Shown here: positions 1 to 64,000 of the stretch, one piece after another | Position numbering within the stretch: the first letter of the stretch is position 1 | Layout: every line of letters begins with the position of its first letter | NCBI GenBank assembly: GCA_964650515.1 | Contig: CAZYUB010000002.1 | Coordinates: 12,708-76,707 of the forward strand | Direction: 5' to 3' | Length of the DNA stretch: 64,000 nucleotides | Source: an uncultured Planctomycetia bacterium | GTDB taxonomy: Bacteria > Omnitrophota > Gorgyraeia > Pluralincolimonadales > Pluralincolimonadaceae | The notes under the pieces: model-generated | What the model was told of the DNA's origin: nothing | Database searches by the model: none | Seen by the model: only the letters and a program-made list of their open reading frames with translations | Translations under genes and position numbers: made by a program

Positions 1-327
1 TTCCTGTTGAAATACGATGACCATGCGCAATTACGAACTATACGGCCCGTCACTCCATATCCCGGTTCGCCGCTTTATTATTACGCGATAGAGAAAGGAT
101 TATTGAAGGATTGTGCGGACTTCTATGAGAATAAACATGTCAATTCGGATCTCATGAGCGTAAACTTCACGGACATGGCGGAAGAGGAGTATTACAGCTG
201 CCTGCTGGACGCGAACAAGAGGTTGATAACTAAATATTACGAGAACAAACATTCCGATTCCATGAAACAGGTCGATGACATTTACCTGAAGAAGGATCCG
301 GCATTCAGGGGATTCAGGCAGACATAA
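1..327 (+). CDS. C-terminal fragment of a B12-binding radical SAM protein (5'-truncated by window edge)
   Basis: Frame is open from nt 1. The tail 'TPYPGSPLYYYAIEKGLL' parallels the C-terminal 'PG(S/A)P(L/I)Y' segment of the four complete B12-rSAM paralogues in this window (e.g. 'PIPGAPLYDFAKL', 'AYPGSPIYSEAV'). Confidence 0.5.
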   Translation, partial: FLLKYDDHAQLRTIRPVTPYPGSPLYYYAIEKGLLKDCADFYENKHVNSDLMSVNFTDMAEEEYYSCLLDANKRLITKYYENKHSDSMKQVDDIYLKKDPAFRGFRQT

Positions 328-351
328 ATGCGAAGAAGAGCGGAGGTTTAC

Positions 352-834
352 ATGGGTACTAAAAAATGCCGCATGTTGGATGATATCGGCCTTATTGTGT
401 ATGATTTCGACGGGGTCTTCACGGATAACAAGGTGATTCTCAGGGAGGACGGCAAGGAGAGCGTTGTTGTGAACAGGTCCGACGGACTTGCGGTTGGCAT
501 GCTGAAAACCCTGGGTGTCCCGCAATTCATACTGACTACAGAAACAAACGGTGTCGTCAGATCCCGTGCGAAAAAGTTGGGCATCGGTATCAAAAAAGGG
601 CTGAAAGACAAGAGGTCGGCGCTTGTATCATTATGCAAGACGCACGGCGTGTCTCTCAGGAATGTAATGTTCGTTGGAAATGATATCAATGACCTCGAAG
701 CGATGAGGGAATGCGGCTATCCGGTTGCGCCAGCCGACTCTTACGCCCCGGCAAAGAAGGCAGCAAGGATAATCACAAAGGCAAAAGGCGGCGGCGGGGT
801 AGTGCGTGAACTGCTGGATATACTGTTAAAATAA
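352..834 (+). CDS. KdsC-family HAD-IIIA phosphatase (3-deoxy-ulosonate-phosphate phosphatase-like)
   Basis: HAD motif I 'IVYDFDGVFTDN' and motif IV 'GNDINDL', about 160 aa, as in KdsC/NeuAc-9-P phosphatase. ATG 352 has GGAGG 6 nt upstream; ATG 328 directly abuts the previous stop and is an alternative start. Confidence 0.6.
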   Translation: MGTKKCRMLDDIGLIVYDFDGVFTDNKVILREDGKESVVVNRSDGLAVGMLKTLGVPQFILTTETNGVVRSRAKKLGIGIKKGLKDKRSALVSLCKTHGVSLRNVMFVGNDINDLEAMRECGYPVAPADSYAPAKKAARIITKAKGGGGVVRELLDILLK

Positions 835-836
835 AT

Positions 837-2669
837 ATGCTTACATATGACTTGGGTATGATGAGGTCACCGGACGGCTCGTCATTAAGATATGAAGTGG
901 AAAGAAAGTCCTCCGATCTTGCTATTAAAATTTCGGAGGCCATTGCATCCGAGCGCGCGTATGAAGAGATTTCTGGAAGGCTTCCAAGCCGAAGGGTTCG
1001 GTCGTATTTCCAGTACCTGCTGAAGAAGGAAGTGTATCCTTATGTCCGCCAAGCCTGCGTGATTGATTGGTATAGGCGAAACTCAAAAGAAGTATCTCCG
1101 GAGAACCGTCCTGTAAAGGTTCCGATCGGAGGAATATTCCCGCTACTGATTCAATGCTGGGATTTTAACGATATTAAGATAATACCCGAAATAAAAGTAT
1201 GCTCAGTTTATAAGTCATTACCTATTATTGGTAAGCGGATCAAAGATATGTTATATAGGAAGAATCGCGCTCATAATTATAGCATGACGTTGCGCAAACC
1301 TGACGGATATATGATCGCGTGCCATTATACAGAAGGAATTGATCCGCTCAAGAGGAATGACCTTAACTGGTATGATGGAAGCGGGATTGATCCCATGAAG
1401 GTATTAGTCTATTTCGACACCCCCAACAACAGTAACGGAAATCCTGTTAGGAAGGAAGAGGTTGATAAGCTGAGAAAAGCGGGGTTCACAACCGTGGTAT
1501 TGAAAGAAGGCATTGTCGAGGGGGGTGAAAATATTTTATGGCCGGGTCCGGCAAATTGTAGGGATAGTGCTGTAGATATCCGGTCTGCGTCCAATTCCGT
1601 GGAGCGTTGGATATACGCAGCAGGTAACGATATTATCGGAGATGTTAAATATTGGCGTGCATTCCATGATGATTTTAATGTTAGGATAAACTATATTCCC
1701 GAGGAAGGCGCCATAAAGAACCATGCGCAGGCAATTGCTTTCGATATGGACGGGGAAAAGGGTGGGTTGCTTGCAGGTAAACAGCGCTCGGAAGCATACC
1801 TTCCTTATAGATACCATTTGGGATATCATCCGAAGCATTTGTTCTTCATGTGGAACAGCAGGGCCGCGGGGCAACTAGGTTGTGGAACTGAAACAATAGA
1901 CGATATTGTACTGACCGGCTATACTTATGACGCACTAAAAAGGTTGCGTTTCGATGGAGAAGGTTTACCGTCAAAGGATATGAGGACTCGCGGGGCAAAG
2001 ACCGTAATAGCATTGTTTGATAACATGCATGGATGCGATTATTTTGTATCGACGAATGACATGGTGCGTTTCTATAAAGCATTTTTTGAATGGGCCATTG
2101 CAGATGATAAAATCGGGTTGATAATTAAATCCAAGAAACCCATGGTCATGGAGAGGCTGCCGCGGATCCGGACATTGATGGCCAAAGCAACGGATACGGG
2201 CAGATGTATAAAGATGGACGACGAGTGGGGAAGGTATCCGTCAGATGCATCATTCGGTGCGGATTTTGCAGTCGGAACCGGGATATCGTCCGCCGTAATG
2301 GAATCGGTGATTTCAGGATGCAGGGGCATACATTATGACGCGACTCATTTGATAGGGCATGAATTCTACAAATGGGGACATAACAGGATAATCTTTGATG
2401 ATCTTGATAAGATGGTGAGTGCGCTGAAAGGATATGCCTTTGACCCGGGAAGTGAAGAAGGCCTCGGGGATTGGTCAAATCATTTAAATGAGATCGACTC
2501 CTTCCGTGACTGGAAGGGTGGAGAACGCATGGGTCAGTATATGAGAATATTACTGGAATCGTTCGATAAAGGAATGACAAGGCGCGAGGCTTTGGACAAT
2601 GCCGATAGGTTTTACAGGGACAAATGGGGGCAGGACAAGGTCATAAGGACGGGACAAACAAATGGATAA
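837..2669 (+). CDS. hypothetical protein with GT-B-like C-terminal signature (candidate capsule-type KpsC/KpsS- or TagF-like transferase)
   Basis: 610-aa ORF in the lower-GC block. C-terminal 'AVGTGISSAVMESVISGCRGIHYD' resembles the GT-B donor-binding helix. Same architecture as 9641..11491 and 17197..18633. No firm family assignment. Confidence 0.35.
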   Translation: MLTYDLGMMRSPDGSSLRYEVERKSSDLAIKISEAIASERAYEEISGRLPSRRVRSYFQYLLKKEVYPYVRQACVIDWYRRNSKEVSPENRPVKVPIGGIFPLLIQCWDFNDIKIIPEIKVCSVYKSLPIIGKRIKDMLYRKNRAHNYSMTLRKPDGYMIACHYTEGIDPLKRNDLNWYDGSGIDPMKVLVYFDTPNNSNGNPVRKEEVDKLRKAGFTTVVLKEGIVEGGENILWPGPANCRDSAVDIRSASNSVERWIYAAGNDIIGDVKYWRAFHDDFNVRINYIPEEGAIKNHAQAIAFDMDGEKGGLLAGKQRSEAYLPYRYHLGYHPKHLFFMWNSRAAGQLGCGTETIDDIVLTGYTYDALKRLRFDGEGLPSKDMRTRGAKTVIALFDNMHGCDYFVSTNDMVRFYKAFFEWAIADDKIGLIIKSKKPMVMERLPRIRTLMAKATDTGRCIKMDDEWGRYPSDASFGADFAVGTGISSAVMESVISGCRGIHYDATHLIGHEFYKWGHNRIIFDDLDKMVSALKGYAFDPGSEEGLGDWSNHLNEIDSFRDWKGGERMGQYMRILLESFDKGMTRREALDNADRFYRDKWGQDKVIRTGQTNG

Positions 2670-3834
2670 GCTCAATATTCTTGTTGTGGGAACAGGCATG
2701 TACGTTTGCGGCCGCGGCACATCTGGGGACGGGACCATAATGCCGGCGATATTCGAATGGGGCAGGACTGGAAATATCGGGAAGGTAATTGTAGCGGGCA
2801 GGAGTGCGTCCGGCGCAAAGGAAGCGAGAAGGAAGATAAGCGCGCTCAGCAGGAAAATGGGCGTATCCATTCCGGTATCTTTCTATCCGCAAGGGAACGA
2901 CGACGCAAAGGCGTACCTTAAAGCTATAGAAGACATGCCTCGGCCGGCATGCGCACTTGTGGCGACACCTGACAGGCTGCATAAGCGTAACGCAAAGGCG
3001 GCCATAAAAGCGGGATTGAATACGCTTGTAGTCAAGCCGCTTGTATCGACCGCTGCGGAAGTAAGGTCGCTTGTAGGCCTTCAGAAACGGATGAAAGTGT
3101 ATTGCGCGGTGGAATTCCATAAAAGGTATGATGATGCCAATCTGAAGCTAAGGGATGTTATATCACAGGGTGCTATAGGTGACCCGCTGTATTTCCTTGC
3201 TGAGTTCAGCCAAAGGAAGAGCATGCCGGAAAAAGTATTCAGGAGATGGGCAGCCTCTACTAATATTTTCCAATACCTTGGGATCCATTATGTGGACATG
3301 ATCCACTTTGTCACCAAGGCGAAACCGGTGCGGGCAATGGCTACCGGCCAGTCGTATTGGCTGAAATCAAAAGGCATTGATACGTATGATGCCGTTGAAG
3401 CCGTTACCGAGTGGAAAATGAAGAATGGAAAAAGATTCGTCTCGCATATACTCACCAACTGGATAGATCCCGAGAAGACATCGGCAATGTCCGACCAGAA
3501 GATAAAGGTCATAGGCACGAAAGGAAGATTTGAGTCAGATCAAAAGGACCGCGGAGTTACGATGGTTACCGACAAGAATGGCATAGAAGAGATCAATCCG
3601 TATTTTTGCGGCCAGTATGGCCCTTATGGGAATGTGAGATTTCGCGGCTATGGAATAGACAGCATAAAGACCTTTCTCGATGATTCTATAGCGGTAGAAT
3701 ACGGCAGCAAAACCATTGAAGAACTTGAGAAGGAAAGGCCTACCTTCAGCGACTCGCTTATATCCACAATGGTGCTTGAAGCCGTTAATACAAGCTTGAA
3801 ACGCAACGGTAAATGGGTTGAGATAGGCGGATGA
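2662..3834 (+). CDS. Gfo/Idh/MocA-family NAD(P)-dependent oxidoreductase
   Basis: N-terminal Rossmann 'LNILVVGTGMYVCGRG' and 'EWGRTGNIGKVIVAGRSA'; 390 aa, typical for this family (sugar dehydrogenases). Confidence 0.65.
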   Translation: MDKLNILVVGTGMYVCGRGTSGDGTIMPAIFEWGRTGNIGKVIVAGRSASGAKEARRKISALSRKMGVSIPVSFYPQGNDDAKAYLKAIEDMPRPACALVATPDRLHKRNAKAAIKAGLNTLVVKPLVSTAAEVRSLVGLQKRMKVYCAVEFHKRYDDANLKLRDVISQGAIGDPLYFLAEFSQRKSMPEKVFRRWAASTNIFQYLGIHYVDMIHFVTKAKPVRAMATGQSYWLKSKGIDTYDAVEAVTEWKMKNGKRFVSHILTNWIDPEKTSAMSDQKIKVIGTKGRFESDQKDRGVTMVTDKNGIEEINPYFCGQYGPYGNVRFRGYGIDSIKTFLDDSIAVEYGSKTIEELEKERPTFSDSLISTMVLEAVNTSLKRNGKWVEIGG

Positions 3835-4874
3835 AAAGGATATCCGTACCGCACGAGCGGTTATCGGTATTTATAAAGAAAGTGCTTCTGAATGCCGGGG
3901 TGCGCGAAGATGTTGCGTATCATGTCACTGAAGGACTCGTGCAAGCGTCATTAAGGGGCGTCGATTCCCACGGCATAAGGCTCTTTCCGCATTATATGGC
4001 GTCGGTAAAAGCCGGCAGGATAAATCCCGGCCCCGCATATAAGTTCGAGAGGACATCAGCCTCTACCGGAAAGTTCGACGCGGACCATACGTTCGGGCAC
4101 GCCGCGGGCATAGAGTCGGCGAGGAAGGCTGTGGAGCTCGCGAAGGAAGCGGGGACGGGCAGCATAGCCGTGTTCAATTCGACCCACTTCGGCGCGGCCG
4201 CATATTTCACGCTCGAGATAGCCAAACAGGGGATGATAGGGTTGAGTTTCACTCATGCGGATTCCCTGATGAAGACATATGCGGGCAAGAGGGCGTTCCT
4301 CGGGACGAACCCGATATCTTTCGCCGCGCCGGTGGAGGGCGAAGAGCCGTTCTGCCTAGACATGGCCACGACGCTTTATAATTTCAACAAGATAAAACAG
4401 CTGAGGGAGCGCAAGCATCCCGCACCGGAAGGCGTAGGCGCGGATACGGAAGGCAATGAGACGACGGATGCGGATAAGATATCGATGCTGCTTCCAATAG
4501 GCGGATACAAAGGATACGGCCTCAGCCTGATGGTGGAGGTGCTTTGCGGGATACTTACCGGCATGCCATATGGCCCGAATATATCGAGCATGTTCAAGGC
4601 GCCGTTATCGCAGAAAAGGTTCCTCGGACATTTTATTTGCGCCATGAGGATAGACTGCTTCCAGGAAGAGAAAGTGTTCAAGCGGCGCATGTCCGCGCTT
4701 TTGAATGAACTGAGGAATGAGCCTCCCATGGAGAAAGGGGTACCGGTGCAGGTGGCGGGAGACCCGGAGAAGAAGGCCGCCTCGGCAAGGATGAAAGAAG
4801 GGATACCGATGGCCGCGCAGGAGGCGGAGGCCTTCATGAAGTTATCCGCCGAATACGGGGTGGAATTCATATAG
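3831..4874 (+). CDS. Ldh_2 family (malate/L-lactate/L-sulfolactate-type) dehydrogenase
   Basis: 'GVDSHGIRLFPHYMASVKAG', 'HTFGHAAG', 'GSIAVFNSTHFGAAAYF' match the type-2 malate/L-lactate dehydrogenase fold; 347 aa. Confidence 0.6.
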   Translation: MKRISVPHERLSVFIKKVLLNAGVREDVAYHVTEGLVQASLRGVDSHGIRLFPHYMASVKAGRINPGPAYKFERTSASTGKFDADHTFGHAAGIESARKAVELAKEAGTGSIAVFNSTHFGAAAYFTLEIAKQGMIGLSFTHADSLMKTYAGKRAFLGTNPISFAAPVEGEEPFCLDMATTLYNFNKIKQLRERKHPAPEGVGADTEGNETTDADKISMLLPIGGYKGYGLSLMVEVLCGILTGMPYGPNISSMFKAPLSQKRFLGHFICAMRIDCFQEEKVFKRRMSALLNELRNEPPMEKGVPVQVAGDPEKKAASARMKEGIPMAAQEAEAFMKLSAEYGVEFI

Positions 4875-6520
4875 TGGAAAGAGCGGACTTCGCGATAATA
4901 GTCCCTCCGGCGGGGGTAAGCAATACGGTGTATCCGCCGTACGGGGCGATGTACATAGCCAGCGCGGCAAGGAAGGCGGGGCTAGAGGTCCGCATAATCA
5001 ATGTCGATACAGACAGGATATCGAACGCTGAAGTGATTAAACGGCTGAAGGCGTTCGGGCCGGGGTTTATAGGCATAAGCGGTATAGTCGCGCCGTCATA
5101 TAGATATATCAAATGCCTCAGCACGGATATTAAGTCCGCGATGCCGGAGAGCATACAGATACTCGGCGGAGGGTTATCGAGCGCGGCAGAGACGGTCCTG
5201 AGGAACATGCCGGTGGATTACGTCATAGCGGGCGAAGGAGATTCGGCAATAACGGAACTCATCGGCCGCCTGCGGAACGGGAAGGTTCCTTCGGATGTAA
5301 CCGGGCTTTATTACAGGGATGGCGGAAAATACGTATTCACGGGCGCGAGGAGACTTATCGCGAATATAGATGAATTGCCGTATCCCGCATTCGACCTTGT
5401 CGATATGTCCAGGTATATGCCTGACGGGAAGGAGTTCATAGGGTATTTCATCCAGGATATAAAGGACAGAAGGATAACGGATCCCGGCCGTAAGGGCGGG
5501 ATGGTGACGATACCGACAGGCAGAGGATGCTTCGGGAAGTGCTCATTCTGCTTCAGGGCATACCCGGGGCTCAGGACCCATTCCATGAAATATGTATTCG
5601 ACCTCATAGAATACTGCGCGGAGAAATTCGGCACGAGCTACTTCTCCTTCGGGGACGAATGCTTCGCGCCGAACAAGGAACATAATTGGAGGTTTATCGA
5701 GGAGTACAAGAGGAGGAAGCTCGACCTCGTCTTCAGGATACTCGGCATGAGGGTCGACACGGTCGACAGGGATATATTGCACGCTTATAAAGATATAGGA
5801 TGCTGGATGATCGAATATGGTTTCGAGGCCGGCAACCAGAGGATGCTGAATATCATCGACAAGAGGGTTACTGTGGAGCAGAACAGGCAGGTCGCCCTCT
5901 GGACCAGGGAGGCGGGGATATATACGTCGCCGACGATCGTCCTCGCGATGCCCGGAGAGACGGACAGGACAGTCAACGAATCTATAGGGTTCCTTAAATC
6001 GCTGAACCTCGGTTATAAGCAGTACCAATGGTCGTACGCCCTGCCGATACCCGGCGCGCCGCTATATGATTTCGCGAAGCTGTCGGGCGCCATCAAGGAC
6101 GAAGACGAATATCTCACCTCGCTTGACGGCAAGGTCGCGGGCGCGGGGGTCTTCCATGTAAATCTTACCGATGAGCCGGACTCGACTGTCGCCGGATGGG
6201 CGGACAGGATAAAGGAAGAGGTCGACGCGGATTATTTCAGGAGGGTATACAGGTTCGGGGCGGTTGCCGCGATAGCGCGCCTTTTAAAGAAGATCCGCCT
6301 GCATTTAAGGAGGAAGGACCTGAAGGATGTCATCAAAGGAAAATTGAAGAGCATCTGGCGGGGACATCCGGGCGGGCAAACCTCTGCCCCTGTCGCAGTC
6401 CCGGCAAGGTTCAGGAAGAGAAGTGATATCGTATTCGAGGACCTGATAAAGGGCATGGACGATACGGTCATCAACAGGGATATGGCGCTGAAGAACATAA
6501 ATACGAGGATTGCGTCGTGA
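4874..6520 (+). CDS. B12-binding domain radical SAM protein (class B rSAM; probable sugar C-methyltransferase or epimerase)
   Basis: N-terminal cobalamin-binding Rossmann-like region, then 'TGRGCFGKCSFC' (CxxxCxxC) radical SAM cluster motif. GTG start overlaps the upstream stop. Confidence 0.7.
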   Translation: MERADFAIIVPPAGVSNTVYPPYGAMYIASAARKAGLEVRIINVDTDRISNAEVIKRLKAFGPGFIGISGIVAPSYRYIKCLSTDIKSAMPESIQILGGGLSSAAETVLRNMPVDYVIAGEGDSAITELIGRLRNGKVPSDVTGLYYRDGGKYVFTGARRLIANIDELPYPAFDLVDMSRYMPDGKEFIGYFIQDIKDRRITDPGRKGGMVTIPTGRGCFGKCSFCFRAYPGLRTHSMKYVFDLIEYCAEKFGTSYFSFGDECFAPNKEHNWRFIEEYKRRKLDLVFRILGMRVDTVDRDILHAYKDIGCWMIEYGFEAGNQRMLNIIDKRVTVEQNRQVALWTREAGIYTSPTIVLAMPGETDRTVNESIGFLKSLNLGYKQYQWSYALPIPGAPLYDFAKLSGAIKDEDEYLTSLDGKVAGAGVFHVNLTDEPDSTVAGWADRIKEEVDADYFRRVYRFGAVAAIARLLKKIRLHLRRKDLKDVIKGKLKSIWRGHPGGQTSAPVAVPARFRKRSDIVFEDLIKGMDDTVINRDMALKNINTRIAS

Positions 6521-7563
6521 TAAAGGAAGCACTGCTTGGCGCGGATTACAGGTTCGACGGGGCGCGGGCGCCCGAATCGCTGAGCAGCCCGCAGAATGAG
6601 GCGAGGGAGCTCTTCCTTAAGGAAATCCACGCGAGGGGAAGATACATCGACGTAGAAAGATGCCCTTTCTGCGGGGCGACGGAGTTCACTAAGATATCGG
6701 AAAGGGACGCGAGGGGGCTGCCGTGCGAAGTGGCCGTCTGCGACGCCTGCGGCGGTTGCTTCAAGAACAGGATATTGGACCCGGAGGCGAACAGGTACCT
6801 ATACGAGAAGATATCATACAAGCTTAGAGGCAAGGACCGTTCTCCCGGTGCGGTAGAAGCGCTGTTCAGGAAAAGGATAAAGGAATTCGCCTACCCGAGA
6901 TACGGGTTCATAAGGCATTTCGCCGAACTGGAGCAGGATATGGACCTTATCGCCGAATTCGGCTGCGGCGACGGAGCGAACCTGGTCCCGTGGAGGAATG
7001 ACGGTTTCAGCGTGACAGGCATCGAGTTCGACGGCGGAATGGTCGAGTTCGGCAAAAGCAAGGGGCTCGACCTCGTTCAGGGCGATTTCATGACTCACGA
7101 CCTCGGAGGGGCGAGGCCGAAGCTTATAATACTGTCGCACCTGCTTGAGCATGTATCGGACATGGACGCGGTCTTATCGCGCATACATTCCGTGCTCGAC
7201 CCTTACGGATACCTTTTCATAGAAGTGCCGGGCGTGAAAGGACAGGGCCTTGGCAGGCCGTTATCTTCGTTCGATGTTGAGCACAATTACTATTTTGACC
7301 TCGAAAGCCTTTCGTCGGCGCTGGGGAAGAACAGGTTCTCCGTGGCTTACGGAGACGAATATATAAGGATGATCTGCAGGCCGGCCGGCGCGCAGATCGC
7401 GGGACCGCAGAATAAGAAGGCCGGCGCGCGAAGGTTGTTGGACCTGTTCAGGCGAGAGGAGTCGGGAAGCATCAGGGCGAAGGTCATGAACAGGCTGACC
7501 GGCGCGTACTTCAAGGCGTATTATTCGATATTATCGTCAGGAGTCGGACATGGCAAAGCGTAA
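6517..7563 (+). CDS. class I SAM-dependent methyltransferase with N-terminal Zn-ribbon
   Basis: 'CPFCG...C..CG' zinc ribbon, then SAM motif I 'IAEFGCGDGANL'; GTGA start overlap. Confidence 0.6.
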   Translation: MIKEALLGADYRFDGARAPESLSSPQNEARELFLKEIHARGRYIDVERCPFCGATEFTKISERDARGLPCEVAVCDACGGCFKNRILDPEANRYLYEKISYKLRGKDRSPGAVEALFRKRIKEFAYPRYGFIRHFAELEQDMDLIAEFGCGDGANLVPWRNDGFSVTGIEFDGGMVEFGKSKGLDLVQGDFMTHDLGGARPKLIILSHLLEHVSDMDAVLSRIHSVLDPYGYLFIEVPGVKGQGLGRPLSSFDVEHNYYFDLESLSSALGKNRFSVAYGDEYIRMICRPAGAQIAGPQNKKAGARRLLDLFRREESGSIRAKVMNRLTGAYFKAYYSILSSGVGHGKA

Positions 7564-8287
7564 ATGCAGGACGGTCGCAATGATACCCGCGCGCATGGGC
7601 AGCACGAGGCTCGCTATGAAGAACCTCGCGTTGATAGGCGGGAAACCGATGATCTACTACGCGATAAAGGCGGCGAAGGATTCGGGCGTATTCGACAGGG
7701 TGGTCATAAATTCGGAAGACAGCGTATTCGCGAAGATAGCGAAGCGTTACGGCGCGGAATTCTACCTGCGCCCGCGGGAATGGGCGACCTCGGCCGCGAA
7801 ATCAGATTACGTGGTATATGATTTCGTCAGGAATAACCCGTGCGATGTGGTCGCGTGGGTCAACCCGACGTCGCCGCTGCAGACTGCGGACGAGGTAAGG
7901 GGCGCCATGGAATATTTCGAAAAAAAGAAGCTCGATTCGATGATAACCGTCAAGGACGAGCAGGTCCATTGCGTATATAAAGGAAAGCCGGTCAATTTCA
8001 AGCTGAAGGAGGTCTTCGCGCAGACGCAGGACCTCGTCCCTGTACAGCCCTTCGTATATTCGGTGATGGCATGGAAGACGGGAAGGTTCATGAAAGAGTT
8101 CGAAAAAAAGGGTTTTGCGTTCTTTTGCGGTAAGACGGGGTATTACCCGGTAAGCAAGCTCGCGGGCATAATAATCAAAAGGCAGGAAGACCTGATGGCC
8201 GCGGACCTTATACTGCGGTCTATCTCAAAAAAAGGCGGGTACAAGCTGCGATACGACAAGCTCGCCGTAAAGGGCAGGAGAGGATAA
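7550..8287 (+). CDS. acylneuraminate/CMP-ulosonic acid cytidylyltransferase (CTP_transf_3, NeuA/PseF/LegF-like)
   Basis: 'VAMIPARMGSTRLAMKNLALIGGKPMIYYAIKAA...FDRVVINSED...AKRYGAEFYLRP' matches the CMP-NeuAc synthetase N-terminal fingerprint. Confidence 0.7.
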   Translation: MAKRKCRTVAMIPARMGSTRLAMKNLALIGGKPMIYYAIKAAKDSGVFDRVVINSEDSVFAKIAKRYGAEFYLRPREWATSAAKSDYVVYDFVRNNPCDVVAWVNPTSPLQTADEVRGAMEYFEKKKLDSMITVKDEQVHCVYKGKPVNFKLKEVFAQTQDLVPVQPFVYSVMAWKTGRFMKEFEKKGFAFFCGKTGYYPVSKLAGIIIKRQEDLMAADLILRSISKKGGYKLRYDKLAVKGRRG

Positions 8288-8288
8288 T

Positions 8289-9641
8289 TTGGGAAAGCTC
8301 GCTTCTATCATAATCAGGACAAAGAACGAGGAGCGCTGGATAACGCAGTGCCTGCACGGCGTATTCGAGCAGGAATACAGGGATCTCGAGGTCATACTCG
8401 TGGATAACGAAAGCGAGGACAAGACGCTCGAGAAGGCTGGGCAGTTCAAACTTGCGAAAGTCGTGAAATGCACAGAATACCTGCCGGGCAAAGCCCTCAA
8501 CATCGGAATAAGGGAATCGAAGGGGGATTATATAGTATGCCTCTCGGGCCATTGCATACCCGTGAACTCGAAGTGGCTCGGGAACTTGCTGAAGGACCTC
8601 GATGACCCCGGGGTGGCAGGCGTATACGGCAGGCAGGAGCCGATGAGCTTTACCCCCGATTCCGACAAGCGGGACCTTACGCTCGTCTTCGGGCTCGACA
8701 GGAAGGTCCAGCAGAAGGACAGCTTTTTCCACAACGCGAACAGCGCGATGAGAAAAGAGACCTGGCGGAAATACCCGTTCAATGAGGCCGTCACGAATAT
8801 CGAGGACAGGGTCTGGGCGAAAAAGGTCCTCGAACAGGGATATAAGATAATATATGAGCCGGAGGCGAGCGTATACCATTACCACGGTATACACCAGAAC
8901 AGCAACGAACAGCGCTGCTCGAACGTCGTGAAGATAATGGAGAAGCTCCATGCAGGATTCAGCAGGAAGCCGATAGACATGGAGAAGATGGACGTCGCGG
9001 CGATAATACCGGTAAAGGGCGCGGCGAGGTATGTCGGGGATGCGCCGCTCATCGAATACACGATAAAGAGGGCCAAGGGATCGAAGTACATAAATAACGT
9101 GATAGTCTCCACGGATAACGAAGAGACCGGGCAGTTGGCGAGGAAGCTGGGCGCGAACGTGCCGTTCATAAGGGACCCTTCGCTCTCGAAAGAGAATATC
9201 GACCTCGCGCAGGTCCTGCGGTATACGATGAAGAAGCTCGAGGAGTCGCGCATACTTCCGGATATCGTCGTCCTGCTGGAGGTCACGTTCCCGTTCAGGC
9301 CCGAGGGCCTGCTCGACGACATGATCGCGCAGCTCGCGGAAGGCGGGTTCGACAGCGTCGTCGCGGCGAAGAAGGAGAACAAGGCGATATGGCAGCAGAA
9401 GGACGGTGTCATATCGCAGATAGAGGAAGGCATAACCCCGAGGCAGTTCAAGGAGCCCACGTATATAGAGTTGAAGGGTGTGGGCTGCGTGACGCATCCG
9501 GAGTTCCTCAGGGAAGGCAAGCTCCTCGGTGAGAAGGTGGGCATCTACGAACTGGACAACCCGTATTCGCACCTCGAGGTCAGGAGCGAGGAGGATTATA
9601 AGCTCGCGTCATCGCTCATAAAGGAGGTATTCGGGAGGTAA
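8289..9641 (+). CDS. bifunctional protein: N-terminal GT2 glycosyltransferase fused to C-terminal CTP_transf_3 cytidylyltransferase domain
   Basis: N-terminus 'ASIIIRTKNEERWITQCL...VILVDNESED' (GT2). C-terminus 'VAAIIPVKGAARYVGDAPLIEYTIKRA...VIVSTDNEETGQLARKLGANVPFIRD' (NeuA-like). TTG start with GGAGAGGA RBS. Confidence 0.6.
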   Translation: MGKLASIIIRTKNEERWITQCLHGVFEQEYRDLEVILVDNESEDKTLEKAGQFKLAKVVKCTEYLPGKALNIGIRESKGDYIVCLSGHCIPVNSKWLGNLLKDLDDPGVAGVYGRQEPMSFTPDSDKRDLTLVFGLDRKVQQKDSFFHNANSAMRKETWRKYPFNEAVTNIEDRVWAKKVLEQGYKIIYEPEASVYHYHGIHQNSNEQRCSNVVKIMEKLHAGFSRKPIDMEKMDVAAIIPVKGAARYVGDAPLIEYTIKRAKGSKYINNVIVSTDNEETGQLARKLGANVPFIRDPSLSKENIDLAQVLRYTMKKLEESRILPDIVVLLEVTFPFRPEGLLDDMIAQLAEGGFDSVVAAKKENKAIWQQKDGVISQIEEGITPRQFKEPTYIELKGVGCVTHPEFLREGKLLGEKVGIYELDNPYSHLEVRSEEDYKLASSLIKEVFGR

Positions 9642-11491
9642 TGGCTTTTTCCGGCGTTAAAAAGCTCGTATTCATCAACGGCATAAACGAGGCCGAAGCT
9701 TACATGGATGGCCGTCCCGCGGAAGATGCCGCCGGCGATACGCTCCTGATAGCGATGAACCCGTCTATCCGTGCGCGCCTGAAGAGAAAGGGGTTTCACG
9801 CTGCCGATACCGCGGACTATTTCACGACGGATTCCCATGTGAATACCCTGCAGAAGTCGGATGAGCTTGTCAAATGGTTCGAGGCGAATGCCCGTTTCGC
9901 CGATACCGGGATGGGGGTCAGCAGCGCCTACAGGGATTTCTTCATATACTGGGCAAGGTTCGCAATGCATTACTGCATCTGGGCAATAGATATAGCATCC
10001 GCGGCGATTGAGGCACATAGGCCGGAGGCGGTATGCGCATACGGGGCGGGCGGTAAAGCGGCGGTGTCCAGCCTGTATATCGAGAACAGCGAAGGCTATT
10101 TCGGCCGCCTGGTAAGGGATACCGCGAAGGCGAAAGGCGCAGGATTCATAGACCTAGGGAATGGGGACGCCGAGGCCCGCAGGGAACAGGGACCGCGCGC
10201 AATATACATGAAGTCGCTGGTAAGGTTCATCCTGCAGAACATAAAGTTCTCTTTATGGGAGGCCTCCGTATGGGCAAAGAACATATTCCCGGGCAAGAAG
10301 CCGGTATTCTTCACGACGAGGTTCTATAACCTCGACAAGCTCGCGAAGGAATCGGTAAAGGACGGCAGCGGCAAGAGGCCGGAGATACTGAGGGGGCCGG
10401 TAATATTCACATACGGCCTGTCTGACGCGGTCATAAAACTGTTCGGCGGCGCGTATTCCGCCGCTATAATATCGCAGAAGAAGAACTTCGCGGAGCTCGT
10501 CGAAAAGATGAGGAAAGACCCCTCGGTATTCTCCTACAAGGGGGTATCGTTCGCGGAGGCCGTCTCGGGCAAGATCGAGGATAACCTCGGCGACCATATA
10601 ATGGGCCTTATGCTGTGGACCGTGAAACTCAATGATTTTGTCGACAGGTCGAAGGCGTCATTGTTCGTCTCCAACGGCAACAGGGCGGACGATGTGATAC
10701 TGGCGGAATTATGCGCGAGGAAAGGTGTAAGGACGTTGCTGATAAGCCACGGTTCGCATGTCCGGCCTAAGAACGTCCCTGAGAGGATAGAATGGGGCGA
10801 GCACGGAAGGGCGCTTCTGAGGGCGCCGTTCTCGGATATCGCGCTGCAGACGCCCGTCGCGGAAGGATACGTCGATGCCTTCAAGACGGAAAGCAGGATG
10901 ATCAGGACCGGCCCTCTCATATGGGGAAAACCGGTGGAACGCAGGAAGAGCGGCGTGAGGACTATCGTGCATGCAGGCACGCCGAAGGCGGCGAACAGCT
11001 TAAGGCCGTTCGTCTACGAGACGCCCGATGAGTACATACGCGGCATATGCGAGCTCGCCGCGGCCGTGGAGGGGATACCCAATGCGGCGCTTATCGTGCG
11101 TTTCAGGCCGTCCTCGGATATAGGGATTGAAGATATCAGGGAACTCGTGCCATTTTCCGATAAAGTGAAGCTCAGCACAGACGGGCCTTTTTCGGCAGCG
11201 CTCGGAGCTGCGGACCTGCTGGTAAGCTTCTCATCTACGACGATAGAGGAAGCCCTGCAGAACAGGATACCCGTCCTTCTTTACGGAGGTTCGGGGCGCT
11301 ATATGCACATAGAAGCTGTCGAGGCGGGAAGCAACGGCGAAATGCCGCGGTCGGCGATATACCATGTGAGTAAGGCCGGCGACCTTAGACCTGCAATAGA
11401 GAAGATCCTCGGCCTAGGAACGGACGGTAAACTGTTCGACGAATATATATACCCTGAAAACGAAAGGCAACCGCTGGAGGCGCTATTATAA
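9641..11491 (+). CDS. hypothetical protein with GT-B-like C-terminal half (candidate CMP-sugar or CDP-alcohol dependent transferase)
   Basis: 616 aa. C-terminal 'AALGAADLLVSFSSTTIEEALQNRIPVLLYGG' resembles the GT-B C-domain helix-loop. Paralogous architecture to 837..2669 and 17197..18633. Confidence 0.35.
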   Translation: MAFSGVKKLVFINGINEAEAYMDGRPAEDAAGDTLLIAMNPSIRARLKRKGFHAADTADYFTTDSHVNTLQKSDELVKWFEANARFADTGMGVSSAYRDFFIYWARFAMHYCIWAIDIASAAIEAHRPEAVCAYGAGGKAAVSSLYIENSEGYFGRLVRDTAKAKGAGFIDLGNGDAEARREQGPRAIYMKSLVRFILQNIKFSLWEASVWAKNIFPGKKPVFFTTRFYNLDKLAKESVKDGSGKRPEILRGPVIFTYGLSDAVIKLFGGAYSAAIISQKKNFAELVEKMRKDPSVFSYKGVSFAEAVSGKIEDNLGDHIMGLMLWTVKLNDFVDRSKASLFVSNGNRADDVILAELCARKGVRTLLISHGSHVRPKNVPERIEWGEHGRALLRAPFSDIALQTPVAEGYVDAFKTESRMIRTGPLIWGKPVERRKSGVRTIVHAGTPKAANSLRPFVYETPDEYIRGICELAAAVEGIPNAALIVRFRPSSDIGIEDIRELVPFSDKVKLSTDGPFSAALGAADLLVSFSSTTIEEALQNRIPVLLYGGSGRYMHIEAVEAGSNGEMPRSAIYHVSKAGDLRPAIEKILGLGTDGKLFDEYIYPENERQPLEALL

Positions 11492-11492
11492 A

Positions 11493-13298
11493 ATGAGACC
11501 CGAAAGGAAAGTCAACGCAGTATGGTTCTTCCTGAAACGCTACAAGCGCATCTACGTGACGATGCTTTTAGTCACGATAGGATATTCCGTGCTCGAGAGC
11601 GTGAATATATCGATGTTCCTTCCGCTCTTCACGTCGGTCGTGGGGGAGAGCGCCGAGACGGCCGGAAAGTTCTTCCGGATAATGGAGGGCATCATATCGC
11701 TGATGCCGTTCGGGAACAGGTTCCTGAACATATGCGTGTTGATAGTGGTGCTGCTCGTGGTCAAGGAGATACTCGGATTCGTCAGGCACGTGCTGATCGG
11801 CTACGGGATAGGCAGGGTCATAACCGACGTCAAGGAAGAGATCTTCAACAAGTACGTCAATTCGGATTACCAGTTCTTCCTCGACAACAAGCAGGGCAGG
11901 CTCCTCTATAATATGCTTACGGCCACCGGACGCCTCGGCAGCTGCCTGCAGTTCATACCCGATTTCATAAACGCGATGCTGATGACGGTAAGCATAGGCG
12001 CGCTGCTCTTCTCGATGTCGTTCGGGGTGACGATGGTGCTCCTCGTAGCGGGCCTGGCTTTCAATCTCCTTACGCAGATACTGGCCAAACGCGTCTCTTA
12101 CCACATAGGGACGGAGAGGGCGACCGTCAGCACCGAAGCGAACGTCATAGCGAACGAGGTGATAGACGGGATAAAGCATATAAAGGTCTTCGGTTCGTCG
12201 GAGTTCTGGAGGCATAATTTCGAGCGATCGGTAAGGCGCTTCAAGACCCTCGTCATAGAGGATTTCGTATGGATAGGCATCCCCGAAAGGGTAATGCAGC
12301 TGCTTCCCGCGGCGATGCTTATAATGGTTGCCATATTCTTCAGGCATTTCAGCAAAGGCCCGGACGCCGATCAGGCGTTTTCCGCCAAGATAGCGCTTGT
12401 GGGCGTATATGCGTACGCGTTCTACAGGCTAATCCCTTTCCTGACGTCATTCGGAAGGCTGCGTATGCAGATAATGGGCGCGCTTCCCGAGGTCGAGCTA
12501 TTGTACGACGACCTGCATGAGGACACGAACAGGATCAAGGACGGCAATACGAAGATAGACGGGTTCAGGAAGGAACTGGCGTTCAGGGACGTGAGCTTCA
12601 ATTACAAGGGGAAGAAGGAGATACTTAACGGCGTCTCCTTCAATATCGAAAAGGGCAAGACCACCGCCATCGTGGGCGCCTCCGGAAGCGGCAAGACAAC
12701 GCTGATAAACCTCATTGTAAGGCTCTTCGTGCCTGACGAAGGCAGGATAACCCTGGACGGGACAGACCTGAGGGACATCAAGTACGCCTCGCTTATCAAG
12801 CTCATCGGGATGGTAAGCCAGGACACGTTCATATTCAACGCGACGATAAAGGAGAATATCATCTTCGGCCTTAAGGCAGTGACGCACGAACGGCTTGTCA
12901 ACGCGTGCAAGCTGGCCAACGCGCATGATTTCATAAGCAATTTCCCCGAAGGCTACGAGACGGTCGTCGGCGATAAGGGATTGAAGCTGTCGGGCGGGCA
13001 GAGGCAGAGGATAGCCATTGCGCGCGCGATAATCAGGGACCCGGAGATACTGATACTCGACGAGGCGACGAGCTCGCTCGATTACCATTCCGAGGCGATA
13101 GTGCAGGAGGCCATAAACGAGGTATCGAAGAACAGGACGGTCATAGTCGTAGCGCACAGGCTTTCCACGGTGATCGACGCGGACAAGATAATAGTCATGG
13201 ACAAGGGCAGGATAGTAGAGGAAGGGACGCATGCCGCGCTTATAAAGAAAGAAGGGGTCTACAGGGCTTTATATGAAAGACAGCAAAAAACGATATAA
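11493..13298 (+). CDS. fused TMD-NBD ABC exporter (MsbA/PglK-like, candidate lipid-linked glycan flippase)
   Basis: Six predicted N-terminal TM helices, Walker A 'GASGSGKTT', ABC signature 'LSGGQRQRIAIARA', Walker B 'ILILDEATS', H-loop 'VIVVAHRLS'. Confidence 0.85.
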   Translation: MRPERKVNAVWFFLKRYKRIYVTMLLVTIGYSVLESVNISMFLPLFTSVVGESAETAGKFFRIMEGIISLMPFGNRFLNICVLIVVLLVVKEILGFVRHVLIGYGIGRVITDVKEEIFNKYVNSDYQFFLDNKQGRLLYNMLTATGRLGSCLQFIPDFINAMLMTVSIGALLFSMSFGVTMVLLVAGLAFNLLTQILAKRVSYHIGTERATVSTEANVIANEVIDGIKHIKVFGSSEFWRHNFERSVRRFKTLVIEDFVWIGIPERVMQLLPAAMLIMVAIFFRHFSKGPDADQAFSAKIALVGVYAYAFYRLIPFLTSFGRLRMQIMGALPEVELLYDDLHEDTNRIKDGNTKIDGFRKELAFRDVSFNYKGKKEILNGVSFNIEKGKTTAIVGASGSGKTTLINLIVRLFVPDEGRITLDGTDLRDIKYASLIKLIGMVSQDTFIFNATIKENIIFGLKAVTHERLVNACKLANAHDFISNFPEGYETVVGDKGLKLSGGQRQRIAIARAIIRDPEILILDEATSSLDYHSEAIVQEAINEVSKNRTVIVVAHRLSTVIDADKIIVMDKGRIVEEGTHAALIKKEGVYRALYERQQKTI

Positions 13299-14997
13299 AG
13301 AATTCGAGATCCTTGATTGTACTATCAGGGACGGCGGTTACCTCAACGACTGGAAGTTCGATAAGGCGCTTGTCAGGGAGGTTTATAGGGCCGTCTCGAA
13401 AGCGGGTGTGCCTGTCATCGAGATAGGGTTCAGGGGGACGGATGAGCATTTCGACAGGAAGAGGTACGGCCCCTGGAGGTTCTCGGACGAGTTGTTGCTG
13501 CGCGAGACGATCGAAGGGATAGACGGCGCGAAACTCGCCCTGATGGGTGACTTCGGCAGGATATCGGCGGACGACTTTGTCCCGCGCGACGAGAGCGTTG
13601 TCGATATCGTGAGGATAGCGGCCCATAAGAACGATATAGCGGAAACTATCAAGACCCTCGGCAGGATAAAGAAGAAGGGCTATAAGACATCGCTTAATGC
13701 GATGGGATACAGCAACTACACGAAATCGGAACAGAAGAAGTTCGTCTCGATGGTCAGGAAGGCGGGCCTCGATTATGTATATGCGGTGGACAGCTACGGT
13801 TCGGTCTTCCCGAACGAGATAGAAGGGCTCATCAGCCCGCTGCTCGGCATACGCGGGACGAAGGTCGGGTTCCATCCGCATAACAGCCTGCAGATGGCGT
13901 TCGCGAACACGCTTGAGGCGGTCCGCTGCGGCGCGGATATAGCCGATTCTACGTTCTACGGCATTGGCCGCGGGGCGGGCAACCTGCCGACCGAAATAAT
14001 CGTACTCTATAAGGAACTTTTAGGCGATAAGAAATATAACGCGATCCCGGTCCTCAATTGCATAGACAGGTACTTCCTGCCGATGAGGAAGGAGATTGAC
14101 TGGGGATACCAGCTGCCGTTCATGCTCTCGGGGATGTACAAATGCCACCCGAACTACGCGAGCGGCCTGATAAATTACAGGGAATATACGATAGACGAGA
14201 TATGCAAGGCGATGGAGGCCATTGAGAAGAGGAACCCGTTAGGATACAAGCCGGAGATATTAAAGGAGATCATAGAGGACGGGCTTATCGGGAAGCTGAA
14301 GACCTCCTCCGTCACGAAGAAGGCGGGGAAGGCCAGGAAAACCGGGGCATCAGTGCCGTATGCGGGAAGGCATGAAGGCAGGGATTTCCTGGTGCTGGCC
14401 AACGGGCCCGGCCTGAAGGATAACAGGGAGAAGATAGAGGCGTTCATAAGGAAGACGGACCCCGTCATACTCGGTGCTAACAACCTCTCGGGGCTGTTCG
14501 TCCCGCATTATCACGCGTTCAACAACAAGAGGAGGTTCACGGATTACGCCGGTACCGTATCCGGGAAGTCGAAACTCCTCATAAGCGAATATTTCCCGGA
14601 TGAGTTCATCAGGGAATACACGGACAGGGACTACGAGAAACTGTATTATAACGATGTCCTGAACGCGCATTTCGGCATCGATGACGGGGTCATACGGACG
14701 AATTGCAGGACGATATCGGTCCTGCTTATCGGCGCGGCGATAGTAATGGGCGCCAGGAGGATATTCGTCGCCGGGATGGACGGCTACCTCGGCCCGGGCA
14801 CAGAGGGCAAGGCCCTCTATTACAACGAGAAAGACGAAAAGACCGACAAGCAGATGATCATCGAGAGGCATATGTGGTGCCAGAAGTTCCTGGAGGAGAT
14901 CGAGGCATACCTGCAGAAGAACGGCAGGGAGGGTATCCATATCATAACGCCCACGACCTACAAGGCGTTCTATAAAAGCGTGGAAAATTACATATGA
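13273..14997 (+). CDS. DRE-TIM (HMGL-like) pyruvate aldolase domain fused to MptE-like/DUF115 (Maf-type) domain
   Basis: N-terminus 'ILDCTIRDGGY', 'FHPHNSLQMAFANTLEAVRCGA', 'GIGRGAGNLPTE' match DmpG/HMG-CoA lyase/IPMS metallo-aldolases. C-terminus 'FLVLANGPGLKDNREKIEAF...PVILGANN' resembles DUF115/6-hydroxymethylpterin diphosphokinase MptE-like. Confidence 0.55.
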   Translation: MKDSKKRYKEFEILDCTIRDGGYLNDWKFDKALVREVYRAVSKAGVPVIEIGFRGTDEHFDRKRYGPWRFSDELLLRETIEGIDGAKLALMGDFGRISADDFVPRDESVVDIVRIAAHKNDIAETIKTLGRIKKKGYKTSLNAMGYSNYTKSEQKKFVSMVRKAGLDYVYAVDSYGSVFPNEIEGLISPLLGIRGTKVGFHPHNSLQMAFANTLEAVRCGADIADSTFYGIGRGAGNLPTEIIVLYKELLGDKKYNAIPVLNCIDRYFLPMRKEIDWGYQLPFMLSGMYKCHPNYASGLINYREYTIDEICKAMEAIEKRNPLGYKPEILKEIIEDGLIGKLKTSSVTKKAGKARKTGASVPYAGRHEGRDFLVLANGPGLKDNREKIEAFIRKTDPVILGANNLSGLFVPHYHAFNNKRRFTDYAGTVSGKSKLLISEYFPDEFIREYTDRDYEKLYYNDVLNAHFGIDDGVIRTNCRTISVLLIGAAIVMGARRIFVAGMDGYLGPGTEGKALYYNEKDEKTDKQMIIERHMWCQKFLEEIEAYLQKNGREGIHIITPTTYKAFYKSVENYI

Positions 14998-15728
14998 AAA
15001 TAATCGGGGTAATACCGGCGCGTTTCAAGTCATCGAGGTTTCCCGGCAAGCCGTTGGCGGATATATGCGGAAAGCCGCTCGTATGGTGGGTATATAAACA
15101 GGCCGAGAAGGTAAAAGAACTCGGGAAGGTCTATGTCGCTACGGATGACGGCAGGATAGCCCGGGTATGCAAAAAGCTCGCGATACCGTATGTGATGACC
15201 TCGGGCAGGCACCAGACAGGCACGGACAGGGTCGCCGAGGTCGCGAGGAAGGTCAAAGCGGATATTTACGTGAATATACAGGGGGATGAACCCCTGCTGA
15301 AACCCGCTATGATAAGAAGCGCGATAGGACCCCTTTTGAAAAAGAATTCCGGATTCGATGTTACGAACCTGATGTCTTTAATACGCAACCCGAAGGAGGT
15401 ACCGAGCCCGACCGTCCCGAAGGTCGCGGTGAGCGCGAAGGGCGACGCCGTATTCCTCTCGAGGGCGCCGATACCTTATCCGAAGAGGGGCGGCTACGCG
15501 CAGTATTATAAGCAGGTCTGCGTATACGGGTTCAGGAGGAAGGCGTTATTGGCGTTCGGCGGGCTTTCGAGAGGGGCTTCCGAGCTTATAGAGGATATCG
15601 AGCTGCTGCGCTTTATAGAGAACGGCATAAAGGTCAGGATGATCGAAGTGAAAAGCGGCAGCATGGCGGTTGATACTCCTGAGGACCTGAAGGCGGTAAA
15701 AAAGATAATATGCAAAAACCGGGCGTAA
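14994..15728 (+). CDS. 3-deoxy-manno-octulosonate cytidylyltransferase-like (CMP-Kdo synthetase family, KdsB-like)
   Basis: 'IIGVIPARFKSSRFPGKPLADICGKPLVWWVY...GKVYVATDD...VNIQGDEPLL' is the classic KdsB N-terminal pattern; 244 aa. Confidence 0.7.
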   Translation: MKIIGVIPARFKSSRFPGKPLADICGKPLVWWVYKQAEKVKELGKVYVATDDGRIARVCKKLAIPYVMTSGRHQTGTDRVAEVARKVKADIYVNIQGDEPLLKPAMIRSAIGPLLKKNSGFDVTNLMSLIRNPKEVPSPTVPKVAVSAKGDAVFLSRAPIPYPKRGGYAQYYKQVCVYGFRRKALLAFGGLSRGASELIEDIELLRFIENGIKVRMIEVKSGSMAVDTPEDLKAVKKIICKNRA

Positions 15729-17206
15729 TATTCATCAACCCGTCGCTTGCGCAGGATGGGGGCAAATGCGACGAAGTGCTGTTCCCGTTCGCTGCCATCA
15801 TGCTGCTCGCGACGATCCTCGACAAGTCGGGGTATGATGTCACGATCATCGACGGCAATATGTATACGTCGGCGGAATGCATCGGTAAGGTCCGCGCGGC
15901 GGTCAACGAAAACACGGTCTTCGCGGGATTTTCCGTGATGACCTCGCAGGTCAAATGGGCTTATGAAGTGGCCGGCGCGCTCAAGAAGTCGCATCCGGGC
16001 CTTAAGATAGTGTGGGGAGGGGTGCACGCGACCTTATACCCGGAACAGACGATCGCGGACCCGCTTATAGACATAATAGCCGTCAATGAGGCGTGCAGTT
16101 CGATAGCGATGCTCGCAGAGGCGTTGAAGAACGGCGGCGGCCTCTCGAACGTGCCCGGCATATATTTCAAGAAGGACGGAAAAACGATAAAGAACGCGCC
16201 GTACCTGCCTGATGACATCACGAAGATACCGCAGATCGATTTCTCTCTTTTCGATGCGCTCCGCTACGCCAGGAACAACCTGCTCCCGAAGGCATACGAC
16301 CTTCCGCTAAAGGATGCAGTGATGATGCCCATAATAACGGGGCTCGGATGCGCTTATAAGTGCTCGTTCTGCATAAACGTCATCCTGAACAGGAAATACC
16401 GGTATATGGAAGCGAAGGAGATAGTGGACAGGATAGAATTCCTGCAGAAGGAATACGGAGCGAACTTCTTCCAGCTGCTCGACGAGGACTTCTTCATAAA
16501 CAAGAAGAGGACGATGGATTTCATCGAGCTTGTCGAGAAGAGGGGGCTTAAGTTCTATTTCAGACCGTGGATGCGCGTATCGTATTTCAGGGACAACTAC
16601 ATTTCTGAAGAGGTCGCGAAACGGCTCGAGAAGATAGGCATGGTCACGGCGGTGATGGGGGCCGAGTGCGGCTCGCAGGCGATGCTGGATAAGATACATA
16701 AGCAGATAAAAGTGGAAGACACCGTGAACGCGGCGAGGACGCTTTCGAAGACGCGGATCGTGCCGAGGTATTCGATGATGGTAGGGCTTCCGGGAGAGAC
16801 GAAGGAAGATATACTGGCTACCTACCGGCTCGCGCTGAAGCTGAAAGATATAGACTGCAGGTCGGATATACCGATACTCAGTTTTGCCGCGTATCCCGGT
16901 TCGCCGATATACAGCGAAGCGGTCAGGAAATACGACCTGAAGGAACCCGGCAGCCTTGCGGAATGGGCAGCCCTCGACTTCTCGGGTTTCCTCGGATTCT
17001 ATTCCGCGCAGGGCAAGCCGTGGATATTCGACAGGAAGATATTCGAGAGGATGAACAATTATTACAATATCGGCTTCCAGTTCTCGCCGAGAAAGACATT
17101 GCGCAACAAAGTGCTCTACCCGCTGCTAAGATCGCTGATCAGGTTCAGGTTCGTTACAGGATGGTTCGGGTTCCCGGTCGAGGAGTTCATACTCGGATGC
17201 CGTTAA
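15710..17206 (+). CDS. B12-binding domain radical SAM protein
   Basis: N-terminal B12-binding region and 'TGLGCAYKCSFC' CxxxCxxC; C-terminal 'AAYPGSPIYSEA' as in the paralogues. Confidence 0.7.
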   Translation: MQKPGVIFINPSLAQDGGKCDEVLFPFAAIMLLATILDKSGYDVTIIDGNMYTSAECIGKVRAAVNENTVFAGFSVMTSQVKWAYEVAGALKKSHPGLKIVWGGVHATLYPEQTIADPLIDIIAVNEACSSIAMLAEALKNGGGLSNVPGIYFKKDGKTIKNAPYLPDDITKIPQIDFSLFDALRYARNNLLPKAYDLPLKDAVMMPIITGLGCAYKCSFCINVILNRKYRYMEAKEIVDRIEFLQKEYGANFFQLLDEDFFINKKRTMDFIELVEKRGLKFYFRPWMRVSYFRDNYISEEVAKRLEKIGMVTAVMGAECGSQAMLDKIHKQIKVEDTVNAARTLSKTRIVPRYSMMVGLPGETKEDILATYRLALKLKDIDCRSDIPILSFAAYPGSPIYSEAVRKYDLKEPGSLAEWAALDFSGFLGFYSAQGKPWIFDRKIFERMNNYYNIGFQFSPRKTLRNKVLYPLLRSLIRFRFVTGWFGFPVEEFILGCR

Positions 17207-18633
17207 CCGATTCCACGAAAAGATTGGTGGAGGAGTGCGCGGGCCTGAACGCGCGTACCGCTGGGCGGCTCGGCCCCGGGCTCGGATTCCTTGTATGGGC
17301 ATCCCCGACGGCATACAGGGACCCGGAAGATACGAAACTCTGGCATCCGGTATATCTTGAAAAGCCGGTTGCGTATAAGCTTCCCGCGCTTTGCTGCATG
17401 TACCTGCGTTATGCGCTAATAGGGGTAATAAGGTGTTTCGCTTACAGGGGTTTCTCCTACGCATACAGGGAGAAAAGAGCGCCGGTGCTTATCGTGATGG
17501 CTGAGGAGATAACGGACCATTCAAAGGAGTTCAGCACCGATTATATAATCGAAGATACTTCGCATCATGAAGACAAACTCGTCTTCTCGAGGACAAAAAT
17601 CATCGGCAGCAACTATACTGCGCTGGGCTTCTGGAAGAAGATGGTGATCGGAGAGAAGCTGGAAATGGCGCTGATCGCCGATTTCATCCGGAAACTATTG
17701 GCGGGACGCCTGAGCATGGCATACATGGAATCGCTGGCCATATTCCACAGGTGGGTGATATCTTATTCCTGGTGTTTTCATTATGATTTCTACATGCTGG
17801 TGCATAAGGTGCTCAGCCGCGAGCCTGCGGAATACCGTTCGGTGTTCGTACCGCATGAGATGCATTTCTATTCAAGGATGGTCTGGAAAGCGGCTAAAGA
17901 GCTGAATGTAAAAGGCATTACCGCGCAGCATGCGATGATATTGCCCGAGAAGCTGTGGTATTTTCCCGAGGCCGCCGAAGTTAGGGCCGGGTGCGCCCTT
18001 CCGGACATATTCTATGTTTACAGCGAGGGTATAAAAGCCCTACTCGGCAGGTACTACCCGGGCACGGACCTCCGGCTTTGCTGCAGCCCGAGGTTCAGGA
18101 AATGGAAGGACTCCGGCAGGCTGGACAGGTCGCGCGCTGACGCGGTAACGTTCGTATGCGGGATAATGGAGTATGACACCGCGATAATCGTGGAAGCGGC
18201 AAAGACATTGCTTGCGGAGGAATATAAGGATAAGAGGAAGATCCGGCTTCGGCTGCATCCCGCCGGTATAATAGGCAGGGAACAGAGGGATTGGATAGAA
18301 GCGGCATCCAAGACAGGCTCGATAGAGCTGTCGAAGGTGCAGCTCAAGGAGGAATTTGAGTTGTCTAGGCTGATAATAGGATCGAACTCCGCGGTGCTGC
18401 AGGAAGCGGTGCTTTCGGGCGTGCCGGCGCTCGCCCTAACCAGCAGGGAATATATATGCGCGTCCGTCCTTCCCGACGAAGATAAATGGACCATAGACGT
18501 ATCGCGGTTATCATGGAAACGGGTAGAAGAGCAATCCGCCAGGACGCCGGACCAGGACACGACACGCCGGTTCAGGGCAAACATGGGGCTCGACAACCCT
18601 GACCTGACCACGGCAACGGTGGCCGCGGCATGA
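17197..18633 (+). CDS. hypothetical protein, capsule-polysaccharide-biosynthesis (KpsC/KpsS-like) or other GT-B-like transferase candidate
   Basis: Most plausible start is ATG 17197, with GAGGAG 11 nt upstream. The 16963 extension is a spurious in-frame read-through. C-terminal 'LIIGSNSAVLQEAVLSGVPALALTS' resembles the Capsule_synth/GT-B motif. Confidence 0.35.
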   Translation: MPLTDSTKRLVEECAGLNARTAGRLGPGLGFLVWASPTAYRDPEDTKLWHPVYLEKPVAYKLPALCCMYLRYALIGVIRCFAYRGFSYAYREKRAPVLIVMAEEITDHSKEFSTDYIIEDTSHHEDKLVFSRTKIIGSNYTALGFWKKMVIGEKLEMALIADFIRKLLAGRLSMAYMESLAIFHRWVISYSWCFHYDFYMLVHKVLSREPAEYRSVFVPHEMHFYSRMVWKAAKELNVKGITAQHAMILPEKLWYFPEAAEVRAGCALPDIFYVYSEGIKALLGRYYPGTDLRLCCSPRFRKWKDSGRLDRSRADAVTFVCGIMEYDTAIIVEAAKTLLAEEYKDKRKIRLRLHPAGIIGREQRDWIEAASKTGSIELSKVQLKEEFELSRLIIGSNSAVLQEAVLSGVPALALTSREYICASVLPDEDKWTIDVSRLSWKRVEEQSARTPDQDTTRRFRANMGLDNPDLTTATVAAA

Positions 18634-19559
18634 AACCTTTGGTCAGCGTGCAGGTCTGCTGCTATAATTCGGAGAAATATCTTGCGCAAACCCTTGAGAG
18701 CGTGGCGGCCCAGACGTTCAATGGCTGGGAACTCGTGATCGTAAACGACGGTTCCACGGACGGGACGGAAGCGATAGTGGACGGTTTCGTGAAGAAGGGC
18801 CTGCCGATAACCTACCACAGCCAGCCAAACAGCGGTTTCGCAGCCGCGAGGAACAGGGCGGTAGGGTTGTCGAAAGGCGATTGGATAGCAATACTGGACC
18901 ACGACGACGTATGGCGTCCGGAAAAGCTTGATGTTCAGCTCAAAGCGGCCGAAAAATACCCGAAGGCTAAACTGCACTTCTCCAACTCGGAATGGTTCAC
19001 CGACGACGGTAAGATAGCGAGGAATACGATAGAGGACGGCAGGTTCTGCTCCGGCATAATAAAGGAGCCCTTCACGACGTTGCTGTCCGAGGGTTGCTTC
19101 ATAGACAGCGAGACTGCGCTGATAGACAAAAAGACTCTTGAAACCCTCGGCGGTTTCAACGAGAAATACAAGTATATCGTGGATTACGACATGTTCCTCA
19201 GGATAGCGAAGCAGGACACTATCTGCTATGAGGATAAGGTGCTTGCGGGATGGCGTATGCACCCGTCGCAGGCGACGAAGAAGCTTGAAGAGGAGATGAC
19301 GAGGGAATATATAGACCTTTTCGAGAAAGCGCTGAAGGAGAGCGGCCTGCCGGCGGAGGTAAAGGAGAAGGTGAAGAAGTCTATCGTTTACCACCTCAAC
19401 AACTACTCGCTTCTCATGCTGAAGAAGGAGGGCAAGAAGGCGTTCCTGCGCACGCTGCTGGGCGGGATAAGGAAGAGGCCGATGAGCCCTCACACGTACC
19501 TGAAGACGCTGCATACGTTCTGCAGGGCGTATATGGGCGAGGACATATCGTCAAGATGA
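18630..19559 (+). CDS. GT2 family glycosyltransferase
   Basis: 'VSVQVCCYNSEKYLAQTLESVAAQTF...ELVIVNDGSTDGT' and 'DHDD' are canonical GT-A/GT2 motifs. Confidence 0.75.
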   Translation: MKPLVSVQVCCYNSEKYLAQTLESVAAQTFNGWELVIVNDGSTDGTEAIVDGFVKKGLPITYHSQPNSGFAAARNRAVGLSKGDWIAILDHDDVWRPEKLDVQLKAAEKYPKAKLHFSNSEWFTDDGKIARNTIEDGRFCSGIIKEPFTTLLSEGCFIDSETALIDKKTLETLGGFNEKYKYIVDYDMFLRIAKQDTICYEDKVLAGWRMHPSQATKKLEEEMTREYIDLFEKALKESGLPAEVKEKVKKSIVYHLNNYSLLMLKKEGKKAFLRTLLGGIRKRPMSPHTYLKTLHTFCRAYMGEDISSR

Positions 19560-21076
19560 AGGTGTTGTTCATAAATTTCAATATCGGCTCCACACCGGGG
19601 ATCAATAACGGTATCGCGTGCCTATCCGCCGTCCTGAAGGAGAAGGGCCACAGCACGGCTCTCATATTCCTCTGCGAGCAGCTGGGCTACGGCTTTGACC
19701 CGGACAGGATAAAGAAGGACATATTGTCCGAGGCGCCCGGTATCATAGGGCTGTCGCTTATCGAGACGCAGCTTAAGTATGCCAGGAAACTGATGGAAGG
19801 GCTCAGGAGCTATTATAATGGCATCGTCGTATGCGGCGGGCCGTACCCGACGATGGACCCGGAAGGCTGCCTCGCGATAGAAGGCGTCGACGCCGTATGC
19901 GTCGGCGAGGGCGAGGATGCTCTTACCGAGCTTGCCGACGCGGTAGAGTCAGGCAGGAAGTACGACGGAATAAGGAACATATGGGTAAAGCGGGGCAATA
20001 CGGTAATAAAGAACAAACTGCGCCCGTTCAAGAGCTTATATGACCTGCCTCCGGACGATAAGGAGCTATTCGACCTGGACAGGATACTGCCGCTGAAGAA
20101 TTACCAGCTGGAGACGATGATAGGCAGGGGCTGCGTATACCAGTGCAGTTACTGCATAAACGATTCGTATGTGAGGAGGTACCGCGATCTTTGCGAACGC
20201 AAGGTCGGGCTCAACGATTACATAAGGTTCAAGGACGCCGTCAAGGCGGCTGCGGAGATAAAGGATACGGTCCTGAAACACCCGCAGATAAAGAAGATAG
20301 CTTTCATAGATGATAATTTCATAACCGACGAGAAATACCTCGCCAAGTTATGCGGGGAATATAAAAAGGCCGTGGCCCTGCCTTTCATGTGCAACGTAAA
20401 CCCCGCTTCCTATAACGAAAGGAAGGCGAGGATACTGAAAGAATCAGGCTGCGATGACGTGAGGTTCGGCATCGAGAGCGGAAGTGAGCGCGTAAAAAAA
20501 GAGGTGATGAAGCGTCCCGTCCCTAACAGGAGCGTATTGGAGGCATTCAGGATAAACAAGGAGCTGGATATGATGACCAGCTCATTCAATATGATAGGGC
20601 TGCCTACGGAGACGAAAGAGGAGGTCCTCGAGACGCTGAAGCTCAACGCGCGGATAATGCCGGACACGGTGAAGGTCATGACTTTCTACCCGTTCAAGAA
20701 CACGCCGATATACGGGTTCTGCGAAGAGCTCGGGCTCATCGATACGGAAGCAAAGGAAGAGCTCGATAATTACGATACTTTCACGTGTTTGAAGTTTCCC
20801 GGGGAGTACCGCCTGTTCCTCAGGAAGATGCAGGTCTGCTTCAACTGGTACCTGAACAGCATGCTGGGAAATGAGGCGTCCGGGGCGTACAGGGAGCTCG
20901 TGGAGAAGGCGGAGGGCATGTCCGGCGCGGAATGGGACGGCTATGATTTTTGCGCGGAGGACAAGAAGGTATCCGAAGCGATGAAGGCGAAGAATCTGGA
21001 GCATTACACGAAATATATGAACAGGAGCCTCGCGGTCAAATGGCCGAGCAGGCATACTATTGGAGAGTCGCGATGA
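19556..21076 (+). CDS. B12-binding domain radical SAM protein
   Basis: 'IGRGCVYQCSYC' CxxxCxxC with upstream B12-binding-like Rossmann; C-terminal 'FYPFKNTPIYG'. Confidence 0.7.
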   Translation: MKVLFINFNIGSTPGINNGIACLSAVLKEKGHSTALIFLCEQLGYGFDPDRIKKDILSEAPGIIGLSLIETQLKYARKLMEGLRSYYNGIVVCGGPYPTMDPEGCLAIEGVDAVCVGEGEDALTELADAVESGRKYDGIRNIWVKRGNTVIKNKLRPFKSLYDLPPDDKELFDLDRILPLKNYQLETMIGRGCVYQCSYCINDSYVRRYRDLCERKVGLNDYIRFKDAVKAAAEIKDTVLKHPQIKKIAFIDDNFITDEKYLAKLCGEYKKAVALPFMCNVNPASYNERKARILKESGCDDVRFGIESGSERVKKEVMKRPVPNRSVLEAFRINKELDMMTSSFNMIGLPTETKEEVLETLKLNARIMPDTVKVMTFYPFKNTPIYGFCEELGLIDTEAKEELDNYDTFTCLKFPGEYRLFLRKMQVCFNWYLNSMLGNEASGAYRELVEKAEGMSGAEWDGYDFCAEDKKVSEAMKAKNLEHYTKYMNRSLAVKWPSRHTIGESR

Positions 21077-21783
21077 CGAGCATTCTCATTATGTGCGGAG
21101 GAAGGGGCGCTAGGCTCGGAGATATCACGAAAAATTGTCCGAAGCCGCTGATTAAGATCGGGGGCGTGACTATACTTGAGCGAAAGATCGGGCATTATAT
21201 GCGAAATGGTTTTAAGGATTTCATTGTCTGTATCGGGTATAAGGCAGATATGATAAAATCTTCATTACGAAAAGGCGGTTTTTCAAGATATTGCAGGTAT
21301 TCAGATTCCGGTGAACCCGCGGGAATACTTAAAAGGCTGTATAACGCTCGAAATATGTTTGATGATAATGTGGTTCTTACATACGGAGACACTTTCGCGA
21401 ATATTGATCTGTCTTTGCTCCTAAAGACGCATATAAAGGAGAAGAATTCCGCCACCATAGTAGTGGCTCCTATCCAGAACCCTTTCGGCCTGGTAGAGTA
21501 TGATAATAATAGGAAAGTTTTGTCGTTCAAGGAAAAACCCGTTCTGAATTATTATATCGGATATGCGGTCATTAATAAATCTGACATAGAAAGAGTGCCG
21601 CAGAAAATGATAGGTATGCCCGACGGTAAAGGACTCGTGGAATTTTATAAATATCTTATAGATAAAGGCAGTCTCGGAATATTTGAATATTCGGGGCCGC
21701 AGATAACGTTTAATACGGAGGACGAGCTTAGGCTGGCTCGCAGGAAAATGACCGCATTCTATACAAGCAGGGAGGAAACTTGA
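21073..21783 (+). CDS. sugar-phosphate nucleotidyltransferase (NTP_transferase family)
   Basis: 'ILIMCGGRGARLGDITKNCPKPLIKIGG' G-x-G-x-R-L nucleotide-binding signature. ATGA overlap start at 21073; the ORF-track start 20950 is an upstream extension. Distinctly AT-richer than flanks. Confidence 0.6.
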   Translation: MTSILIMCGGRGARLGDITKNCPKPLIKIGGVTILERKIGHYMRNGFKDFIVCIGYKADMIKSSLRKGGFSRYCRYSDSGEPAGILKRLYNARNMFDDNVVLTYGDTFANIDLSLLLKTHIKEKNSATIVVAPIQNPFGLVEYDNNRKVLSFKEKPVLNYYIGYAVINKSDIERVPQKMIGMPDGKGLVEFYKYLIDKGSLGIFEYSGPQITFNTEDELRLARRKMTAFYTSREET

Positions 21784-22751
21784 AAAACAAGACGGTATTG
21801 GTGACCGGCGGGGCAGGTTTCATAGGTTCGCATTTAACGAAGAGGCTCGTGAAATCGGGCGCGAAAGTATCAGTAGTCGTGAAATACAAGAGCATAATAG
21901 ATAACGTCAGGCTAGCCCCGATATGGGATGATATTACGCCGATTGAGGCCGACCTGAGGAATATCGATTCAATGAGGCAATTTTCGGGAACTTCATACGA
22001 TCTCATATTCCATCTTGCGGCATACAACCATGTCGGAGACAGTTTCATGCACGTCAGTGAGGCGATTGAATCGAATGCGATGGCAACGGCCAACCTGCTT
22101 GAATTCGCCCCGCAATATAAGAGATTCATATATACATCTTCATCTGAAGTGTACGGAAAGCAAAATACCGTTCCGTTCGAAGAGAGCTTTACCCCGCATC
22201 CTATCTCGCCTTACGCTATCGGTAAATATGCCGGAGAGCTTTACGCGAAGATGAAACGCGAGCAGACAGGAAAAGATATAATCTGCTTAAGGTTCTTTAA
22301 CGTGTTCGGGCCTTACCAGAGCGAGAGGGCCGTAATACCGGAACTTATCATTAAGAGCCTGCGGGGGGAACCAATCAAGACTACCGAAGGGAAACAGACG
22401 AGGGAATTCAATTATGTAGATAATATTGTCGACGCCTTTATCGCCGCAGCAAAATTAAAAAAACCTCCGGAGGAGGTCATAAATATTGGCGCGCAGGAAG
22501 AGATATCGATATCGGACCTGGTGCGCAAGATACATAAGATGTCGGGCTCGCGGTCCAAGCTGATGATAGGAGCGCTTGCCTATAGGCCGACGGAAATTTG
22601 GAGGATGTATTCCAATAATACAAGGGCAAAGGAAATACTCGGATGGCAGCCACGGGTGGATTTTGATGAAGGCCTTAAGAAGACCGTGGAATGGTTCAGA
22701 AGGTATGTAAAACTATTCAGGGAAAAAGACTCGCTTCTTTGCAAGCTATGA
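21780..22751 (+). CDS. NAD-dependent epimerase/dehydratase (extended SDR; NDP-sugar 4,6-dehydratase/4-epimerase-like)
   Basis: '[14 protein letters not shown]' Rossmann, 'YAIGKYAGE' YxxxK catalytic motif. TTG start overlaps the upstream stop, with GGAGGA RBS. Confidence 0.7.
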   Translation: MKNKTVLVTGGAGFIGSHLTKRLVKSGAKVSVVVKYKSIIDNVRLAPIWDDITPIEADLRNIDSMRQFSGTSYDLIFHLAAYNHVGDSFMHVSEAIESNAMATANLLEFAPQYKRFIYTSSSEVYGKQNTVPFEESFTPHPISPYAIGKYAGELYAKMKREQTGKDIICLRFFNVFGPYQSERAVIPELIIKSLRGEPIKTTEGKQTREFNYVDNIVDAFIAAAKLKKPPEEVINIGAQEEISISDLVRKIHKMSGSRSKLMIGALAYRPTEIWRMYSNNTRAKEILGWQPRVDFDEGLKKTVEWFRRYVKLFREKDSLLCKL

Positions 22752-23620
22752 TGAACGTGAAGATAGGGATAACAGGGTCAAGAGGGTTCATAGGTTCCGA
22801 GTTGGCGGGGCATCTTGAAAGCAACGGCTTCAAGGTAGTCAAGCTGGACGGACATACTCGGCAGGAAAGCGGCGAGAATGAAAAGAGCGCCTTGCCGAAA
22901 GGCCTGAAATGGGTACTTCATTTTGCCGCATCGACATCTATTGAGGAGAGCCGGAAAGACCCGTTTCGAACATATAGGAACAATATAGATTCTACTCTTG
23001 CGGCGATTGAAATAGCCAAAGAGTCGAAAGCCGCCTTATTGTTCATGAGTTCATATGTTTACGGAAACCCGAAGTACGTTCCTATTGACGAGGACCATCC
23101 TCTTGGGGCTGTGAACCCATACATGTCGAGTAAGATAATATGCGAGGATATCTGCCGTCAGGTATCCAAGTTAATGTCAATACCTCTTGTCATATTAAGA
23201 GGATCGAATATTTATGGAAAAACCCTTATCAAGGGAAGGCTTATTCCCGATTTGCTGGAATCGGCGAAAAAGGGCGAGCAATTGACGATAACCGACCCTC
23301 TTCCAAGGAGGGATTACCTGTACATAAGGGATTTTTGCGGGTTGATTATCAAAATACTTGATAACGATCCCCCTATACAAGGGACATTCAATGCCGGACA
23401 GGGCCAAAGCTATTCCAACAAGGAAGTTGCGGAAATAGTTAGACGGCTTAGTTCAAATAAATACCCGGTAGCTGTTAACGGTCCGAAAAGGGAGAACGAC
23501 ATTAAGGACGCCTCGATAAACGTTTCTCTTGTAAAGAAGACTTTCATGTGGGAACCGTCATACAGTCTGGAAGACGGGCTGAAGGAACTCATAGGTCATA
23601 GAAAGAGAGGGTTAATATGA
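22748..23620 (+). CDS. NAD-dependent epimerase/dehydratase family (short form; NDP-4-keto-6-deoxyhexose reductase/epimerase-like)
   Basis: 'IGITGSRGFIGSEL', 'YMSSKIICE' YxxxK; about 290 aa. ATGA overlap start. Confidence 0.65.
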   Translation: MMNVKIGITGSRGFIGSELAGHLESNGFKVVKLDGHTRQESGENEKSALPKGLKWVLHFAASTSIEESRKDPFRTYRNNIDSTLAAIEIAKESKAALLFMSSYVYGNPKYVPIDEDHPLGAVNPYMSSKIICEDICRQVSKLMSIPLVILRGSNIYGKTLIKGRLIPDLLESAKKGEQLTITDPLPRRDYLYIRDFCGLIIKILDNDPPIQGTFNAGQGQSYSNKEVAEIVRRLSSNKYPVAVNGPKRENDIKDASINVSLVKKTFMWEPSYSLEDGLKELIGHRKRGLI

Positions 23621-24552
23621 TATCAATAATATCTCCGGTCTACAACGAAGCCGAAAATCTTGAAGAGCTTTGCAACAGGATCACGTCGGCCGTTAAGAAA
23701 GAGGAAGTTGATTATGAGGTCATCTTTGTAGATAACGGAAGCACGGATCGGTCGCTCGATGTAATAAAAAAGCTCAGGAAAAGCGACGCTAAAGTAAAAT
23801 ATGTAAGCCTTTCAAGGAATTTCGGCCATCAGGGAGGTATTGTTGCGGGTCTTTCAAGTGCATCTGGTGACGCGGTAATTTCACTTGACGCCGATCTTCA
23901 GCATCCGCCCGAACTCATACCGGAACTGATCAGGAAGTGGAAGGGCGGTTACTGTGTTGTTTCAACGACAAAGAAATTCAAAGGGGTGAGTTCAGGATTC
24001 AGCCTGTTCCCGAGCAGGATATTTTACAAGCTGATAAGCTCCATATCGGACATCAATTTGACCTACGGAGAATCGGATTATCGCCTGCTCGACCGGAAGG
24101 TGGTTGATGCAGTGTTGGAGATACCTGAAAAGCACAAATTCCTTCGCGGTATGGTCAAATGGGTCGGATTTTCGCAGACATCGGTCGAATACGAGGTAGC
24201 CCAGAGAAAATCCGGCGAATCGAAATTCTCGTTCTGGAATTACGTTAATTTTGCGTTTGACGGGATATTTTCATTCTCTATCGTACCTTTGAGGGTCTTC
24301 CTTTGGTCGGGCATCCTGGTGGCGTTATTCTGCATATTATGGGGAGCGTTCTATTTTGTAATGGGCCTGATCAGCCTTTTTTCCCCCGAGAAGAACCTTT
24401 TGCCGCCCGGCTCTGCCACGATAACGGTCAGCATAATGTTTCTCGGCGGAGTGCAGCTTATCGGGATAGGGATACTCGGCGAGTACCTTGGGCGCGTATA
24501 CCAGCAGACGAAGGAAAGGCCGGATTTTATCGTGAAGGAAAAAGAGCTGTAA
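23617..24552 (+). CDS. GT2 polyprenyl-phosphate glycosyltransferase (DPM1/ArnC/GtrB-like) with C-terminal TM helices
   Basis: 'ISIISPVYNEAENL...IFVDNGSTDRS...VSLSRNFGHQGGIVAGL...ISLDADLQHPPE', then two hydrophobic helices at the C-terminus. Confidence 0.75.
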   Translation: MISIISPVYNEAENLEELCNRITSAVKKEEVDYEVIFVDNGSTDRSLDVIKKLRKSDAKVKYVSLSRNFGHQGGIVAGLSSASGDAVISLDADLQHPPELIPELIRKWKGGYCVVSTTKKFKGVSSGFSLFPSRIFYKLISSISDINLTYGESDYRLLDRKVVDAVLEIPEKHKFLRGMVKWVGFSQTSVEYEVAQRKSGESKFSFWNYVNFAFDGIFSFSIVPLRVFLWSGILVALFCILWGAFYFVMGLISLFSPEKNLLPPGSATITVSIMFLGGVQLIGIGILGEYLGRVYQQTKERPDFIVKEKEL

Positions 24553-24558
24553 TAAGCC

Positions 24559-25401
24559 ATGGGTAATTGCATAGTTTGCGGCAGCAACGATAAAGGCCCC
24601 TTATTCGGAAAAATATCCAGATGCAAGGGGTGCGGCCATATATATTATGGTATAGAGCATACCGATGAAGAGATAGAAAGGCTTTATTCACATGGGTATT
24701 TCTTCGGGGAGGAATACAGCGATTATGTTGCTGACAGGAAAACCGCGAGCAAAAATTTCAGGCTTAGGGTCAAGGTTCTTAAACGGTTCCTGGACGCAAG
24801 CAAGCATAAGCGGCTGCTTGAGATTGGATGCGCATACGGGTTTTTTCTCGAGGAGGCTAAGGAATATTTTACTTCCGTTAAAGGCATCGATGTCTCTAAA
24901 GAGGCTGTGTCATACGCTAAGGACAGGCTGTTTTTGGATGTTGAAAGCGATGAATTCCTTAAACACGATTATAAGGGACAAAAATTCGATTGTGTATGCA
25001 TGTGGGACACCATCGAGCACTTGAAAAGGCCGGACCTGTATATTGAGAAGATCGGGCAGCTGACCGATAAGGGGGCTTTGCTTGCGCTGACGACCGGGGA
25101 TATAGCGAGCTTTAGCGCAAGAATGATGAAAAGTAAATGGCGCCTTATCCATCCACCCACCCATATACATTATTTTTCGGAAAAATCGCTTGCTAAGTTA
25201 TTGGAAAGGGGCGGTTTTAGGATTATTTATAAGTCTCATTGCGGATTTTTCAGGAGCATAGATATGCTGTTTAACAGGACCGTAGGCAAGATCCCGGGAT
25301 TGGGCAGATTATGTTCATTTATCGGCAAAACCGCTATTGGAAGGGTTGATTTTTATGTTAATCTTCGTGATATCATGTATTTGATCGCAAAAAAAGATTA
25401 G
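24559..25401 (+). CDS. class I SAM-dependent methyltransferase with N-terminal Zn-ribbon
   Basis: 'CIVCGSN...CKGCGH' ribbon; 'LLEIGCAYGFF' SAM motif I; 'DCVCMWDTIEHL' motif III. Confidence 0.6.
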   Translation: MGNCIVCGSNDKGPLFGKISRCKGCGHIYYGIEHTDEEIERLYSHGYFFGEEYSDYVADRKTASKNFRLRVKVLKRFLDASKHKRLLEIGCAYGFFLEEAKEYFTSVKGIDVSKEAVSYAKDRLFLDVESDEFLKHDYKGQKFDCVCMWDTIEHLKRPDLYIEKIGQLTDKGALLALTTGDIASFSARMMKSKWRLIHPPTHIHYFSEKSLAKLLERGGFRIIYKSHCGFFRSIDMLFNRTVGKIPGLGRLCSFIGKTAIGRVDFYVNLRDIMYLIAKKD

Positions 25402-25417
25402 TCTAGGGAGGTTAGAG

Positions 25418-27391
25418 ATGTGCGGCATATTCGGGTTCGTGCTAAACAAGGAATCAAAGATGTCGGAGGATGGCATCCGCGGGATGTTGCCTCTGATATG
25501 CAGGCTTTCGGAAAGGCGGGGGAGCGAAGCATCGGGTATCGCGATAGGCTTAGAAGGCGCGATATCATATTTTAAGAAGCCGATGAGGCCTACGCAGCTG
25601 GTCAAGGAAACGGATTTCCGGAAATTTATCGATTCTAAACTGGGACTGGCGGCCTCCGGCGAGTCAAGGATGGTAGAAAAGCCTTTTGCGGTGATCGGGA
25701 ACAGCCGCCTTGTGACGAACGGCACGCAGGCGGTGGCCCAGAACAACCAGCCGGTCGGCGCCGGCCGCGTAGTCGGCGTTCACAACGGGATCATAACCAA
25801 TTCGGACAGGATCCTGGAGAAGTACCCGAATGTCAGAAACGCGGTTGTGGATAGTTCGGATTCAGATACGTCAGTGCTTATGGGGTTGATAAATGAAAAA
25901 TACGCGGAAAGCGGCGATATAAAAAGTGCGCTCGCAGAAACGTATTCTGATATAGAAGGTTCTGCGTCTATTGCATTCATGTGCGAGAACGCGCCGTTTA
26001 TCGCGCTTGCGACAAATACAGGTTCCTTATTCTACAGTAACGATCCAAGTGCACGGATGTTTGTATTCGGTTCAGAGAAATTCATTGTAGAACGGTTCCT
26101 TGCCGGCAGTAAGATAGCATCCGGAAGGGATTTTGTTCCGGTGGTGCAGATCAAGCCGCATACCGCCGCTATAGTGGATATACATTCGGGCGCGCCTGAT
26201 ATTTACGACATGAGAGGGTACCAAAGCGGGAAAAAGATGGTTATCTCGGGCAAGAGATCCGGGTTATACAAGATATTTGATGAAAGCGAATCGAAGGTTG
26301 AATTAAAGCGATGCACGAGATGCATCCTGCCCGAATCATATCCGTTCATTGCTTTTGACGAAGAAGGTGTATGCAATTACTGCAGAAGATATAAGAAACA
26401 GGAATACCTTGGAAAAGCCGCGCTGGAAGAGGTGTTGTCAAAACACAGGTCGAAGGATGGTAAGCCCGACTGCATTTATGGCTTAAGCGGGGGCAGGGAC
26501 AGTTCCTACGGGTTGCATGTGCTTGTAAAAGAATTCGGGATGCATCCTATAGCGTATACATATGATTGGGCGCTTGTTACAGACCTTTCCAGGAGGAACC
26601 AGGCAAGGATCACCGGGAAGCTCGGAGTTGAGCATCTTATCAGAGCAGCGGATATACACGCCAAGAGGAGGCATATACGAAAGAATATCTACGCATGGCT
26701 TAAAAGGCCTAAGCTTGGCATGGTCACGATTTTCATGGCTGGCGACAAAATGTTTTACTACTATGGAAGGCAGTTGCGGAAAGAGACGGGGATTGATTTC
26801 ACCGTATTCGCTTCTGGACAACAGGTGGAGCAGATGGAATTCAAAGTCGGCTATTGCGGCATAAACAAGCAGCTTGTGAATAATACGCGCCTTTACGATT
26901 ACGGAGCATCGGCGAAGATGCGCCTTGCGCTATGGTACGGAAAGGAATTCATGCTTAATCCCTCCTACCTCAACGAATCACTCCCGGACAATATATTCGC
27001 GTTTTATTCCAGTTTCCTGAATAAGGATGACTATCTCTATCTCTATAATTACCTGCCTTGGGATGAAAAGCTGATAGAAAAAACAGTAATAGAACAATAC
27101 GGATGGGAGTCCGACGTTAAGTACGGCGGAAATCAGTGGAGAATGGGCGATGGCCAGACGGCTTTTATTAATTATATATATTATACGATAGGAGGTTTCT
27201 CCGAGTTTGATAATTTCCGAAGCAACCAGGTAAGGGAGGGATGGATTAAGAGGGAAGAGGCGCTTAACCTTGCGGAAAAGGATAACAGGCCTCGAATAGA
27301 CATGCTCCTTGATTTCAGCCAGCTGATAGGTTTTAATCTCGAAGACGTGCTTTTAAGGATTAATTCGATACCAAAGACATATATAAAATAA
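25418..27391 (+). CDS. class-II (Ntn) glutaminase domain fused to WbuX/PseA-type N-acetyl-sugar amidotransferase (PP-loop)
   Basis: N-terminus 'MCGIFGFV' with nucleophile Cys2 and AsnB-like 'GNSRLVTNG'. Middle 'CTRCILPESYPFIAFDEEGVCNYC' matches the WbuX/PseA zinc ribbon. 'SGGRDSS' PP-loop. GGGAGG RBS in the 16-nt gap upstream. Confidence 0.65.
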   Translation: MCGIFGFVLNKESKMSEDGIRGMLPLICRLSERRGSEASGIAIGLEGAISYFKKPMRPTQLVKETDFRKFIDSKLGLAASGESRMVEKPFAVIGNSRLVTNGTQAVAQNNQPVGAGRVVGVHNGIITNSDRILEKYPNVRNAVVDSSDSDTSVLMGLINEKYAESGDIKSALAETYSDIEGSASIAFMCENAPFIALATNTGSLFYSNDPSARMFVFGSEKFIVERFLAGSKIASGRDFVPVVQIKPHTAAIVDIHSGAPDIYDMRGYQSGKKMVISGKRSGLYKIFDESESKVELKRCTRCILPESYPFIAFDEEGVCNYCRRYKKQEYLGKAALEEVLSKHRSKDGKPDCIYGLSGGRDSSYGLHVLVKEFGMHPIAYTYDWALVTDLSRRNQARITGKLGVEHLIRAADIHAKRRHIRKNIYAWLKRPKLGMVTIFMAGDKMFYYYGRQLRKETGIDFTVFASGQQVEQMEFKVGYCGINKQLVNNTRLYDYGASAKMRLALWYGKEFMLNPSYLNESLPDNIFAFYSSFLNKDDYLYLYNYLPWDEKLIEKTVIEQYGWESDVKYGGNQWRMGDGQTAFINYIYYTIGGFSEFDNFRSNQVREGWIKREEALNLAEKDNRPRIDMLLDFSQLIGFNLEDVLLRINSIPKTYIK

Positions 27392-27392
27392 T

Positions 27393-28220
27393 ATGGGCGT
27401 AAACTGCACTATTTGCGGAAACAGCGCGAATACCATCCTCGCAGACGGGACGATAAACCGGTATGACTGCGTATCCTGCGGACATTCATTTTCCGTGATT
27501 GAGCCGTCAAAACAAGTTTCTTACAATGCGGATTACTATGACCTTAAGCATGCAAACTGGTTCAGCAATCCCAATATATGGTTATTCAGGTACATTTTGA
27601 AGCAGGCGCGGATCATCCTGGGCGACGGCAGGATATCGGTGGTCGATGTGGGGTGCGGTAAGGCTGATTTCCTGAAATACGCAAGGATAAAAGACCGCAA
27701 GGTCGATGTTTACGGCATAGACCTGTGCGATAACGATATTCCGGACATAGCGTTCTATAGGGCAGATTTCCTAAAAACGGAGATCAACCGGAAATTTGAT
27801 CTGGTTACAAGCATGGCCTCGATCGAACATGTTGAAGATGTGAATTCTTTTGTCAGGAGGCTGGCGAATCTATCGTCTCAGGGAGGCATTATATCCGTAA
27901 CTACGGATAATGCAGGCGGGATATTCTTTTCATTGTCGAGATTTCTAAAAAAGGCGGGATTGGCAACGCCTTATTACAGCCTTTATGAGCCGGCCCATTT
28001 GCAGCATTTCACGAATAAATCATTGCGGATCCTTCTTGAAAAGAACGGACTTAAGGTCATCTCGCAAAGGAACCACAATTATCCCGCTGAAGCGGTGGAC
28101 ATGCCGGATGCAAACCCGTTCATGAAGATGGTTTATATATTAGGAGTACGCTTCCTGTTTGCCATGCCGTCGAACTTCGGGATCCTGCAGACAGCTATTT
28201 GCAGGAAGGAAAGAAATTGA
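27393..28220 (+). CDS. class I SAM-dependent methyltransferase with N-terminal Zn-ribbon
   Basis: 'CTICGNS...CVSCGH' ribbon; 'VVDVGCGKADFL' motif I; 'FDLVTSMASIEHV'. Confidence 0.55.
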   Translation: MGVNCTICGNSANTILADGTINRYDCVSCGHSFSVIEPSKQVSYNADYYDLKHANWFSNPNIWLFRYILKQARIILGDGRISVVDVGCGKADFLKYARIKDRKVDVYGIDLCDNDIPDIAFYRADFLKTEINRKFDLVTSMASIEHVEDVNSFVRRLANLSSQGGIISVTTDNAGGIFFSLSRFLKKAGLATPYYSLYEPAHLQHFTNKSLRILLEKNGLKVISQRNHNYPAEAVDMPDANPFMKMVYILGVRFLFAMPSNFGILQTAICRKERN

Positions 28221-30094
28221 ACCGCAGCCCTTTCCGTATTAAATACGGGCTTTACGCGATCTTGCTTCTTGTTATCTGTATTGCGGTCGCATCATCTGTT
28301 TTGCCCGGTATCGGCAAACACCTCGACAACCCTAACCTTATACCGTATTTCAACGTTGACGAAGGTTATCTTATGGACCTGATGTGGTATTACTACTCAG
28401 GGGAGATCAGGGACAGTTTCCAGATGACGCTTGATTACGGGTTGGAGATGGTTTACGTGGTCAAGTTCTGCCGCATATTCCTTTCGGAGAAAATGGTATT
28501 CACCCCGGGCACTTTCGTAATGATATTCAGGTATATTCATCTCATATCCTGGATCGCGGCTATTATTTGTTTATGGGGGCTGGTCGGCAGGCATTTCCGT
28601 AAAGGCGCAGAGCAGGTAGTTGTGGCGGGCCTTCTTGCCGTTAGCCCGAGTTTCGGTTATTTCATGAACAGCCTTAAGCCGGACCCTTTGTTATTACTTA
28701 TCATGGTCTTGGGCATGGATTATACTCTCAGGATGATAGATAAACCGCGAACAGCATATTTCATTGCCGTCATATTTTTGTCTGCAATGGGATTCGTGGT
28801 CAAATTTTCCGGCATATTTATGCTCTTGCCGTTAATAGCGTCATTATATATTTCACGCCAAATGTTAAATAATGAGAATAGCTGGATCGCGCGGTTCAAT
28901 ATAAGAGGGGTGTGGTGCATACCCTTGGTTGCTTCGGCAGTAATGATCGCGCTGCCGATAGCGGCTATATTTATATATGTTCGAAAAACATCGGGAATGA
29001 CATATTTTCAGGAATATGGATTTTGGCAGGCGTTTATAAGATATAAGATAGCGACGGTATTTGGCGCGGCCGGTTTGTCTCTTGCGGCATTTAGTATCGC
29101 CTTGTACAAGATGAGCAGGTCAAGGAAGGACTACGTGCGGGAAATATGGAAAAAACTTGAGATATTTGGGTCGTATTCGGTCTTTGCCGCGGGCGCTTTT
29201 ATCATTGCTTTATTGATCGTAGGATTCGGATGGCTGCTGATGCCGGCGCATTTCTTCGAAACATATTTTCTTAACGGGATGGATTTTACCGGTGGCGAGA
29301 TCCTTAAGCAGGTAAAGACCATACCGCAGTTAACCGCGGTATATTCTTCTGCGATCGCCGAAAGGTTAGGGTCATTGGATATCGTCATGTTAGCGCTGTT
29401 TGCCGTGTATGCGTTAGTTGAATATAATTATCGTACGACTCTTGCCAGGGAAGATGAAGCCAGACGCAGAAAAAGATTACTAATATCCGTTTATTTGATC
29501 CCTTTTTTCATGATGATGTTTACGCTGGGCCGGTTTACGAACCATCACGCGCTTATATTCACTGTTTTTGTGTCATTGTTGGCCGTAGAAGGTATATATA
29601 TCATCATGACGAGGCCGAATATGAATATGCTTGTAAAGTCGGTTATCGGGACAGGCGCTGCCGTATATTTCCTGATTGATTTGACGCTGGGCGGTTATGC
29701 GATGGCAAAAGAGCGCATGTATGAGCTGAGAAAAGATGAAGATGTTTGCTTCGAGGTGGAAAAATGGATCCGGAATAACCTTCCCCAGGACGCAAGAATC
29801 CTCACCGATTATCATACTAGGGCCTATGTTCCCCCTTATCTTAATAATCCGATAACTCTGAAGCACGGGGGTAAGGACAGGCTTACACAGATAACAGAGC
29901 TTATTAATGATGCCAGGCCGCGCTATATATATTTGAATGAAGGGACCGGTGATGAGAACCTGCCTCCTATCGAAAAAATAGTCACGGGCGGAAAAACCAG
30001 GCTGTTGGCTTACTTCGAAAGCAAGGGAAGGCAATACCAGAGAAGGAGAGGAGATAAATACGTAATATATGAAATATTTTACGAAAGTAAGTAG
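28199..30094 (+). CDS. polytopic membrane protein, GT-C fold (ArnT/PMT-like) glycosyltransferase candidate with C-terminal periplasmic domain
   Basis: At least 11 hydrophobic helices, then a soluble ~150-aa tail. TTG start is uncertain: the first in-frame ATG lies after the first TM helix. Low-GC region. Confidence 0.5.
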   Translation: MQEGKKLNRSPFRIKYGLYAILLLVICIAVASSVLPGIGKHLDNPNLIPYFNVDEGYLMDLMWYYYSGEIRDSFQMTLDYGLEMVYVVKFCRIFLSEKMVFTPGTFVMIFRYIHLISWIAAIICLWGLVGRHFRKGAEQVVVAGLLAVSPSFGYFMNSLKPDPLLLLIMVLGMDYTLRMIDKPRTAYFIAVIFLSAMGFVVKFSGIFMLLPLIASLYISRQMLNNENSWIARFNIRGVWCIPLVASAVMIALPIAAIFIYVRKTSGMTYFQEYGFWQAFIRYKIATVFGAAGLSLAAFSIALYKMSRSRKDYVREIWKKLEIFGSYSVFAAGAFIIALLIVGFGWLLMPAHFFETYFLNGMDFTGGEILKQVKTIPQLTAVYSSAIAERLGSLDIVMLALFAVYALVEYNYRTTLAREDEARRRKRLLISVYLIPFFMMMFTLGRFTNHHALIFTVFVSLLAVEGIYIIMTRPNMNMLVKSVIGTGAAVYFLIDLTLGGYAMAKERMYELRKDEDVCFEVEKWIRNNLPQDARILTDYHTRAYVPPYLNNPITLKHGGKDRLTQITELINDARPRYIYLNEGTGDENLPPIEKIVTGGKTRLLAYFESKGRQYQRRRGDKYVIYEIFYESK

Positions 30095-30797
30095 AGCTGA
30101 AGTCGTAATACTATGCGGCGGTATGGGCACGCGCATGAAAGAGGAGACGGAATACAGGCCCAAGCCGATGGTCGAGATAGGCGGAAAACCGATCATCTGG
30201 CATATAATCAGGCACTATTCACTGTTCGGGTTCGACAGGTTCATATTGGCACTCGGGTATAAGGGCGACCAGATAAGGGAATATTTCTCAGGGGACGGGA
30301 ACGTCGTCTGCGTCGAAACGGGGCTTAAGACGCTGAAAGGCGGAAGGATAAAGAGATTGGAGCCCTTCATCCAGGGTAAGCATTTCCATCTTACATACGG
30401 TGACGGGCTGAGCGATGTTGATATCGGCCGGCTTGAAGCGTTCCACAGGAAGCACGGGAAGATATGCACGGTCACGGCCGTAAGGCCGCCTTCCCGCTTC
30501 GGGGAGATGGTGATAAAGGGGAACAAGGTCAGGGAGTTTGAGGAGAAACCGCAGCTTTCGACCGGGCATATAAACGGCGGATATTTCGTGTTCAAGAGGG
30601 AGATATTCGATTACCTGACTTCATCGAAGGATTGTGATTTCGAGTTCGGGCCCCTGCAAAAGCTGTCAAGGAAAGGGCAGATGATGGCATACCGGCATTA
30701 CGGGTACTGGCAGTGCATGGATACGGTCAGGGACGCGGAGTACCTGAACAAGCTATGGAAGTCGGGAGCCGCGCCGTGGAAGACGTGGAAGAGATGA
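30069..30797 (+). CDS. rfbF: glucose-1-phosphate cytidylyltransferase (CDP-glucose pyrophosphorylase, RfbF-like)
   Basis: 'VVILCGGMGTRMKEETEYRPKPMVEIGGKPIIWHIIRHYSLFGFDRFILALGYKGDQIREYF' is near-canonical RfbF. Confidence 0.7.
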   Translation: MKYFTKVSRAEVVILCGGMGTRMKEETEYRPKPMVEIGGKPIIWHIIRHYSLFGFDRFILALGYKGDQIREYFSGDGNVVCVETGLKTLKGGRIKRLEPFIQGKHFHLTYGDGLSDVDIGRLEAFHRKHGKICTVTAVRPPSRFGEMVIKGNKVREFEEKPQLSTGHINGGYFVFKREIFDYLTSSKDCDFEFGPLQKLSRKGQMMAYRHYGYWQCMDTVRDAEYLNKLWKSGAAPWKTWKR

Positions 30798-31852
30798 AAG
30801 AAAAGCGTACGGTACTTGTGACCGGCAACGCCGGATATATAGGCACCGTCATGACGGGATATTTGAAGGACAGGTCGTACAGGGTATTCGGTCTGGATAC
30901 ATGCTATTTCTCGGACGACCTGCTTTATCCGGTGCCCGAGGGTTCGAGACCAGACAGGCAGGCGGTAAAGGACATACGCGATGTTTGCGCCGCGGACCTT
31001 GAAGGCGTCGATGCGGTCGTGCACCTCGCCGCGTTATCGAACGACCCACTCGGCGAGATAAACCCCGGATTGACCGAGGAGGTCAATTTCAGGTCAACCA
31101 TAAGGCTTGCCGGCCTCTGCAGGGACGCCGGGGTAAAGAGGTTCATATTCGCCTCCTCATGCAGCATATACGGCATATCGGGCAGCGATGCCCCGGTCGA
31201 TGAGAAGGGCAAGATTAATCCGGTAACGGCATACGCGAAGGCGAAGGTCCAGGCCGAGGAAGGACTTTCTAAACTTGCGGGAAGGGATTTTCACCCCGTC
31301 TTCATGCGGAACGCCACGGTATACGGTTTGTCCCCGCGGCTAAGATTGGATCTCGTGGTCAATAACCTGTTGGCCTGGGCATACCTGACTAAGGAAGTGG
31401 CAATTATGAGCGACGGCAAGCCGTGGAGGCCGATATTGCATATAGAGGATTTCTGCGCGGCGTTCGCGGCCGCGCTTGAAGCGCCGGAGGACAGGGTGCA
31501 TAACGAGGCATTCAATGTGGGGCAGGACACGGAGAATTACCGCGTGAAGGATATAGCCGCCGAAGTGCAGAAGGCGGTACCCGGCTCTGAGGTCAGAATA
31601 TTGAACAAGACAGGCGCGGATGAGCGAAGTTATAAAGTTGATTTCTCGAAAATAAAGAAGATATTGCCGGAATTCAGGCCCCGATGGGGACTGAAAGCGG
31701 GCATCGGGCAGCTCCTCGAGGCATACACCGGGTACGGGCTGACGCGCGAAGGGTTCGATTCCGAGAGATATTTCCGCATAAGGGCCATAAGGTCGTTGAT
31801 GAAGGAAGGGAAGGTAGATAATAACCTGAAGATAACGGGAGGTAAAAGATGA
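30794..31852 (+). CDS. NAD-dependent epimerase/dehydratase (candidate CDP-sugar 4,6-dehydratase/epimerase)
   Basis: 'VLVTGNAGYIGTVM' Rossmann, 'YAKAKVQAE' YxxxK. ATGA overlap at 30794; the track start 30713 is an upstream extension. Confidence 0.65.
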   Translation: MKEKRTVLVTGNAGYIGTVMTGYLKDRSYRVFGLDTCYFSDDLLYPVPEGSRPDRQAVKDIRDVCAADLEGVDAVVHLAALSNDPLGEINPGLTEEVNFRSTIRLAGLCRDAGVKRFIFASSCSIYGISGSDAPVDEKGKINPVTAYAKAKVQAEEGLSKLAGRDFHPVFMRNATVYGLSPRLRLDLVVNNLLAWAYLTKEVAIMSDGKPWRPILHIEDFCAAFAAALEAPEDRVHNEAFNVGQDTENYRVKDIAAEVQKAVPGSEVRILNKTGADERSYKVDFSKIKKILPEFRPRWGLKAGIGQLLEAYTGYGLTREGFDSERYFRIRAIRSLMKEGKVDNNLKITGGKR

Positions 31853-32298
31853 TAGACGGCGTAAAGGTAATACCGCTCAAGAAGATATCGGACGAGAGGG
31901 GCACGATCATGCACATGCTGAAGAATACTGACCCCCATTTCGAGCAGTTCGGCGAGGTCTATTTCTCGACCGCTTATCCCGGAGTGATAAAAGGATGGCA
32001 TGAGCATACGAAACAGGTCCAGTTCTACGCAGTTATAAAGGGGATGATCAAGCTCGTCATGTGCGACAACAGGCCGAAATCCCCTACATACAAGGAGCTT
32101 ATGGAGGTCTGCGTAGGCGACGATAATTACCAGCTCGTCAGGATACCTGCCGGCGTAATAAACGGTTATAAGAACATCGGGACGGATACAGTGATAGTTG
32201 CCAACTGCTCCACGCTGCCGCATGAGCCTAACGAGATGCTCCGGTACGACCCTCACGGGGACAAGGTCCCTTACGAATGGAAAAGAATAGATAAGTAG
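31849..32298 (+). CDS. cupin-fold NDP-sugar epimerase/ketoisomerase (RmlC/FdtA-like)
   Basis: 149 aa; 'DERGTIMHM', 'KGWHEH' His pair and β-rich composition typical of the dTDP-4-dehydrorhamnose 3,5-epimerase/WxcM-like domain. Confidence 0.55.
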   Translation: MIDGVKVIPLKKISDERGTIMHMLKNTDPHFEQFGEVYFSTAYPGVIKGWHEHTKQVQFYAVIKGMIKLVMCDNRPKSPTYKELMEVCVGDDNYQLVRIPAGVINGYKNIGTDTVIVANCSTLPHEPNEMLRYDPHGDKVPYEWKRIDK

Positions 32299-32299
32299 G

Positions 32300-33199
32300 A
32301 TGCAGACCGTCGATTTTCTCGTCATAGGGGCGAACGGATTGGTGGGGAGGCGCGTCCTGTCATTGCTGAAGGCAAAAGGGGAAAGCGCGTCAGGCACATA
32401 CAACAGGCGCGCCGAGGGCGGGCTCATTCCCTTTGATATAACTGATGGGGCATCGGCCAGGCGGATATTCAAGGACCTTGCGCCGAGACGGGTGTACCTT
32501 TGTGCTAACCTGCCAGGCGGAGTTGACTATTGCGAAAAAAACCCGGCGCAAGCCCGCAGGTTCTATTATGACGCGACCGTGAATATCGGTAACTTGTGCG
32601 GCGAGTCTGGCGCATCCCTAATATTCATCTCCACGGACTATGTATTTGACGGATCTAAGGGGCCTTATATGGAGGAGGACGGAAAGAACCCCCTCAATCT
32701 TTACGGCCGGCTGAAGCTTGAGGCCGAGGAATGGATCCGGAAAAACATGAAAAAGCACATAATAGCCAGGACAACAAATGTTTTTGGATGGGATCCGCAG
32801 ACCGTAACGCCTAATTATGTAATGAACCTTTACATGACTTTAAGGTCAAGCAAATTATTCAATGCGCCGTCATATCTGTGGGGTAACCCGACGTACGCGG
32901 GGGACCTTGCAGCAGCGCTCATAGAACTGTCGGATTGTAATGCCTCGGGCATATTTCATGTGGTCGGCGGCAGTTTCGTGAACAGGTATGAGTGGGCTAT
33001 CGAGGCATGCAGGGCGCTGGAACTGGATGCAGGGCTCATAAAAGAAGTCAAGGATCCCCCGCAGAACGCAGTTCCACGCCCGTTAAAATCATGGCTTGGA
33101 ACGGATAAATTCCGCGGCTCTTTCAAGACGGTATTGCATAGCATGAAGGAAGGCCTCGCTCTTATGAAGGAAGAGTCAGATAAGGACGATGGGAGATAA
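32300..33199 (+). CDS. RmlD-like NDP-4-keto-6-deoxyhexose reductase (dTDP-4-dehydrorhamnose reductase family)
   Basis: 'FLVIGANGLVGRRV', 'IFISTDYVFDGSKGPYMEED', 'YGRLKLEAE' (YxxxK) match the RmlD substrate-binding domain. Confidence 0.7.
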   Translation: MQTVDFLVIGANGLVGRRVLSLLKAKGESASGTYNRRAEGGLIPFDITDGASARRIFKDLAPRRVYLCANLPGGVDYCEKNPAQARRFYYDATVNIGNLCGESGASLIFISTDYVFDGSKGPYMEEDGKNPLNLYGRLKLEAEEWIRKNMKKHIIARTTNVFGWDPQTVTPNYVMNLYMTLRSSKLFNAPSYLWGNPTYAGDLAAALIELSDCNASGIFHVVGGSFVNRYEWAIEACRALELDAGLIKEVKDPPQNAVPRPLKSWLGTDKFRGSFKTVLHSMKEGLALMKEESDKDDGR

Positions 33200-34094
33200 T
33201 TTGCCCCTATTCACGGTGGTCATTTCGACCTATAACAGGAAGCACGTCCTGCCGCGCGCGATATCGAGCGTGCTGGGGCAGACGTGCGGGGATTTCGAGC
33301 TTATAGTGATAGACAACGGCTCCACGGACGGCACGGAGTCTGCCGTCAGCGACATAAAGGACCCGAGGATAAAATACATCAGGAACCCAGAACCGACCTC
33401 ATCCTGCGACGGGCCGCGCAACATGGGCATAGAAATGGCCAAAGGAAGCTACATCGCGTTCCTCGATGACGATGACATCTGGTATCCGCAGCGCCTCGAG
33501 AAAGTAAAAGAAGCATTCGATAGCGACCCGGGAGTATCCGCCATATGCCACAACGAGAACAGGAATTACAAGGGCAAAGTCGACAAGGTACTCGAATACG
33601 GGCCTTGGTCTGAGGACCTGCATGAGCGGCTCCTGTATGACGGCAACTGCATGTCGTCGTGCGGGACTACGGTCAGGGCGGAAGTGTTGAGGGCGCTGAA
33701 CGGTTTCGATACGCGCAGGGAATATGCCGCTGCGGGCGACTACGAGTTCTGGATAAGGATGACCGCTTCAGGCGCCAAGGTCGGTTTTATCAAAGAGCCT
33801 CTCGGCGAATTCGGCTTTACCGGGGTTAATTGGAGCTTAAGGGACGCGGCTTTCCAATCAAGGGTCGCGGCGATCGTACGCGACCACATACTGATGCAAG
33901 AGAAGAAGAATATATACGGCGTATCGGAAAGGGGAGCCGCGCGCCTCTCGAAGCTTTACGCTATAGCAGCGAGGTCTTTTTTTAGGGCGGGCAGGCCGCT
34001 GCCTGCGCTGGCATATTCGTTAAAAGCGCTGTTTCTCGTCCTGATAAGGCCGAACCTGGTTATCAGGATGTTATCAAGGGGGAAAGAGCGGTAA
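33189..34094 (+). CDS. GT2 family glycosyltransferase
   Basis: 'FTVVISTYNRKHVLPRAISSVLGQT...ELIVIDNGSTDGT...FLDDDD'. Confidence 0.7.
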   Translation: MGDNLPLFTVVISTYNRKHVLPRAISSVLGQTCGDFELIVIDNGSTDGTESAVSDIKDPRIKYIRNPEPTSSCDGPRNMGIEMAKGSYIAFLDDDDIWYPQRLEKVKEAFDSDPGVSAICHNENRNYKGKVDKVLEYGPWSEDLHERLLYDGNCMSSCGTTVRAEVLRALNGFDTRREYAAAGDYEFWIRMTASGAKVGFIKEPLGEFGFTGVNWSLRDAAFQSRVAAIVRDHILMQEKKNIYGVSERGAARLSKLYAIAARSFFRAGRPLPALAYSLKALFLVLIRPNLVIRMLSRGKER

Positions 34095-34097
34095 TAA

Positions 34098-35246
34098 ATG
34101 AAGATGCGGAAGGCTGTCATAATAATATTATGCTGTACCGTAGCGTTTACGTTATTTCCGTTCGCGATGTTGGCCAACAGGGGTACGGCATATTTCGCTT
34201 ACAAAGAGATAGCATATAAAACGATGGCAGATAGGCTGGCCAGCAGCTCTGACGGGCCTGAAGAAGCAGCGATGCGCATCAGCGAGTATTATCACCGGTA
34301 CCTGTTCACGCCGTTAGGGGCCCAAGCCGTAGATAAGGATACTTATAATGACATCATCAGGGGAATAGCATATTGCGACCAGAAGGCCTGGGGGATGTCC
34401 GCTTTTCTTGCGAAACGGGGAATAGACAGCAGGATGATTATGGCAGTCAATCCCGACGGCCAGTCAAACCATACCGCCCTTGAAGCGAATATCGGAGGAA
34501 AATGGAGGTATTTCGACCCACAATATGCGCTAGTTATACGCAGGAAGGACGGGGAGCTTGCTTCATACAATGATATGTGCGAGGACTCGTCGCTTTTGGT
34601 CGATTCTCCAAGGATGTGCCTGCTGGAGAAGGCCTGCCCCGCGGAGTTCGAGATCGTAAGTAAATACCTGGAAAAGAACGTGTTCAATCCGGGAGTTATA
34701 AAACCGGTAATATGGAATAGCCCCGCCAAAAGCAAGGGAAACGCAAAACGCGCCCTATCGGGCGTTTTGGACACTTATGTCGCGTTCTTCGGCAGGAAAT
34801 TCTCCTGTCTCTTCCAGGACGCGTATCTGGGCATCTATTCCGGGAAGGGCGGACATAATGCCGATTATCTGCTCGCAAGGAATTATGATATCTACGGAAG
34901 GTACGATAAAGCGGCCTATTATTACAGGAAGTTCATAGGGAATTCTTCATCAGATGCCGAAAGGTATTCCGCAATGCTGTTCCTCTCGATCATATATACA
35001 AATAGCGGGGACTATGAGGCCGCGATAGGTACACTCAGGACTATGATGGCGGAGCAGGCGTCATCTAAATGGGCGTCGTCTATGTATTACTGGCTCGGTT
35101 ATAATTATGAGGCCCGGAATGATGCGGAAAAGGCAGCGGATTGCTACCGGACCTCCATAAAGGAACGCGCGAAGACGGGTGACCCGTCGGATATGGTAAA
35201 ACTACTAGAACTAGATTCATTCGAAAGGCTTGCGGAATTGGAATGA
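34098..35246 (+). CDS. secreted or membrane-anchored transglutaminase-like (Cys-His-Asp) domain protein with C-terminal TPR repeats
   Basis: N-terminal hydrophobic signal/anchor. 'CDQKAWGMSAF' (Cys), 'NHTALE' (His), 'RYFDPQ' (Asp) are spaced as in transglutaminase-like cores. C-terminal repeated 'Y..A...Y..' TPR-like helices. Confidence 0.45.
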   Translation: MKMRKAVIIILCCTVAFTLFPFAMLANRGTAYFAYKEIAYKTMADRLASSSDGPEEAAMRISEYYHRYLFTPLGAQAVDKDTYNDIIRGIAYCDQKAWGMSAFLAKRGIDSRMIMAVNPDGQSNHTALEANIGGKWRYFDPQYALVIRRKDGELASYNDMCEDSSLLVDSPRMCLLEKACPAEFEIVSKYLEKNVFNPGVIKPVIWNSPAKSKGNAKRALSGVLDTYVAFFGRKFSCLFQDAYLGIYSGKGGHNADYLLARNYDIYGRYDKAAYYYRKFIGNSSSDAERYSAMLFLSIIYTNSGDYEAAIGTLRTMMAEQASSKWASSMYYWLGYNYEARNDAEKAADCYRTSIKERAKTGDPSDMVKLLELDSFERLAELE

Positions 35247-37066
35247 AAATCAAATCGTTCATCGTATCTTCCATGATATATGCCGCGGCCTCGCTATTAT
35301 TGCTTGTCAATGTGACGGCCGGAGAAGGTTTTTACGAGAGTTGGGACACGGCCAGGTATATAGCCATATATTTACTTATCTCGGTGCTGTACTTCTCCAA
35401 AGTAAAGTTATCGCATGGAGTGAATATCGCTGCGGGAATGATATCCTCGGTAATATTCAGCCTGGGAGCGATGCTTATAAGGATGAACGGAGTTTTACTG
35501 GATGTGCCATCCCCCCTGAAGATACAAAAAGTATATTTCGTGGTAATATTGTTCTCATTTATATGTTTCGTGTTAGTTATGTCGATGATAAATATGGCTG
35601 CAGCGGTACGGTGGGCGCGCGGAAAAGACACGGGCCCTGGACGCGGTTTCTACCTGTCGTTCCATTATATAGCGCTTATCCCGTATGCCATATATGAGTT
35701 GTGTGTGCCGGGCGGGCAACACGGTTGTACTGCATTGGGTGTCGCACTGTGTATTTCGGCGGCAACCATATATTTGCTGCATATCGGGCGCATTCGCGAA
35801 GCGATAAAAAGGGCGGTCCTTTACCTTTGGGATGCAAAAAGGTTCCTTGCCGTTATATTCATATTTGCGCTTGCGGCAAGGGTCATGTTCGCCTTCCAGC
35901 TGACGCACAACCTGCCTGAAGGGTTCATGGAGGGACCGGATACGCAGGAGATCCACAACGAGTCAATAGAGCTCTCAAGGACATGGGATATCCTTAACGG
36001 GAAGCCGGTATTCCTTAACCAGAAGGGTTCCGCGGTGATATTTTACGCGGCGATCTACAAGGCGTTCGGAGAAGACCCGCTGTACGGCCGGCTGGCGGAC
36101 GCGATACTCGGCGCGTTATGCGTGTTGATGGCCTTCTATATAGCTGACAGGATGTTCGGAGCCACGGCCGCGAAGATAGCGGCGGCACTCGGCGCCGGGT
36201 ACGGTTATCTTATTCAATACGGCGTGTATATAGGCACGGAATCTATAGGCCTTTTCTCGCTCATGCTGTTCGTGTGCGGAGTGATCGCGGTGGAAGGAAA
36301 ACGCGGCATTATGCCGTATATGTTTGCGCTTGTTTCGGGCTTGAGCTTCGCCGTATGCGTCATGGCGAGGTCCGAATACTATTATGCTATACTACCGGCT
36401 TTCATATGGGTAGCATGGACATTGAGGAAGAGTAAGGCGCATATGCTGCCTTTCTTCGCGGGTTTCGCGGTAATAGCATTGTTATGGTCATGGAGGAACA
36501 TGATAGCGTTTGGTGATTTTACGATCTCGCACCTGCTGAGCCCCGCGTTCAAGGATGAGTGGCTGGGGCAGCTCTGGCAGTTCGAGAAAGGAAGGTTCGC
36601 CGAGGCGGGCATAATGGTGTCCGGCGTAGGGGATATGTTCGCGCAGCTGCTGCTGCATCCGGAGGCCGCGTTCGGGATATTGATGCCGCATATCGCAAAG
36701 GGTTTCTACAGCTTCTGGGATTACAACGTATTCTTCACGCCGGCATTTATATTCCTCGAGCCGAAAAACTCCTGTTATAATATGGCGCTGTGTTTATATC
36801 TTTACATGTTCATGATAATTGGCTTTTTTATCAAAGGGAAAGCAAGGAGCGCGGCTTTGTTCCTTATATTCCTTATCGCGTTCAAGACGGTCAGTTACAT
36901 ATTTACGACTACACCGACATTTTACGAAGAGGGCAGGCTTATGCCTCTTTTTAAGGACTGGTACAGGTTCACTATTATCCCGTTCACGCATGTGTTCATG
37001 GGCGCTGGGATCGCGTGGTTGATATCAAGGGCGCGTGACGCACAAACAGGGAAGGCAAAAGAATGA
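35243..37066 (+). CDS. polytopic GT-C fold membrane glycosyltransferase candidate (ArnT/PMT_2-like)
   Basis: 'FYAAIYKAFGEDPLYGRLADAILGALCVLMAFYIADRMFG' matches the ArnT/PMT_2 N-terminal loop-helix signature; more than 12 predicted TM helices. Confidence 0.55.
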   Translation: MKIKSFIVSSMIYAAASLLLLVNVTAGEGFYESWDTARYIAIYLLISVLYFSKVKLSHGVNIAAGMISSVIFSLGAMLIRMNGVLLDVPSPLKIQKVYFVVILFSFICFVLVMSMINMAAAVRWARGKDTGPGRGFYLSFHYIALIPYAIYELCVPGGQHGCTALGVALCISAATIYLLHIGRIREAIKRAVLYLWDAKRFLAVIFIFALAARVMFAFQLTHNLPEGFMEGPDTQEIHNESIELSRTWDILNGKPVFLNQKGSAVIFYAAIYKAFGEDPLYGRLADAILGALCVLMAFYIADRMFGATAAKIAAALGAGYGYLIQYGVYIGTESIGLFSLMLFVCGVIAVEGKRGIMPYMFALVSGLSFAVCVMARSEYYYAILPAFIWVAWTLRKSKAHMLPFFAGFAVIALLWSWRNMIAFGDFTISHLLSPAFKDEWLGQLWQFEKGRFAEAGIMVSGVGDMFAQLLLHPEAAFGILMPHIAKGFYSFWDYNVFFTPAFIFLEPKNSCYNMALCLYLYMFMIIGFFIKGKARSAALFLIFLIAFKTVSYIFTTTPTFYEEGRLMPLFKDWYRFTIIPFTHVFMGAGIAWLISRARDAQTGKAKE

Positions 37067-38022
37067 TAAAAGGCAGCAGGATATTCCTGACGGGCGGGGC
37101 CGGGTTCATCGGTTCGGCCCTGATAAGGCGGCTTATCGAAAATAACAAAGTCACTGTATATGATAACCTGCACCGTGATGCGCTCAAGCATACGGGTCTA
37201 GCCGATCACCCGAACCTGAAGTTCGTGAACGGGGACGTGCTCGACGCGGCGAGCGTCGAGGGGAGCATCGGTGATTCGGATATCATAGTTCACCTCGCGG
37301 CTATCGCCGGGGTCGATACCGTGCTTTCGATGCCGGTCAGGACGATGGAGGTGGCGCTGATAGGCTCGTATAACATGCTGAAGGCATGCGCCGGCCGCAA
37401 GGGGATAAAGAGGTTCATAGATTTCTCTACGAGCGAGGTATACGGCGCGGTCGCGAGGGACGTAAAGGAAAGCGATGCGACCCCGGTCGGCGCCGTAGGA
37501 GAGCCGAGATGGACGTACGCGGTAAGCAAGCTTGCCGCCGAGCATCTTGCGTTCAGCTATTACATGCAGCAGAAGCTGCCCGCCGTATCCATAAGGCCCT
37601 TTAACATATTCGGGCCTATGCAGGTGGGCGTTGGCGCTATACATATATTCATCAAGAAGGCGTTGAGGGGGGAGCCGATAACGCTCAATAACGGCGGCGG
37701 ACAGGTAAGGTCGTGGTGCTATATTGACGACATTGCGGACGCGGTCCTTCTTTGTATGGAGAAGGAAGCCGCCGTCGGGCAGGCGTTCAATATAGGCAAC
37801 CCGCAGAACACCGTCACGATAAAGGAACTCGCGGAGATGGTAAAGAAGGTTACCGGGTCTGCGAGCGGCATAGTGCCGGTCAACAACGACCGCGCCGAGG
37901 TCGAAGTAAGGATACCCGATATAGAAAAAGCGAAGAAACTCCTGGGTTTCATGCCTAAGGTCGGGCTCGAGGAAGGCTTGTCCAGGACCGTCGACTGGTA
38001 CAGAAAAGAACAGAAGGGGTGA
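37063..38022 (+). CDS. NAD-dependent epimerase/dehydratase (UDP-sugar 4-epimerase/decarboxylase-like extended SDR)
   Basis: '[14 protein letters not shown]', 'STSEVYG', 'YAVSKLAAE' YxxxK; 319 aa. Confidence 0.7.
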
Positions 38023-38026
38023 AGCG

Positions 38027-38545
38027 ATGAAAAGACCGGAATCCCACGGAAGCGGCGCATGCAAACGCTCGCAATTCGCGAAGATAGGCAAAGGAGTAGT
38101 GATCGAGAAAGGGGCGCTATTCTTCCATCCCGAGAATATCGAGATAGGTGATAACGTATATGTCGGGCATTACGCGATAATCAAGGGTTACTACAGGAAC
38201 AGGATGAAGATAGGAAGCGGGACGTGGATAGGCCAGCAGGCGTTCCTGCACAGCGCTGGCGGCATCACGATCGGCAAAGGCGTGGGGATCGGCCCGCATG
38301 TCCAGGTCCTGACATCGTCGCACGGGACCGGCGGCGCCGGGACCCCGGTAATGCGCAATAAGCTGCAATTCAAGCCCGTCATAATAGAGGACGGTTCGGA
38401 CATCGGCACCGGGGCAATCATACTGCCGGGAGTCAGGATCGGCAAGAACGCGATAATAGGCGCGGGAGCGGTGGTCACGAAGGATGTCCCTGCGTCATCG
38501 ATAGCCGTCGGGAACCCGGCAAAGGTAATAAAGAAAAGGAAATGA
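38027..38545 (+). CDS. hexapeptide-repeat (LbH) sugar O-/N-acetyltransferase (WbbJ/maltose acetyltransferase-like)
   Basis: Tandem hexapeptide '[13 protein letters not shown]', '[32 protein letters not shown]' and tail 'VGNPAKVI'. Confidence 0.75.
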
Positions 38546-39228
38546 AGCCCGTAATCTCGGCCATAGTGATGGCATATAACGAGGCTGCGAGCATAGATGA
38601 CACATGCCGCGAGATACACGGAGAATTATCCCGTATCGGCGACCCGTTCGAGCTCCTTATCATAGACGACGGCAGCACCGACGGGACGTCCGCGAAGGCC
38701 GACTCTATCGCCGCTTCCCTGCCGTACAGCAGGGTCGTGCACCATGCGGCAAATTCGGGCCTCGGGGGCGTATACAGGACGGGCTTCTCGGCCGCAGAGG
38801 GCAGTTATGTGACGTTCTTCCCGGCAGACGGGCAATTCCCCGCCGATATAATAGGGAAGTTCAGGCCCATGATGGGCGAATATGACATGGTGCTCGGATA
38901 CCTCCCCGAGAGGAAAGGGCAGGCGTTCGCGAAATTCCTGTCTAAGGCGGAGAGGTGCCTCTATGCCGCGCTGTTCGGGAAATTGCCGGTATTCCAGGGG
39001 ATAATGATGTTCAGGAGGGAACTGCCGGGCATGTTCAGGCTGAAGTCCTCCGGCAGGGGCTGGGCGGTCGTCATGGAGCTCATAATAAGGGTATCCCGCG
39101 CGGGTTTCAGGATAACGAGCGTCCCGACCGGATACCGGCCGCGGAAAAGCGGTTCATCGAAGGTCAATAACCTGAGGAATATCGTCGCAAACCTTGTCCA
39201 GGTCATCGTGCTGAGGTTCAATATATAG
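38542..39228 (+). CDS. GT2 polyprenyl-phosphate glycosyltransferase (DPM1/ArnC-like, short soluble form)
   Basis: '[14 protein letters not shown]...[11 protein letters not shown]...[14 protein letters not shown]...FPADGQFP' as in 23617..24552 and 49246..50184. Confidence 0.65.
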
Positions 39229-39229
39229 C

Positions 39230-40765
39230 ATGAAAAGGCCCGTAGCCATAGCGTTGCTGTTGCTGATGAACCTTACGGCGCATTTCATGCCGTTCGAAAG
39301 GGCGGCGCTCGCGCCGGATGATTACGCGACGCTCGTAAGGTCGCTTCCGGCCGTGGAATGCGGGACTTCACACATAAAGGCGTATGCAGACAGGCCGCTG
39401 AATTACGCGTTCCTCGCCCTGCAGGCAAAATACATAGGCGACAATGCCGGGCTGGCGTTCATCCTGTTATTCCTGTCCGCCTGCGCGCTTTTGCTGGCCG
39501 TATTTATGCTGCTTGAAAGGATATTCGGGGATACAGCCGCGGCTTTCATAGGGGCGGCGGTATTTTGCCTGCTCCCGAACAAGCTTGAGACGTACCATAC
39601 GCTAATATTCCTTAATATTAACCTCGTATCGCTTATATATGTCGTGAGCTTCGCGCTATTCATCGCCCATGCAGGCACAGGCAGGAGAGAGGTCCTTCTT
39701 GCGTCAGTGTTGTTGTATGCCGCGGGCATATTCTGGTATGAAGTGGGATTTTTTATGCCTTTGCTGATGTTATCCTATTGTTTCCTGGACAAGAGATGCA
39801 GGCCGGTATCGGTAATGCCTTTCATGGCGGTGGCGTTGTTTTATGCGGTCTACAGGTTCACGGGGGCCTACGGCATGGCTGCCGGAGCGGAAGGGCAGTC
39901 CCATTCCGTCTCATTGGCTATGCTGCCGCTCAACATCAAGGAGCTGTTCCATCATTATGCCGGAAGGTATGCGGCCCGCAGCGTATTATACGGTTTCTAT
40001 AATTTCGCGGCTATGCAGACCGTATGGCTTGTCGCCGTGTCGGCGGCGCTGCTTGCGCTCATCATTTCGGTGAGGTCTGCTCTTGCGGGCACGGGAACGC
40101 CGGAAATAAGAAAGGGCACCTTTATGCTCGGGCTGGCGGCGTTCTTAACCATGATGTTGCCGATATTGTTCAATGATAAGGGAGGAATAGGCGGAAGGCA
40201 CCTGATGCTTCCGTCGATAGGCGTGTCCATAATGGCGGTGCCGGCGCTGATGTACGCGGGCAAGGCGTGGAAACATATTCTGATAGCGTTCATAATTATT
40301 ATGTCCGTCGTGGGAGCAGGGAATGCATGGACACAGGTGGTCGCCTGCCGGATAAACGCGGCGGTGTTCGGGTATTTGAAGTCGAACGGCCCGGCGCTGG
40401 GATCCGCAAAGGCCGTGGTAATAGATACGAACAGTTTTGCGGAGAAGATAAAATATACGCTGGTGAAGAGGGATTTTAACCTCTTTAACACATATTACGG
40501 GGCGCAGGCTTTTGAGGATTGGGGGCTCATAAGCATGGTAAGGTGGGCGGCGAAGGACAGCGGAAAGCAGGTATACGTATCCATAAGCTCGCCATATGCC
40601 AAAAAGGGCGAGGTCAAGTTCTGCGTTTACGAATATAAAGGATACCGTTCAAAGGGCGTAAAGGACATACGCCTGCCCGCCGATGGGACGTTCGTGGTAG
40701 GAGCTAAAGAGGTATTCGGAGGCGATACGGATGCAGGCATCAGAAAGCTGGGCATAAGGAAATGA
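39230..40765 (+). CDS. polytopic membrane protein (GT-C-like glycosyltransferase or polymerase candidate)
   Basis: About 12 hydrophobic helices with a short soluble C-terminal tail; no soluble catalytic domain; lies in the GT2/GT-C context. Confidence 0.4.
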   Translation: MKRPVAIALLLLMNLTAHFMPFERAALAPDDYATLVRSLPAVECGTSHIKAYADRPLNYAFLALQAKYIGDNAGLAFILLFLSACALLLAVFMLLERIFGDTAAAFIGAAVFCLLPNKLETYHTLIFLNINLVSLIYVVSFALFIAHAGTGRREVLLASVLLYAAGIFWYEVGFFMPLLMLSYCFLDKRCRPVSVMPFMAVALFYAVYRFTGAYGMAAGAEGQSHSVSLAMLPLNIKELFHHYAGRYAARSVLYGFYNFAAMQTVWLVAVSAALLALIISVRSALAGTGTPEIRKGTFMLGLAAFLTMMLPILFNDKGGIGGRHLMLPSIGVSIMAVPALMYAGKAWKHILIAFIIIMSVVGAGNAWTQVVACRINAAVFGYLKSNGPALGSAKAVVIDTNSFAEKIKYTLVKRDFNLFNTYYGAQAFEDWGLISMVRWAAKDSGKQVYVSISSPYAKKGEVKFCVYEYKGYRSKGVKDIRLPADGTFVVGAKEVFGGDTDAGIRKLGIRK

Positions 40766-42114
40766 AAAGGGTCTCGGCGGGATTTCTGGCGGCCTGCGCG
40801 ATCTTCGGCTCGTCGTATCTCATATCACCGGGTTTTGCGTTATGTATACTGTTGTCCGTTGCGTTCTTTTACGCGGTCCGCAGGAATACCGGCGAAGACG
40901 ACAGGATGTTCGTATTATTCATGATATCGGCCGCGGTGGTCCTGAGGGTCGCGGGCCTCATAATACTGCAATACAAATGCCTTTCGATGGGCCAACTGGA
41001 TATCTTCGGGGACGCCCAGGACAACATCATACAGGGGATAAATATAAGCGATTCAATCAGGAACATGAAAGAGATCCCGGTCACGCCGCAATCGATATTA
41101 TCGAGCAGGTACAATACGCATTCGATGACAATATTCAACGGGATATTCTTTTTATTGTTCGGACACGATATCGTATCGTTGAAATACGTAAATATACTGG
41201 CGATATGCGCGACGGCGTGGATAATATACGACTTCGCAAAAAATATATATTCCGGCGCGGCAGGCAGGATCGCACTCGCGATAATACTATTCTGGCCTAC
41301 TGTATTCATCTGGTCGTTGACAGACCTCAAGGAGAGCCACCTGTTGTTCACGGTCGCATGCTCGTTCTGGCTGCTTGACAAGGCGGCAAGGGGGAAGGGA
41401 GTGTTAAGGAAGGCCGTTTTCGTCACGCTGTCGGTCCTGTTCGCGTTCTATTTCGTACTGCTGAAGATAAAGTTGATGATGCCGGTTTTCATCCTATCCG
41501 CGTCATTGATCGTGCTTTATAACGCGCTGCATTACGGGTTCTCTAAAGACCCGGCACTGTCGCGGAAGGTGTTGTACGTATCGCTTGTACCCGCAGCCGC
41601 GATCATAATGGCGTTCGGCGGCCGCATATTACAGGCCGCTAAGGGAATGTATGCGTTGATACTACATTACCATATAGGGTTCCTTAACAGCGGAGGATGG
41701 AATGTAAACCTTATAGGCGACCAGTCACAGTGCTATTTCACGCTGCAATTTATAACAAAATATATCGTAAAAGCCTGGTTGTATTTCCTTCTTGAGCCGC
41801 TTCCGTGGCATTTTTATTCGTTTAGCCTTACCGTTACATATCCGGTGATGATCACATGGTACATCCTCGTGGCGTTCTCCGTTGTCGGTATAGGAAAGAT
41901 ATTTTACTCTGGTAAGGCGAAAGAGATTTTTGCGATGCTTGTATTTATGACTATATATATCACGGTAGTCGGAATGTCTGTGGCGAACATAGGGACTTTA
42001 ATACGTTTTAGGGATGCAATGGTGCCTATCGTGGCGTTGTTCGCGGGGATAGGGCTATCGGGGATATCGCGGATACCTACGGTAACGGAGGAGAGATGCA
42101 AGAACATACGATAA
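40762..42114 (+). CDS. polytopic membrane protein (GT-C-like glycosyltransferase/O-antigen polymerase-like candidate)
   Basis: 450 aa, at least 10 hydrophobic helices; ATGA overlap with the upstream gene. Confidence 0.4.
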   Translation: MKRVSAGFLAACAIFGSSYLISPGFALCILLSVAFFYAVRRNTGEDDRMFVLFMISAAVVLRVAGLIILQYKCLSMGQLDIFGDAQDNIIQGINISDSIRNMKEIPVTPQSILSSRYNTHSMTIFNGIFFLLFGHDIVSLKYVNILAICATAWIIYDFAKNIYSGAAGRIALAIILFWPTVFIWSLTDLKESHLLFTVACSFWLLDKAARGKGVLRKAVFVTLSVLFAFYFVLLKIKLMMPVFILSASLIVLYNALHYGFSKDPALSRKVLYVSLVPAAAIIMAFGGRILQAAKGMYALILHYHIGFLNSGGWNVNLIGDQSQCYFTLQFITKYIVKAWLYFLLEPLPWHFYSFSLTVTYPVMITWYILVAFSVVGIGKIFYSGKAKEIFAMLVFMTIYITVVGMSVANIGTLIRFRDAMVPIVALFAGIGLSGISRIPTVTEERCKNIR

Positions 42115-43547
42115 GGAAGGCCTTGATACCGGCGGCCGGGAAAGGTATAAGGGCATATCCGAAGAGCAGGTATCTTCCGAAGACGCTCCTCGAGATAGAA
42201 GGAAAACCCCTGATCGAGAATAACATAGCGATATTAAGGGACCAGCTCGGGATAAAGGACATTACCGTGATCGTGGGGCACCTTGCCGATAAGATAAAAG
42301 CCCGGCTCGGGGACGGGAGCCGGTTCGGGGTGTCTATCAAGTATTTGGATTGCGGCGATCCCGACGAAGGCCTCGCGAAGGGCATACTGCTGGCAGAGAA
42401 GGAGTTCGACGAGCCGTTCATATGCATATTGGGCGATGAGTACTACTTCGGTTCCAACCATTCCGGGCTTGCGAAGATCCCGGCAGACGCCGGCTATGTC
42501 TGCGCGGTAAAGCACTCGACAGACATTAAGTCCATCAAGAAAAATTATAACGTCGAGATCGAGGGCGGGTTCGTCAGCAGGATAATCGAGAAACCGGCCG
42601 AGATCAGGCAATGGAACCTGGGGTGCGGGACATATCTGCTCAGGCCGGAGATATTCGGCCTGATACGCAGGACGAAGCCGTCGCACAGGAGCCATAAGGT
42701 CGAATTCATGGATGCGCTCGACCTCGCCGTGCAGGAAGGCGCGAAGGTGAAGCCGTACTACCTCGAAGGCATATACTATAACATCAATACCATCGAAGAC
42801 GTGAACCAGTGCAATTATGATATCCGTTCGCTGAATTTCGGAAAATACAAGGTAAGCGTCGTGATACCCGCGCATAATGAGGAAGCGACCATAGCTACCG
42901 TCATCGAGGACCTGCGGCAGCACGTCGACGAGGTGCTTGTAGTCAATAACGGCTCGAACGACAGGACCTCCGAGGTCAGCAGGAAGGCCGGCGCGAGGGT
43001 CGAGGAGGTCTCGTTGAAGGGCTACGGCGACACTATAAAGCACGGCCTCGAAAAGGCGTCCGGCGACATACTCATCGTGACCGAGGCGGATTACTCGTTC
43101 CGTTCGAAGGATATAGGCAAGTTCCTCGAGTACATAAAGGATGCCGACATGGTCATTGGCACGCGGACGACGCGGCAGCTCGTTGAACAGGGGGCGAACA
43201 TGAGCCTGATGCTGCTGCTCGGGAACCTCGTATACGCGAAGATAGTCGAGATCCTCTGGTGGGGCATCGACCCGCCGCGTTTTACCGATGTCGGCTGCAC
43301 CTACAGGGCCATTTGGAAGAGCTCGTTCGAGAAGATAAAGGGAGACCTGAAGTCTACGGGGCCGGAGTTCTCCGTCGAGATGATGATAAAGACGCTCAAA
43401 TACAAACTGCGCGTCCTTGAGATACCGATATCGTATTACCCGCGCCTTGAAGGCGTATCGAAACATTCGAAGAACTGGTTCGGCATCCTGAGGACTGCCT
43501 CGAGGATGATGCGCCTTATAATAAGAGAAAGGCTGGACAACAGGTGA
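42096..43547 (+). CDS. bifunctional sugar-phosphate nucleotidyltransferase / GT2 (DPM1-like) glycosyltransferase fusion
   Basis: N-terminus 'ALIPAAGKGIRAYPKSRYLPKTLLEIEGKPLI' (NTP_transferase). C-terminus 'VSVVIPAHNEEATI...LVVNNGSNDRTSEV...ILIVTEADYSF' (GT2). Confidence 0.6.
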   Translation: MQEHTIRKALIPAAGKGIRAYPKSRYLPKTLLEIEGKPLIENNIAILRDQLGIKDITVIVGHLADKIKARLGDGSRFGVSIKYLDCGDPDEGLAKGILLAEKEFDEPFICILGDEYYFGSNHSGLAKIPADAGYVCAVKHSTDIKSIKKNYNVEIEGGFVSRIIEKPAEIRQWNLGCGTYLLRPEIFGLIRRTKPSHRSHKVEFMDALDLAVQEGAKVKPYYLEGIYYNINTIEDVNQCNYDIRSLNFGKYKVSVVIPAHNEEATIATVIEDLRQHVDEVLVVNNGSNDRTSEVSRKAGARVEEVSLKGYGDTIKHGLEKASGDILIVTEADYSFRSKDIGKFLEYIKDADMVIGTRTTRQLVEQGANMSLMLLLGNLVYAKIVEILWWGIDPPRFTDVGCTYRAIWKSSFEKIKGDLKSTGPEFSVEMMIKTLKYKLRVLEIPISYYPRLEGVSKHSKNWFGILRTASRMMRLIIRERLDNR

Positions 43548-44992
43548 AGCGCGCGATAAGGAAAGCGCTGCTTTGCTATCCGCCGGTGGGGCTGTTCCAG
43601 AGGGGCGAGGAGAGGTGCCAGGCGGATATCGAGGGCTCGGCGACACAGGCGCCGCATGCACCTAATGACCTCGGGTATATCGCCGCTTGCCTCGGAAGGC
43701 GGGGGATAGAATGCATAATAAAGGATTATCCGGCAGAGGGGGTGCAGGAGGCGGCCGTGCTGGAAGAGGTAAAGGCATACTCGCCGGACATTATGCTTAT
43801 CAGCACGACTACGCCTACGTTCCCCGAAGACGTCCGGTTCCTGGAGAAGGTAAAGTCGGCTCTGCCGGGGACATTTACCGTCGCTAAGGGAAGTTGTTTC
43901 TGCTCGCTTCCGCTGGATGAACTTCAGAAATGCGAATACAGGCCGCTCGACGCTGCCATTTACGGGGAAGCCGAATTTATAATAGAGGAACTGGTTAAAG
44001 CTTTGGGGGCGGACGGCCGCCTCGACGGAGTAGAGGGTATAATAATAAATATCGGGACGAAGGATGCCGCGAGGACCGCGCGCCCGCGATTCCGTGAGGA
44101 CCTCGATTCCCTGCCGTTCCCAGCGAGGGGCCTGATGAACAACGGGCTCTACAGGAACCCGCTTACCGGCAGGCCCATGGCCACTATACTTGTCTCCCGC
44201 GGGTGCCCTTCACAATGCATATTTTGCCTTACGCCGGTAATATCCGGGCATAAGTTCAGGAAGAGGTCCGTCGGTAATGTCTTGGATGAGATAAAGGACT
44301 GCGTTAAGAATTACGGCATCAGGGATTTCTTCTTCCGTGCCGACACATTTACAATGGATAACGAATACGTGAAACAGCTGTGCGGCAGGATACTGGATGA
44401 AGGGCTCAAGATAACATGGGTGGCTAATAGCAGGGCCGACGTGGTAAGCAAGGAGCTCCTCGCGGCGATGAAGGCGGCGGGATGCGCGCTCGTCGCGTTC
44501 GGGTTCGAATCCGGCAATGAGGATATACAGCGGAAGATCAAGAAGAACGCGTCCGCGGATGACGCGCGCCGCGCGGTCAGGTTATGCAGGGAAGCGCGGC
44601 TGAAGACGCTCGGGTTCTTCATGATAGGTTTCCCGTGGGACGATGAGAAGACGGTTGAGGACACGGCCGCGCTGGTCAGGGAACTCGATTGCGATTTCAT
44701 AGAAGTGCATATAGCGCTGCCGTTCGAGGGCACGGAGCTCAACGACATATGCCGGGACCTCGGGCTCATAAAGGAGACATCGGTCGGATACAACTATTTC
44801 TCGAACCCTTACGGCGGCGGGACGCTGCACCTGGGAAGGGAACGCCTGGCACAGCTCAGGAAAGATATCATAAAGAGACAGTACCTGAGGTTACCGTATA
44901 TATTTCGCATGCTTACGCACTGCAGCTCTTTTTATGAATTCATGAACTACATCAAGTACGGTTTCAGGCTCCTCGGAAAGGTCGCGTGTTGA
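43544..44992 (+). CDS. B12-binding domain radical SAM protein
   Basis: 'VSRGCPSQCIFC' CxxxCxxC. N-terminal B12-binding-like region 'IGSATQAPHAPNDLGYIAACL' as in paralogues. GTGA overlap start. Confidence 0.7.
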   Translation: MKRAIRKALLCYPPVGLFQRGEERCQADIEGSATQAPHAPNDLGYIAACLGRRGIECIIKDYPAEGVQEAAVLEEVKAYSPDIMLISTTTPTFPEDVRFLEKVKSALPGTFTVAKGSCFCSLPLDELQKCEYRPLDAAIYGEAEFIIEELVKALGADGRLDGVEGIIINIGTKDAARTARPRFREDLDSLPFPARGLMNNGLYRNPLTGRPMATILVSRGCPSQCIFCLTPVISGHKFRKRSVGNVLDEIKDCVKNYGIRDFFFRADTFTMDNEYVKQLCGRILDEGLKITWVANSRADVVSKELLAAMKAAGCALVAFGFESGNEDIQRKIKKNASADDARRAVRLCREARLKTLGFFMIGFPWDDEKTVEDTAALVRELDCDFIEVHIALPFEGTELNDICRDLGLIKETSVGYNYFSNPYGGGTLHLGRERLAQLRKDIIKRQYLRLPYIFRMLTHCSSFYEFMNYIKYGFRLLGKVAC

Positions 44993-46119
44993 GGAAAATA
45001 TCATTGCCCGTATACGAGGCATCGCGCTGCCGATTGTATGCGTTGGGAAGGAACGCGATGTATGCCGCGTGCAAGGCGTTCGGGCTGAAAGAAGGCGACG
45101 AGATATTGACGCCCGCGTTCGATTGCGACGGGTCTCTACAGCCGTTCAGGGCGCTCGGGCTGAAACTGAAGTTCTACCGTTCGGACCCGTACACTTTCGA
45201 AGCGGATACGGGCGATATGGAAGCAAGGATGGGGCCGTCTACAAAGATGGTCCACGTCATCAACCATTTCGGAATGCCCCAGCCGTGGGACAGGATAAAG
45301 AGGATATGCGTGGCCTCGAAGGTCCCCGTCATGGAGGACTGCGCGTATTCGCTGTTCTCGAAAGGATTCGGCACGAACGGCGATGCAGCGATATTCTCGC
45401 TGAGGAAGAACCTGCCGATTGTTGACGGCGGTATGCTGCGTATGAACAACGGGAATTACGCGCTGGGCCGTCAGGCAGAACGCGCGCCCCTATTCTACCG
45501 GACGGAATCGGCAAATGTGCTGACATTGGTCAAATCGGCGATGGGGTATTATAAGGCGCCAGAAGGGCTCAGGCGGATGCTCAGGAAGGCAAACCCGGCG
45601 GTCGAACCGCCTCCGCCTTTGTACTCGGAGAAGGAGAAGGGGTATCCCGAGTGGCCCCTGCGCGATCATACGGGCGAGGAGTTCAGCTGCGATTATGAAA
45701 GGCCCATCTCCGCGTTGGCGAGGTTCCAGCTGGAAGGCCTGCCGGAAGGATATTATAAAAATGCCGCGGAGATGAAACGGCGCTATTATTCGGAGCTCGC
45801 CGGGAAATTTGCCGGGCTGAACGGGTTACGGGTGCTCTGGCCGGAACTTCCGGAAGGGATAGTCCCTTTTTGCCTTTCCGTATTAGTGCACCGGGACAGG
45901 GACAGCATATTCGCGGAATTAAGGAAAAGATATGACGTGATGGCCTGGCCGACGCTTTCGCAGGAAGTCATCGACCGGCTTGACGAATACCCGGAAGTGG
46001 AGATCCTCGGCAGGAAGGTCCTGCAGTTCAACCTGCCGGCCGACAAGGTCATGAGGCGGGATTATCCCTTGTATATAGGCAGGCTCGCGCGCGATCTCAC
46101 CGCGCTTACGGAAAGATAG
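44986..46119 (+). CDS. DegT/DnrJ/EryC1/StrS-family PLP-dependent sugar aminotransferase-like (N-terminally short, divergent)
   Basis: 'NAMYAACKAFGLKEGDEILTPAF' aligns with the DegT 'alhlal.algi..GDEVivP.f' segment; 'VPVMEDCAYS', 'IFSLRKNLP' matches the SFxxxK PLP-lysine motif. GTG start. Confidence 0.5.
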   Translation: MLRKISLPVYEASRCRLYALGRNAMYAACKAFGLKEGDEILTPAFDCDGSLQPFRALGLKLKFYRSDPYTFEADTGDMEARMGPSTKMVHVINHFGMPQPWDRIKRICVASKVPVMEDCAYSLFSKGFGTNGDAAIFSLRKNLPIVDGGMLRMNNGNYALGRQAERAPLFYRTESANVLTLVKSAMGYYKAPEGLRRMLRKANPAVEPPPPLYSEKEKGYPEWPLRDHTGEEFSCDYERPISALARFQLEGLPEGYYKNAAEMKRRYYSELAGKFAGLNGLRVLWPELPEGIVPFCLSVLVHRDRDSIFAELRKRYDVMAWPTLSQEVIDRLDEYPEVEILGRKVLQFNLPADKVMRRDYPLYIGRLARDLTALTER

Positions 46120-47220
46120 ATGGAATACCGCTGGATCGAGGATATAGAGGATTTCAGGAAGATAGCGGGAGAATGGGACATGCTCGTCTCCAGCGGAGAC
46201 TCGCACCCTTTCCTGCTGTCGGATTTCATAATAACGTGGTGGAAATATTTCGGGAAGGGCAAGAAACTCAGGATATTCGTCATCGAGGAGGGCGGAAAGG
46301 TCAAAGGCGGCCTGCCTTTATGCCTTAACAGGGGCGGCGCAAGGGAGGGTTTCGCGGATCTCCTCCATTATATAGGAGAGGTCGCCGCGAATTACACGGA
46401 ACCGCTTTATTCAAACGGGAAGCCGGAGATATTCCCGTTGCTGGCCCGTGCGCTTTCGGAGAGGAACGACTGGGATGTCTTTTGCCTGACCGATATCAGG
46501 GAAGGCAACCGGTTCCTGAAGGAGCTCAAAGGCGCGACGGGTCAGAAGGGCTGTTCGATATTCCTCATAAGCGACCATATGAACTACGCGATAGACCTTG
46601 GTAAGGGGCTCGACAGTTATCTTTCGTCGTTATCGCCGAAACTCAAGAGGGACCTGAGATCGAAGCGCAAGCACCTCACGCAGAAGTGCGGAGCGATAGT
46701 CCTCGAGAAGGCCTCGGGCGAAAAGGAAGTTGGAGAAAGCGCCGCCCTTTACAAGAAGTTCTCAAGGGAAGCGTTCGCGGCGAGGAACAGGAAGAGCAAT
46801 TTCGAGAACGACAAATACGCGGATTTCTTCGGGGAATTCCTAGTCCTGATGGAAAAGGCCGGCCGGCTGGACGCGCACCTGCTCAAGGCGGGAGATACCG
46901 TGCTTGCGATAAGCTTCGCGTACAGGTTCGGCAGGGGCTTCAACTGGGTCCTTACGGCGTTCGATTACGAATATAAGTATTACAGGCCGGGATATATCCT
47001 CATAGAGGAATTACTGAAGGAGATATGCGCGAGGGGCGAGACATATTACAACTGGTACGGGCACGGGCGTTTTTACAAGGACCAGCTTTGCAACCTGCTT
47101 AAGCCCCTGTATAAGGTGATGATGGTAAGGAAGACGTTGAAAGGTTCGTCGTACCTGCTTTCGCAAAAAGCCAAGAAGGCGGTCAAGTACCTGAAAGGGC
47201 TGGTCGACGGTGCAAAATAA
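46120..47220 (+). CDS. FemAB/BioF2-like (Acetyltransf_6, CelD-like) GNAT-fold acyl- or aminoacyltransferase
   Basis: 366 aa. The N-terminal 'W..L......PFL...F...W' segment and C-terminal 'GYILIEELLKEICARGETYYNWYGHG' resemble the BioF2-like acetyltransferase family. Confidence 0.45.
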   Translation: MEYRWIEDIEDFRKIAGEWDMLVSSGDSHPFLLSDFIITWWKYFGKGKKLRIFVIEEGGKVKGGLPLCLNRGGAREGFADLLHYIGEVAANYTEPLYSNGKPEIFPLLARALSERNDWDVFCLTDIREGNRFLKELKGATGQKGCSIFLISDHMNYAIDLGKGLDSYLSSLSPKLKRDLRSKRKHLTQKCGAIVLEKASGEKEVGESAALYKKFSREAFAARNRKSNFENDKYADFFGEFLVLMEKAGRLDAHLLKAGDTVLAISFAYRFGRGFNWVLTAFDYEYKYYRPGYILIEELLKEICARGETYYNWYGHGRFYKDQLCNLLKPLYKVMMVRKTLKGSSYLLSQKAKKAVKYLKGLVDGAK

Positions 47221-48181
47221 CCCGGTACGCCGCCGCCTGCGCAGGGATTACCATGCCGTAAGGCGCGTCGTCGCGCATGCAAAAAATGCGCTTACGGACC
47301 CTTCGCCGAAACTCATAGTCCTTACGTACCACAGGATATTGCCTGCTGCCGGGCATAACCCTTTGAATACGGCTGTGTCGGAACGCGCCTTCGTAAAGCA
47401 GGTCGAGGGCGTTGCAAGGAAGGCGGGCATAATATCGCTGTCGGATGCGGCCGACCAGCTCAGGAACGGACGCGTTAAACGGGATTTGCAGGCGGTGATA
47501 AGCTTTGACGACGGGTATTCGGATAATTACGGGACGGCCTTCCCGCTATTGAAGCGGAAGGGCCTACCGGCGGTATTCTCCGTTTCGACCGCTTATATCG
47601 GCGCAGGTCTGCCGCTTTGGGATTCCGAAGCGATAATGAGGATAATCCGCGGGAATATAGGCCGGATAGACACCGCAGGTTTCACTGCCGAGAGAAGCAT
47701 GGCGGAATCGGCGCGTTCTTTCGCTTTCAGGGTCTTCGATGAACTGAAATCGAAGGACTTCGCGGTGATAGGAAAAGTCCTCGAATTCCTGAGGGAGAAG
47801 GACCCCGGATACGGAAACGAGGAAGGGCGCTGCATGACGTGGGAACAGGTAAAGGAATTGTCCGATGCGGGCATGGAGATCGGGTCGCACGCAGTGACCC
47901 ATAGGTCCCTCGCGAGGATACCCTTCGCGGAGGCGGAGTCCGAGGTGAACGCAAGCAAGGCCGAAATAGAGAAGAGGACCGGAAGGCGCTGCGCCCATTT
48001 CGCTTTCCCGTTCGGAAGCGCAAGGGATTATAATCCGAGACTGATAGAATGCGTAAGGAAGGCCGGATACGGGACCTGCCTGCTCAATATACACGGTTAC
48101 AACAGGATGGGCGAGGGCGCTTTCGCGCTGAAGAGGACTGTCATGGAAGAGGATACGGACGTGAGGTTCATACTTGGCTGA
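47210..48181 (+). CDS. polysaccharide deacetylase (NodB-homology, CE4 family)
   Basis: 'VISFDDGYSDNYGTAFPLLKRKGLPAVFSV', 'MEIGSHAVTHRSL' are NodB motifs 1-3. GTG start. Confidence 0.65.
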   Translation: MQNNPVRRRLRRDYHAVRRVVAHAKNALTDPSPKLIVLTYHRILPAAGHNPLNTAVSERAFVKQVEGVARKAGIISLSDAADQLRNGRVKRDLQAVISFDDGYSDNYGTAFPLLKRKGLPAVFSVSTAYIGAGLPLWDSEAIMRIIRGNIGRIDTAGFTAERSMAESARSFAFRVFDELKSKDFAVIGKVLEFLREKDPGYGNEEGRCMTWEQVKELSDAGMEIGSHAVTHRSLARIPFAEAESEVNASKAEIEKRTGRRCAHFAFPFGSARDYNPRLIECVRKAGYGTCLLNIHGYNRMGEGAFALKRTVMEEDTDVRFILG

Positions 48182-49244
48182 GAATATCATGCCGGAAGTG
48201 GATGTCATAATCCTGAGCTATCTCGATTACGGGAGGCTGCAGAAATGCGCCGATTCCGTATTGGCGTCCACCTACCCGAACCTGAAACTGGTCATAGCCG
48301 ATAACGGATCGGGGCCTAACGTCATCGCTGCCGTAAAGGAGAGGTATTCAGGGAACCCTAAGGTGGCAATAATAGAGAACAGGGAGAACCTCGGTTACGC
48401 CGAGGGCAACAACGTCGCGTTGAGGGCGACCGGAGGCAAATACTGCGTGATCCTCAACAACGACGCGATAGTCGACCGTAACTGGCTCGAGCCGATGGTC
48501 GAATACCTCGACAGGAACGCGAAAGCCGGCGCGTGCCAGCCGAAGATACTCGACATAAAGGACCCGCGCAGGTTTGAGCATTCCGGCGCCGCCGGCGGGT
48601 ACCTGGACAGGTACGGTTACCCGTTCATGAGGGGAAGGCTGTTCGATACGCTCGAGAACGATGAGGGCCAGTATGACGACCACGCATCGCTCGACTGGTG
48701 CTCCGGGACCGCGTTCATGGCCAAGCGCGAAGTGCTCGAAAAGGTGGGCCTTTTCGACCCGATATATTTCATGTATGGCGAAGAGAACGACCTCTGCTGG
48801 AGGATAAAGCGCTGCGGATACGACATCGCGTTCGTGCCGAGGTCGAAGGTCTACCACGAAGGCATGGGCTCTATAGGGAAACGCCCGCTTTTCAAGCTTC
48901 ACCTTAACTACAGGAATAACATAATACTGCTCATGAAGAATTTCAGCATGACCCAGCTGGCCGTAAGGCTTCCGGTAAGGATGGCGCTGGACGCCGTTAA
49001 TATCCTGTATTTTATCGCCAGCAAGCCAATGAGCTTCAGGTTTGCCAGCATCGTATGGGCTTATTGCGAGCTTGCGATCATGCTGCCGCGGATTATCCTC
49101 GCGAGGATACGCACGCAGCGCCTGTTCCGCGAACTCGGAAGCGAAAACGCCCCGCTATACCCGATGTACCAGATAAGCGTCGTCTTCCAGTATTTCCTGA
49201 TGGGAAGGAAAAAATTCAGCCAATTGAAATTAAGGAGAGCGTAA
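48174..49244 (+). CDS. GT2 family glycosyltransferase
   Basis: 'VDVIILSYLDYGRLQKCADSVLAST...LVIADNGSG...LNNDAIV'. The start could be TTG 48174 or ATG 48189. Confidence 0.7.
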   Translation: MAENIMPEVDVIILSYLDYGRLQKCADSVLASTYPNLKLVIADNGSGPNVIAAVKERYSGNPKVAIIENRENLGYAEGNNVALRATGGKYCVILNNDAIVDRNWLEPMVEYLDRNAKAGACQPKILDIKDPRRFEHSGAAGGYLDRYGYPFMRGRLFDTLENDEGQYDDHASLDWCSGTAFMAKREVLEKVGLFDPIYFMYGEENDLCWRIKRCGYDIAFVPRSKVYHEGMGSIGKRPLFKLHLNYRNNIILLMKNFSMTQLAVRLPVRMALDAVNILYFIASKPMSFRFASIVWAYCELAIMLPRIILARIRTQRLFRELGSENAPLYPMYQISVVFQYFLMGRKKFSQLKLRRA

Positions 49245-49245
49245 T

Positions 49246-50184
49246 ATGAATACGGCCCTTTCTATCGTCATCCCCACGTATAACGAGGAAGCTTCCATCG
49301 TCAAGCTACACGCAAGGATAAAAGAAGCCCTGCGCGGCAAGGTCAAATACGAGGTCATATTCGTCGACGACGGGAGCACCGACGGGACATGCGGCATATT
49401 GGGCAGGCTGAACCGCGAGGACCCGGACGTAAAGGCCGTGAGACTCTCGAGGAATTTCGGGCACGAGATAGCGACGTCCGCGGGGCTCAAATATGCGTCG
49501 GGAGAGGCCGTAGTCGTAATGGACTCCGACCTGCAGCATCCTCCCGAGACGATAAATGAACTGTTGGAGAAAATGAAGGAAGACTATGATATCGTCTTCG
49601 CGGTAAGGCGCAACAGGGAAGCCGGATCCGCGCTTAAAAAATTCTGCTCGAAGGCCTTCTACGGCATATTGGGCAGGCTGTCGGAGGTCAAACTGCCGGA
49701 TGACGTGACGGATTTCATGATACTCAACAGGAAAGCGGTCGACGCGTTCCTGAAGCTCAAGGAGAAGAGCCGGTTCTTCAGGGCCATGGTATCGTGGATG
49801 GGCTTCAGGACGGCATTCGTGCCGTTCGAGGAGGGCAAGAGGCGCAGCGGCAGCTCGAAATACGGCCTGCGGAAGCTCGCGGGCCTTTCGGTAGACGTAG
49901 TGACCGGATATTCGATAAAACCGCTGGCGTTCGTCGCATGGACAGGGTTCATAATATCGGCGTCAAGTTTTGCGCTGCTGATTTTCTACCTGGTCAAGAC
50001 GGTATTCTACGGCGCGTCCATGCCGGGTTACGCGTCGATGATGATAACGATATTGTTCATAGGCGGCATACAGCTGCTGTCGATCGGGATAATAGGCCAG
50101 TATATCGGCAGGATTTACAAGGAGACACAGAAGAGGCCGTTATACCTAGTCGGCAGCCTTATCGGACTGGAAGAAAAGGAATGA
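49246..50184 (+). CDS. GT2 polyprenyl-phosphate glycosyltransferase (DPM1/ArnC/GtrB-like) with C-terminal TM helices
   Basis: 'LSIVIPTYNEEASI...[11 protein letters not shown]...VRLSRNFGHEIATSAGL...VVMDSDLQHPPE', then two TM helices. Confidence 0.75.
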   Translation: MNTALSIVIPTYNEEASIVKLHARIKEALRGKVKYEVIFVDDGSTDGTCGILGRLNREDPDVKAVRLSRNFGHEIATSAGLKYASGEAVVVMDSDLQHPPETINELLEKMKEDYDIVFAVRRNREAGSALKKFCSKAFYGILGRLSEVKLPDDVTDFMILNRKAVDAFLKLKEKSRFFRAMVSWMGFRTAFVPFEEGKRRSGSSKYGLRKLAGLSVDVVTGYSIKPLAFVAWTGFIISASSFALLIFYLVKTVFYGASMPGYASMMITILFIGGIQLLSIGIIGQYIGRIYKETQKRPLYLVGSLIGLEEKE

Positions 50185-51896
50185 CACGTAAGAAGGCCGC
50201 CCTGTTGTTGGCCGTCGTGCTGCTGGCGGCATTCCACATCGCCGCAAGCATCGCGCAGATGTCTAACAAGTTCGACGATGAGCCCGCCGCAGGGCCTTTC
50301 GGCGGGATACGCCTGCATTACCTGAATGTCCTCAACTTCGATTTCTCGCATGGGGTGTCAGCGCCGGCCGGCACGTCGCATATACTGGACAATTTCATCA
50401 AGTCGGCGGTCAGCGGAACGCACGGGCTCCTTGATTTTGCGCACTGGTACGCATACGCGGGCATATATGACATGCTCGGGATACCGGTGAACGAGTTCTG
50501 GCTTTTGTTCGCGCAGACCGTGGTGATGTTCTGCGGCCTCATGTTGATGGCATACGCGGTATACAGGCTCTACGATGATGCAGTAGCGGCGCTGGTATTC
50601 CTGGCGATAACGTCCCAGGCGTATGTGCAGCACTCCATCAGTTTCTATATAATACCGGCCAATACGCTATATGAGGGACTCCTACTTCTCGCGATATACT
50701 TTTACGACTGGAAGGAGAAGGGGTTTGCGCGGAAAATCCCGCTTCTCGCGATGTTATTCATAAACTCGGCCTGCGGCAACGTGATAAAACTGCCGGTATA
50801 CCTGTATTTCGCATGGGCCGCGGCGTATAAACGGGACAATTACGGGCCGGTGCGTTCGGCCAGGGAATACTTCGTAAAGAACCCCGCGAACCTGACGCTT
50901 GCGGTCCCGGTCATTGCCGCGGCCGTCGCGCACCTCTATGTATACAAGAGGATAGGAGAGAGCAATCTCGGGCTTTTGGGCTGGGTCTCGCAGAAGATAG
51001 GCATAGGAGCTCCGCTCGTTTCGAAGTTCGCAGCGATAGGAAGTTCGCTGAAGAGCATGCTGCTGTCAGGCATGTGGCAGTGGTGGGCGTTTGCAGCACT
51101 TGCGGCATTTTACGCGATAGCCGTAATGCGGGGAAAGAAACAAACACCGCTGCTGTTATTTCCCGTCGTATATTACCTGTACCTCATAAATCTCGAGCCG
51201 TATTCGGCGATGCTTCCCTATATGATTATCGCGTCTATAGCGATAGCGCAGGCCTTCAGGATGGCATCCGATAAAACACGGAATGCGGCCGCGAGGTATG
51301 TTTCAACTGCGGCAGCCGCGGTCTTCACGGCATACATACTGTCGGTCCCGGCGTCCGCGAACATGGCTTCCCTCGTCTCGCCGAGGCAACGGTCACCCAA
51401 TTACCTGAAGAGCGTCGGTTATTACCTTAGGGAGCATATGAGCAAGGATGATAAGATCGCAAGCTTGCTCGACCAGAGGGAGAACATCCTGAACGAATAT
51501 TATTACGGAAAGAACTTCTTCAAGAGCCCGGTATTCGGGAAATATATCTATGACATGAGGAACATTTCGGAGCCGCCGTCTTCAACGAACCCGGTAGCCG
51601 AAGGCGAGGCGGACATGGAATTCCCTTTTTATGTCGTATCTGCGTCGTGTTATAAAAAGGACGCGGGATATGCCTCATTTGTAGATAGGCTCGCAAAGAA
51701 ATACTCTCTCAAGAAGGTCGCCGATATCGCCTCGGGCGGCACCGTCTATGCGTCGGTGTATTCTTCGAGGCCTCTGCAATACGAGAGGTTAGAGGCCGAG
51801 AATGCCAATGGGAAATTTGACAGGAAATACGCAAATTTAAAGAAACTGTTCTACAACAGGCATGTCGGCGTAGCCTCGACATGGGGGTTCTATTGA
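50181..51896 (+). CDS. polytopic GT-C fold membrane glycosyltransferase candidate (PMT_2/ArnT-like)
   Basis: ATGA overlap start at 50181 'MTRKKAALLLAVVLL'; the track start 49794 is an upstream extension. At least 11 TM helices and a C-terminal soluble ~150-aa tail. Confidence 0.5.
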   Translation: MTRKKAALLLAVVLLAAFHIAASIAQMSNKFDDEPAAGPFGGIRLHYLNVLNFDFSHGVSAPAGTSHILDNFIKSAVSGTHGLLDFAHWYAYAGIYDMLGIPVNEFWLLFAQTVVMFCGLMLMAYAVYRLYDDAVAALVFLAITSQAYVQHSISFYIIPANTLYEGLLLLAIYFYDWKEKGFARKIPLLAMLFINSACGNVIKLPVYLYFAWAAAYKRDNYGPVRSAREYFVKNPANLTLAVPVIAAAVAHLYVYKRIGESNLGLLGWVSQKIGIGAPLVSKFAAIGSSLKSMLLSGMWQWWAFAALAAFYAIAVMRGKKQTPLLLFPVVYYLYLINLEPYSAMLPYMIIASIAIAQAFRMASDKTRNAAARYVSTAAAAVFTAYILSVPASANMASLVSPRQRSPNYLKSVGYYLREHMSKDDKIASLLDQRENILNEYYYGKNFFKSPVFGKYIYDMRNISEPPSSTNPVAEGEADMEFPFYVVSASCYKKDAGYASFVDRLAKKYSLKKVADIASGGTVYASVYSSRPLQYERLEAENANGKFDRKYANLKKLFYNRHVGVASTWGFY

Positions 51897-51897
51897 T

Positions 51898-52842
51898 ATG
51901 GCCCTGATAAGCGTAGTCATACCTACATACAACAGGGCCGGTTACCTCAAGCAAGCGGTAGACAGCGTCCTCGCGCAGACGCATAAGGATATCGAAGTGA
52001 TCGTCGTGGATGACAGTTCCACCGACAGGACAGGGAGCGTGGCCGCATCGTTCGGCGGGAAGATCAGGTATATCCTGCAGGACAACCGCGAGCGCGGGGC
52101 GGCAAGGAACAGGGGAATAAAGGATTCGAAAGGGGAGTATGTCGCATTCCTCGATTCCGACGACCTTTGGCTGCCGGCGCACCTTGAGTCGTGCCTGTGC
52201 GCGTGCGAGTCGTCGGGAGCGGAGGTCTCCTATTCGGGCTCATACCTTATAGACGAGTCCGGCGGGACCATAGGAAAGCTTGAGGCGTCATCGTTCGGGA
52301 AAGACCCGCTGCGGGAGATGGTCGCAGGTTATTCGTCGCGCGGATGCAACGCCTCGTCCTGCCTTATTAAGAAGAGCGCGTTCGGGAAGGCGGGCTATTT
52401 CAGCGAGAGGAGGGAACTCTCCGGCTCGGAGGATTGGGAGATGTGGGCAAGGCTTGCGTCATGCTGCCGGATGGCCTTTACGGGGGATTATACGGCGAAG
52501 GTCAGGTTCCATCCGGGCAAATCATCGATAGTCCCCGAGAGGATGGCCGGGTCTATGAAGCTTGCGCTGGATATGGCCTTCGGGAACGAAATGCTCGCGC
52601 CGAGGATAGCAGACCTGAAAGGAAAAGCATATTCGCGCCTGTATACGGTGACCGCCATCAATTATTATGCCGCCGGAAGGATGAAGGACGCAAGGCGATA
52701 TCTTGCGCTCGCATTGCGGAGCCGGCCGGTTGCGTTAGCCGAGGACCTTCTCCTGGCATATACGTTCCTTAGGAGTTTCCTCGGCGCGCGCGCGGCATCG
52801 GCGCTCAGGAACGCGAAATGGGGGATGGGCAAGCGGGCATGA
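51898..52842 (+). CDS. GT2 family glycosyltransferase
   Basis: 'ISVVIPTYNRAGYLKQAVDSVLAQT...VIVVDDSSTDRT...FLDSDD'. Confidence 0.75.
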   Translation: MALISVVIPTYNRAGYLKQAVDSVLAQTHKDIEVIVVDDSSTDRTGSVAASFGGKIRYILQDNRERGAARNRGIKDSKGEYVAFLDSDDLWLPAHLESCLCACESSGAEVSYSGSYLIDESGGTIGKLEASSFGKDPLREMVAGYSSRGCNASSCLIKKSAFGKAGYFSERRELSGSEDWEMWARLASCCRMAFTGDYTAKVRFHPGKSSIVPERMAGSMKLALDMAFGNEMLAPRIADLKGKAYSRLYTVTAINYYAAGRMKDARRYLALALRSRPVALAEDLLLAYTFLRSFLGARAASALRNAKWGMGKRA

Positions 52843-54077
52843 AGGTCCTTTTCATAACATATAACGGCGCGACCGAACCTCTGATAAGGTCCCAGGGCAT
52901 ACCATACCTGAAGGGCCTATCAAAGAGAGGCGTCGGATGCGCGATAATGAGCTTCGAGAAATCGCGGCCTGACGCGGCGTCCGGGCGGCTTGAGGATGAG
53001 TTAAAGGCATCGGGCATTATATGGAAGAAGCTAAGATACCATAAAAGCCCCTCGCTTCCGGCCACGGTATTTGATATACTTACCGGTATTGCCGCAGGCG
53101 TAAAACTGGCGATATCCCATAAGGCGGACATTATACATGCGCGGGCGACGGTCCCGGCCGTGATGGCGTATGCCATTGCCTCGATCACGCGGAAGAAGTT
53201 CGTGTATGACGAGAGGGGCCTCATGGCGGAGGAATACGCCGACGGCGGGATCTGGAAGAGGGACGGCCTCGTATACAGGGCCGTACGGCGTATCGAGAAA
53301 TATCTTCTGTTGAAAGCCGACGCCGTCGTGGTCCTTACGGAGAACATAAGGAAATTCCTCGTCGACGGGGATTACCTCGGCGGCGGTGTCAAGGGGCTTA
53401 ACATACACGTGATACCGTGCTGTGTTGACCTGGAAAAGTTCAAAAGCCCCGATGCGGAAAAACAGGCACTAAGGGATAGGATAGCCCCCGGTTTCGGCGG
53501 CAGGTTCATGTTCATTTATACCGGCTCCATAGGCACGTGGTACATGCCGGCAGAAATGCTTGATTTCATTGCAGCGGCCAAGGAAGAGATACCCGGCGCA
53601 TGCATGATGTTCGTAACGCATATAGACAGGGAAGCTGTCATCAGGGAGAGGGATAAAAAGGGCCTTACGGCCTCGGACGTTATAGTTACGGGCGCCGAAT
53701 ATGACAGGATGCCGGAATACCTGTGCGCAGCCGATGCGGGCATGTTCTTCATCAAGCCCGTCCTGTCGAAGAGGTCTTCATGCCCTATAAAGTTCGCTGA
53801 ATACCTTTCGTGCGGGCTGCCAGTGGTCATAAACTCCGGCATAGGCGATACAGCGCGGACGGTGGAGGAGAACTCCGCCGGTGCCGTCGTAAAGGGTTTC
53901 AGCAGACTCGAATACAAGGAAGCCGCGCGCAGGATAGCCTCGATAGCGGCCGAGGGCCCGGAGGCATCGAAGCGCTGCCGCAACGCGGCCGAGAGCGGTT
54001 TTTCGCTCGGTTCGGGAGTGGAAAAATATATGGATGTTTACGATAGCGTGTTTAAAACGAAGAAAGGGAATAAATGA
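52839..54077 (+). CDS. GT4 (GT-B, group 1) glycosyltransferase
   Basis: ATGA overlap start 'MKVLFITYN'; C-terminal 'KFAEYLSCGLPVVINSGIGD' EX7E-like motif. Confidence 0.65.
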   Translation: MKVLFITYNGATEPLIRSQGIPYLKGLSKRGVGCAIMSFEKSRPDAASGRLEDELKASGIIWKKLRYHKSPSLPATVFDILTGIAAGVKLAISHKADIIHARATVPAVMAYAIASITRKKFVYDERGLMAEEYADGGIWKRDGLVYRAVRRIEKYLLLKADAVVVLTENIRKFLVDGDYLGGGVKGLNIHVIPCCVDLEKFKSPDAEKQALRDRIAPGFGGRFMFIYTGSIGTWYMPAEMLDFIAAAKEEIPGACMMFVTHIDREAVIRERDKKGLTASDVIVTGAEYDRMPEYLCAADAGMFFIKPVLSKRSSCPIKFAEYLSCGLPVVINSGIGDTARTVEENSAGAVVKGFSRLEYKEAARRIASIAAEGPEASKRCRNAAESGFSLGSGVEKYMDVYDSVFKTKKGNK

Positions 54078-54952
54078 TGAAAAAGAAAGCCATGGTCACA
54101 GGAGCGAACGGGATGCTGGCGGACGCATTATGCCCGCTGCTCATAAAGAACGGTTATGAGCTCATACTCACCGATATTTCGGGTGAAGAAGGGATAACGA
54201 AGTGCGATATCAGGGACATAAACGGCATGTTATCCGTTGTGAAGGAGGTGCGTCCCGAAATAATTTTCCATCTCGCCGCCGAGACCGACGTAGACAAGTG
54301 CGAGCTCCAGCCCGAGCATGCCTACGCGACGAACTGGCAGGGGACGGAGAATATCGCGCAGATATGCAAGGAACTGGATATCGCGATGGTATACATAAGC
54401 ACGGGCGCAGTATTTGACGGCGAGAAGGAAGGCGGGTATAAGGAGACAGACAAGCCCAACCCGATAAGCATATACGGCATGAGCAAGCTCAAGGGCGAGG
54501 AATCCGTCCGGTCGCTGCTTAAGAGGTACTTTATCGTGCGCGCCGGATGGATGATAGGCGGGCACAACAAGGACAAGAAATTCGTGTGGAAGATAGTCCA
54601 GCTGCTGAACACCAAGAAGGAGATATCAGTCGTCACGGACAAAACGGGAAGCCCGACGTTCACTACGGATTTCTCGCAGGGCATAGTCGACATAGTAAAG
54701 AGCGGGAAATACGGGCTCTACCACTGCGTGAATAAAGGAATATGCACGCGGTATGACATAGCCGTAAAGATCGCAGAATACCTCGGCAGGAAGGATGTCG
54801 TGATAAAGCCGGTAACATCGGACGCTTTCCCCCTTCCCGCGCCAAGGGGCAAGTCCGAGGCGATGCTGAACAGCAACCTCTCGAAGCTCGGTCTCGACAA
54901 GACAAGGCCGTGGCAGGACGCGCTTAAGGAGTACCTGAAAGCCATAAAATGA
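54074..54952 (+). CDS. RmlD-like NDP-4-keto-6-deoxyhexose reductase (second copy)
   Basis: 'AMVTGANGMLADAL', 'VYISTGAVFDGEKEGGYKETD', 'YGMSKLKGEE' YxxxK. Confidence 0.65.
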   Translation: MMKKKAMVTGANGMLADALCPLLIKNGYELILTDISGEEGITKCDIRDINGMLSVVKEVRPEIIFHLAAETDVDKCELQPEHAYATNWQGTENIAQICKELDIAMVYISTGAVFDGEKEGGYKETDKPNPISIYGMSKLKGEESVRSLLKRYFIVRAGWMIGGHNKDKKFVWKIVQLLNTKKEISVVTDKTGSPTFTTDFSQGIVDIVKSGKYGLYHCVNKGICTRYDIAVKIAEYLGRKDVVIKPVTSDAFPLPAPRGKSEAMLNSNLSKLGLDKTRPWQDALKEYLKAIK

Positions 54953-56031
54953 AAGTCCTGTTCCTGGAACCGTATCCTACGGAAGGGCCCAGCAGCAGGT
55001 ACAGGGTAGAGCAGTATATACCGTACCTGAGGCAGAACGGCATAGACTGCGAAGTCAGGCCGTTCGTCAGTTCCCCGTTTTACAGGATACTGTACAAGAA
55101 GGGGATGTATCTCAGGAAGCTCGCGTATTTCGCGGCCTGCGCGTTCAGGAGGATATCCGACCTGTTTGCAGCGTTCTCGTCCGATGCGGTATTCATACAC
55201 CTCGAGGCGTTCCCGTTCGGCCCGCCGGCCATAGAATGGCTTCTTGCCGTGACGGGCAAGAAGATAATATACGACCTCGACGACGCGATATACCTGGGCG
55301 CGGCGAGCAGTACGAACAGTTTTTTGAAGGGGCTGAAATGCCCGTGGAAGATACCGAAGATAATAGCGATGAGCAGGCGCGTAATAACCTGCAACGAATA
55401 TCTTGCGGAATACGCATCAAAGTATAATAAGGAAGTGACGGTCATACATACATCTGTCGACACGGAGAAATTTAGGCCTTCAGGGCGGTCCGGCGACAAC
55501 CTGATAACAATAGGGTGGATAGGAAGCCATAGCACCGCGAAATATCTCGAGTCCCTGAAAGGCGTTTTTGAAGAGCTCGTGAAAAGGGGTTTCAGGTTCA
55601 GGTTGAAGATCATAGGCGCATCGGGCAGGATCACGGAAGTGCCGGGAGTCGAGGTCATATATAAGGATTGGAACTTGAAGGATGAGATAGCCGAGTTCCA
55701 GTCGATAGATATCGGCGTCTATCCTCTTACGGATGACGAATGGACCGCAGGCAAGACGGGGTTCAAGACGATACAGTATATGAGCGTCGGCATACCGTGC
55801 GTCGCCTCAAACGCGAGCCCGAACAGGGTGATAATAGAGGAAGGCAGGAACGGTTTTCTCGCGAGGGACTCGGGAGAATGGGTCGAGAAACTGTCGAAGC
55901 TTATCGGGGATGCCGGCCTGAGGCAAAGGATAGGCGAAGCCGGCCGCAGGACCGTCCTGGAAAGGTATTCGCTCGAGGTCAACGCTCCTAAGATAATGGC
56001 GATAATCAAGAAAACGGGGGCAGAGAGGTAA
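54949..56031 (+). CDS. GT4 (GT-B, group 1) glycosyltransferase
   Basis: 'MKVLFLEPYP...'; C-terminal 'IQYMSVGIPCVASNASPNRVIIEEGRNGFLA' is the GT4 signature. Confidence 0.7.
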   Translation: MKVLFLEPYPTEGPSSRYRVEQYIPYLRQNGIDCEVRPFVSSPFYRILYKKGMYLRKLAYFAACAFRRISDLFAAFSSDAVFIHLEAFPFGPPAIEWLLAVTGKKIIYDLDDAIYLGAASSTNSFLKGLKCPWKIPKIIAMSRRVITCNEYLAEYASKYNKEVTVIHTSVDTEKFRPSGRSGDNLITIGWIGSHSTAKYLESLKGVFEELVKRGFRFRLKIIGASGRITEVPGVEVIYKDWNLKDEIAEFQSIDIGVYPLTDDEWTAGKTGFKTIQYMSVGIPCVASNASPNRVIIEEGRNGFLARDSGEWVEKLSKLIGDAGLRQRIGEAGRRTVLERYSLEVNAPKIMAIIKKTGAER

Positions 56032-56033
56032 AC

Positions 56034-57926
56034 ATGTGCGGGATCTGCGGGATCATAGACATCTCCGGAAAGCCTGTAAGCGCCGACGCGGTAAAGGCAA
56101 TGTGCTCGGAGATGAAGCACCGCGGCCCCGACGACGAAGGGATATACCTGAATGATGCCGGCAGCGGCCCCTCGGCCGCTCTCGGCCACAGGAGGCTGAG
56201 CATCATAGACCTGTCGTCGTGCGCGAAGCAGCCGATGTCGAACGAGGACGGTTCGGTATGGCTTGTCCTGAACGGAGAGATATATAATTACAACGAGCTG
56301 AGGCCCGGGCTCGAGAGTAAGGGCCATAAGTTCAGGTCGCATTCCGATACCGAGACGCTAGTGCACCTGTACGAGGAATACGGCGTAAAGTGCGTCGACA
56401 TGCTCAGGGGGATGTTCGCGTTCGCGATCTGGGACGATAATAAGAAGGAGCTTTTTGCGGCCCGGGACAGGGTCGGGAAGAAGCCGTTCATATATCAGCA
56501 TAAGGACGGAAGGTTCGTGTTCGCGTCCGAATTCGCGGCGATCCTGAAGAGCGGCGATATATCCCGAAAAGTAAGCGATGACGCGATACACTATTACATG
56601 AGCCTTGGTTACGTCCCGGCCCCGATGTCGGCGCTGGAAGGCGTAAGCAAACTGTCGCCTGCCTGCTATCTTACGCTTTCCAGGAACGGCCTTAAGGTGG
56701 AACGATATTGGGAACTGGATTACTCCAGGAAGCTAAAGATAAGCGAGGAAGATGCCGCGGCCGAGGTCAGAAGGCTTGCTGAAGAAGCGGTAAAGATAAG
56801 GTTGTTCAGCGACGTCCCTCTCGGCGCTTTCCTGAGCGGCGGGGTAGACTCAAGCTGTGTAGTGGCGATGATGAGCAAACTCTCCCCTGGAAAGGTCAGG
56901 ACCTTTACGATAGGCTTCGAGGAAAAGGACTACAGCGAGCTCGAATACGCAAGGAAGATATCGGGCCTTTTCGGCACCGAACACCGTGAATTCATCGTGA
57001 AGCCGAATGCGCTCGATATCATAGGCATGCTTGCGGAAAGGTACGGCGAACCGTATGCCGACTCTTCGTGCATACCGACGTACTACGTATCGAAGGAGAC
57101 GCGCGCGTTCGTGACTGTCGCCCTTAACGGCGACGGCGGCGACGAATCATTCGCTGGATACGAGCGTTACCAGGCGATGAGCGCGGCGGAAAAGATCCGC
57201 GGCCTCGGGCTGGGCGCGGCGGCTAAAGCCGCCGCAACGGTATTGCCGGACTCGACAGACCCGAAGGACCTTGCGCGCAGGGCAAGGAGGTTCCTTACCA
57301 ACGCGGGGCTGCCAGCGGCCGAAAGATACTTGAGATGGGTCGGGATAGCGGGGGACGTAAAACCTGAGGGGCTGTATTCCGGGGATTACCTTGGCCGTAT
57401 AGATAGAAGCGGCCCGTTAAACCTGCTGAAACCGTATATAGGCGACAGGTCGTGCCCGGAGTTCCTCGACAGGCTCCTGAAGGCCGACGTGAACACGTCG
57501 CTGCCGAACGACCTGCTCGTAAAAGTCGATATCGCGGGCATGGCGGCGTCGCTCGAAGGGCGTTCGCCGTTCCTCGACCATAAGCTTATGGAATTCGCGG
57601 CGTCACTTCCCTCGTCATATAAGATAAAAGGAAGCGTCAAGAAGTACATACTTAAGAAGGCCTTCTCGGGGGTGATACCCGCCGACATACTTTCGAGGAG
57701 GAAAATGGGATTCGGCGTGCCTGTAAGCGCGTGGTTCAGGGGAGAGCTGAAGGGAATACTGGCGGAGACCCTGCTTTCAAAGGCGTCGCTATCGAGGGGA
57801 TATTTCAGGCAGGAGGCGGTAAAAGGGATGGTCGAGAGCCATACCTCCGGAAGGAAGGATTATTCGTTCCAATTGTGGGCGATGTTGATGCTCGAACTGT
57901 GGCATAAGAGGTTCATCGACGGATGA
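56034..57926 (+). CDS. asnB: asparagine synthase (glutamine-hydrolysing) family amidotransferase, AsnB-like
   Basis: 'MCGICGI', 'LGHRRLSIIDLS', 'LNGEIYNYNELR', PP-loop 'SGGVDSS'; 630 aa. AGAGAGG RBS upstream. Confidence 0.8.
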   Translation: MCGICGIIDISGKPVSADAVKAMCSEMKHRGPDDEGIYLNDAGSGPSAALGHRRLSIIDLSSCAKQPMSNEDGSVWLVLNGEIYNYNELRPGLESKGHKFRSHSDTETLVHLYEEYGVKCVDMLRGMFAFAIWDDNKKELFAARDRVGKKPFIYQHKDGRFVFASEFAAILKSGDISRKVSDDAIHYYMSLGYVPAPMSALEGVSKLSPACYLTLSRNGLKVERYWELDYSRKLKISEEDAAAEVRRLAEEAVKIRLFSDVPLGAFLSGGVDSSCVVAMMSKLSPGKVRTFTIGFEEKDYSELEYARKISGLFGTEHREFIVKPNALDIIGMLAERYGEPYADSSCIPTYYVSKETRAFVTVALNGDGGDESFAGYERYQAMSAAEKIRGLGLGAAAKAAATVLPDSTDPKDLARRARRFLTNAGLPAAERYLRWVGIAGDVKPEGLYSGDYLGRIDRSGPLNLLKPYIGDRSCPEFLDRLLKADVNTSLPNDLLVKVDIAGMAASLEGRSPFLDHKLMEFAASLPSSYKIKGSVKKYILKKAFSGVIPADILSRRKMGFGVPVSAWFRGELKGILAETLLSKASLSRGYFRQEAVKGMVESHTSGRKDYSFQLWAMLMLELWHKRFIDG

Positions 57927-57938
57927 GTGAGGGTAAAG

Positions 57939-59783
57939 ATGCTTAAGAACCACGACATTATATGCATATCTTCTATCGACTGGGATTTTATCTGGCAGGG
58001 GCACCAGGAGATCATGTCCGCGTTCGCCGCGAACGGCAACCGCGTACTGTTCATCGAGAATACCGGCGTGCGCGCGCCGAAGATAAAAGATATTTCCCGG
58101 CTGCGCAAGAGGTTCAGGGATTACTTCAGGGGCGTAAAGGGCATAAGGGAGGAAACGAAGAACCTTTATATATACTCCCCGATAGTGCTTCCGTTCCCGT
58201 ACTCGCGCATAGCGAGGTTTGTCAATAAGTCCATCCTTCTCTCGGTCATCAAAAGATGGATGAGGGCGATGAATTTCGTGAACCCGGTAATATGGACATT
58301 CCTTCCGACGGGCACCGCGATGGACATCATAGAGAACATAGACAAGAAACTGCTGATCTATTATTGCATAGATAATTTCGCGGTCAGTTCCGCGTCCGCG
58401 AAAAAGATAATAGCGTACGAGAAGAAACTGATAAGCGCGGCGGACCGCGTGTTCGTGACCTCGCAGGCGTTGTATGACCACTGCGTGAGGTTCAATGATA
58501 ATGTGACGATCTTCCCGTTCGGCGTGAATATCGAGAATTTCGAGAAGGTAAGGAAGGAGCAAACACGGGTGCCCGCAGAGCTTGAGGGCCTGAAGCCGCC
58601 GGTCATCGGATATGTCGGAGGGGTGCACAAGTGGATAGATTTCGAGCTTGTCAAATATGCCGCTTCCGCGCACCCGGAGATGCAGTTCGTGTTCGTCGGG
58701 CCGGTGCAGACAGACGTGTCGCAGCTTTCCGGCTGCCCCAATATCCGTCTTTTGGGGGGACGCAAGCATTCCGAGCTTCCGAACCTCGTTAAGCATTTTA
58801 CCGCGGCTGTCATTCCTTACCTGTTAACGGAGTATACGAAGAACGTCTATCCCACAAAACTTAACGAATACCTCTCGATGGGCAAGCCGGTCGTATCATC
58901 CTATCTTCCCGAAGTGGATACGTTTAACGGCAGGTACGGCGGCATAGTATATATTGGCAAGGACAAGCAGGAGTTCTCCTCGCTGTTATCCAGGGCGATA
59001 GCGGAAGATAACGACGCGCTGAGGCAGAAGAGGATATCTGCGGCTTCGGAGAACAGCTGGAGGTCGCGCATAGAGCTGATGAGCGCGGCCATAGACGAGG
59101 CCATAGAGGAGAAGACGAGGAAGGGCGAGGCCGGCTGGAAGGACAACCTTGCCGGATTATTTGCCGCCGCGAGGCGCAGGATCGCGCGGCCGGTGATATA
59201 TACCGCGGCGGCCATTCTGCTCGTATTCTGCACGCCCGCGATATGGTTTTTCGCCGAGCCGCTTAAGATAAGCGAACAGCCGCAAAAGGCCGACGCGATA
59301 GTCGTCTTTGCCGGCGGAACGGGTGAATCGGGAAAGCAGGGGCAGGGATATGAGGAGAGGGTCGATTACGCGGTCGAGCTTTATAAGAAGGGCTACGCGG
59401 AGAACATCATCTTCTCATCGGGATATTCCTACGCGATAAAGGAAGTCGATATCATGAAAGCGTTGGCGGTCTCGATGGGAGTTCCCGCAAACGCGATAAC
59501 GCTCGAGGACAAGTCCGGATATACGTATGAATTTGTGAAGAACACGAACGATATCGTGCGCAGGAACGGCTGGAAGAGGATACTGCTGGTCAGTTCGCCA
59601 TATCATATGAGGCGCGCGTCATTGGTTTATGGTAAACTCGGAGAAGGTATAGACGTCATATATACGCCTATCAGGGACAGCAAGTTCTACAGGCACGGGT
59701 TTGGCGCGTCGCCGAGACAGATAAAGGGTATTTTACACGAGTACGCCGGTATAGTATATTACCTTATAAAGGGATATATCTAA
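57939..59783 (+). CDS. GT4-like GT-B glycosyltransferase fused to C-terminal DUF218 (YdcF/ElyC/SanA-like) domain
   Basis: GT4 C-domain 'TKLNEYLSMGKPVVSS'. Then a hydrophobic helix and 'ADAIVVFAGGTGESG...RVDYAVELYKKGYAENIIFSSG...ILLVSSPYHMRRA' (DUF218). ATG 57939 has GAGGG upstream; GTG 57927 is also possible. Confidence 0.5.
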   Translation: MLKNHDIICISSIDWDFIWQGHQEIMSAFAANGNRVLFIENTGVRAPKIKDISRLRKRFRDYFRGVKGIREETKNLYIYSPIVLPFPYSRIARFVNKSILLSVIKRWMRAMNFVNPVIWTFLPTGTAMDIIENIDKKLLIYYCIDNFAVSSASAKKIIAYEKKLISAADRVFVTSQALYDHCVRFNDNVTIFPFGVNIENFEKVRKEQTRVPAELEGLKPPVIGYVGGVHKWIDFELVKYAASAHPEMQFVFVGPVQTDVSQLSGCPNIRLLGGRKHSELPNLVKHFTAAVIPYLLTEYTKNVYPTKLNEYLSMGKPVVSSYLPEVDTFNGRYGGIVYIGKDKQEFSSLLSRAIAEDNDALRQKRISAASENSWRSRIELMSAAIDEAIEEKTRKGEAGWKDNLAGLFAAARRRIARPVIYTAAAILLVFCTPAIWFFAEPLKISEQPQKADAIVVFAGGTGESGKQGQGYEERVDYAVELYKKGYAENIIFSSGYSYAIKEVDIMKALAVSMGVPANAITLEDKSGYTYEFVKNTNDIVRRNGWKRILLVSSPYHMRRASLVYGKLGEGIDVIYTPIRDSKFYRHGFGASPRQIKGILHEYAGIVYYLIKGYI

Positions 59784-59798
59784 AAAGGAGCGGGCAAA

Positions 59799-60290
59799 AT
59801 GAGGATGATAGACGAAAAGGGAAGGGTTTTCGGAAAGATCAACATTATTGATTTCATCTTTGTGGTCCTGCTACTGAGCGTTATCCCGGCCTTTTATTAC
59901 GGCAACAGGCTTACGGAAATGAAGAAGCCGGCGGAGAAGACGTATGAGAAGGTCATCGCAGAGATAAAGTTCCCGAAGATCATGCCCGAGCTGGCGTCGG
60001 TGGTCAGGGAGGGCGATGTGGACAAGGATCCGGGAGGGGGCGCGGCCGGCGTCCTAAAAAAGATAATTTCCAGCGAGAACAGCCGGTTCGCCGCCCTGGG
60101 CAAAAACGATCAGGTGGTGATCATGGAAGACCCGACGGCCAAGGACATACAGGCATCCTTCGAGCTGAACTGCGTAAACGATAACGGCTCGCTCGACTTC
60201 GAGGGATATCCCGTGAAGATAGGAAGCAATATCGTATTTACTACCGACCTCTACAGCATGCAGGGCATAGTGGTGAAGATAGAGAAATGA
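59799..60290 (+). CDS. small N-terminally membrane-anchored conserved hypothetical (DUF4330-like)
   Basis: 'MRMIDEKGRVFGKINIIDFIFVVLLLSV' resembles the DUF4330 N-terminus often found in polysaccharide loci. AAAGGAG RBS in the 15-nt gap upstream. Confidence 0.4.
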   Translation: MRMIDEKGRVFGKINIIDFIFVVLLLSVIPAFYYGNRLTEMKKPAEKTYEKVIAEIKFPKIMPELASVVREGDVDKDPGGGAAGVLKKIISSENSRFAALGKNDQVVIMEDPTAKDIQASFELNCVNDNGSLDFEGYPVKIGSNIVFTTDLYSMQGIVVKIEK

Positions 60291-60715
60291 AAAGGGGCAG
60301 AACGGCCGGAAGCGGGCTTGTAAAAGCGGCTCAATACACCTGGGGCGTCTATAGCCGGTTCATCGACCGCCTTGAATCAGTATTCCTGCAGAGTTTGGTG
60401 ATAAAGTTTTTAAGGAAAGCAGCGGATATCCTGTCGGCAAGCGTTGAAGGAAGCTTCCTGGCGAGTGTCTCAAGGCCGTTGAACGGGTGCGTTTATTCCG
60501 GAAGCGTGCTGATAGGGAGCATAAAGAGGCCGTTCCGCAGGGCGGAATCGCGGATAGGCGCGTATTATGAGGAAAGCGGATTCAGGCGCATCGCGTCGGA
60601 GATAGAAGCGCTGTTCGTCCGCGTCGACAAGTTATTTTCCGGCTCTGGATGGAAGACGCTGAAGGATAACAGCAAGATGATCGGCATGCTGAGAAGATGC
60701 AGCGGAAAAAAATAA
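60287..60715 (+). CDS. hypothetical protein
   Basis: 142-aa ORF translationally coupled (ATGA) to the upstream gene; no recognisable motif. Confidence 0.3.
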   Translation: MKRGRTAGSGLVKAAQYTWGVYSRFIDRLESVFLQSLVIKFLRKAADILSASVEGSFLASVSRPLNGCVYSGSVLIGSIKRPFRRAESRIGAYYEESGFRRIASEIEALFVRVDKLFSGSGWKTLKDNSKMIGMLRRCSGKK

Positions 60716-61893
60716 AAGTCCTGAGGATAATCGCCCGCCTCAATGTCGGCGGCCCTGCCATACACACCATCCTTCTGACATCGGCCCTTAAAGGAGAGGA
60801 TTATGAATCGATCCTTGTCTGCGGGATCGTAGACAGTTCCGAAAAGGATATGTCCTACCTCGCGGATGCAAAGGGGGTCAAGCCGGTCGTCATTCCGGAC
60901 CTTTGCAGGAGCATAAACCCGGTAAGGGACCTGCGCGCGTTTTTTTCCATATTCAAGGCCATCAGGGAATTCAAGCCGGATATAGTCCATACTCATACGG
61001 CGAAGGCCGGAGCGATAGGAAGGGCGGCCGCGGTGCTCGCAGGAGTCCCGGTCAGGATACATACCTTCCACGGCCATATATTCGACGGTTATTTCAGCAG
61101 GCTGCAGGCGGCGGTCTTCCTGGCGATAGAGAGGATGCTGGCATATTTCACGAAATATATAATCGTCGTCAGCGAAGCGCAAAAATCGGATATCGCGGTA
61201 AGATACCGGATCGCCGGAGGGCGCAAGATAAAGGTCGTCCCTCTCGGCCTGGAGCTGGGGAAGTACGCCGTCATCGGCGGAAGGGATAAGAATTTCAGGA
61301 GGGAGCTCGGGATCGGAGACGGCGCGGTGCTGGTCTCGATAATCGGCAGGCTCGTGCCCGTAAAGAACCACAGGATGTTCATAGATGCCGCGAAAATAGC
61401 GGTGGCGGAAGCCCCCGCCGAGGATATGAGGTTCGCCGTAATAGGGGACGGCGAGGAGAGGGCATCGCTGGAAAAATATGTATCCGACTGCGGCCTGGAC
61501 GGCAAGGTATCGTTTTGCGGATGGAAGGAGGATATGTCGGGTGTCTACGCGGATTCGGATATTGTAGCGCTCACCTCGTTGAACGAGGGGACGCCCGTAG
61601 CCCTGATAGAGGCCCTGGCCTCGGGAAGGCCGGTCGTCTCGACCGACGTGGGCGGCGTAAAGGATGTCGTTCAGGACGGCATGACAGGATATCTCGTCGC
61701 TTCCGGGGATACGCGCGCGTTCGCGAAAAAGCTGCGTGAGCTTGCGGATGACGCCGCGAAGCGTGTGTCGTTCGGGGCGGCCGGAAGGGTCTCGGTCATG
61801 GGGAAATACTCAAGCGACAGGCTGGTATCCGACATAAAACGGCTTTACACAGATTCCCTAATAGATTATAATAAGGGCAAAAAAGGAGTATAG
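60697..61893 (+). CDS. GT4 (GT-B, group 1) glycosyltransferase
   Basis: 'IKVLRIIARLNVGGPAIH...', 'SLNEGTPVALIEALASGRPVVSTDVGGVKDVV'. Confidence 0.75.
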   Translation: MQRKKIKVLRIIARLNVGGPAIHTILLTSALKGEDYESILVCGIVDSSEKDMSYLADAKGVKPVVIPDLCRSINPVRDLRAFFSIFKAIREFKPDIVHTHTAKAGAIGRAAAVLAGVPVRIHTFHGHIFDGYFSRLQAAVFLAIERMLAYFTKYIIVVSEAQKSDIAVRYRIAGGRKIKVVPLGLELGKYAVIGGRDKNFRRELGIGDGAVLVSIIGRLVPVKNHRMFIDAAKIAVAEAPAEDMRFAVIGDGEERASLEKYVSDCGLDGKVSFCGWKEDMSGVYADSDIVALTSLNEGTPVALIEALASGRPVVSTDVGGVKDVVQDGMTGYLVASGDTRAFAKKLRELADDAAKRVSFGAAGRVSVMGKYSSDRLVSDIKRLYTDSLIDYNKGKKGV

Positions 61894-61897
61894 ATAA

Positions 61898-62863
61898 GTG
61901 CGCTATCTAATAACCGGCGGCGCCGGTTTCATAGGTTCCCATCTGTCGGATAAACTTATAAAAGAAGGCCACCAGGTGACTGTTTTGGATGACCTGTCTA
62001 CGGGAAAGACAGGCAATATCAGGCATCTCGAAGGAAACCCCTCGTTTAGCCTGGTCGTCGGGACGATCCTGAATGAATACCTTGTGGACAAGCTCGCGGA
62101 GCGCTGTGACGCGATATTCCATCTCGCGGCCGCGGTAGGGGTTGAGCTTATTGTCAACCATCCACTGGAGTCGCTTACCACGAACATAAAGGGAAGCGAG
62201 ATAGTGCTGGATATGGCGTGCCGCTACCACAAGAAGGTGCTGATAACATCTACGTCGGAGATATACGGGAAGAATACACAGGGCCCGCTCAAGGAAGACC
62301 AGGACAGGATCCTCGGGTCGCCGCTAAAATCAAGGTGGAGCTACTCCACCGCGAAGGCGGTAGATGAGATGCTCGCCTATACATATTGGAAGACCAAGGA
62401 TGTCCCGGCGGTCATAGTGCGGCTGTTCAATACCGTCGGGCCTAGGCAGACCGGGACGTACGGTATGGTAGTGCCGAGATTTGTCAGGCAGGCGGTCGAG
62501 GGGAAGGATATCACCGTTTACGGCTCCGGCAAGCAGAGCAGGTGCTTCCTGCACGTGAAAGACGTGGTCGCCGCGCTGCCTAAACTTATCGAGGAACCTA
62601 AGGCGTACGGCCAGGTGTTCAATATCGGCAGCCAGGAAGAAGTGACGATCGACGCGCTCGCGCGGAAGGTCATAGAGATCACGAAAAGCAGCTCCAAAGT
62701 AGTGAATATCCCCTATGAAAAGGCGTATGAAGAGGGTTTTGAGGACATGGAGAGAAGGGTCCCCGACACCTCAAAGATACGCGGGCTGATCGGTTTCGCC
62801 CCGACGGCGGACCTTAAAGCGATAATAGAAGATGTGGTAAGGTATATAAAGGAAAACAAGTAA
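61898..62863 (+). CDS. NAD-dependent NDP-sugar epimerase/dehydratase (GalE/UDP-glucuronate epimerase-like)
   Basis: GTG start '[15 protein letters not shown]'; 'TSTSEIYG'; 'YSTAKAVDE' YxxxK. Confidence 0.75.
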   Translation: MRYLITGGAGFIGSHLSDKLIKEGHQVTVLDDLSTGKTGNIRHLEGNPSFSLVVGTILNEYLVDKLAERCDAIFHLAAAVGVELIVNHPLESLTTNIKGSEIVLDMACRYHKKVLITSTSEIYGKNTQGPLKEDQDRILGSPLKSRWSYSTAKAVDEMLAYTYWKTKDVPAVIVRLFNTVGPRQTGTYGMVVPRFVRQAVEGKDITVYGSGKQSRCFLHVKDVVAALPKLIEEPKAYGQVFNIGSQEEVTIDALARKVIEITKSSSKVVNIPYEKAYEEGFEDMERRVPDTSKIRGLIGFAPTADLKAIIEDVVRYIKENK

Positions 62864-62865
62864 CA

Positions 62866-64000
62866 GTGGCTTATGTTTACCTTTTTTTGGCCGCATTTTC
62901 AGTCGCGTTCCTGACGACCCCGGTAGTCAAGGTTTTGGCAGGGCGGCTCGGCGCCGTGGCAAAGCCCAAGGAAGACAGGTGGCATAAGAAGGTCATACCG
63001 CTGATGGGAGGCGTCGCCATCTATGCGGCGTTCATGGCCGCGTACCTGTTCTTCATGCGCGAAAGGATGAATACGGGGCTCGTGGTCGGCGCCACGTCGA
63101 TATTCATCCTCGGCGTCATCGACGATATTAGAGGGCTGAGCCCCCAATCGAAACTTATAGGGCAGATCGTCTGCGCATCCCTTGCGGTGATGTTCGGGGT
63201 ATCGATCAAGGCTATCCCGATCGCCGCCATATCCGTGCCGCTTACCATACTCTGGATGGTCGGGATAACGAATTCATTCAATCTGCTCGATAATATGGAC
63301 GGCTTGTCGGCAGGCGTGGCGGCCATAGCATCCCTCACGCTCTTCGCGTGTTCGCTCGCGCTGCATAATTATGAGATAGCGATGGTATCCCTTGTAATGG
63401 CGGGCGCGGCGCTCGGTTTCCTGCCGCATAATTTCTACCCGGCGAGGATATTCATGGGCGACTGCGGCGCTATGTTCCTCGGGTTCACGCTGTCGTCGCT
63501 CGCAATAATGGGCACGTGGAAGGAGGCCTCGCACCTTTTCCTGGTGTTGCTTATCCCCGTTTTGGCGCTGGCCGTCCCTATATTCGATACACTCTTCGTT
63601 GCTATAACGCGCACGATAGACGGGAGGTCGGTAGCGAAGGGCGGAAAGGACCATACGTCGCACAGGATGGTCTTCCTCGGATGGCAGGAGAGAAAGGCGG
63701 TCATGGTGCTTTACGCCATATCTATACTGTTCGGGGCCGCGGCATACATGTCGCTGCACGTGAAGATATACGTGAGCGCTGTCATTATGTCGCTTCTCGT
63801 GCTGGTCGTCTCGGCTTTCGCGATCTTCCTGAACCATTCCACCATGTCGAGGCGCTCAGCGAGGCAGCCCGGCGATAAAGAGGTCTCGTTCTACAAGAAC
63901 GAATCAGAGCTGATAGAGGCCCTTGTAAAATACAAGAGGGTCATATTCGAGGTCATATGCGATTTTGTCCTGATATGCCTCGCGTACATGTCGAGCTATA
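62866..64000 (+). CDS. WecA/MraY-family polyprenyl-phosphate N-acetylhexosamine-1-phosphate transferase (3'-partial, runs off window)
   Basis: Not in the ORF track because no stop falls in the window. Translating from GTG 62866 gives 'GVIDDIRGLSPQSKLIGQ', 'ITNSFNLLDNMDGLSAGV', 'FMGDCGAMFLGF', which are canonical WecA/MraY motifs. Confidence 0.7.
   Translation, partial: MAYVYLFLAAFSVAFLTTPVVKVLAGRLGAVAKPKEDRWHKKVIPLMGGVAIYAAFMAAYLFFMRERMNTGLVVGATSIFILGVIDDIRGLSPQSKLIGQIVCASLAVMFGVSIKAIPIAAISVPLTILWMVGITNSFNLLDNMDGLSAGVAAIASLTLFACSLALHNYEIAMVSLVMAGAALGFLPHNFYPARIFMGDCGAMFLGFTLSSLAIMGTWKEASHLFLVLLIPVLALAVPIFDTLFVAITRTIDGRSVAKGGKDHTSHRMVFLGWQERKAVMVLYAISILFGAAAYMSLHVKIYVSAVIMSLLVLVVSAFAIFLNHSTMSRRSARQPGDKEVSFYKNESELIEALVKYKRVIFEVICDFVLICLAYMSSY

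Follow-up and report, generated by a model that had tools for sequence, protein, structure and literature searches.

The window analysed here is a stretch of 64,000 nucleotides from an uncultured Planctomycetia bacterium (GCA_964650515.1, CAZYUB010000002.1:12708-76707). Its first part carries a run of closely packed genes on one strand:

1..327, + strand: C-terminal end of an upstream B12-binding radical SAM gene, truncated by the window edge
328..834, + strand: KdsC-like HAD phosphatase, ulosonate-phosphate phosphatase type (Pfam Hydrolase_3, 6.4e-10)
837..2669, + strand: PFTS-motif polysaccharide biosynthesis protein, 610 aa (TIGR04417, 36 bits, cut-off 100)
2662..3834, + strand: Gfo/Idh/MocA oxidoreductase (GFO), 390 aa (Pfam matches above cut-offs)
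3831..4874, + strand: Ldh_2 dehydrogenase, 347 aa (PF02615, E = 2.8e-104)
4874..6520, + strand: B12-binding radical SAM enzyme (class B), 548 aa (B12-binding 1.4e-17, Radical_SAM 1.3e-16)
6517..7563, + strand: class I SAM methyltransferase with a Cys-rich N-terminal segment (Methyltransf_23 1.7e-14, Methyltransf_11 1.6e-11)
7550..8287, + strand: CTP_transf_3 cytidylyltransferase (PF02348, 3.8e-22)
8289..9641, + strand: GT2/CTP_transf_3-like fusion (Glycos_transf_2 1.4e-24, CTP_transf_3 1.8e-10)
9641..11491, + strand: uncharacterised GT-B-fold protein (glycosyltransferase or NDP-sugar 2-epimerase-like)
11493..13298, + strand: fused TMD-NBD ABC exporter, candidate flippase/exporter (ABC_tran 6.2e-35, ABC_membrane 3.1e-15)

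The translation of the partial frame 1..327 shows 81% identity to the C-terminus of a B12-binding and Radical_SAM protein in a related locus (L001:5137-6525), and by synteny with that locus the genes for NeuB, an SDR and an rSAM/SPASM protein probably lie directly upstream of the window. The phosphatase scores below the NCBIfam equivalog cut-offs (97 bits against 180 for KDN-9-P phosphatase, 93 against 208 for KdsC). The PFTS-motif protein found no match in a Pfam search and showed no detectable similarity to the 9641..11491 product; in most loci from Omnitrophota and Planctomycetota its gene comes directly before that of the GFO. The exporter gene is missing from a locus (L007) that elsewhere is 94.5% identical to the window.

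An earlier note on this DNA had singled out the GFO, Ldh_2 and radical SAM genes as a translationally coupled redox module. All three reading frames are present on the plus strand (2662..3834, 3831..4874 and 4874..6520), and their family assignments are correct by Pfam profiles. The coupling is likewise visible as overlapping stop and start codons at both junctions: ATGA at 3831-3834 joins the GFO stop to the Ldh_2 start, and the Ldh_2 TAG at 4872-4874 overlaps the radical SAM GTG start at 4874. The KdsC-like phosphatase, described there as directly preceding the three genes, is separated from them by the 610-residue PFTS-motif gene (837..2669).

The assignment of the 3831..4874 product to the Ldh_2 family, on which the note's reading depended, rests on a PF02615 match at 2.8e-104, scoring 349 bits where the cut-off is 38.8 and spanning profile positions 2-330 of 333; among solved structures, 1z2i gives 211 bits and those of AllD 177. 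The AllD residues S43, H44, Y52, H116, D141, M251 and R259 correspond to S46, H47, Y55, H119, D144, M254 and R263. Among 81 homologues, S46, H47, Y55, H119 and R263 are invariant, while M254 is kept in 80 and D144 in 67. Judged from these residues, the active site is AllD-like and intact. The protein nevertheless lies under all NCBIfam equivalog cut-offs. As an AllD equivalog it was rejected, with 248 bits against 356 and 239 against 496; of the AllD-specific residues Asp141 is kept, Arg48 has its counterpart one residue earlier (R50) and Ala143 takes the place of Ser140. Identity with sulfolactate dehydrogenase (ComC, 207 bits against 500) or DlgD (140 against 316) was rejected likewise. All characterised members of the Ldh_2 fold act at the carbon adjoining a carboxylate, YiaK doing so on a sugar acid (PMC3527362).

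The GFO protein matches PF01408, PF22725 and PF02894 above cut-offs, so that an NAD-binding N-terminal domain and C-terminal domains are both recognised (GFO_IDH_MocA_C3 5.8e-14, GFO_IDH_MocA 3.2e-8, GFO_IDH_MocA_C 6.3e-5); its nearest solved structures, 2glx and 3ezy, reach only 44-41 bits. K125, in 'VVKPL', aligns with the EKP-motif Lys of both structures, and K125, H209 and D212 are conserved in all 55 homologues having a residue at those positions. Tyr205, equally constant in the 55 homologues with a residue there, stands where the D-x3-H motif normally has its Asp, giving a variant Tyr-x3-His in which H209 is kept. The protein belongs to a distinct subfamily of Gfo/Idh/MocA oxidoreductases.

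The cytidylyltransferase (7550..8287) scores 79.6 bits against a PF02348 cut-off of 22.6, with only profile positions 1-127 of 217 aligned. Its P-loop, 'MIPARxGSTRLxMKNLA', is canonical and conserved in 35 homologues, and its nearest structures are the CMP-NeuAc synthetases 9t4z and 1eyr (62-64 bits). It stays under the equivalog cut-offs (PseF 88 bits against 206, KdsB models 40-55 against 155-281), which fits a sugar other than the known ones. In the adjacent fusion (8289..9641), the P-loop region of the C-terminal domain has 'PVKG' as its only conserved element and lacks Lys-Asn; that domain is therefore probably no canonical cytidylyltransferase.

The 4874..6520 product combines B12-binding (PF02310, 1.4e-17) and radical SAM (PF04055, 1.3e-16) domains with a CFGKCSFC cluster motif (CxxxCxxC), and is probably a C-methyltransferase of the class B radical SAM type. 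It shares both domains and the CxxxCxxC motif with GenK and Fom3, class B methyltransferases whose substrates are activated sugars or CMP-linked compounds; Fom3, which acts on cytidylyl-hydroxyethylphosphonate, sets a precedent for a substrate linked to CMP. Unlike these, it has no equivalog-level match, falling far below NCBIfam cut-offs (best BchE, 139 bits against 481; HpnJ, 122).

We compared 160 related loci: 80 anchored on Ldh_2, from 80 species-level genomes, and 80 metagenome loci anchored on the GFO. Forty-one of the 80 Ldh_2-anchored loci are fully flanked, with at least 8 kb on either side of Ldh_2, and up to 10 kb per side was covered. The set that recurs, over many and mostly uncultivated phyla, is GFO, Ldh_2 and CTP_transf_3, usually with the GT2/CTP_transf_3-like fusion. 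Among the fully flanked loci, a GFO gene occurs in 31 (29 within 3 kb), a CTP_transf_3 gene in 35 (29 within 3 kb) and the fusion in 28. The functional unit is this larger cassette rather than the three genes proposed earlier, and the constant third partner is the cytidylyltransferase. The B12-radical SAM gene adjoins Ldh_2 in Omnitrophota and Planctomycetota loci, whereas Desulfobacterota-type and more distant cassettes have no orthologue of it beside Ldh_2; a methyltransferase gene of the 6517..7563 type is found in 16 of 80 loci. Both are lineage add-ons of Omnitrophota and Planctomycetota and not part of the cassette core. That Ldh_2 enzymes are unusual in glycan loci, as the note held, agrees with our literature searches, which found no paper describing the cassette or tying Ldh_2 to such loci; the clade itself, however, sits in glycan loci of at least 80 species-level genomes.

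Any of NeuB, HMGL-like, DHDPS or KdsA is encoded within 10 kb in just 13 of the 41 fully flanked loci, and NeuB in 11; none of the four occurs in the candidate-phyla-radiation loci or in one Sulfurospirillum locus. HMGL-like and DHDPS-type aldolase genes are present in a minority of loci, and a KdsC-like gene lies near the cassette in 1 of 41. Loci with NeuB have an extra cytidylyltransferase beside it, on top of the cassette's own, which fits two separate CMP-sugars. Class I/II aminotransferase and DAO-family genes are frequent neighbours, while a short SDR and an AKR are each found in 3 of 80 loci. In more distant loci the order is CTP_transf_3(-methyltransferase), GFO, Ldh_2, and several cassettes lie in flagellin glycosylation islands that also encode Maf, NeuB or DegT.

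The most informative variation concerns the Ldh_2 gene itself. Of the 80 GFO-anchored loci, 64 encode Ldh_2 and six carry in the same slot a gene of the D-galactarate/altronate dehydratase family (PF20629 and PF04295, E = 1e-59 to 1e-94). No locus among the 80 has both; the ten with neither are all incomplete on at least one side. Loci L105 and L109 match at 95.3% and 98.5% DNA identity on the two sides of the slot and differ only in the gene it holds, the dehydratase in one and Ldh_2 in the other. GFO proteins from dehydratase-type loci are up to 84% identical to those from Ldh_2-type loci and form no single clade, which implies at least three independent swaps. Ldh_2 is thus interchangeable with a sugar-acid dehydratase. 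In both families a 2-hydroxy acid is the substrate and a 2-oxo acid the product, and exchange with an enzyme that makes a 2-keto-3-deoxy acid points to Ldh_2 working in this direction too rather than reducing a 2-keto-3-deoxy acid. From this, and from its family, we propose that Ldh_2 is an NAD(P)-dependent 2-hydroxy acid/2-oxo acid dehydrogenase and a candidate aldonate 2-dehydrogenase. For the GFO, a role as aldose 1-dehydrogenase is proposed on indirect grounds, from the enzyme that follows it in the slot: a dehydrogenase of 2-hydroxy acids or else a dehydratase of aldonates or aldarates.

Our preferred reading, held with slightly less than even confidence, is that GFO, Ldh_2 and the cytidylyltransferase (7550..8287) make up an oxidative, aldolase-free route to a CMP-activated 2-ulosonic acid. 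It starts from what is directly observed, namely the family assignments, intact catalytic residues, frame overlaps, conserved neighbourhood and Ldh_2/dehydratase interchange. A free aldose would be oxidised at C1 by GFO to an aldonolactone and hence an aldonate. Going by family chemistry and the gene swap, Ldh_2 would then oxidise the C2 hydroxyl with NAD(P)+, and ring closure of the resulting 2-keto-aldonate would place an anomeric hydroxyl beside the carboxylate. To that hydroxyl the cytidylyltransferase, by family and motif the proposed CMP-ulosonate synthetase of the cassette, would join CMP. C- and O/N-methyl groups may be added by the two accessory enzymes of the Omnitrophota/Planctomycetota cassettes, the B12-radical SAM protein and the SAM methyltransferase. 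The fusion protein, a proposed transferase for the cassette product, would install the sugar together with the GT-B protein, and the ABC protein would export the product. Such a route keeps the connection that the earlier note made with sugar-acid (ulosonic acid) biosynthesis and, if true, would be a second way to sialic-acid-like CMP-sugars, without a NeuB/KdsA-type aldolase. Several observations count against it. The GFO motif is atypical, the best solved relatives reach about 44 bits, and the carbon oxidised is beyond the reach of sequence. The cassette has no lactonase gene, and its closest relatives have NeuB and a KdsC-like phosphatase just upstream, which could be an alternative source of the acid. 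We know of no report of a CMP-2-keto-aldonate. A preprint states that among ulosonic acids only CMP activation has been seen so far, and says no more on this.

A further point against the aldonate route is that the order CTP_transf_3, GFO, second oxidoreductase parallels ElaB-ElaA-ElaC, which together turn CMP-Leg5,7Ac2 into its 8-epimer (PMC13656337), ElaB being a CTP_transf_3 protein, ElaA a Gfo/Idh/MocA protein and ElaC an SDR; EpaA, which combines CTP_transf_3 with an aldo-keto reductase, and EpaB, an SDR, do the equivalent for pseudaminic acid (PMC12053666). The cassette might accordingly be an epimerase or tailoring system for a nonulosonic acid, in which a CMP-nonulosonate would be made from the NeuB product, GFO would oxidise a hydroxyl (C8 in ElaA) and Ldh_2 would re-reduce it from the opposite face, standing in for an SDR or aldo-keto reductase partner. 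The shared order in more distant loci, the flagellin glycosylation islands and the rarity of a short SDR partner (3 of 80) agree with this, as does, weakly, the presence of 3EZY among the nearest solved relatives of both ElaA and the window GFO. We consider it unlikely, however: reduction of a ketone away from a carboxylate is not known for any enzyme of the Ldh_2 fold, the AllD-like residue set is conserved, a sugar-acid dehydratase that is unfit as the reductase half of an epimerase replaces Ldh_2 in near-identical loci, and 30 of 41 fully flanked loci lack NeuB within 10 kb. The swap also weighs against the note's own suggestion, taken as Ldh_2 reducing the C2 keto group of a Kdo-, KDN- or nonulosonate-like 2-keto-3-deoxy sugar acid, or else working on a lactyl or pyruvyl group. 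Ldh_2 chemistry does centre on 2-oxo acids, and a KdsC-like phosphatase and, probably, by synteny, NeuB are close by. The replacing dehydratase, though, produces such an acid rather than consuming it, and an aldonate is the better fit. Reduction at C2 would also destroy the anomeric centre required by every known CTP_transf_3 enzyme, leaving the conserved cytidylyltransferase without a substrate. With the KdsC-like gene not a conserved neighbour, no MurA/MurB-type or pyruvyl transferase gene seen, and nothing in support of a lactyl or pyruvyl substituent, this suggestion appears very improbable.

Somewhat less remote, but still distinctly improbable, is a small 2-hydroxy acid (glycerate, lactate, malate or sulfolactate) as the alternative substrate of Ldh_2 and the dehydratase, the 2-oxo acid serving as a building block (aldol donor, acyl or ether substituent) or as a redox shuttle recycling the GFO cofactor. 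By score, the nearest characterised relatives are enzymes of small acids (AllD 248, sulfolactate dehydrogenase 207 bits), the frequent aminotransferase and DAO-family neighbours also handle 2-oxo and 2-amino acids, aldolase genes occur in some loci, and in WbpB-type GFO enzymes the hydride acceptor is 2-oxoglutarate. The UxaA/GarD family includes sulfolactate sulfo-lyase and the Ldh_2 family sulfolactate dehydrogenase, so a small 3-substituted lactate may be a shared substrate. Against this, the conserved set has no ligase, acyltransferase or enolpyruvyl transferase, the aldolases are confined to a minority of loci, pyruvate, a likely dehydratase product, requires no dedicated supply, and the idea gives no reason why a dedicated cytidylyltransferase should be the constant partner. 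That a housekeeping malate, ureidoglycolate or sulfolactate dehydrogenase lies here by chance is scarcely credible. The family is mostly metabolic, and the plasmid-borne homologues, all less than 40% identical, sit in metabolic settings; but stop/start overlaps flank Ldh_2 on both sides, no equivalog cut-off is reached, and the recurrence of its neighbours in 160 loci from many phyla comes near to refuting the idea.

Compared with the CMP-nonulosonate 8-epimerase cassettes, ElaABC of A. baumannii KL49 and V. vulnificus and EpaAB, the cassette shares with ElaABC adjacent CTP_transf_3, Gfo/Idh/MocA and second oxidoreductase genes in loci for sialic-acid-like sugars, with a similar gene order in its more distant versions. 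It differs in its second enzyme, an SDR or aldo-keto reductase in Ela/Epa but here an Ldh_2 that can be swapped with a sugar-acid dehydratase, in often having no NeuB nearby, and in a GFO of about 390 residues with Tyr-x3-His as against 323 residues for ElaA. The window Ldh_2 has the fold and catalytic His pair of YiaK/DlgD (2,3-diketo-L-gulonate reductase) and AllD (ureidoglycolate dehydrogenase), and like them would work beside a carboxylate, YiaK on a sugar acid and AllD in the oxidative direction; these two are catabolic and have no cytidylyltransferase link, and relative to AllD an Arg is shifted by one and Ser140 is Ala. In the De Ley-Doudoroff and Weimberg pathways, the established upper half pairs an aldose 1-dehydrogenase with a subsequent aldonate dehydratase. 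Cassettes with GFO and a UxaA/GarD-family dehydratase match that logic and would yield a 2-keto-3-deoxy-aldonate, and the window version has Ldh_2 in place of the dehydratase. Those pathways, however, are catabolic and finish by aldol cleavage, whereas the cassette genes lie between a cytidylyltransferase and glycosyltransferases. The canonical CMP-ulosonate routes (KdsA/KdsC/KdsB, NeuB/NeuA, PseI/PseF, LegI/LegF) lead to the same class of end product as proposed here and use the same cytidylyltransferase family, but in them the 2-oxo acid arises by condensation of PEP and an aldose; in the route proposed here, an existing aldose would instead be oxidised, leaving the carbon count unchanged and retaining the C3 hydroxyl.

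Three open reading frames that an earlier note had grouped as a translationally coupled redox triad are present on the plus strand of the window, as that note described:

2662..3834, + strand: Gfo/Idh/MocA oxidoreductase (GFO), with three Gfo/Idh/MocA Pfam domains, each above its cut-off
3831..4874, + strand: Ldh_2-family enzyme (Ldh_2), a full-length match to PF02615 (349 bits, E = 2.8e-104)
4874..6520, + strand: B12-binding radical SAM enzyme (B12-rSAM), with a B12-binding domain, a radical SAM core and the motif CFGKCSFC

The full-length profile match upholds the family proposed for the middle gene. Translational coupling is borne out at both junctions, with an ATGA shared by the GFO stop and the Ldh_2 start, and the TAG of Ldh_2 overlapping the GTG of the B12-rSAM gene. 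A KdsC-like phosphatase (328..834) does lie upstream of the triad, but not directly before it as claimed; a 610-aa PFTS-motif gene intervenes.

The whole 64-kb window is a single unbroken plus-strand glycan locus (1..64000, all + strand, about 55 genes). It contains four complete B12-rSAM genes (at 4874, 15710, 19556 and 43544) plus a partial one (1..327), three PMT_2-type membrane glycosyltransferases (28199, 35243 and 40762), one asparagine synthase (56034), one glutamine-amidotransferase-domain protein (25418), many methyltransferases and several cytidylyl/nucleotidyl transferases. Two pairs of long same-strand ORFs overlap, 15710..17206 with 16963..18633 by 244 bases and 49246..50184 with 49794..51896 by 391 bases, likely reflecting mis-placed starts in a mechanical ORF list, or frameshifts. 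The large unknown proteins encoded at 837..2669, 9641..11491 and 16963..18633 have no mutual homology detectable by BLASTP. A second cassette (13273..17206) combines an HMGL-like protein (574 aa, PF00682), a full-length CTP_transf_3 protein (160 bits) and a B12-rSAM; its HMGL-CTP_transf_3 pair is seen again in Planctomycetes, where DHDPS and HAD genes then follow, and in two further loci, L007 and L033. An HMGL-type pyruvate aldolase might offer another NeuB-independent route to a 3-deoxy-ulosonate.

Among named relatives, a Candidatus Omnitrophota MAG comes closest, with 97% protein identity and, across part of the window, 94.5% DNA identity. Compared with the Omnitrophota MAG locus L007 the window is a mosaic: the 94.5% identity begins inside GFO (3106), none is detectable upstream, and the ABC exporter gene at 11493..13298 is absent from L007. 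GC content is 0.44-0.49 across most of the first 4 kb and then about 0.55, with lower-GC blocks again at 20-30 kb.

Ldh_2 scores below every NCBIfam equivalog cut-off (AllD, 248 bits against 356; sulfolactate dehydrogenase, 207 against 500; DlgD, 140 against 316), and its closest structures are 1z2i (211 bits), AllD (177) and ComC (175). With E. coli AllD as the mapping reference (PMC3527362), residues S43, H44, Y52, H116, D141, M251 and R259 correspond to S46, H47, Y55, H119, D144, M254 and R263 of the window protein. All 81 homologues retain S46, H47, Y55, H119 and R263, while 80 retain M254 and 67 retain D144. The substrate arginine is R50, one position earlier than in AllD and matching 1z2i, and the position of AllD Ser140 is occupied by alanine. 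From these residues the window Ldh_2 is predicted to be intact as a dehydrogenase; every known member of its fold works at the carbon adjoining a carboxylate. Synteny led us to reject a housekeeping role. The Ldh_2 genes recovered from a plasmid collection were only metabolic ones, below 40% identity and outside any glycan context.

A scan anchored on Ldh_2, taking one genome per species, returned 80 loci. Their hosts include Omnitrophota, Planctomycetota (Brocadiaceae, Scalindua), many candidate-phyla-radiation lineages, Desulfobacterota, Thermodesulfovibrionales, Dehalococcoidia, Terriglobia and Bacteroidota, as well as Sulfurospirillum, the cultured Blastochloris sulfoviridis DSM 729 and a Micrarchaeota archaeon. 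Window proteins were searched against six-frame ORFs of the loci, and counts were taken from the 41 loci flanked by 8 kb or more on each side. The window's GFO subfamily occurs in 31 of these (at most 3 kb away in 29), a CTP_transf_3 gene in 35 (likewise at most 3 kb away in 29), the GT2/CTP_transf_3-like fusion (GT2CTP3; 8289..9641 in the window) in 28 and a B12-rSAM gene in 21. Any NeuB, HMGL-like, DHDPS or KdsA gene is present in only 13. KdsA was rejected as a hidden source of the sugar acid: no fully flanked locus carries a homologue, and the single partly flanked locus with one has it 9.5 kb off.

Gene order differs among lineages. With MT the methyltransferase at 6517..7563 and CTP3 the stand-alone cytidylyltransferase at 7550..8287, it reads GFO-Ldh2-rSAM-MT-CTP3-GT2CTP3 in Omnitrophota, Ldh2-CTP3-GFO-GT2CTP3 in Desulfobacterota and CTP3(-MT)-GFO-Ldh2 in more distant loci. 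Because of the recurrence counts and this variable order, we take the conserved core to be GFO, Ldh_2 and the cytidylyltransferase, so that the triad does not survive as a functional unit. Desulfobacterota-type and distant cassettes lack an orthologue of the window B12-rSAM next to Ldh_2, and MT orthologues are mostly restricted to Omnitrophota and Planctomycetota loci; both genes are therefore add-ons. Some cassette loci are flagellin glycosylation islands with Maf. The locus of the cultured phototroph B. sulfoviridis DSM 729 (L063) holds CTP_transf_3/NeuB, methyltransferase, GT2, Ldh_2 and GFO genes together, while that of the MAG Sulfurospirillum sp. UBA2217 (L061) has the order Ldh2-CTP3-GFO-GT2CTP3, with NeuB absent within 10 kb. 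These two loci are possible experimental entry points.

A second, independent scan, anchored on the GFO subfamily (alignment A3) in metagenome contigs, also yielded 80 loci. Ldh_2 stands beside GFO in 64; in six it is replaced by a D-galactarate/altronate dehydratase family protein (PF20629 plus PF04295, E = 1e-59 to 1e-94). The two never occur together in these 80 loci, each of the ten loci with neither is cut short at one end or both, and the dehydratase is absent from all 80 Ldh_2-anchored loci. The dehydratase gene directly follows GFO in four of the six loci; in the other two (L158, L159) it comes after the GT2/CTP_transf_3-like fusion. Contigs L105 and L109 share 95.3% identity upstream, across the methyltransferase, GT-B protein and GFO genes, and 98.5% downstream; their sole difference is the dehydratase or Ldh_2 in between. 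Identity between GFO proteins of the dehydratase type and those of the Ldh_2 type reaches 84%, and the former do not group as a single clade; at least three separate swaps therefore took place. UxaA/GarD-family enzymes dehydrate a sugar acid across C2-C3, which makes a 2-oxo acid from a 2-hydroxy acid, and Ldh_2 achieves that conversion by oxidation; we infer that both swap partners would perform it here.

In dehydratase-type L158 (1..11066), GNAT, class III aminotransferase and PIG-L deacetylase genes precede GFO, and KdsC-like and NeuB genes follow it, which suggests amino-sugar starting material in that lineage. In L137 (3629..5272), a short contig cut on one flank and with no Ldh_2 visible, the GFO-subfamily gene is separated from an NRPS condensation/adenylation gene by about 2.5 kb holding two opposite-strand ORFs.

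CTP3 retains the canonical P-loop; its nearest structures are CMP-NeuAc synthetases, but its match to the family profile is confined to the N-terminal half. In the fusion, the CTP_transf_3-like domain has lost the conserved Arg/Lys-Asn P-loop residues, with only 'PVKG' conserved across 44 homologues, and may bind a CMP-sugar rather than make it. GFO reaches only about 44 bits against its best structures and has Tyr for the usual catalytic Asp in all homologues examined, making its proposed regiochemistry tentative. The GT-B protein (9641..11491) gave a confident model (pLDDT 91), to which UDP-GlcNAc 2-epimerases, including NeuC, and glycosyltransferases are equally close; its comparison with E. 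coli WecB was not significant (hhalign probability 0.2). It could supply an aldose-freeing step, as a NeuC/WecB-type hydrolysing epimerase would, or be a transferase. A 438-aa protein directly upstream of GFO in L167 (6588..7901) shows a faint, below-cut-off match to PF07388 (alpha-2,8-polysialyltransferase, E = 3e-4), a hint that cassette-flanking proteins may be transferases dependent on a CMP-sugar-acid.

In the De Ley-Doudoroff and Weimberg pathways the upper half consists of an aldose 1-dehydrogenase followed by an aldonate dehydratase, and Gfo/Idh/MocA enzymes are among such aldose 1-dehydrogenases. The simplest scheme with a job for every conserved gene would have four steps. GFO would oxidise an aldose to an aldonate; Ldh_2 would convert this to a 2-ulosonate, or the dehydratase to a 3-deoxy-2-ulosonate; the cytidylyltransferase would form the CMP-ulosonate; and the GT2 fusion and GT-B protein would transfer it to a glycan. 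The scheme would explain why NeuB is usually not nearby, why NeuB-bearing loci have a second cytidylyltransferase next to NeuB, and why the sugar-binding half of the cassette cytidylyltransferase is divergent. We tentatively propose, as possible though short of probable, that the cassettes make undescribed sugar nucleotides, CMP-linked 2-keto-aldonic acids, by C1 and then C2 oxidation of an aldose and not by NeuB/KdsA-type PEP condensation. These would be ulosonic acids with their C3 hydroxyl retained, or the 3-deoxy counterparts in cassettes with the dehydratase in place of Ldh_2, made by these bacteria and a few archaea; in Omnitrophota and Planctomycetota the B12-radical SAM enzyme would C-methylate the activated sugar.

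To our knowledge, all characterised sialic-acid-like or Kdo-like sugars are built by an aldolase-type synthase (NeuB, KdsA), and Ldh_2 enzymes are known only from catabolism and cofactor synthesis. Genome surveys for such sugars search for NeuB/KdsA-type genes; were a second, oxidative route true, they would miss a class of acidic surface sugars, above all in Omnitrophota, anammox Planctomycetota, candidate-phyla-radiation bacteria and sulfate reducers, where the cassette is common. Ldh_2 enzymes would gain a role in glycan biosynthesis, and cytidylyltransferases and B12-radical SAM enzymes new substrates. The swap predicts two products one oxygen apart, and B. sulfoviridis DSM 729 provides at least one cultured organism with related genes. 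Among the papers listed by our literature searches, none ties Ldh_2 or altronate dehydratase to cytidylyltransferases or to nonulosonic/ulosonic acids. The cassette would represent CMP-ulosonate biosynthesis and tailoring with an unprecedented enzyme pair. According to a 2026 preprint, ulosonic acids have so far been observed solely in CMP-activated form; it also describes CMP-linked alpha-keto acids of elongated backbone in Magnetospirillum, for which there is as yet no explanation. We speculate that B12-radical SAM C-methylation of a CMP-ulosonate is one route to Magnetospirillum-type compounds, and that such methylation could account for some of the unexplained 'higher-carbon' CMP-linked alpha-keto acids that mass spectrometry has revealed in bacteria other than the cassette carriers discussed here.

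The substrate shared by Ldh_2 and the dehydratase could conceivably be a small 3-substituted lactate, and NeuB and phosphatase genes just upstream in the window's closest relatives make a link between the NeuB pathway and that of the cassette possible. The first rival to the oxidative route is our earlier working model, an epimerase in which Ldh_2 takes the place of an SDR. In the known systems, ElaB (CTP_transf_3), ElaA (Gfo/Idh/MocA) and ElaC (SDR) carry out C8 epimerisation of CMP-legionaminic acid (PMC13656337), and EpaA/EpaB an equivalent epimerisation for pseudaminic acid (PMC12053666). A CMP-nonulosonate, however, has no oxidisable carbon adjoining its carboxylate, and it was because the GFO-anchored scan found a sugar-acid dehydratase replacing Ldh_2 that the epimerase ceased to be our main reading. 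A search of solved structures with the window GFO gave no match named ElaA, even with the threshold relaxed to E <= 1. ElaABC and EpaAB are a close architectural analogue of the cassette, with the sole link between ElaA and the window GFO running through a common distant neighbour, 3EZY.

Follow-up and report, generated by a model that had tools for sequence, protein, structure and literature searches.

Three zinc-ribbon class I SAM methyltransferases predicted to tailor sugars in a large surface-glycan locus of an Omnitrophota-like bacterium

Results

Three zinc-ribbon class I SAM methyltransferases, here called MT1, MT2, and MT3, are predicted to be ordinary sugar-tailoring enzymes in conserved sugar-building modules, and they probably methylate the monosaccharides that serve as building blocks in a very large cell-surface glycan locus. 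This locus, from an Omnitrophota-like bacterium, exceeds 64 kb and has every gene on one strand; the window, that is, the whole stretch of DNA analyzed, spans 64,000 nt (Table 1). Observed here are the domain architecture, the conserved cysteines and synteny, the kinship with TcaB9-type enzymes in sequence and fold, and the conserved equivalent of TcaB9 His225; we infer the substrates, the methylated atom (O, N, or C), and the order of steps.

Table 1 Features of the window discussed in the text
Feature	Position	Strand	Description or basis
B12-binding radical SAM enzyme (B12-rSAM)	4874..6520	+	Pfam B12-binding + Radical_SAM; Cx3Cx2C at residue 219; upstream of MT1
MT1	6517..7563	+	348-aa Zn-ribbon class I SAM methyltransferase
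MT1 zinc ribbon	6661..6750	+	C49-x2-C52 ... C75-x2-C78
CMP-sugar cytidylyltransferase, PseF/KdsB-like	7550..8287	+	CTP_transf_3 3.8e-22; PseF 7.9e-25
GT2::CTP_transf_3 fusion protein	8289..9641	+	Pfam; behind cytidylyltransferase
Nucleotidyltransferase, NDP-6-deoxy-sugar gene	20950..21783	+	Pfam
LegB-like 4,6-dehydratase, NDP-6-deoxy-sugar gene	21780..22751	+	Pfam; NCBIfam LegB 1.2e-57
SDR epimerase/reductase, NDP-6-deoxy-sugar gene	22691..23620	+	Pfam
GtrB/ArnC/PgfS-like polyprenyl-phosphate glycosyltransferase (GT2)	23617..24552	+	Glycos_transf_2 2e-32
MT2	24559..25401	+	280-aa Zn-ribbon class I SAM methyltransferase
MT2 zinc ribbon	24568..24633	+	C4-x2-C7 ... C22-x2-C25
Class-II GATase fused to WbuX-type N-acetyl-sugar amidotransferase (GATase::WbuX)	25418..27391	+	GATase_6/7; TIGR03573 WbuX 3.5e-38
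MT3	27393..28220	+	275-aa Zn-ribbon class I SAM methyltransferase
MT3 zinc ribbon	27405..27479	+	C5-x2-C8 ... C26-x2-C29
PMT_2/ArnT-like GT-C glycosyltransferase	28199..30094	+	PMT_2 2.1e-11; about 10 hydrophobic segments

Conserved ribbons in a divergent superfamily

The three open reading frames proposed in the initial annotation are present on the forward strand at the coordinates it gave, and each product carries a CxxC...CxxC ribbon before its Rossmann SAM domain. The ribbon is N-terminal, as claimed, in MT2 and MT3, but in MT1 it begins at residue 49 behind a conserved 48-residue extension and is followed by the Rossmann domain and C-terminal helices. MT1 starts at a GTG codon that overlaps the stop of the upstream gene, with GAGGA 8 nt 5′ of the start. 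Among the 53 forward-strand gene products examined, paired CxxC motifs occur only in MT1, MT2, MT3, and GATase::WbuX (residues 299 and 319). The initial annotation had made its proposal depend on four conserved Cys/His per ribbon, and the cysteines are kept in 39/39 full-length homologues of MT1, 117/118 of MT2, and 113/118 representatives of the MT3 family, where the exceptions mostly resemble N-terminally truncated gene calls; the motif is therefore no chance event. Within the MT1 family alignment, C52, C75, and C78 are invariant, C81 is nearly so, and C49 is found in at least 90% of sequences. All four ribbon cysteines of MT2 are invariant in alignments of 22 and 76 sequences, while in the MT3 alignment C26 and C29 are invariant and C5 and C8 occur in every full-length sequence. 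The predicted model of MT2 has short β-hairpins at residues 12 to 30 (pLDDT 88–95). Judging by sequence, the ribbons probably bind zinc.

MT3 is 26% identical to MT2 (BLASTP E 1e-18, ribbon included), and the MT1 family aligns with both MT2 (99.3% probability, E 2.3e-20) and MT3 (hhalign 99.4%, E 1.2e-21), again with the ribbon inside the alignment. From sequence comparison, the three are distantly related members of one divergent Zn-ribbon SAM methyltransferase superfamily. Their matches to Pfam Methyltransf_23, 11, 12, and 25 exceed the gathering score (Methyltransf_23: MT1, 1.7e-14; MT3, 2.4e-18). The MT1 family comprises 45 matches, from MAGs of Omnitrophota, Brocadiaceae, and Dehalococcoidales; the MT3 family has 203 cluster representatives at E ≤ 1e-30. 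Two of its members (P0182 and P0249) are natural SDR-epimerase::MT3 fusions, which tie this family to nucleotide-sugar enzymes. A literature search returned no paper on these three families and no characterized protein in them.

It is very improbable that these proteins are housekeeping RNA or small-molecule methyltransferases, RlmA-like or UbiG-like, lying in the locus by accident. RlmA(I), the 23S rRNA m1G745 methyltransferase with a Zn-binding N terminus and a class I domain, does share with MT1–MT3 a Cys4 ribbon before the methyltransferase domain and a similar total length, and homologues carry the name "benzoquinol methylase" in some JGI records. The weak similarity to UbiG, BioC, and RlmA models is, however, confined to the Rossmann domain and scores far below curated cutoffs (UbiG, 39 versus 103; RlmA, 20 bits on MT2 versus 303, with no match to MT1 or MT3). 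Moreover, the best structural neighbors are sugar methyltransferases, the genomic context is, unlike that of RlmA(I), sugar biosynthesis, and all three families keep sugar-gene neighbors across phyla; these conserved operons likewise speak against the rRNA or small-molecule family unrelated to sugars that the initial annotation had raised as the outcome contrary to its proposal.

Relation to sugar C-methyltransferases

The closest solved relatives of MT1–MT3 are the TcaB9/MtmC sugar C-methyltransferases, and the architecture noted initially is homologous to that of known sugar methyltransferases. Like MT1–MT3, the NDP-hexose C3-methyltransferases TcaB9, MtmC, and KijD1 place an N-terminal Cys4 ribbon before a class I SAM domain. 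For MT1, sequence-profile homology to them runs from the ribbon through the end of the Rossmann domain: its family profile aligned, from within the ribbon onward, with a Methyltransf_13+14 protein (hhalign 98%, E 1.7e-13) and, in a PDB profile search, with MtmC (E 1.3e-15) and TcaB9 (6e-10). These alignments set the MT1 ribbon in register with both the MtmC CRSC motif and the Zn domain of a TcaB9-family protein. Comparison of the AF2 model of MT1 (mean pLDDT 87.6) with the PDB by Foldseek gave MtmC, KijD1, or TcaB9 as all of the top 18 matches, and the same enzymes best match the predicted model of MT2. The MT2 family profile matched a TcaB9-family protein (88%) over the Rossmann region only, so its link to that family is one of structure prediction and transitive homology via MT1.

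TcaB9 H181 and E224/H225 correspond to MT1 H212 and E255/H256, all of them invariant or almost invariant across the MT1 family. The equivalents of H181 and H225 are kept in the MT1–MT3 set, that of His225 being invariant in MT2 (H202) and MT3 (H202), whereas at the Glu224 position MT2 has Thr and MT3 has Ala; the TcaB9 Y222 position is Asp in MT1. Identity is 14 to 19%. The known enzymes consist of Methyltransf_13, a SAM domain, and Methyltransf_14 and have about 410 residues compared with 275 to 348. Neither Methyltransf_14 nor Methyltransf_13, the one model listed in the initial annotation that failed to appear, matched MT1, MT2, or MT3. They are therefore not TcaB9 family proper: they lack the dTDP-sugar-binding C-terminal domain, to judge from the missing Methyltransf_14 match, and the nucleotide-sugar binding mode of TcaB9 is not simply transferable to them. 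They also sit in surface-glycan loci, whereas TcaB9, MtmC, and KijD1 belong to antibiotic deoxysugar clusters.

The MT1 module

MT1 would act in a module for a CMP-activated (non)ulosonic acid, ordered GFO/IDH/MocA oxidoreductase, Ldh_2, B12-rSAM, MT1, PseF/KdsB-like cytidylyltransferase, and GT2::cytidylyltransferase. The cytidylyltransferase overlaps the end of MT1 by 14 nt and is its invariant partner, adjoining it downstream in three homologous loci (L009, L010, and L011), where GT2::CTP_transf_3 orthologues (63–87% identical) follow in the same position; NeuB is nearby in L010 and L011. A homologue of the B12-rSAM lies 5′ of MT1 in L010 and L011, with inserted genes between, and as a C-terminal fragment in L009. 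Cx3Cx2C/B12-binding radical SAM genes number four in the window (at 4874, 15710, 19556, and 43544) and not five as first counted, which lowers the proposed eight methylation activities to at most seven candidates (four B12-rSAMs and three methyltransferases); B12-rSAMs need not be methylases.

We raise only tentatively that MT1 methylates carbon and not oxygen, by an enolate mechanism like that of TcaB9 whose substrate would be a keto sugar or a 2-keto-3-deoxy acid intermediate. Its H212, E255, and H256 match the TcaB9 residues, it is the closest of the three in sequence to the C3-methyltransferases, and the adjacent GFO/IDH/MocA and Ldh_2 oxidoreductases could either generate keto intermediates or use them up. 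Such His/Glu pairs are also used by O-methyltransferases, however, Asp replaces Y222, MT1 has no counterpart of the TcaB9 C-terminal substrate-binding domain, and C-methylation in this module could already be the task of its B12-rSAM genes.

The MT2/MT3 module

The initial annotation placed a tailoring enzyme directly before each methyltransferase. This fails for MT2, which follows the GT2, a glycosyltransferase, and it does not hold as a rule, the conserved neighbors being GT2→MT2, MT1→cytidylyltransferase, and GATase::WbuX→MT3→GT-C. The GT2 has two C-terminal TM helices (233–251 and 269–287), matches PgfS (4.9e-89) and ArnC (3e-54) of NCBIfam below both equivalog cutoffs, and lies directly 5′ of the MT2 orthologue in 7/7 homologue loci (Cyanobacteria, Acidobacteria, Brocadiaceae, Omnitrophota, and unclassified metagenome contigs) as well as in the window. 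The NDP-6-deoxy-sugar trio precedes GT2-MT2 in L001, L002, L007, and L075, and precedes a GT2 and an MT3-like methyltransferase in L008 (order GT2-MT-MT3-GtrA-YfhO).

GATase::WbuX is predicted to form acetamidino groups; its WbuX match covers residues 297 to 422 and its N terminus is GlmS-like (3.4e-14). An asparagine synthase (AsnB) identity was rejected in view of the class-II GATase and WbuX assignments. MT3 begins 1 nt past its stop. The order GATase::WbuX, MT3, PMT_2 recurs in L006, L007, and L012, where the amidotransferase orthologues are 58 to 61% identical and PMT_2 immediately follows MT3; in L013, PMT_2 stands behind an additional 216-aa methyltransferase. L075 encodes a protein with the Pfam architecture of GATase::WbuX and has a Wzx-like flippase between it and PMT_2; no flippase gene was identified within the MT2/MT3 module of the window.

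This pairing makes it conceivable, if not what we expect, that MT3 N-methylates the acetamidino (or a free amino) group made by the preceding enzyme, giving an N-methylacetimidoyl sugar, much as PtmH (Cj1325) acts after PtmG (Cj1324). In Campylobacter (PtmG/PtmH) and Legionella pneumophila (ORF28/ORF8), an acetamidino-forming amidotransferase has a methyltransferase partner, which adds a methyl to the nitrogen of the acetimidoyl group (PMC3766260). The GATase::WbuX/MT3 pair is kept in four loci, and in L013 a YdjC-like deacetylase, likewise N-acyl-modifying, takes the slot before MT3. Against this, the L008 MT3 orthologue (39% identity) has no N-modifying enzyme close by, L075 has the amidotransferase without MT3, and MT3 gave no NCBIfam match of the PtmH kind.

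More doubtful is the idea that methylation by MT2 (and MT3) must wait until the GT2 has put the sugar on polyprenyl phosphate, and takes place at the cytoplasmic membrane face, by analogy with ArnD or with epimerases acting on undecaprenyl-phosphate sugars. Three-component systems are known in which the undP-linked sugar is tailored (PMC11127046). The start and stop codons of GT2 and MT2 overlap or nearly abut in the seven loci, both methyltransferases lack the C-terminal NDP-binding domain of TcaB9, and both have a conserved, moderately hydrophobic insert in the C-terminal part (MT3 residues 247–265, Kyte-Doolittle hydropathy 1.49; MT2 residues 231–260, low pLDDT); in L013 the deacetylase comes after GT2 and before MT3, an order like that of ArnD behind ArnC. 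Gene order is not reaction order, however, neither MT2 nor MT3 has a predicted TM segment, the nearest structures bind nucleotide sugars, and two MT3-family proteins are joined to soluble NDP-sugar SDR enzymes. Methylation at the nucleotide-sugar stage is slightly favored because of the fold and these fusions.

Discussion

The module that MT2 and MT3 would serve is one of three-component extracytoplasmic glycosylation. First, an NDP-6-deoxy-hexose(NAc) would be made and then tailored by MT2 methylation, conversion of N-acetyl to acetamidino by GATase::WbuX, and a further methyl transfer by MT3; the GT2 would load the product onto polyprenyl phosphate, and the lipid-linked sugar would be flipped and passed on by the PMT_2 enzyme. 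The S-layer of anammox relatives carries methylated HexNAc, dimethyl-deoxyhexose, and novel nonulosonic acid variants (10.1101/2020.12.03.409086).

The likeness to PtmG/PtmH and ORF28/ORF8 is one of gene pairing: those pairs work on CMP-legionaminic acid, whereas the pair in the window belongs to a 6-deoxy-hexose/polyprenyl-phosphate module and its amidotransferase, unlike PtmG/ORF28, has a fused class-II glutaminase. With three-component systems (GtrA/GtrB/Gtr*, ArnC/ArnT, CsbB/GtcA/YfhO, and Streptococcus Pgf), the window shares a GT-C enzyme (PMT_2 here, YfhO in L008) and a GT2 of the GtrB/ArnC/PgfS type that carries two C-terminal TM helices. The GtrA or Wzx-like flippase of those systems (PMC11127046) occurs in related loci, in contrast to the module of the window, where none was identified. 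Classical three-component systems draw on a UDP-sugar that is already at hand and lack methyltransferases, whereas the module described here brings its own pathway to an NDP-6-deoxy-sugar, together with an amidotransferase and one or two Zn-ribbon methyltransferases.

A modular locus with three methyltransferase genes

By Pfam and NCBIfam annotation of its whole length, the window is a modular locus for glycan biosynthesis, in which the genes form a single long + strand array with tight packing and frequent overlaps, and both GC skew and AT skew are positive across the whole window. The three methyltransferase genes, here called MT1, MT2, and MT3, are present where the initial annotation had placed them. 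Their products all score above the Pfam gathering threshold of Methyltransf_23, 11, and 12, families which that annotation had named, and MT1 and MT3 do so for Methyltransf_25 as well. Module B forms a low-GC island (0.45–0.48 in 20001–30000, versus 0.53–0.56 in the flanks), and lesser GC dips occur at 1–4000, 34001–36000, and 40001–42000; this pattern suggests that cassettes of differing origin came together in the locus.

Genes of the window discussed in the text, all on the + strand (module A, about 837–19559; module B, 20950–30094)
Feature	Position	Length (aa)	Remarks
Protein without Pfam match	837–2669	610	Module A
GFO/IDH/MocA oxidoreductase, then Ldh_2 dehydrogenase	2662–4874		Module A
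B12-binding radical SAM enzyme	4874–6520		Module A
MT1	6517–7563	348	GTG start, GTGA overlap with upstream stop; GAGGA 8 nt upstream; knuckles C49/C52 and C75/C78
PseF/KdsB-like cytidylyltransferase	7550–8287		Module A
GT2::CTP_transf_3 fusion	8289–9641		Module A
Protein without Pfam match	9641–11491	616	Module A
ABC exporter	11493–13298		Module A
HMGL-like enzyme	13273–14997	574	Module A
Second cytidylyltransferase			Module A
B12-binding radical SAM enzyme	15710		Module A
Protein without Pfam match	16963–18633	556	
B12-binding radical SAM enzyme	19556		
Nucleotidyltransferase			Module B
LegB-like 4,6-dehydratase			Module B; 1.2e-57
SDR			Module B
GT2	23617–24552		Module B
MT2	24559–25401	280	Knuckles C4/C7 and C22/C25
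Amidotransferase	25418–27391	657	Ends 1 nt before MT3
MT3	27393–28220	275	ATG 1 nt past upstream stop; knuckles C5/C8 and C26/C29
PMT_2 GT-C enzyme	28199–30094		Module B
PMT_2-like GT-C candidate	35243		Region 35243–37066
TM-rich protein without Pfam match	39230	511	
PMT_2-like GT-C candidate	40762		Region 38542–42114
NTP_transferase::GT2 fusion	42096–43547		
B12-binding radical SAM enzyme	43544		
Second GtrB-like GT2	49246–50184		Two C-terminal TM helices; followed by a 700-aa membrane protein; region 49246–51896
AsnB	56034–57926		

The cysteine ribbon is conserved in three related families

In each protein, a pair of CxxC knuckles precedes the Rossmann domain. Among 53 + strand products examined, paired CxxC motifs occur only in MT1, MT2, MT3, and the amidotransferase of module B. 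The four-Cys ribbon claimed initially is well conserved among homologues. All four cysteines are invariant in the MT2 family (22- and 76-sequence alignments); in the MT1 alignment C52, C75, and C78 are invariant and C49 is absent solely from one N-truncated sequence, and in the MT3 alignment C26 and C29 are invariant and every full-length member has C5 and C8. A regex search of full-length homologues recovered the motif in 39/39 MT1, 117/118 MT2, and 113/118 MT3 sequences, and most sequences without it look like N-truncated gene calls. In confident AlphaFold models of MT1 and MT2 (mean pLDDT 87.6 and 87.4), the region predicted to be a ribbon folds into short β-hairpins, and one JGI record of an MT1 homologue is titled ‘methyltransferase / RPC12/RpoP’, a Zn-ribbon COG. 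We infer from these motifs that the three ribbons bind zinc.

MT2 and MT3 share 26% identity across 250 residues, ribbon included, and the BLASTP match between MT1 and MT2 is confined to the Rossmann part. Profile–profile alignment to the MT1 family shows homology, with ribbons in register, for both MT2 (99.3%, E 2.3e-20, 250 columns) and MT3 (99.4%, E 1.2e-21, 206 columns). P0177, a TcaB9-family protein with Pfam Methyltransf_13 and Methyltransf_14, was also compared by hhalign. Its alignment with the MT1 family profile begins at the first CxxC and extends through the whole Rossmann domain (98% probability, E 1.7e-13); that with the MT2 family covers the Rossmann part alone (88%), so that the link for the MT2 and MT3 ribbons had to run via MT1. 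Searched against the PDB, the MT1 family profile retrieved MtmC (E 1.3e-15) and TcaB9 (6e-10), and the MT1 ribbon is in register with the ribbons of P0177 and MtmC. All 18 best Foldseek PDB hits of the MT1 model are MtmC, KijD1, or TcaB9, and these enzymes also gave the top query TM-scores for the MT2 model (0.63–0.67 over about 305–315 columns); normalized to the target, the Foldseek TM-scores against them are only 0.45–0.48.

The initial annotation had recognized the architecture of sugar C/O-methyltransferases. Homology and the combination of ribbon and Rossmann domain bear this out, but the proteins fall outside the TcaB9 family proper. Methyltransf_13 (PF08421) gave no match to the full proteins at E ≤ 0.01 or to isolated ribbon fragments at E ≤ 10, the latter retrieving only sub-threshold generic Zn-ribbon Pfam families, and the C-terminal, NDP-sugar-binding Methyltransf_14 (PF08484) had no Pfam match in any of the three. 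At 275–348 aa, they are also 60–130 residues shorter than the PDB chains of TcaB9, MtmC, and KijD1 (405–426). The missing Methyltransf_14 match and the shorter chains indicate that the TcaB9-type C-terminal domain, which we take to bind the dTDP-sugar, is absent. We further compared the TcaB9 residues mutated in deposited structures according to the PDB titles (H181, Y222, E224, and H225), which are presumably catalytic; chain numbering in the MT1–TcaB9 alignment is native + 2. H181 corresponds to MT1 H212 and E224/H225 to E255/H256, with D253 replacing Y222. MT2 has H154 and H202 with Thr in place of E224, MT3 has H146 and H202 with Ala, and the His225 equivalent is invariant in both families.

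RlmA-like rRNA methyltransferases also carry a Zn ribbon. The RlmA model PRK11088 scored 20.2 bits against a cut-off of 303, over MT2 residues 71–123 only, and because of this score and the conserved sugar-operon synteny we excluded an RlmA-type enzyme. Assignment as an rRNA or quinone methyltransferase (NCBIfam) was rejected for the three genes. Judged from sequence and gene context, MT1, MT2, and MT3 are most likely SAM-dependent sugar methyltransferases. They represent separate, uncharacterized families, related to sugar C/O-methyltransferases and probably working like them, and literature searches on Zn-ribbon sugar methyltransferases and their relatives found no publication on them. The MT2 family is very common (1759 matches among the candidates scored), the MT3 family moderate in size (203 representatives at E ≤ 1e-30), and the MT1 family small (45 matches).

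MT1 and the CMP-sugar module

Three related loci, from Brocadiaceae (L009), a metagenome contig (L010), and Omnitrophica (L011, proteins 86–94% identical), all keep the invariant order MT1, cytidylyltransferase, GT2::CTP_transf_3, and NeuB lies near the MT1 module in L010 and L011. The upstream gene varies: a radical SAM enzyme in the window, a C-terminal fragment of one in L009, a 259-aa protein of no known kind in L010, and an aldo-keto reductase with another methyltransferase in L011. The invariant order and the varying upstream gene together place MT1 in a CMP-(non)ulosonic-acid pathway. Its placement directly after the radical SAM gene, noted initially, is correct for the window and is not constant in the related loci; on gene order, its tight partner is the activating cytidylyltransferase, not the radical SAM enzyme. 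The L009 fragment is a 194-aa ORF (9403–9987) before the MT1 orthologue that represents the C-terminal third of the radical SAM enzyme (50% identity to residues 335–546), a decayed or split gene.

Other parts of the module are also conserved, among them the GFO/IDH/MocA oxidoreductase, the Ldh_2 dehydrogenase, and the HMGL-like enzyme, with an extra HpcH/HpaI aldolase in L009. Such enzymes are not usually combined in nonulosonic acid synthesis, and the product may be a non-standard keto-deoxy sugar acid. Two fusions in the window join a sugar-activating enzyme to a GT2 transferase, and the GT2::CTP_transf_3 form is conserved in L009–L011. The three large proteins without a Pfam match show no detectable similarity to one another and no paralogy by BLASTP among window proteins; the 610- and 616-aa products have orthologues in the same positions of the Brocadiaceae and Omnitrophica loci. 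All three are candidates for novel transferases or polymerases of the CMP-sugar module.

The combination of B12-binding and Radical_SAM domains with a Cx3Cx2C motif occurs in only four genes, paralogues 22–28% identical to one another and dispersed through the locus. A fifth was found neither by Pfam nor by searching the six frames of the window for Cx3Cx2C and was rejected, and no further methyltransferase domain occurs among the annotated window genes. The five radical SAM enzymes and eight methylation activities counted initially are therefore reduced to four and at most seven, an upper bound because B12-binding radical SAM enzymes are not necessarily methylases.

MT2, MT3, and a probable glycosylation module

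The GT2 of module B matches PgfS (4.9e-89) and ArnC (3e-54) in NCBIfam, both under the equivalog cut-offs, and has two C-terminal TM helices (233–251 and 269–287), features that identify it as a GtrB/ArnC-type polyprenyl-phosphate glycosyltransferase. Upstream, the LegB-like dehydratase would make an NDP-4-keto-6-deoxyhexose type sugar. A GT2 directly precedes MT2 orthologues (about 50% identical) in 7/7 loci examined, which come from Cyanobacteria, Pyrinomonadaceae, Brocadiaceae, Omnitrophota, and unclassified metagenome contigs, and in L001, L002 (a Trichocoleus locus), L007, and L075 the three NDP-6-deoxy-sugar genes lie upstream of the pair. It is this glycosyltransferase, and not a tailoring enzyme as initially stated, that MT2 follows in the window and in all seven loci.

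For MT3, the annotated adjacency to the amidotransferase is real, and the order amidotransferase, MT3, PMT_2 enzyme is conserved in L006, L007, and L012. The amidotransferase joins an N-terminal class-II glutaminase of GlmS/PurF type to a C-terminal WbuX-type ‘N-acetyl sugar amidotransferase’ part (TIGR03573, 3.5e-38) and carries a CxxC pair of its own at residues 299 and 319. In known WbuX/WbpG systems the HisH/HisF-like partners are separate proteins; the same three loci retain the fusion, and an L075 protein has the same Pfam architecture. Asparagine synthase was rejected for this gene, which has WbuX instead of an Asn_synthase domain; a genuine AsnB is encoded elsewhere in the window. The PMT_2 enzyme (2.1e-11, about 10 hydrophobic segments) has orthologues downstream of MT3 in L006, L007, L012, and L013. 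The amidotransferase–MT3 pair is absent from L008 (GT2, MT, MT3-like, GtrA, YfhO) and L013 (GT2, YdjC-like deacetylase, MT3, second MT, PMT_2-like), and L075 has a Wzx-like (Polysacc_synt) protein in the MT3 slot before PMT_2. L013 is a Nomurabacteria MAG (LBZW01000006.1), its contig assigned to a CPR bacterium; its MT3 orthologue (45% identity) and orthologues of the window's rhamnose-type nucleotidyltransferase, epimerase, and isomerase (55–69% identity, similar order) suggest horizontal transfer or mis-binning.

Three-component extracytoplasmic glycosylation consists of a polyprenyl-phosphate sugar synthase, a flippase, and a GT-C transferase (PMC11127046). By gene content, module B and the related loci seem to have the anatomy of such a system, to which module B would add its own pathway for the donor sugar and integrated tailoring enzymes. 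No GtrA or Wzx-like flippase was recognized in 20950–30094; elsewhere, L008 has GtrA, L075 the Polysacc_synt protein, and the window an ABC exporter. There seem to be further copies of the theme at 49246–51896, where the GT2 is 39% identical to that of module B, and in the two regions with PMT_2-like candidates.

Stage and type of the proposed methylation

With their assignment as sugar methyltransferases well supported, the mechanistic question is whether the sugar is methylated while linked to the nucleotide or to the lipid. In our model, MT1 would methylate a (non)ulosonic acid intermediate or the corresponding CMP derivative, MT2 and MT3 would methylate the 6-deoxy-hexose(NAc) of module B, and the GT2/GT-C pair would deliver this sugar to a periplasmic acceptor. 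Because both residues of the E/H dyad of C-methyltransferases are kept in MT1, this enzyme may C-methylate a keto intermediate.

For MT2 and MT3, we slightly favor the nucleotide-sugar stage because of the TcaB9-like fold and two putative natural fusions, P0182 and P0249 (569 and 623 aa; true fusions or merged gene calls), in which an MT3-family domain follows an N-terminal NAD-dependent sugar epimerase/reductase domain. The same observations speak against methylation of the polyprenyl-phosphate sugar, which we consider rather unlikely; it is suggested by the constant GT2–MT2 neighborhood, by the missing nucleotide-binding domain at the C-terminus, and by a conserved insert of moderate hydrophobicity in the C-terminal part. 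In Cyanobacteria, Acidobacteria, Brocadiaceae, and Omnitrophota, genes for a dehydratase, a nucleotidyltransferase, a reductase, a GtrB-like GT2, and a Zn-ribbon methyltransferase are found together, and it is a rather doubtful proposition that the widespread GT2–MT2 pair marks an undescribed three-component variant in which the monosaccharide is methylated on polyprenyl phosphate. If it did, a lipid-facing insert would have replaced the nucleotide-binding domain in the truncated TcaB9-like enzymes, the lipid-linked sugar would in some lineages also be amidinated and then methylated again, and the pathway would yield the methyl- or dimethyl-deoxyhexose that decorates anammox-type S-layers.

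PtmH acts after PtmG, N-methylating the amidine (PMC3766260), and by analogy MT3, whose gene partner encodes an acetamidino-forming amidotransferase, may N-methylate the amidine that this partner makes; an MT3 without amidotransferase (L008) and an amidotransferase without MT3 (L075) weaken this reading. Anammox genomes carry MT1 and MT2 orthologues, and anammox S-layer glycans contain methylated HexNAc, dimethyl-deoxyhexose, and new nonulosonic acid variants with fragment masses of 261, 275, and 289 (10.1101/2020.12.03.409086). These independent glycoproteomic data are consistent with such modules and do not test them.

Significance and comparison with known systems

Methylated and amidinated sugars shape bacterial surface chemistry, hydrophobicity, and phage and antibody recognition, and the bacteria concerned are mostly uncultured (Omnitrophota, anammox Planctomycetes, and many cyanobacteria). 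Recognizing the three uncharacterized families as short TcaB9-type relatives would improve the annotation of thousands of genes now labeled ‘class I SAM-dependent methyltransferase’ or ‘benzoquinol methylase’, and their fixed gene partners (GtrB-like GT2, WbuX-type amidotransferase, GT-C, and CMP-sugar synthetase) yield testable substrate hypotheses.

This is no new kind of system, sugar methyltransferases in glycan loci being already known. With TcaB9, MtmC, and KijD1, the three families share the four-Cys N-terminal motif, which is the Zn-binding domain of those enzymes, and the class I SAM-binding Rossmann fold. Like PtmH (Cj1325) systems, module B pairs a methyltransferase gene with an acetamidino-forming amidotransferase gene, and like Gtr/Arn-type three-component systems, it contains a polyprenyl-phosphate GT2 with C-terminal TM helices and, in the PMT_2 enzyme, a GT-C fold candidate.

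Follow-up and report, generated by a model that had tools for sequence, protein, structure and literature searches.

The gene at 8289..9641 (+ strand) of the window, i.e., the whole 64,000-nucleotide stretch of DNA that was analysed, encodes a member of a widespread, uncharacterised bacterial enzyme family, in which a GT2-like GT-A domain is followed, after a linker, by a degenerate domain of the CMP-sugar synthetase (CSS) fold. Judging from its sequence, this fused CSS domain is a pseudo-cytidylyltransferase whose catalytic parts are lost, and the stand-alone CSS-fold protein encoded just upstream (7550..8287, + strand) represents a distinct, conserved "IIK" CSS clade. On balance, we lean towards the fusion being a glycosyltransferase that is metal-atypical and in which the dead CSS-like domain serves to bind an anionic nucleotide/sugar ligand or to dock a partner synthetase.

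Architecture and distribution of the fusion

Both open reading frames are found on the + strand where the preliminary description had placed them, the stand-alone gene starting with ATG (245 aa) and the fusion gene with TTG (450 aa). As read from the sequence, the gene junction (8277..8291, + strand) consists of the RBS GGAGAGGA (8277-8284), the TAA stop of the upstream gene (8285-8287) and the TTG (8289-8291), which lies 4 nt downstream of the former and 1 nt downstream of the latter; this spacing implies translational coupling of the two genes. The proposed TTG start is sound. It is the earliest start codon possible downstream of an in-frame stop and, as the conserved first beta-strand (residues 5-11) begins 4 residues past it and the next Met is only found at about residue 119, it is also the sole start keeping this strand, which counts against a wrongly assigned start.

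The product is a single soluble protein, in which Pfam detects Glycos_transf_2 (PF00535) at residues 6-157 (E 1.4e-24, 87.3 bits) and CTP_transf_3 at residues 250-360 (profile positions 22-125 of 217; E 1.8e-10), with a score of 41.4 bits vs a gathering score of 22.6 for the latter. The best 120 database homologues are all (120/120) of about 450 aa and contain both domains. Relatives are encoded in at least 525 GTDB species from many phyla, nearly all of the best 80 loci being co-linear with the fusion over its full length, and the family amounts to 501 clusters (50% identity) at E<=1e-30. AlphaFold2 models the protein as one continuous chain (mean pLDDT 95.2, pTM 0.81). Domain mapping, homologues and model agree that the fusion of an N-terminal GT2 to a C-terminal CTP_transf_3 domain is real; its supposed rarity, by contrast, is wrong for environmental bacteria, given these numbers of clusters and species.

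The GT2 domain (residues 5-220; 8301..8948, + strand; PF00535) is the strongly conserved half of the protein, and presumably the catalytic one. In an alignment of 104 fusion sequences, the 21 invariant columns all lie inside it, 54 of its 216 columns are at least 90% conserved vs none of the 210 columns of the C-terminal domain, and mean pairwise identity is 0.50 vs 0.20. It matches GT-A GT2 structures (Foldseek), and inverting GT2 enzymes (SpsA-type; PcManGT 6YV7, K4CP, TarS) have in common with it the GT-A fold, PF00535, the nucleotide-binding D39 region (VDNESED) and the ED catalytic-base motif, which is here E172-D173 (8802..8807, + strand; aligned to the ED of K4CP; E172 in 104/104 sequences and D173 in 103/104).

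The domain differs from these enzymes in two ways. First, when it is aligned to K4CP and PcManGT, DxD is absent and S86-G-H88-C89 (8544..8555, + strand) stands in its place, S86-x-H88 being aligned with D-C-D of the chondroitin polymerase K4CP and D-A-D of PcManGT. These residues are nearly universal (S86 in 103/104, H88 in 104/104 and C89 in 102/104), and SxHCxP is found in 124 of the 140 cluster representatives of the family. Second, the fusion carries H197-Y-H199 (8877..8885, + strand), two conserved His near the C-terminal end of the GT-A domain (H197 104/104, H199 98/104) that may serve as ligands of a metal or a phosphate; every sequence alignment of the fusion to a solved GT2 structure breaks off shortly ahead of these His. 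Remote members of the family retain SxHCxP, EDRxW and HxHG although Pfam loses their C-terminal domain, which is recovered by a family HMM. A cyanobacterial EPS locus has a stand-alone gene for a related SxH GT2, surrounded by those of ordinary glycosyltransferases and with no CSS near it, so that the GT2 chemistry need not involve CMP-sugars.

The two CSS-fold domains encoded side by side

The two window CSS-fold proteins have in common with CMP-sialate/nonulosonate synthetases (NeuA, PseF, LegF and CMP-Kdn synthetase; 1EYR, 6IFD, 1QWJ, 9FTB, 9T4Z) the fold and the dimerisation arm (TM 0.8-0.87, 21-26% identity). The fused domain (residues 236-450; 8994..9638, + strand), which in particular reaches a Foldseek TM of 0.82-0.87 to 6IFD, 9T4Z, 1QWJ and 1EYR, differs from them by a deleted P-loop, the loss of the Asp pair and the replacement of Q104 by E331. 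In the Neisseria meningitidis enzyme (NmCSS), Lys21 and Arg12 are catalytic, the R165A variant is inactive, the D211A variant has a kcat decreased 15,000-fold and the D209A variant has no measurable activity (PMC2901514).

The beta1-alpha1 loop of the fused domain, PVKGAARYVGDAP (9009..9047, + strand), is shortened, with 11 residues in the fusion model vs 19 in the stand-alone model. Profile alignment reveals an 8-residue gap vs 9FTB and 9T4Z, which takes out the P-loop (GGSKxxPxK), so that NmCSS Lys21 is aligned with G244 of the fusion. The deletion is general: most of the 104 fusions have a P241-T258 segment of 18 aa, vs about 26 in the aligned canonical CSS, and GS[KRT] is found in only one of the 104. 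The Mg-binding D209-x-D211 is replaced by E430-V-R432 (9576..9584, + strand; profile alignment to 6IFD), with E430 in 39/39 and R432 in 38/39 of the fusions that are paired with an IIK partner; across the family these positions are E/R or absent, some members being truncated before the motif.

The arm motif is retained as P384-R385-Q-F-K388 (9438..9452, + strand; P164-R165-Q166 in NmCSS alignment), the counterpart of the arm Arg being ambiguous by one turn, either R385 or K388. Among the fusions with an IIK partner, R295 and R337 are each present in 39/39, R385 in 38/39 and K388 in 36/39, and, from sequence alignment, a putative basic pocket (K/R243, R295, R337, R385, K388, R432) is kept in the window's subfamily; in the broad family, the pocket residues are conserved only at 55-90%. 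Since both P-loop and Asp pair are lost and this domain evolves far faster than the GT2 domain, we regard it as a pseudo-cytidylyltransferase. The preliminary description had counted it as a second activating domain, for which the presence of the catalytic Arg/Lys was decisive; it is G244 that occupies the Lys21 position, and this count is therefore not upheld.

In the stand-alone protein, Pfam CTP_transf_3 covers the N-terminal half only (residues 9-136, profile 1-127 of 217; E 3.8e-22), and the top Foldseek PDB matches of the AlphaFold2 model (pLDDT 85.9) are CMP-sialate, CMP-Kdn and CMP-Pse synthetases, with a TM of about 0.8. It also has two motifs of CMP-sugar synthetases, TSPL and the P-loop R..GS.R...KN. 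The CTP-binding P-loop PARMGSTRLAMKN (residues 13-25; 7586..7624, + strand; aligned to 1EYR and 9T4Z) is intact, K24 corresponding to NmCSS Lys21, and G17, S18, R20, K24 and N25 are invariant among 50 homologues.

Other positions, however, set the stand-alone protein apart from CMP-sugar synthetases. I208-I209-K210 (8171..8179, + strand; profile alignment to 1EYR and 1QWJ) replaces the Mg-binding D209-x-D211 of NmCSS, FVYSVM replaces NGAIY, and the arm Arg is not conserved. K210 is invariant among the stand-alone homologues; I(I/V)K is the signature of the clade, vs DID in canonical paralogues of the same loci, and over 40 loci from various phyla encode orthologues with the IIK signature. The dimer-arm motif is QTQDL (residues 158-162; 8021..8035, + strand) vs R-x-Q-D-L or x-R-Q-D-L in canonical CSS. 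Within the clade, T159 and Q160 are invariant and position 158 is mostly Q, otherwise K, R or L; the sugar-carboxylate Arg is thus conserved at neither candidate position (Q158/T159 in the window). The two window proteins score only 87.8 and 63.9 bits vs a PseF equivalog cut-off of 205.7, and neither is KdsB-like (at most 54 bits vs cut-offs of 155-281). With I208/K210, no arm Arg and low scores, the stand-alone protein is non-canonical, and its substrate is therefore not assignable as Kdo, Neu, Pse or Leg. Its designation as acylneuraminate cytidylyltransferase-like is right as far as the CSS fold goes, but does not extend to a canonical enzyme, Asp pair and arm Arg being lost.

Gene neighbourhood and possible function of the fusion

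The fusion belongs to a recurrent cassette. Its partners in the window include, as assigned by Pfam, a GFO/IDH/MocA oxidoreductase (2662-3834, + strand) and an Ldh_2-family dehydrogenase (3831-4874, + strand). Among the best 80 fusion loci, from many phyla, a GFO gene is found in 46-55 and an Ldh_2 gene in 44-46, and their orientation is that of the fusion in 45/46 GFO loci and in all Ldh_2 loci; KdsA-like and shikimate-DH-like enzymes are further partners. A protein of no firm family (cluster c4), represented in the window by 616 aa (9641..11491, + strand), is present in 30 of these 80 loci, often directly downstream of the fusion. It has conserved HGSH and SSTTIEEA motifs and, among 28 members, weak matches to DUF6716 (19), Epimerase_2 (7) or Glyphos_transf (1, 4e-8), and is probably a GT-B-type transferase. 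The type-B cassette, a minimal one seen in Prochlorococcus and Roseibium, has no transferase candidate other than the fusion.

A stand-alone CSS homologue is present in 61 of the best 80 loci. When 77 fusion loci are sorted by partner, 39 have only an IIK partner, 15 only a DIH-like one, i.e., an intact relative of the fused CSS domain, and none has both. This either/or pairing with two CSS clades suggests a specific relationship between fusion and synthetase. The other 23 have no recognised partner within 10 kb, which weakens the case for an obligate pairing, though many of them are truncated contigs.

According to the reading that we prefer, glycosyltransferase catalysis would reside in the GT2 domain, where His (possibly also Cys) would hold a metal or the donor phosphate instead of the DxD carboxylates. 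From its residues, the basic pocket of the C-terminal pseudoenzyme could be a binding site for an acidic sugar of the ulosonic type or for a cytidine nucleotide; instead or in addition, the domain could use the CSS dimer interface to dock the partner synthetase. In both cases, sugar activation by the stand-alone protein would be coupled to a glycosyl transfer by which an acidic surface glycan is built. The stand-alone protein itself probably remains an active, CTP-dependent nucleotidyltransferase, with a proposed IspD-like use of K210, for which we take IspD Lys213 as the model, and its acceptor would be other than standard Kdo, Neu, Pse or Leg.

The C-terminal domain could instead be a structural or oligomerisation scaffold, with neither ligand nor specific tie to a synthetase, the genetic linkage then reflecting a shared pathway. 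Its fast evolution, its lack of invariant columns across the broad family and its loss from Pfam recognition in remote members would all fit. So would the top whole-chain Foldseek matches of the fusion, which are two-GT-A-domain enzymes (K4CP, PmHS2, COLGALT1) with, like it, tandem GT-A-type Rossmann-like domains; some two-domain glycosyltransferases carry a non-catalytic GT-A domain. The second domain is, however, a glycosyltransferase in these enzymes and derived from a nucleotidyltransferase (CSS) in the fusion, and with a TM of 0.3-0.4 and an rmsd above 20 Å the domain arrangement is not the same. As a mere scaffold would not be expected to keep R295, R337, R385, K388, R432 and K/R243 nearly invariant at former active-site positions in the window's subfamily, nor to show the either/or pairing, we consider this explanation unlikely.

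We give no more credit to the possibility that the GT2-like domain is a hydrolysing or tailoring enzyme of small nucleotide-sugars, comparable to the GT-like PseG and NeuC, with the CSS-like domain holding its CMP- or NDP-linked substrate. About 50% identity and 54 near-invariant positions, many of them polar, are unusually high for a GT2 across phyla, and would suit a serotype-specific acceptor less well than a fixed small-molecule substrate. The partners encoded in the cassette are of the redox and synthase types (GFO, Ldh_2, KdsA-like, shikimate-DH-like), and type-A loci have a separate, adjoining candidate transferase in the GT-B-like c4. There is also, as for the reading that we prefer, the precedent of EpaA from Acinetobacter prophages, in which a CTP_transf_3 domain is joined to an aldo-keto reductase; it belongs to a pathway for nonulosonic acids, where it works together with a separate dehydrogenase (PMC12053666). 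Compared by description, EpaA is like the fusion in joining a CSS-type domain to a non-synthetase enzyme, but its domain order is opposite and the partner is a reductase, not a GT2. Against such a role, the ED base motif and the overall GT2 signature are retained, the related SxH GT2 sits among ordinary glycosyltransferases in the EPS locus, and the type-B cassette offers no other transferase candidate.

Still less probable is the bifunctional enzyme of the preliminary description, the C-terminal domain of which would make a CMP-activated acidic sugar for transfer by the GT2 domain, giving three active domains in the window. NeuA-esterases (CTP_transf_3 + SGNH) have an N-terminal, active CSS domain, fused to another enzyme for the same sugar; the CSS domain of the fusion is C-terminal and degenerate. 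This domain does have a complete CSS fold, a score above the Pfam gathering score, and R295, R337 and R385 as likely counterparts of CSS substrate-binding residues (R385 of NmCSS R165). Nevertheless, 103 of 104 diverse members have lost P-loop and catalytic Lys by deletion, E/R or no residue is found in place of the Mg ligands, mean identity is 20% with zero invariant residues, and NmCSS loses all or most of its activity upon equivalent mutations (PMC2901514). Moreover, most loci encode an intact CSS partner, which would make a second synthetase redundant.

Finally, an assembly or sequencing artefact, whether two genes joined by a frameshift or a start assigned wrongly, has in its favour only the unusual TTG and its distance of 1 nt from the upstream stop, and is refuted by hundreds of independent assemblies from many phyla, which encode a protein of about 450 aa with the same co-linear layout, and by the continuous model (pLDDT 95), no frameshift being found in 8289..9641.

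The KdsB-like gene and the number of activating domains

The gene at 14994..15728 (+ strand) encodes a canonical KdsB-type cytidylyltransferase of 244 aa, as had been recognised. It scores 289.8 bits with NCBIfam NF009905, above the KdsB subfamily cut-off of 255, is covered by CTP_transf_3 over its full length (E 7.8e-47), and carries the P-loop IPARFKSSRFPGK, GDEP (residues 97-100) and VDT (residues 226-228), the last belonging to the VDT(P)EDL motif that it shares with KdsB. We infer that it is the only textbook CMP-ulosonate synthetase of the three. As it adjoins an HMGL-like aldolase gene instead of KdsA, even its sugar may not be Kdo.

Three CTP_transf_3 domains are indeed found in the window by Pfam, but the fused one is not competent. 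For the prediction of two or three different CMP-activated acidic sugars, the window therefore offers one canonical and one atypical enzyme rather than three. In related contigs, a fourth CTP_transf_3 is encoded just upstream of the span of the window, next to NeuB; the CTP_transf_3 is seen in a contig of 92% identity (L001) and NeuB in one of 98% identity (L008).

Genuineness and distribution of the GT2-CSS fusion

The two adjacent genes are confirmed where the preliminary description placed them, the first encoding a stand-alone protein of CMP-sugar synthetase (CSS) type (7550-8287, + strand, 245 aa, ATG start) and the second a fusion protein (8289-9641, + strand, 450 aa, TTG start). In the fusion, Pfam recognises Glycos_transf_2 (PF00535) over residues 6-157 (E 1.4e-24, 87.3 bits vs 23.3) and CTP_transf_3 over residues 250-360, which cover profile positions 22-125 of 217 (E 1.8e-10, score 41.4 vs a gathering score of 22.6).

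That this gene could be a false fusion created by a frameshift or a mis-join is ruled out by several results taken together. All of the best 120 homologues are about 450 aa long and contain both domains. Searched exhaustively, representatives at 50% identity yield 501 clusters at E<=1e-30, most of the top 150 being full-length, down to 32% identity; the genomes of at least 525 GTDB species encode relatives. AlphaFold2 gives a continuous, confident model (mean pLDDT 95.2, pTM 0.81). Finally, the TTG start, located 1 nt past the upstream TAA and 4 nt past GGAGAGGA, is the sole start preserving the conserved first strand (residues 5-11). The GT2-CSS fusion is thus genuine, but the initial view of it as an uncommon architecture does not stand, as these clusters and species are spread over many phyla.

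The fusion is present in Omnitrophota, Planctomycetota (anammox lineages included), Desulfobacterota, Nitrospirota, SAR11 and Prochlorococcus, and also in Roseibium (a cultured isolate), Legionellaceae, Acidobacteriota, Cyanobacteria and lineages of the candidate phyla radiation (CPR). The contig closest to the window, L008, comes from a Candidatus Omnitrophota MAG, whose fusion is 98% identical. This large family is found in the surface-glycan loci of abundant and little-studied bacteria, such as Omnitrophota, anammox bacteria, SAR11 and Prochlorococcus. No characterised member was retrieved by PDB sequence search, and no characterised GT2-CSS fusion was found in the literature searched. A loose precedent is EpaA, in which a CSS-type domain (CTP_transf_3) is fused to another enzyme, an aldo-keto reductase, in a nonulosonic-acid pathway (PMC12053666). 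NCBI names the fusion proteins only "glycosyltransferase"; in databases they are labelled either so or "CMP-N-acetylneuraminic acid synthetase", neither of which is adequate. The nearest known families are CMP-nonulosonate synthetases and inverting GT2 enzymes, but each half of the fusion misses at least one of their defining features. It is not a categorically new system; its interest, a moderate one, lies in the size of the family, its phylogenetic breadth and its mechanistic oddity.

Catalytic residues of the two halves of the fusion

The C-terminal half is a complete CSS fold, including the dimerisation arm (TM 0.82-0.87 and rmsd 2-3 Å to 6IFD, 9T4Z, 1QWJ and 1EYR; Foldseek). When its profile is aligned to solved CSS enzymes, an 8-residue gap falls exactly at the P-loop, "IPvk........gs" standing opposite "IPARGGSKRIPRKN" of 9FTB and the equivalent stretch of 9T4Z, so that the position of the catalytic Lys (Lys21 of the Neisseria meningitidis enzyme, NmCSS) is taken by G244. 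The P-loop with which CSS enzymes bind the CTP triphosphate, R12 ... S15-K16 ... K21-N22, is lacking in the fused domain. This shortening is family-wide, as it affects 103/104 diverse members, most of which have 18 residues in the P241-T258 segment vs about 26 in the aligned canonical CSS, while a GS[KRT] motif is found in a single member. In agreement with the deletion, the modelled beta1-to-helix loop has 11 residues in the fused domain vs 19 in the stand-alone protein. The Mg-binding Asp pair is also absent, D209 and D211 of NmCSS being aligned to E430 and R432 (E430-V-R432); this motif is variable in the wider family, several members of which are truncated before it. For the arm Arg, which binds the sugar carboxylate (R165 of NmCSS), the alignments differ: P384-R385-Q-F-K388 is placed on P164-R165-Q166 by MAFFT, HMMER putting K388 on the Arg instead, and R385 is found in 38/39 members of the close subfamily, with R or K in 72/104 across the broad family. 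In NmCSS, where Lys21 and Arg12 are catalytic, the R165A mutant is inactive, kcat falls 15,000-fold in D211A and no activity is measurable in D209A (PMC2901514). The fused domain had been counted as a competent activating domain; the absence of the catalytic Arg/Lys, which the preliminary description itself regarded as decisive, speaks against this.

The two halves of the fusion are very unequally conserved. The mean pairwise identity is 0.50 in the GT2 half vs 0.20 in the CSS-like half, a conservation of at least 90% is reached in 54/216 vs 0/210 columns, and all 21 invariant columns are within the GT2 half. In remote members, the C-terminal 200 residues are missed by Pfam but still caught by the family HMM. 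Within the subfamily of the window, K/R243, R295, R337, R385, K388, G397, E430 and R432 are essentially invariant, and these residues are predicted to make up a basic pocket where the active site once was. Judged from its sequence, the CSS-like domain is degenerate, not junk.

The GT2 half has a GT-A fold and a GT2 signature, with structural matches to PcManGT, CgT, WrtF and TarS. Its catalytic-base motif is kept, E172-D173 (104/104 and 103/104 members, respectively) being aligned to the ED of K4CP. The DxD motif, which binds the metal and diphosphate in GT2 enzymes, is missing family-wide, S86-G-H88 standing on D-C-D of K4CP and D-A-D of PcManGT, and the replacing S86-x-H88-C89 is itself nearly constant (S86 in 103/104, H88 in 104/104 and C89 in 102/104 members). 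H197-x-H199 is invariant as well; sequence alignments to all solved GT2 enzymes end just short of it. Such a GT-A enzyme, with an invariant S-x-H-C for DxD and joined to a dead nucleotidyltransferase, is a well-defined case in which the use of a pseudoenzyme for assembling glycans can be tested.

A search of a plasmid collection gave no full-length homologue of the fusion, but only stand-alone GT2 relatives of the SxH type. One of them, a 293-aa protein of plasmid pP742401 from Gloeothece citriformis PCC 7424 (L088:5974-6852), has the DxD-less signature LSAHAFP, SEDREW, YHSH, and is located in an EPS locus together with GT1/GT4 enzymes, sulfotransferases and a pyruvyl transferase. The DxD-less subfamily is thus broader than the fusion and exists without the CSS-like domain.

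The stand-alone synthetase, its pairing with the fusion and a possible composite enzyme

The stand-alone protein (7550-8287, + strand), labelled "hypothetical protein" by NCBI, also has the CSS fold (TM about 0.8; Foldseek), but CTP_transf_3 is matched by its N-terminal half only (residues 9-136 vs profile positions 1-127 of 217, E 3.8e-22; Pfam). Its P-loop is kept with the catalytic Lys, G17, S18, R20, K24 and N25 being invariant. The Asp pair is lost, since I208-I-K210 is aligned to D209-I-D211 of 1EYR and to the D-I-D of 1QWJ, and K210 is invariant in the clade, hereafter the IIK clade. The sugar-binding residues (arm Arg, N175-G176 and Y179) are not found either: the arm motif is QTQDL where canonical enzymes have R-x-QDL or x-RQDL, so that QTQDL and FVYSVM replace R(R/S/T)QDL and NGAIY. 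Exactly the same signature is present in more than 40 orthologues from many phyla, whereas canonical paralogues within the same loci have RRQDL, NGAIY and DID. As the P-loop is under strict selection, we infer that this protein is still a CTP-using nucleotidyltransferase. Its active site could be lysine-assisted, in a manner which we take to be IspD-like, and could use a non-standard acceptor.

Same-strand neighbours were counted in the 80 best loci fetched from GTDB genomes. A stand-alone CSS homologue is found in 61/80 loci, a GFO/IDH/MocA oxidoreductase in 46-55/80, an Ldh_2-family dehydrogenase in 44-46/80 and c4, a protein of about 620 aa without firm family, in 30/80. Two types of cassette can be distinguished. 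Type A, to which the window belongs, comprises c4, GFO, Ldh_2, an IIK-clade CSS, sometimes a methyltransferase, and the fusion. In type B, found in Prochlorococcus, Roseibium and SAR324, the fusion is accompanied by an intact CSS, GFO, and KdsA/DAHP-synthase-like and shikimate-dehydrogenase-like proteins; this set points to a 3-deoxy-ulosonic acid as the sugar of the pathway. No intact relative is closer to the fused domain than the type B CSS, a D-I-H variant (DIH clade), which has in common with it the KN(Y)W, SRQ..., TGLxCA and D-I-H features. Among the 77 loci in which the fusion gene is called, 39 have an IIK partner only, 15 a DIH-like partner only, none both and 23 neither, many of the latter being on truncated contigs. 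These results show that the fusion pairs conservedly with one CSS partner, and that the two kinds of partner are mutually exclusive. The conserved cassette (GFO oxidoreductase, Ldh_2 or KdsA-like protein, atypical synthetase) is probably a pathway to an acidic sugar that has not been described. In marine bacteria, the five-gene type B cassette, which is compact in Roseibium sp. MMSF_3544 (L072:8923-14386), Prochlorococcus (L063:9255-14257) and locus L048, probably makes an undescribed 3-deoxy-ulosonic acid.

Concerning the function of the fusion, catalysis would take place in the GT2 half, with a His, possibly a Cys, in the place of the DxD. The dead CSS-like domain would be a pseudoenzyme, either binding a cytidine nucleotide or an acidic sugar, or docking the partner synthetase through the CSS dimer interface, and sugar activation would thereby be coupled to transfer. 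The losses in the two proteins look complementary: the stand-alone protein has kept its P-loop but not the arm Arg, whereas the fused domain has no P-loop but apparently still has the arm Arg (R385/K388 by alignment). This suggestive pattern would be consistent with a heterodimer in which both proteins contribute to a single active site. A bolder proposal, which we consider rather unlikely, is that the IIK-clade synthetase and the dead domain form an obligate CSS-type heterodimer, the former giving the P-loop and the fusion the carboxylate-binding arm Arg; their composite active site would make a labile CMP- or CDP-activated acidic sugar and pass it directly to the DxD-less, His-based GT-A transferase. 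If true, an enzyme-pseudoenzyme channelling machine of this kind would be new to the literature and might include the first GT2-type transferase for ulosonic acids; it would occur widely, in Omnitrophota, anammox Planctomycetota, Desulfobacterota, SAR11 and Prochlorococcus.

The c4 protein of the window (616 aa, 9641-11491, + strand) lies directly downstream of the fusion. HGSH and SSTTIEEA are conserved in it, and its matches to GT-B, TagF-like and epimerase-like proteins are weak, the Pfam signals (DUF6716, Epimerase_2 and one TagF-like match) being of GT-B type; PDB sequence and profile searches give nothing significant (best E 0.012 with an unrelated hydroxylase and 0.19 with an epimerase). 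It may be the transferase that acts on the CMP- or CDP-activated product. Two other + strand proteins of about the same size (550-620 aa; 837-2669 and 16963-18633) are, like c4, without Pfam or NCBIfam family.

The KdsB-like gene and the rest of the locus

The KdsB-like gene at 14994 is confirmed. The CTP_transf_3 match of ORF 14994-15728 extends over the full length (E 7.8e-47; Pfam). The ORF also exceeds the curated NCBIfam cut-offs of NF009905 (289.8 bits vs 255), NF003952 (276.8 vs 193) and TIGR00466 (158.7 vs 155.2), and shows a P-loop together with GDEP and VDT motifs. With KdsB models (cut-offs 155-281), the stand-alone protein and the fusion score at most 54.5 bits; with the PseF model TIGR03584 (cut-off 205.7), they score 87.8 and 63.9 bits. 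Of the three activating domains initially proposed, the window thus retains one textbook CMP-ulosonate synthetase (KdsB-like) and one atypical, probably active synthetase, the third being a pseudo-synthetase domain. As one third of these domains is a pseudoenzyme and another third mechanistically atypical, counting CTP_transf_3 domains by Pfam overstates the diversity of CMP-sugars.

The KdsB-like gene overlaps the end of a gene encoding a 574-aa HMGL-like aldolase (13273-15728 for the pair, + strand) and does not neighbour KdsA; neither KdsA (DAHP_synth_1) nor KpsF is matched among the window ORFs scanned. A module of a Brocadiaceae contig (L004:13469-20442) comprises HMGL-like, ferredoxin-like, HAD, HpcH/HpaI aldolase, CTP_transf_3 and 619-aa unknown proteins. 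The HMGL-like neighbour and this module hint that the sugar is not classical Kdo but a keto-deoxy acid produced by a pyruvate aldolase.

The window starts inside a TylF-type methyltransferase gene (7-327), followed by a HAD phosphatase (328-834). In two related contigs, L008 and L001 (fusions 98 and 92% identical, respectively), the sequence directly upstream of window position 1 (L008:507-2035; L001:1-2551) encodes a further CTP_transf_3 protein with NeuB beside it, and a TylF-type methyltransferase. The full locus would thus have at least four CTP_transf_3 domains.

The 64 kb belong to a single, very large locus for glycan biosynthesis, with every gene on the + strand. Its four B12-binding radical SAM paralogues (4874-6520, 15710-17206, 19556-21076 and 43544-44992, all +) suggest C-methylation or other radical tailoring of sugars; in about 30/80 related loci, such paralogues are found no further than about 10 kb from the fusion. 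The combination of B12 radical SAM, HMGL-like and cytidylyltransferase proteins is reminiscent of the fosfomycin and FR-900098 pathways, but a phosphonate-type cluster was discarded, no PEP-mutase domain being found in 53 chosen main + strand ORFs of the window. Directly before the last radical SAM gene, 42096-43547 (+, 483 aa) encodes a second nucleotidyltransferase-GT2 fusion, in reverse order (NTP_transferase 8-224, then Glycos_transf_2 254-379). Another 450-aa ORF (40762-42114, +) is not a paralogue of the fusion, as it has no BLAST similarity to it. It is one of three PMT_2-like membrane proteins (GT-C, polyprenol-phosphate-sugar dependent; the others at 28199-30094 and 35243-37066, both +), which imply glycosylation steps on the periplasmic face besides those of the cytoplasmic GT2/GT4 enzymes. 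Two glutamine-amidotransferase proteins (25418-27391 and 56034-57926, both +), one a complete AsnB-type asparagine synthase (630 aa) and the other (657 aa) with the GATase domain alone recognisable, may amidate uronic or ulosonic carboxylates. Finally, the composition of the locus suggests a mosaic pieced together from segments of different origin: G+C is 0.45-0.48 at 1-4000 and 20000-30000 vs about 0.55 elsewhere, and both GC skew and AT skew are positive along the whole window.
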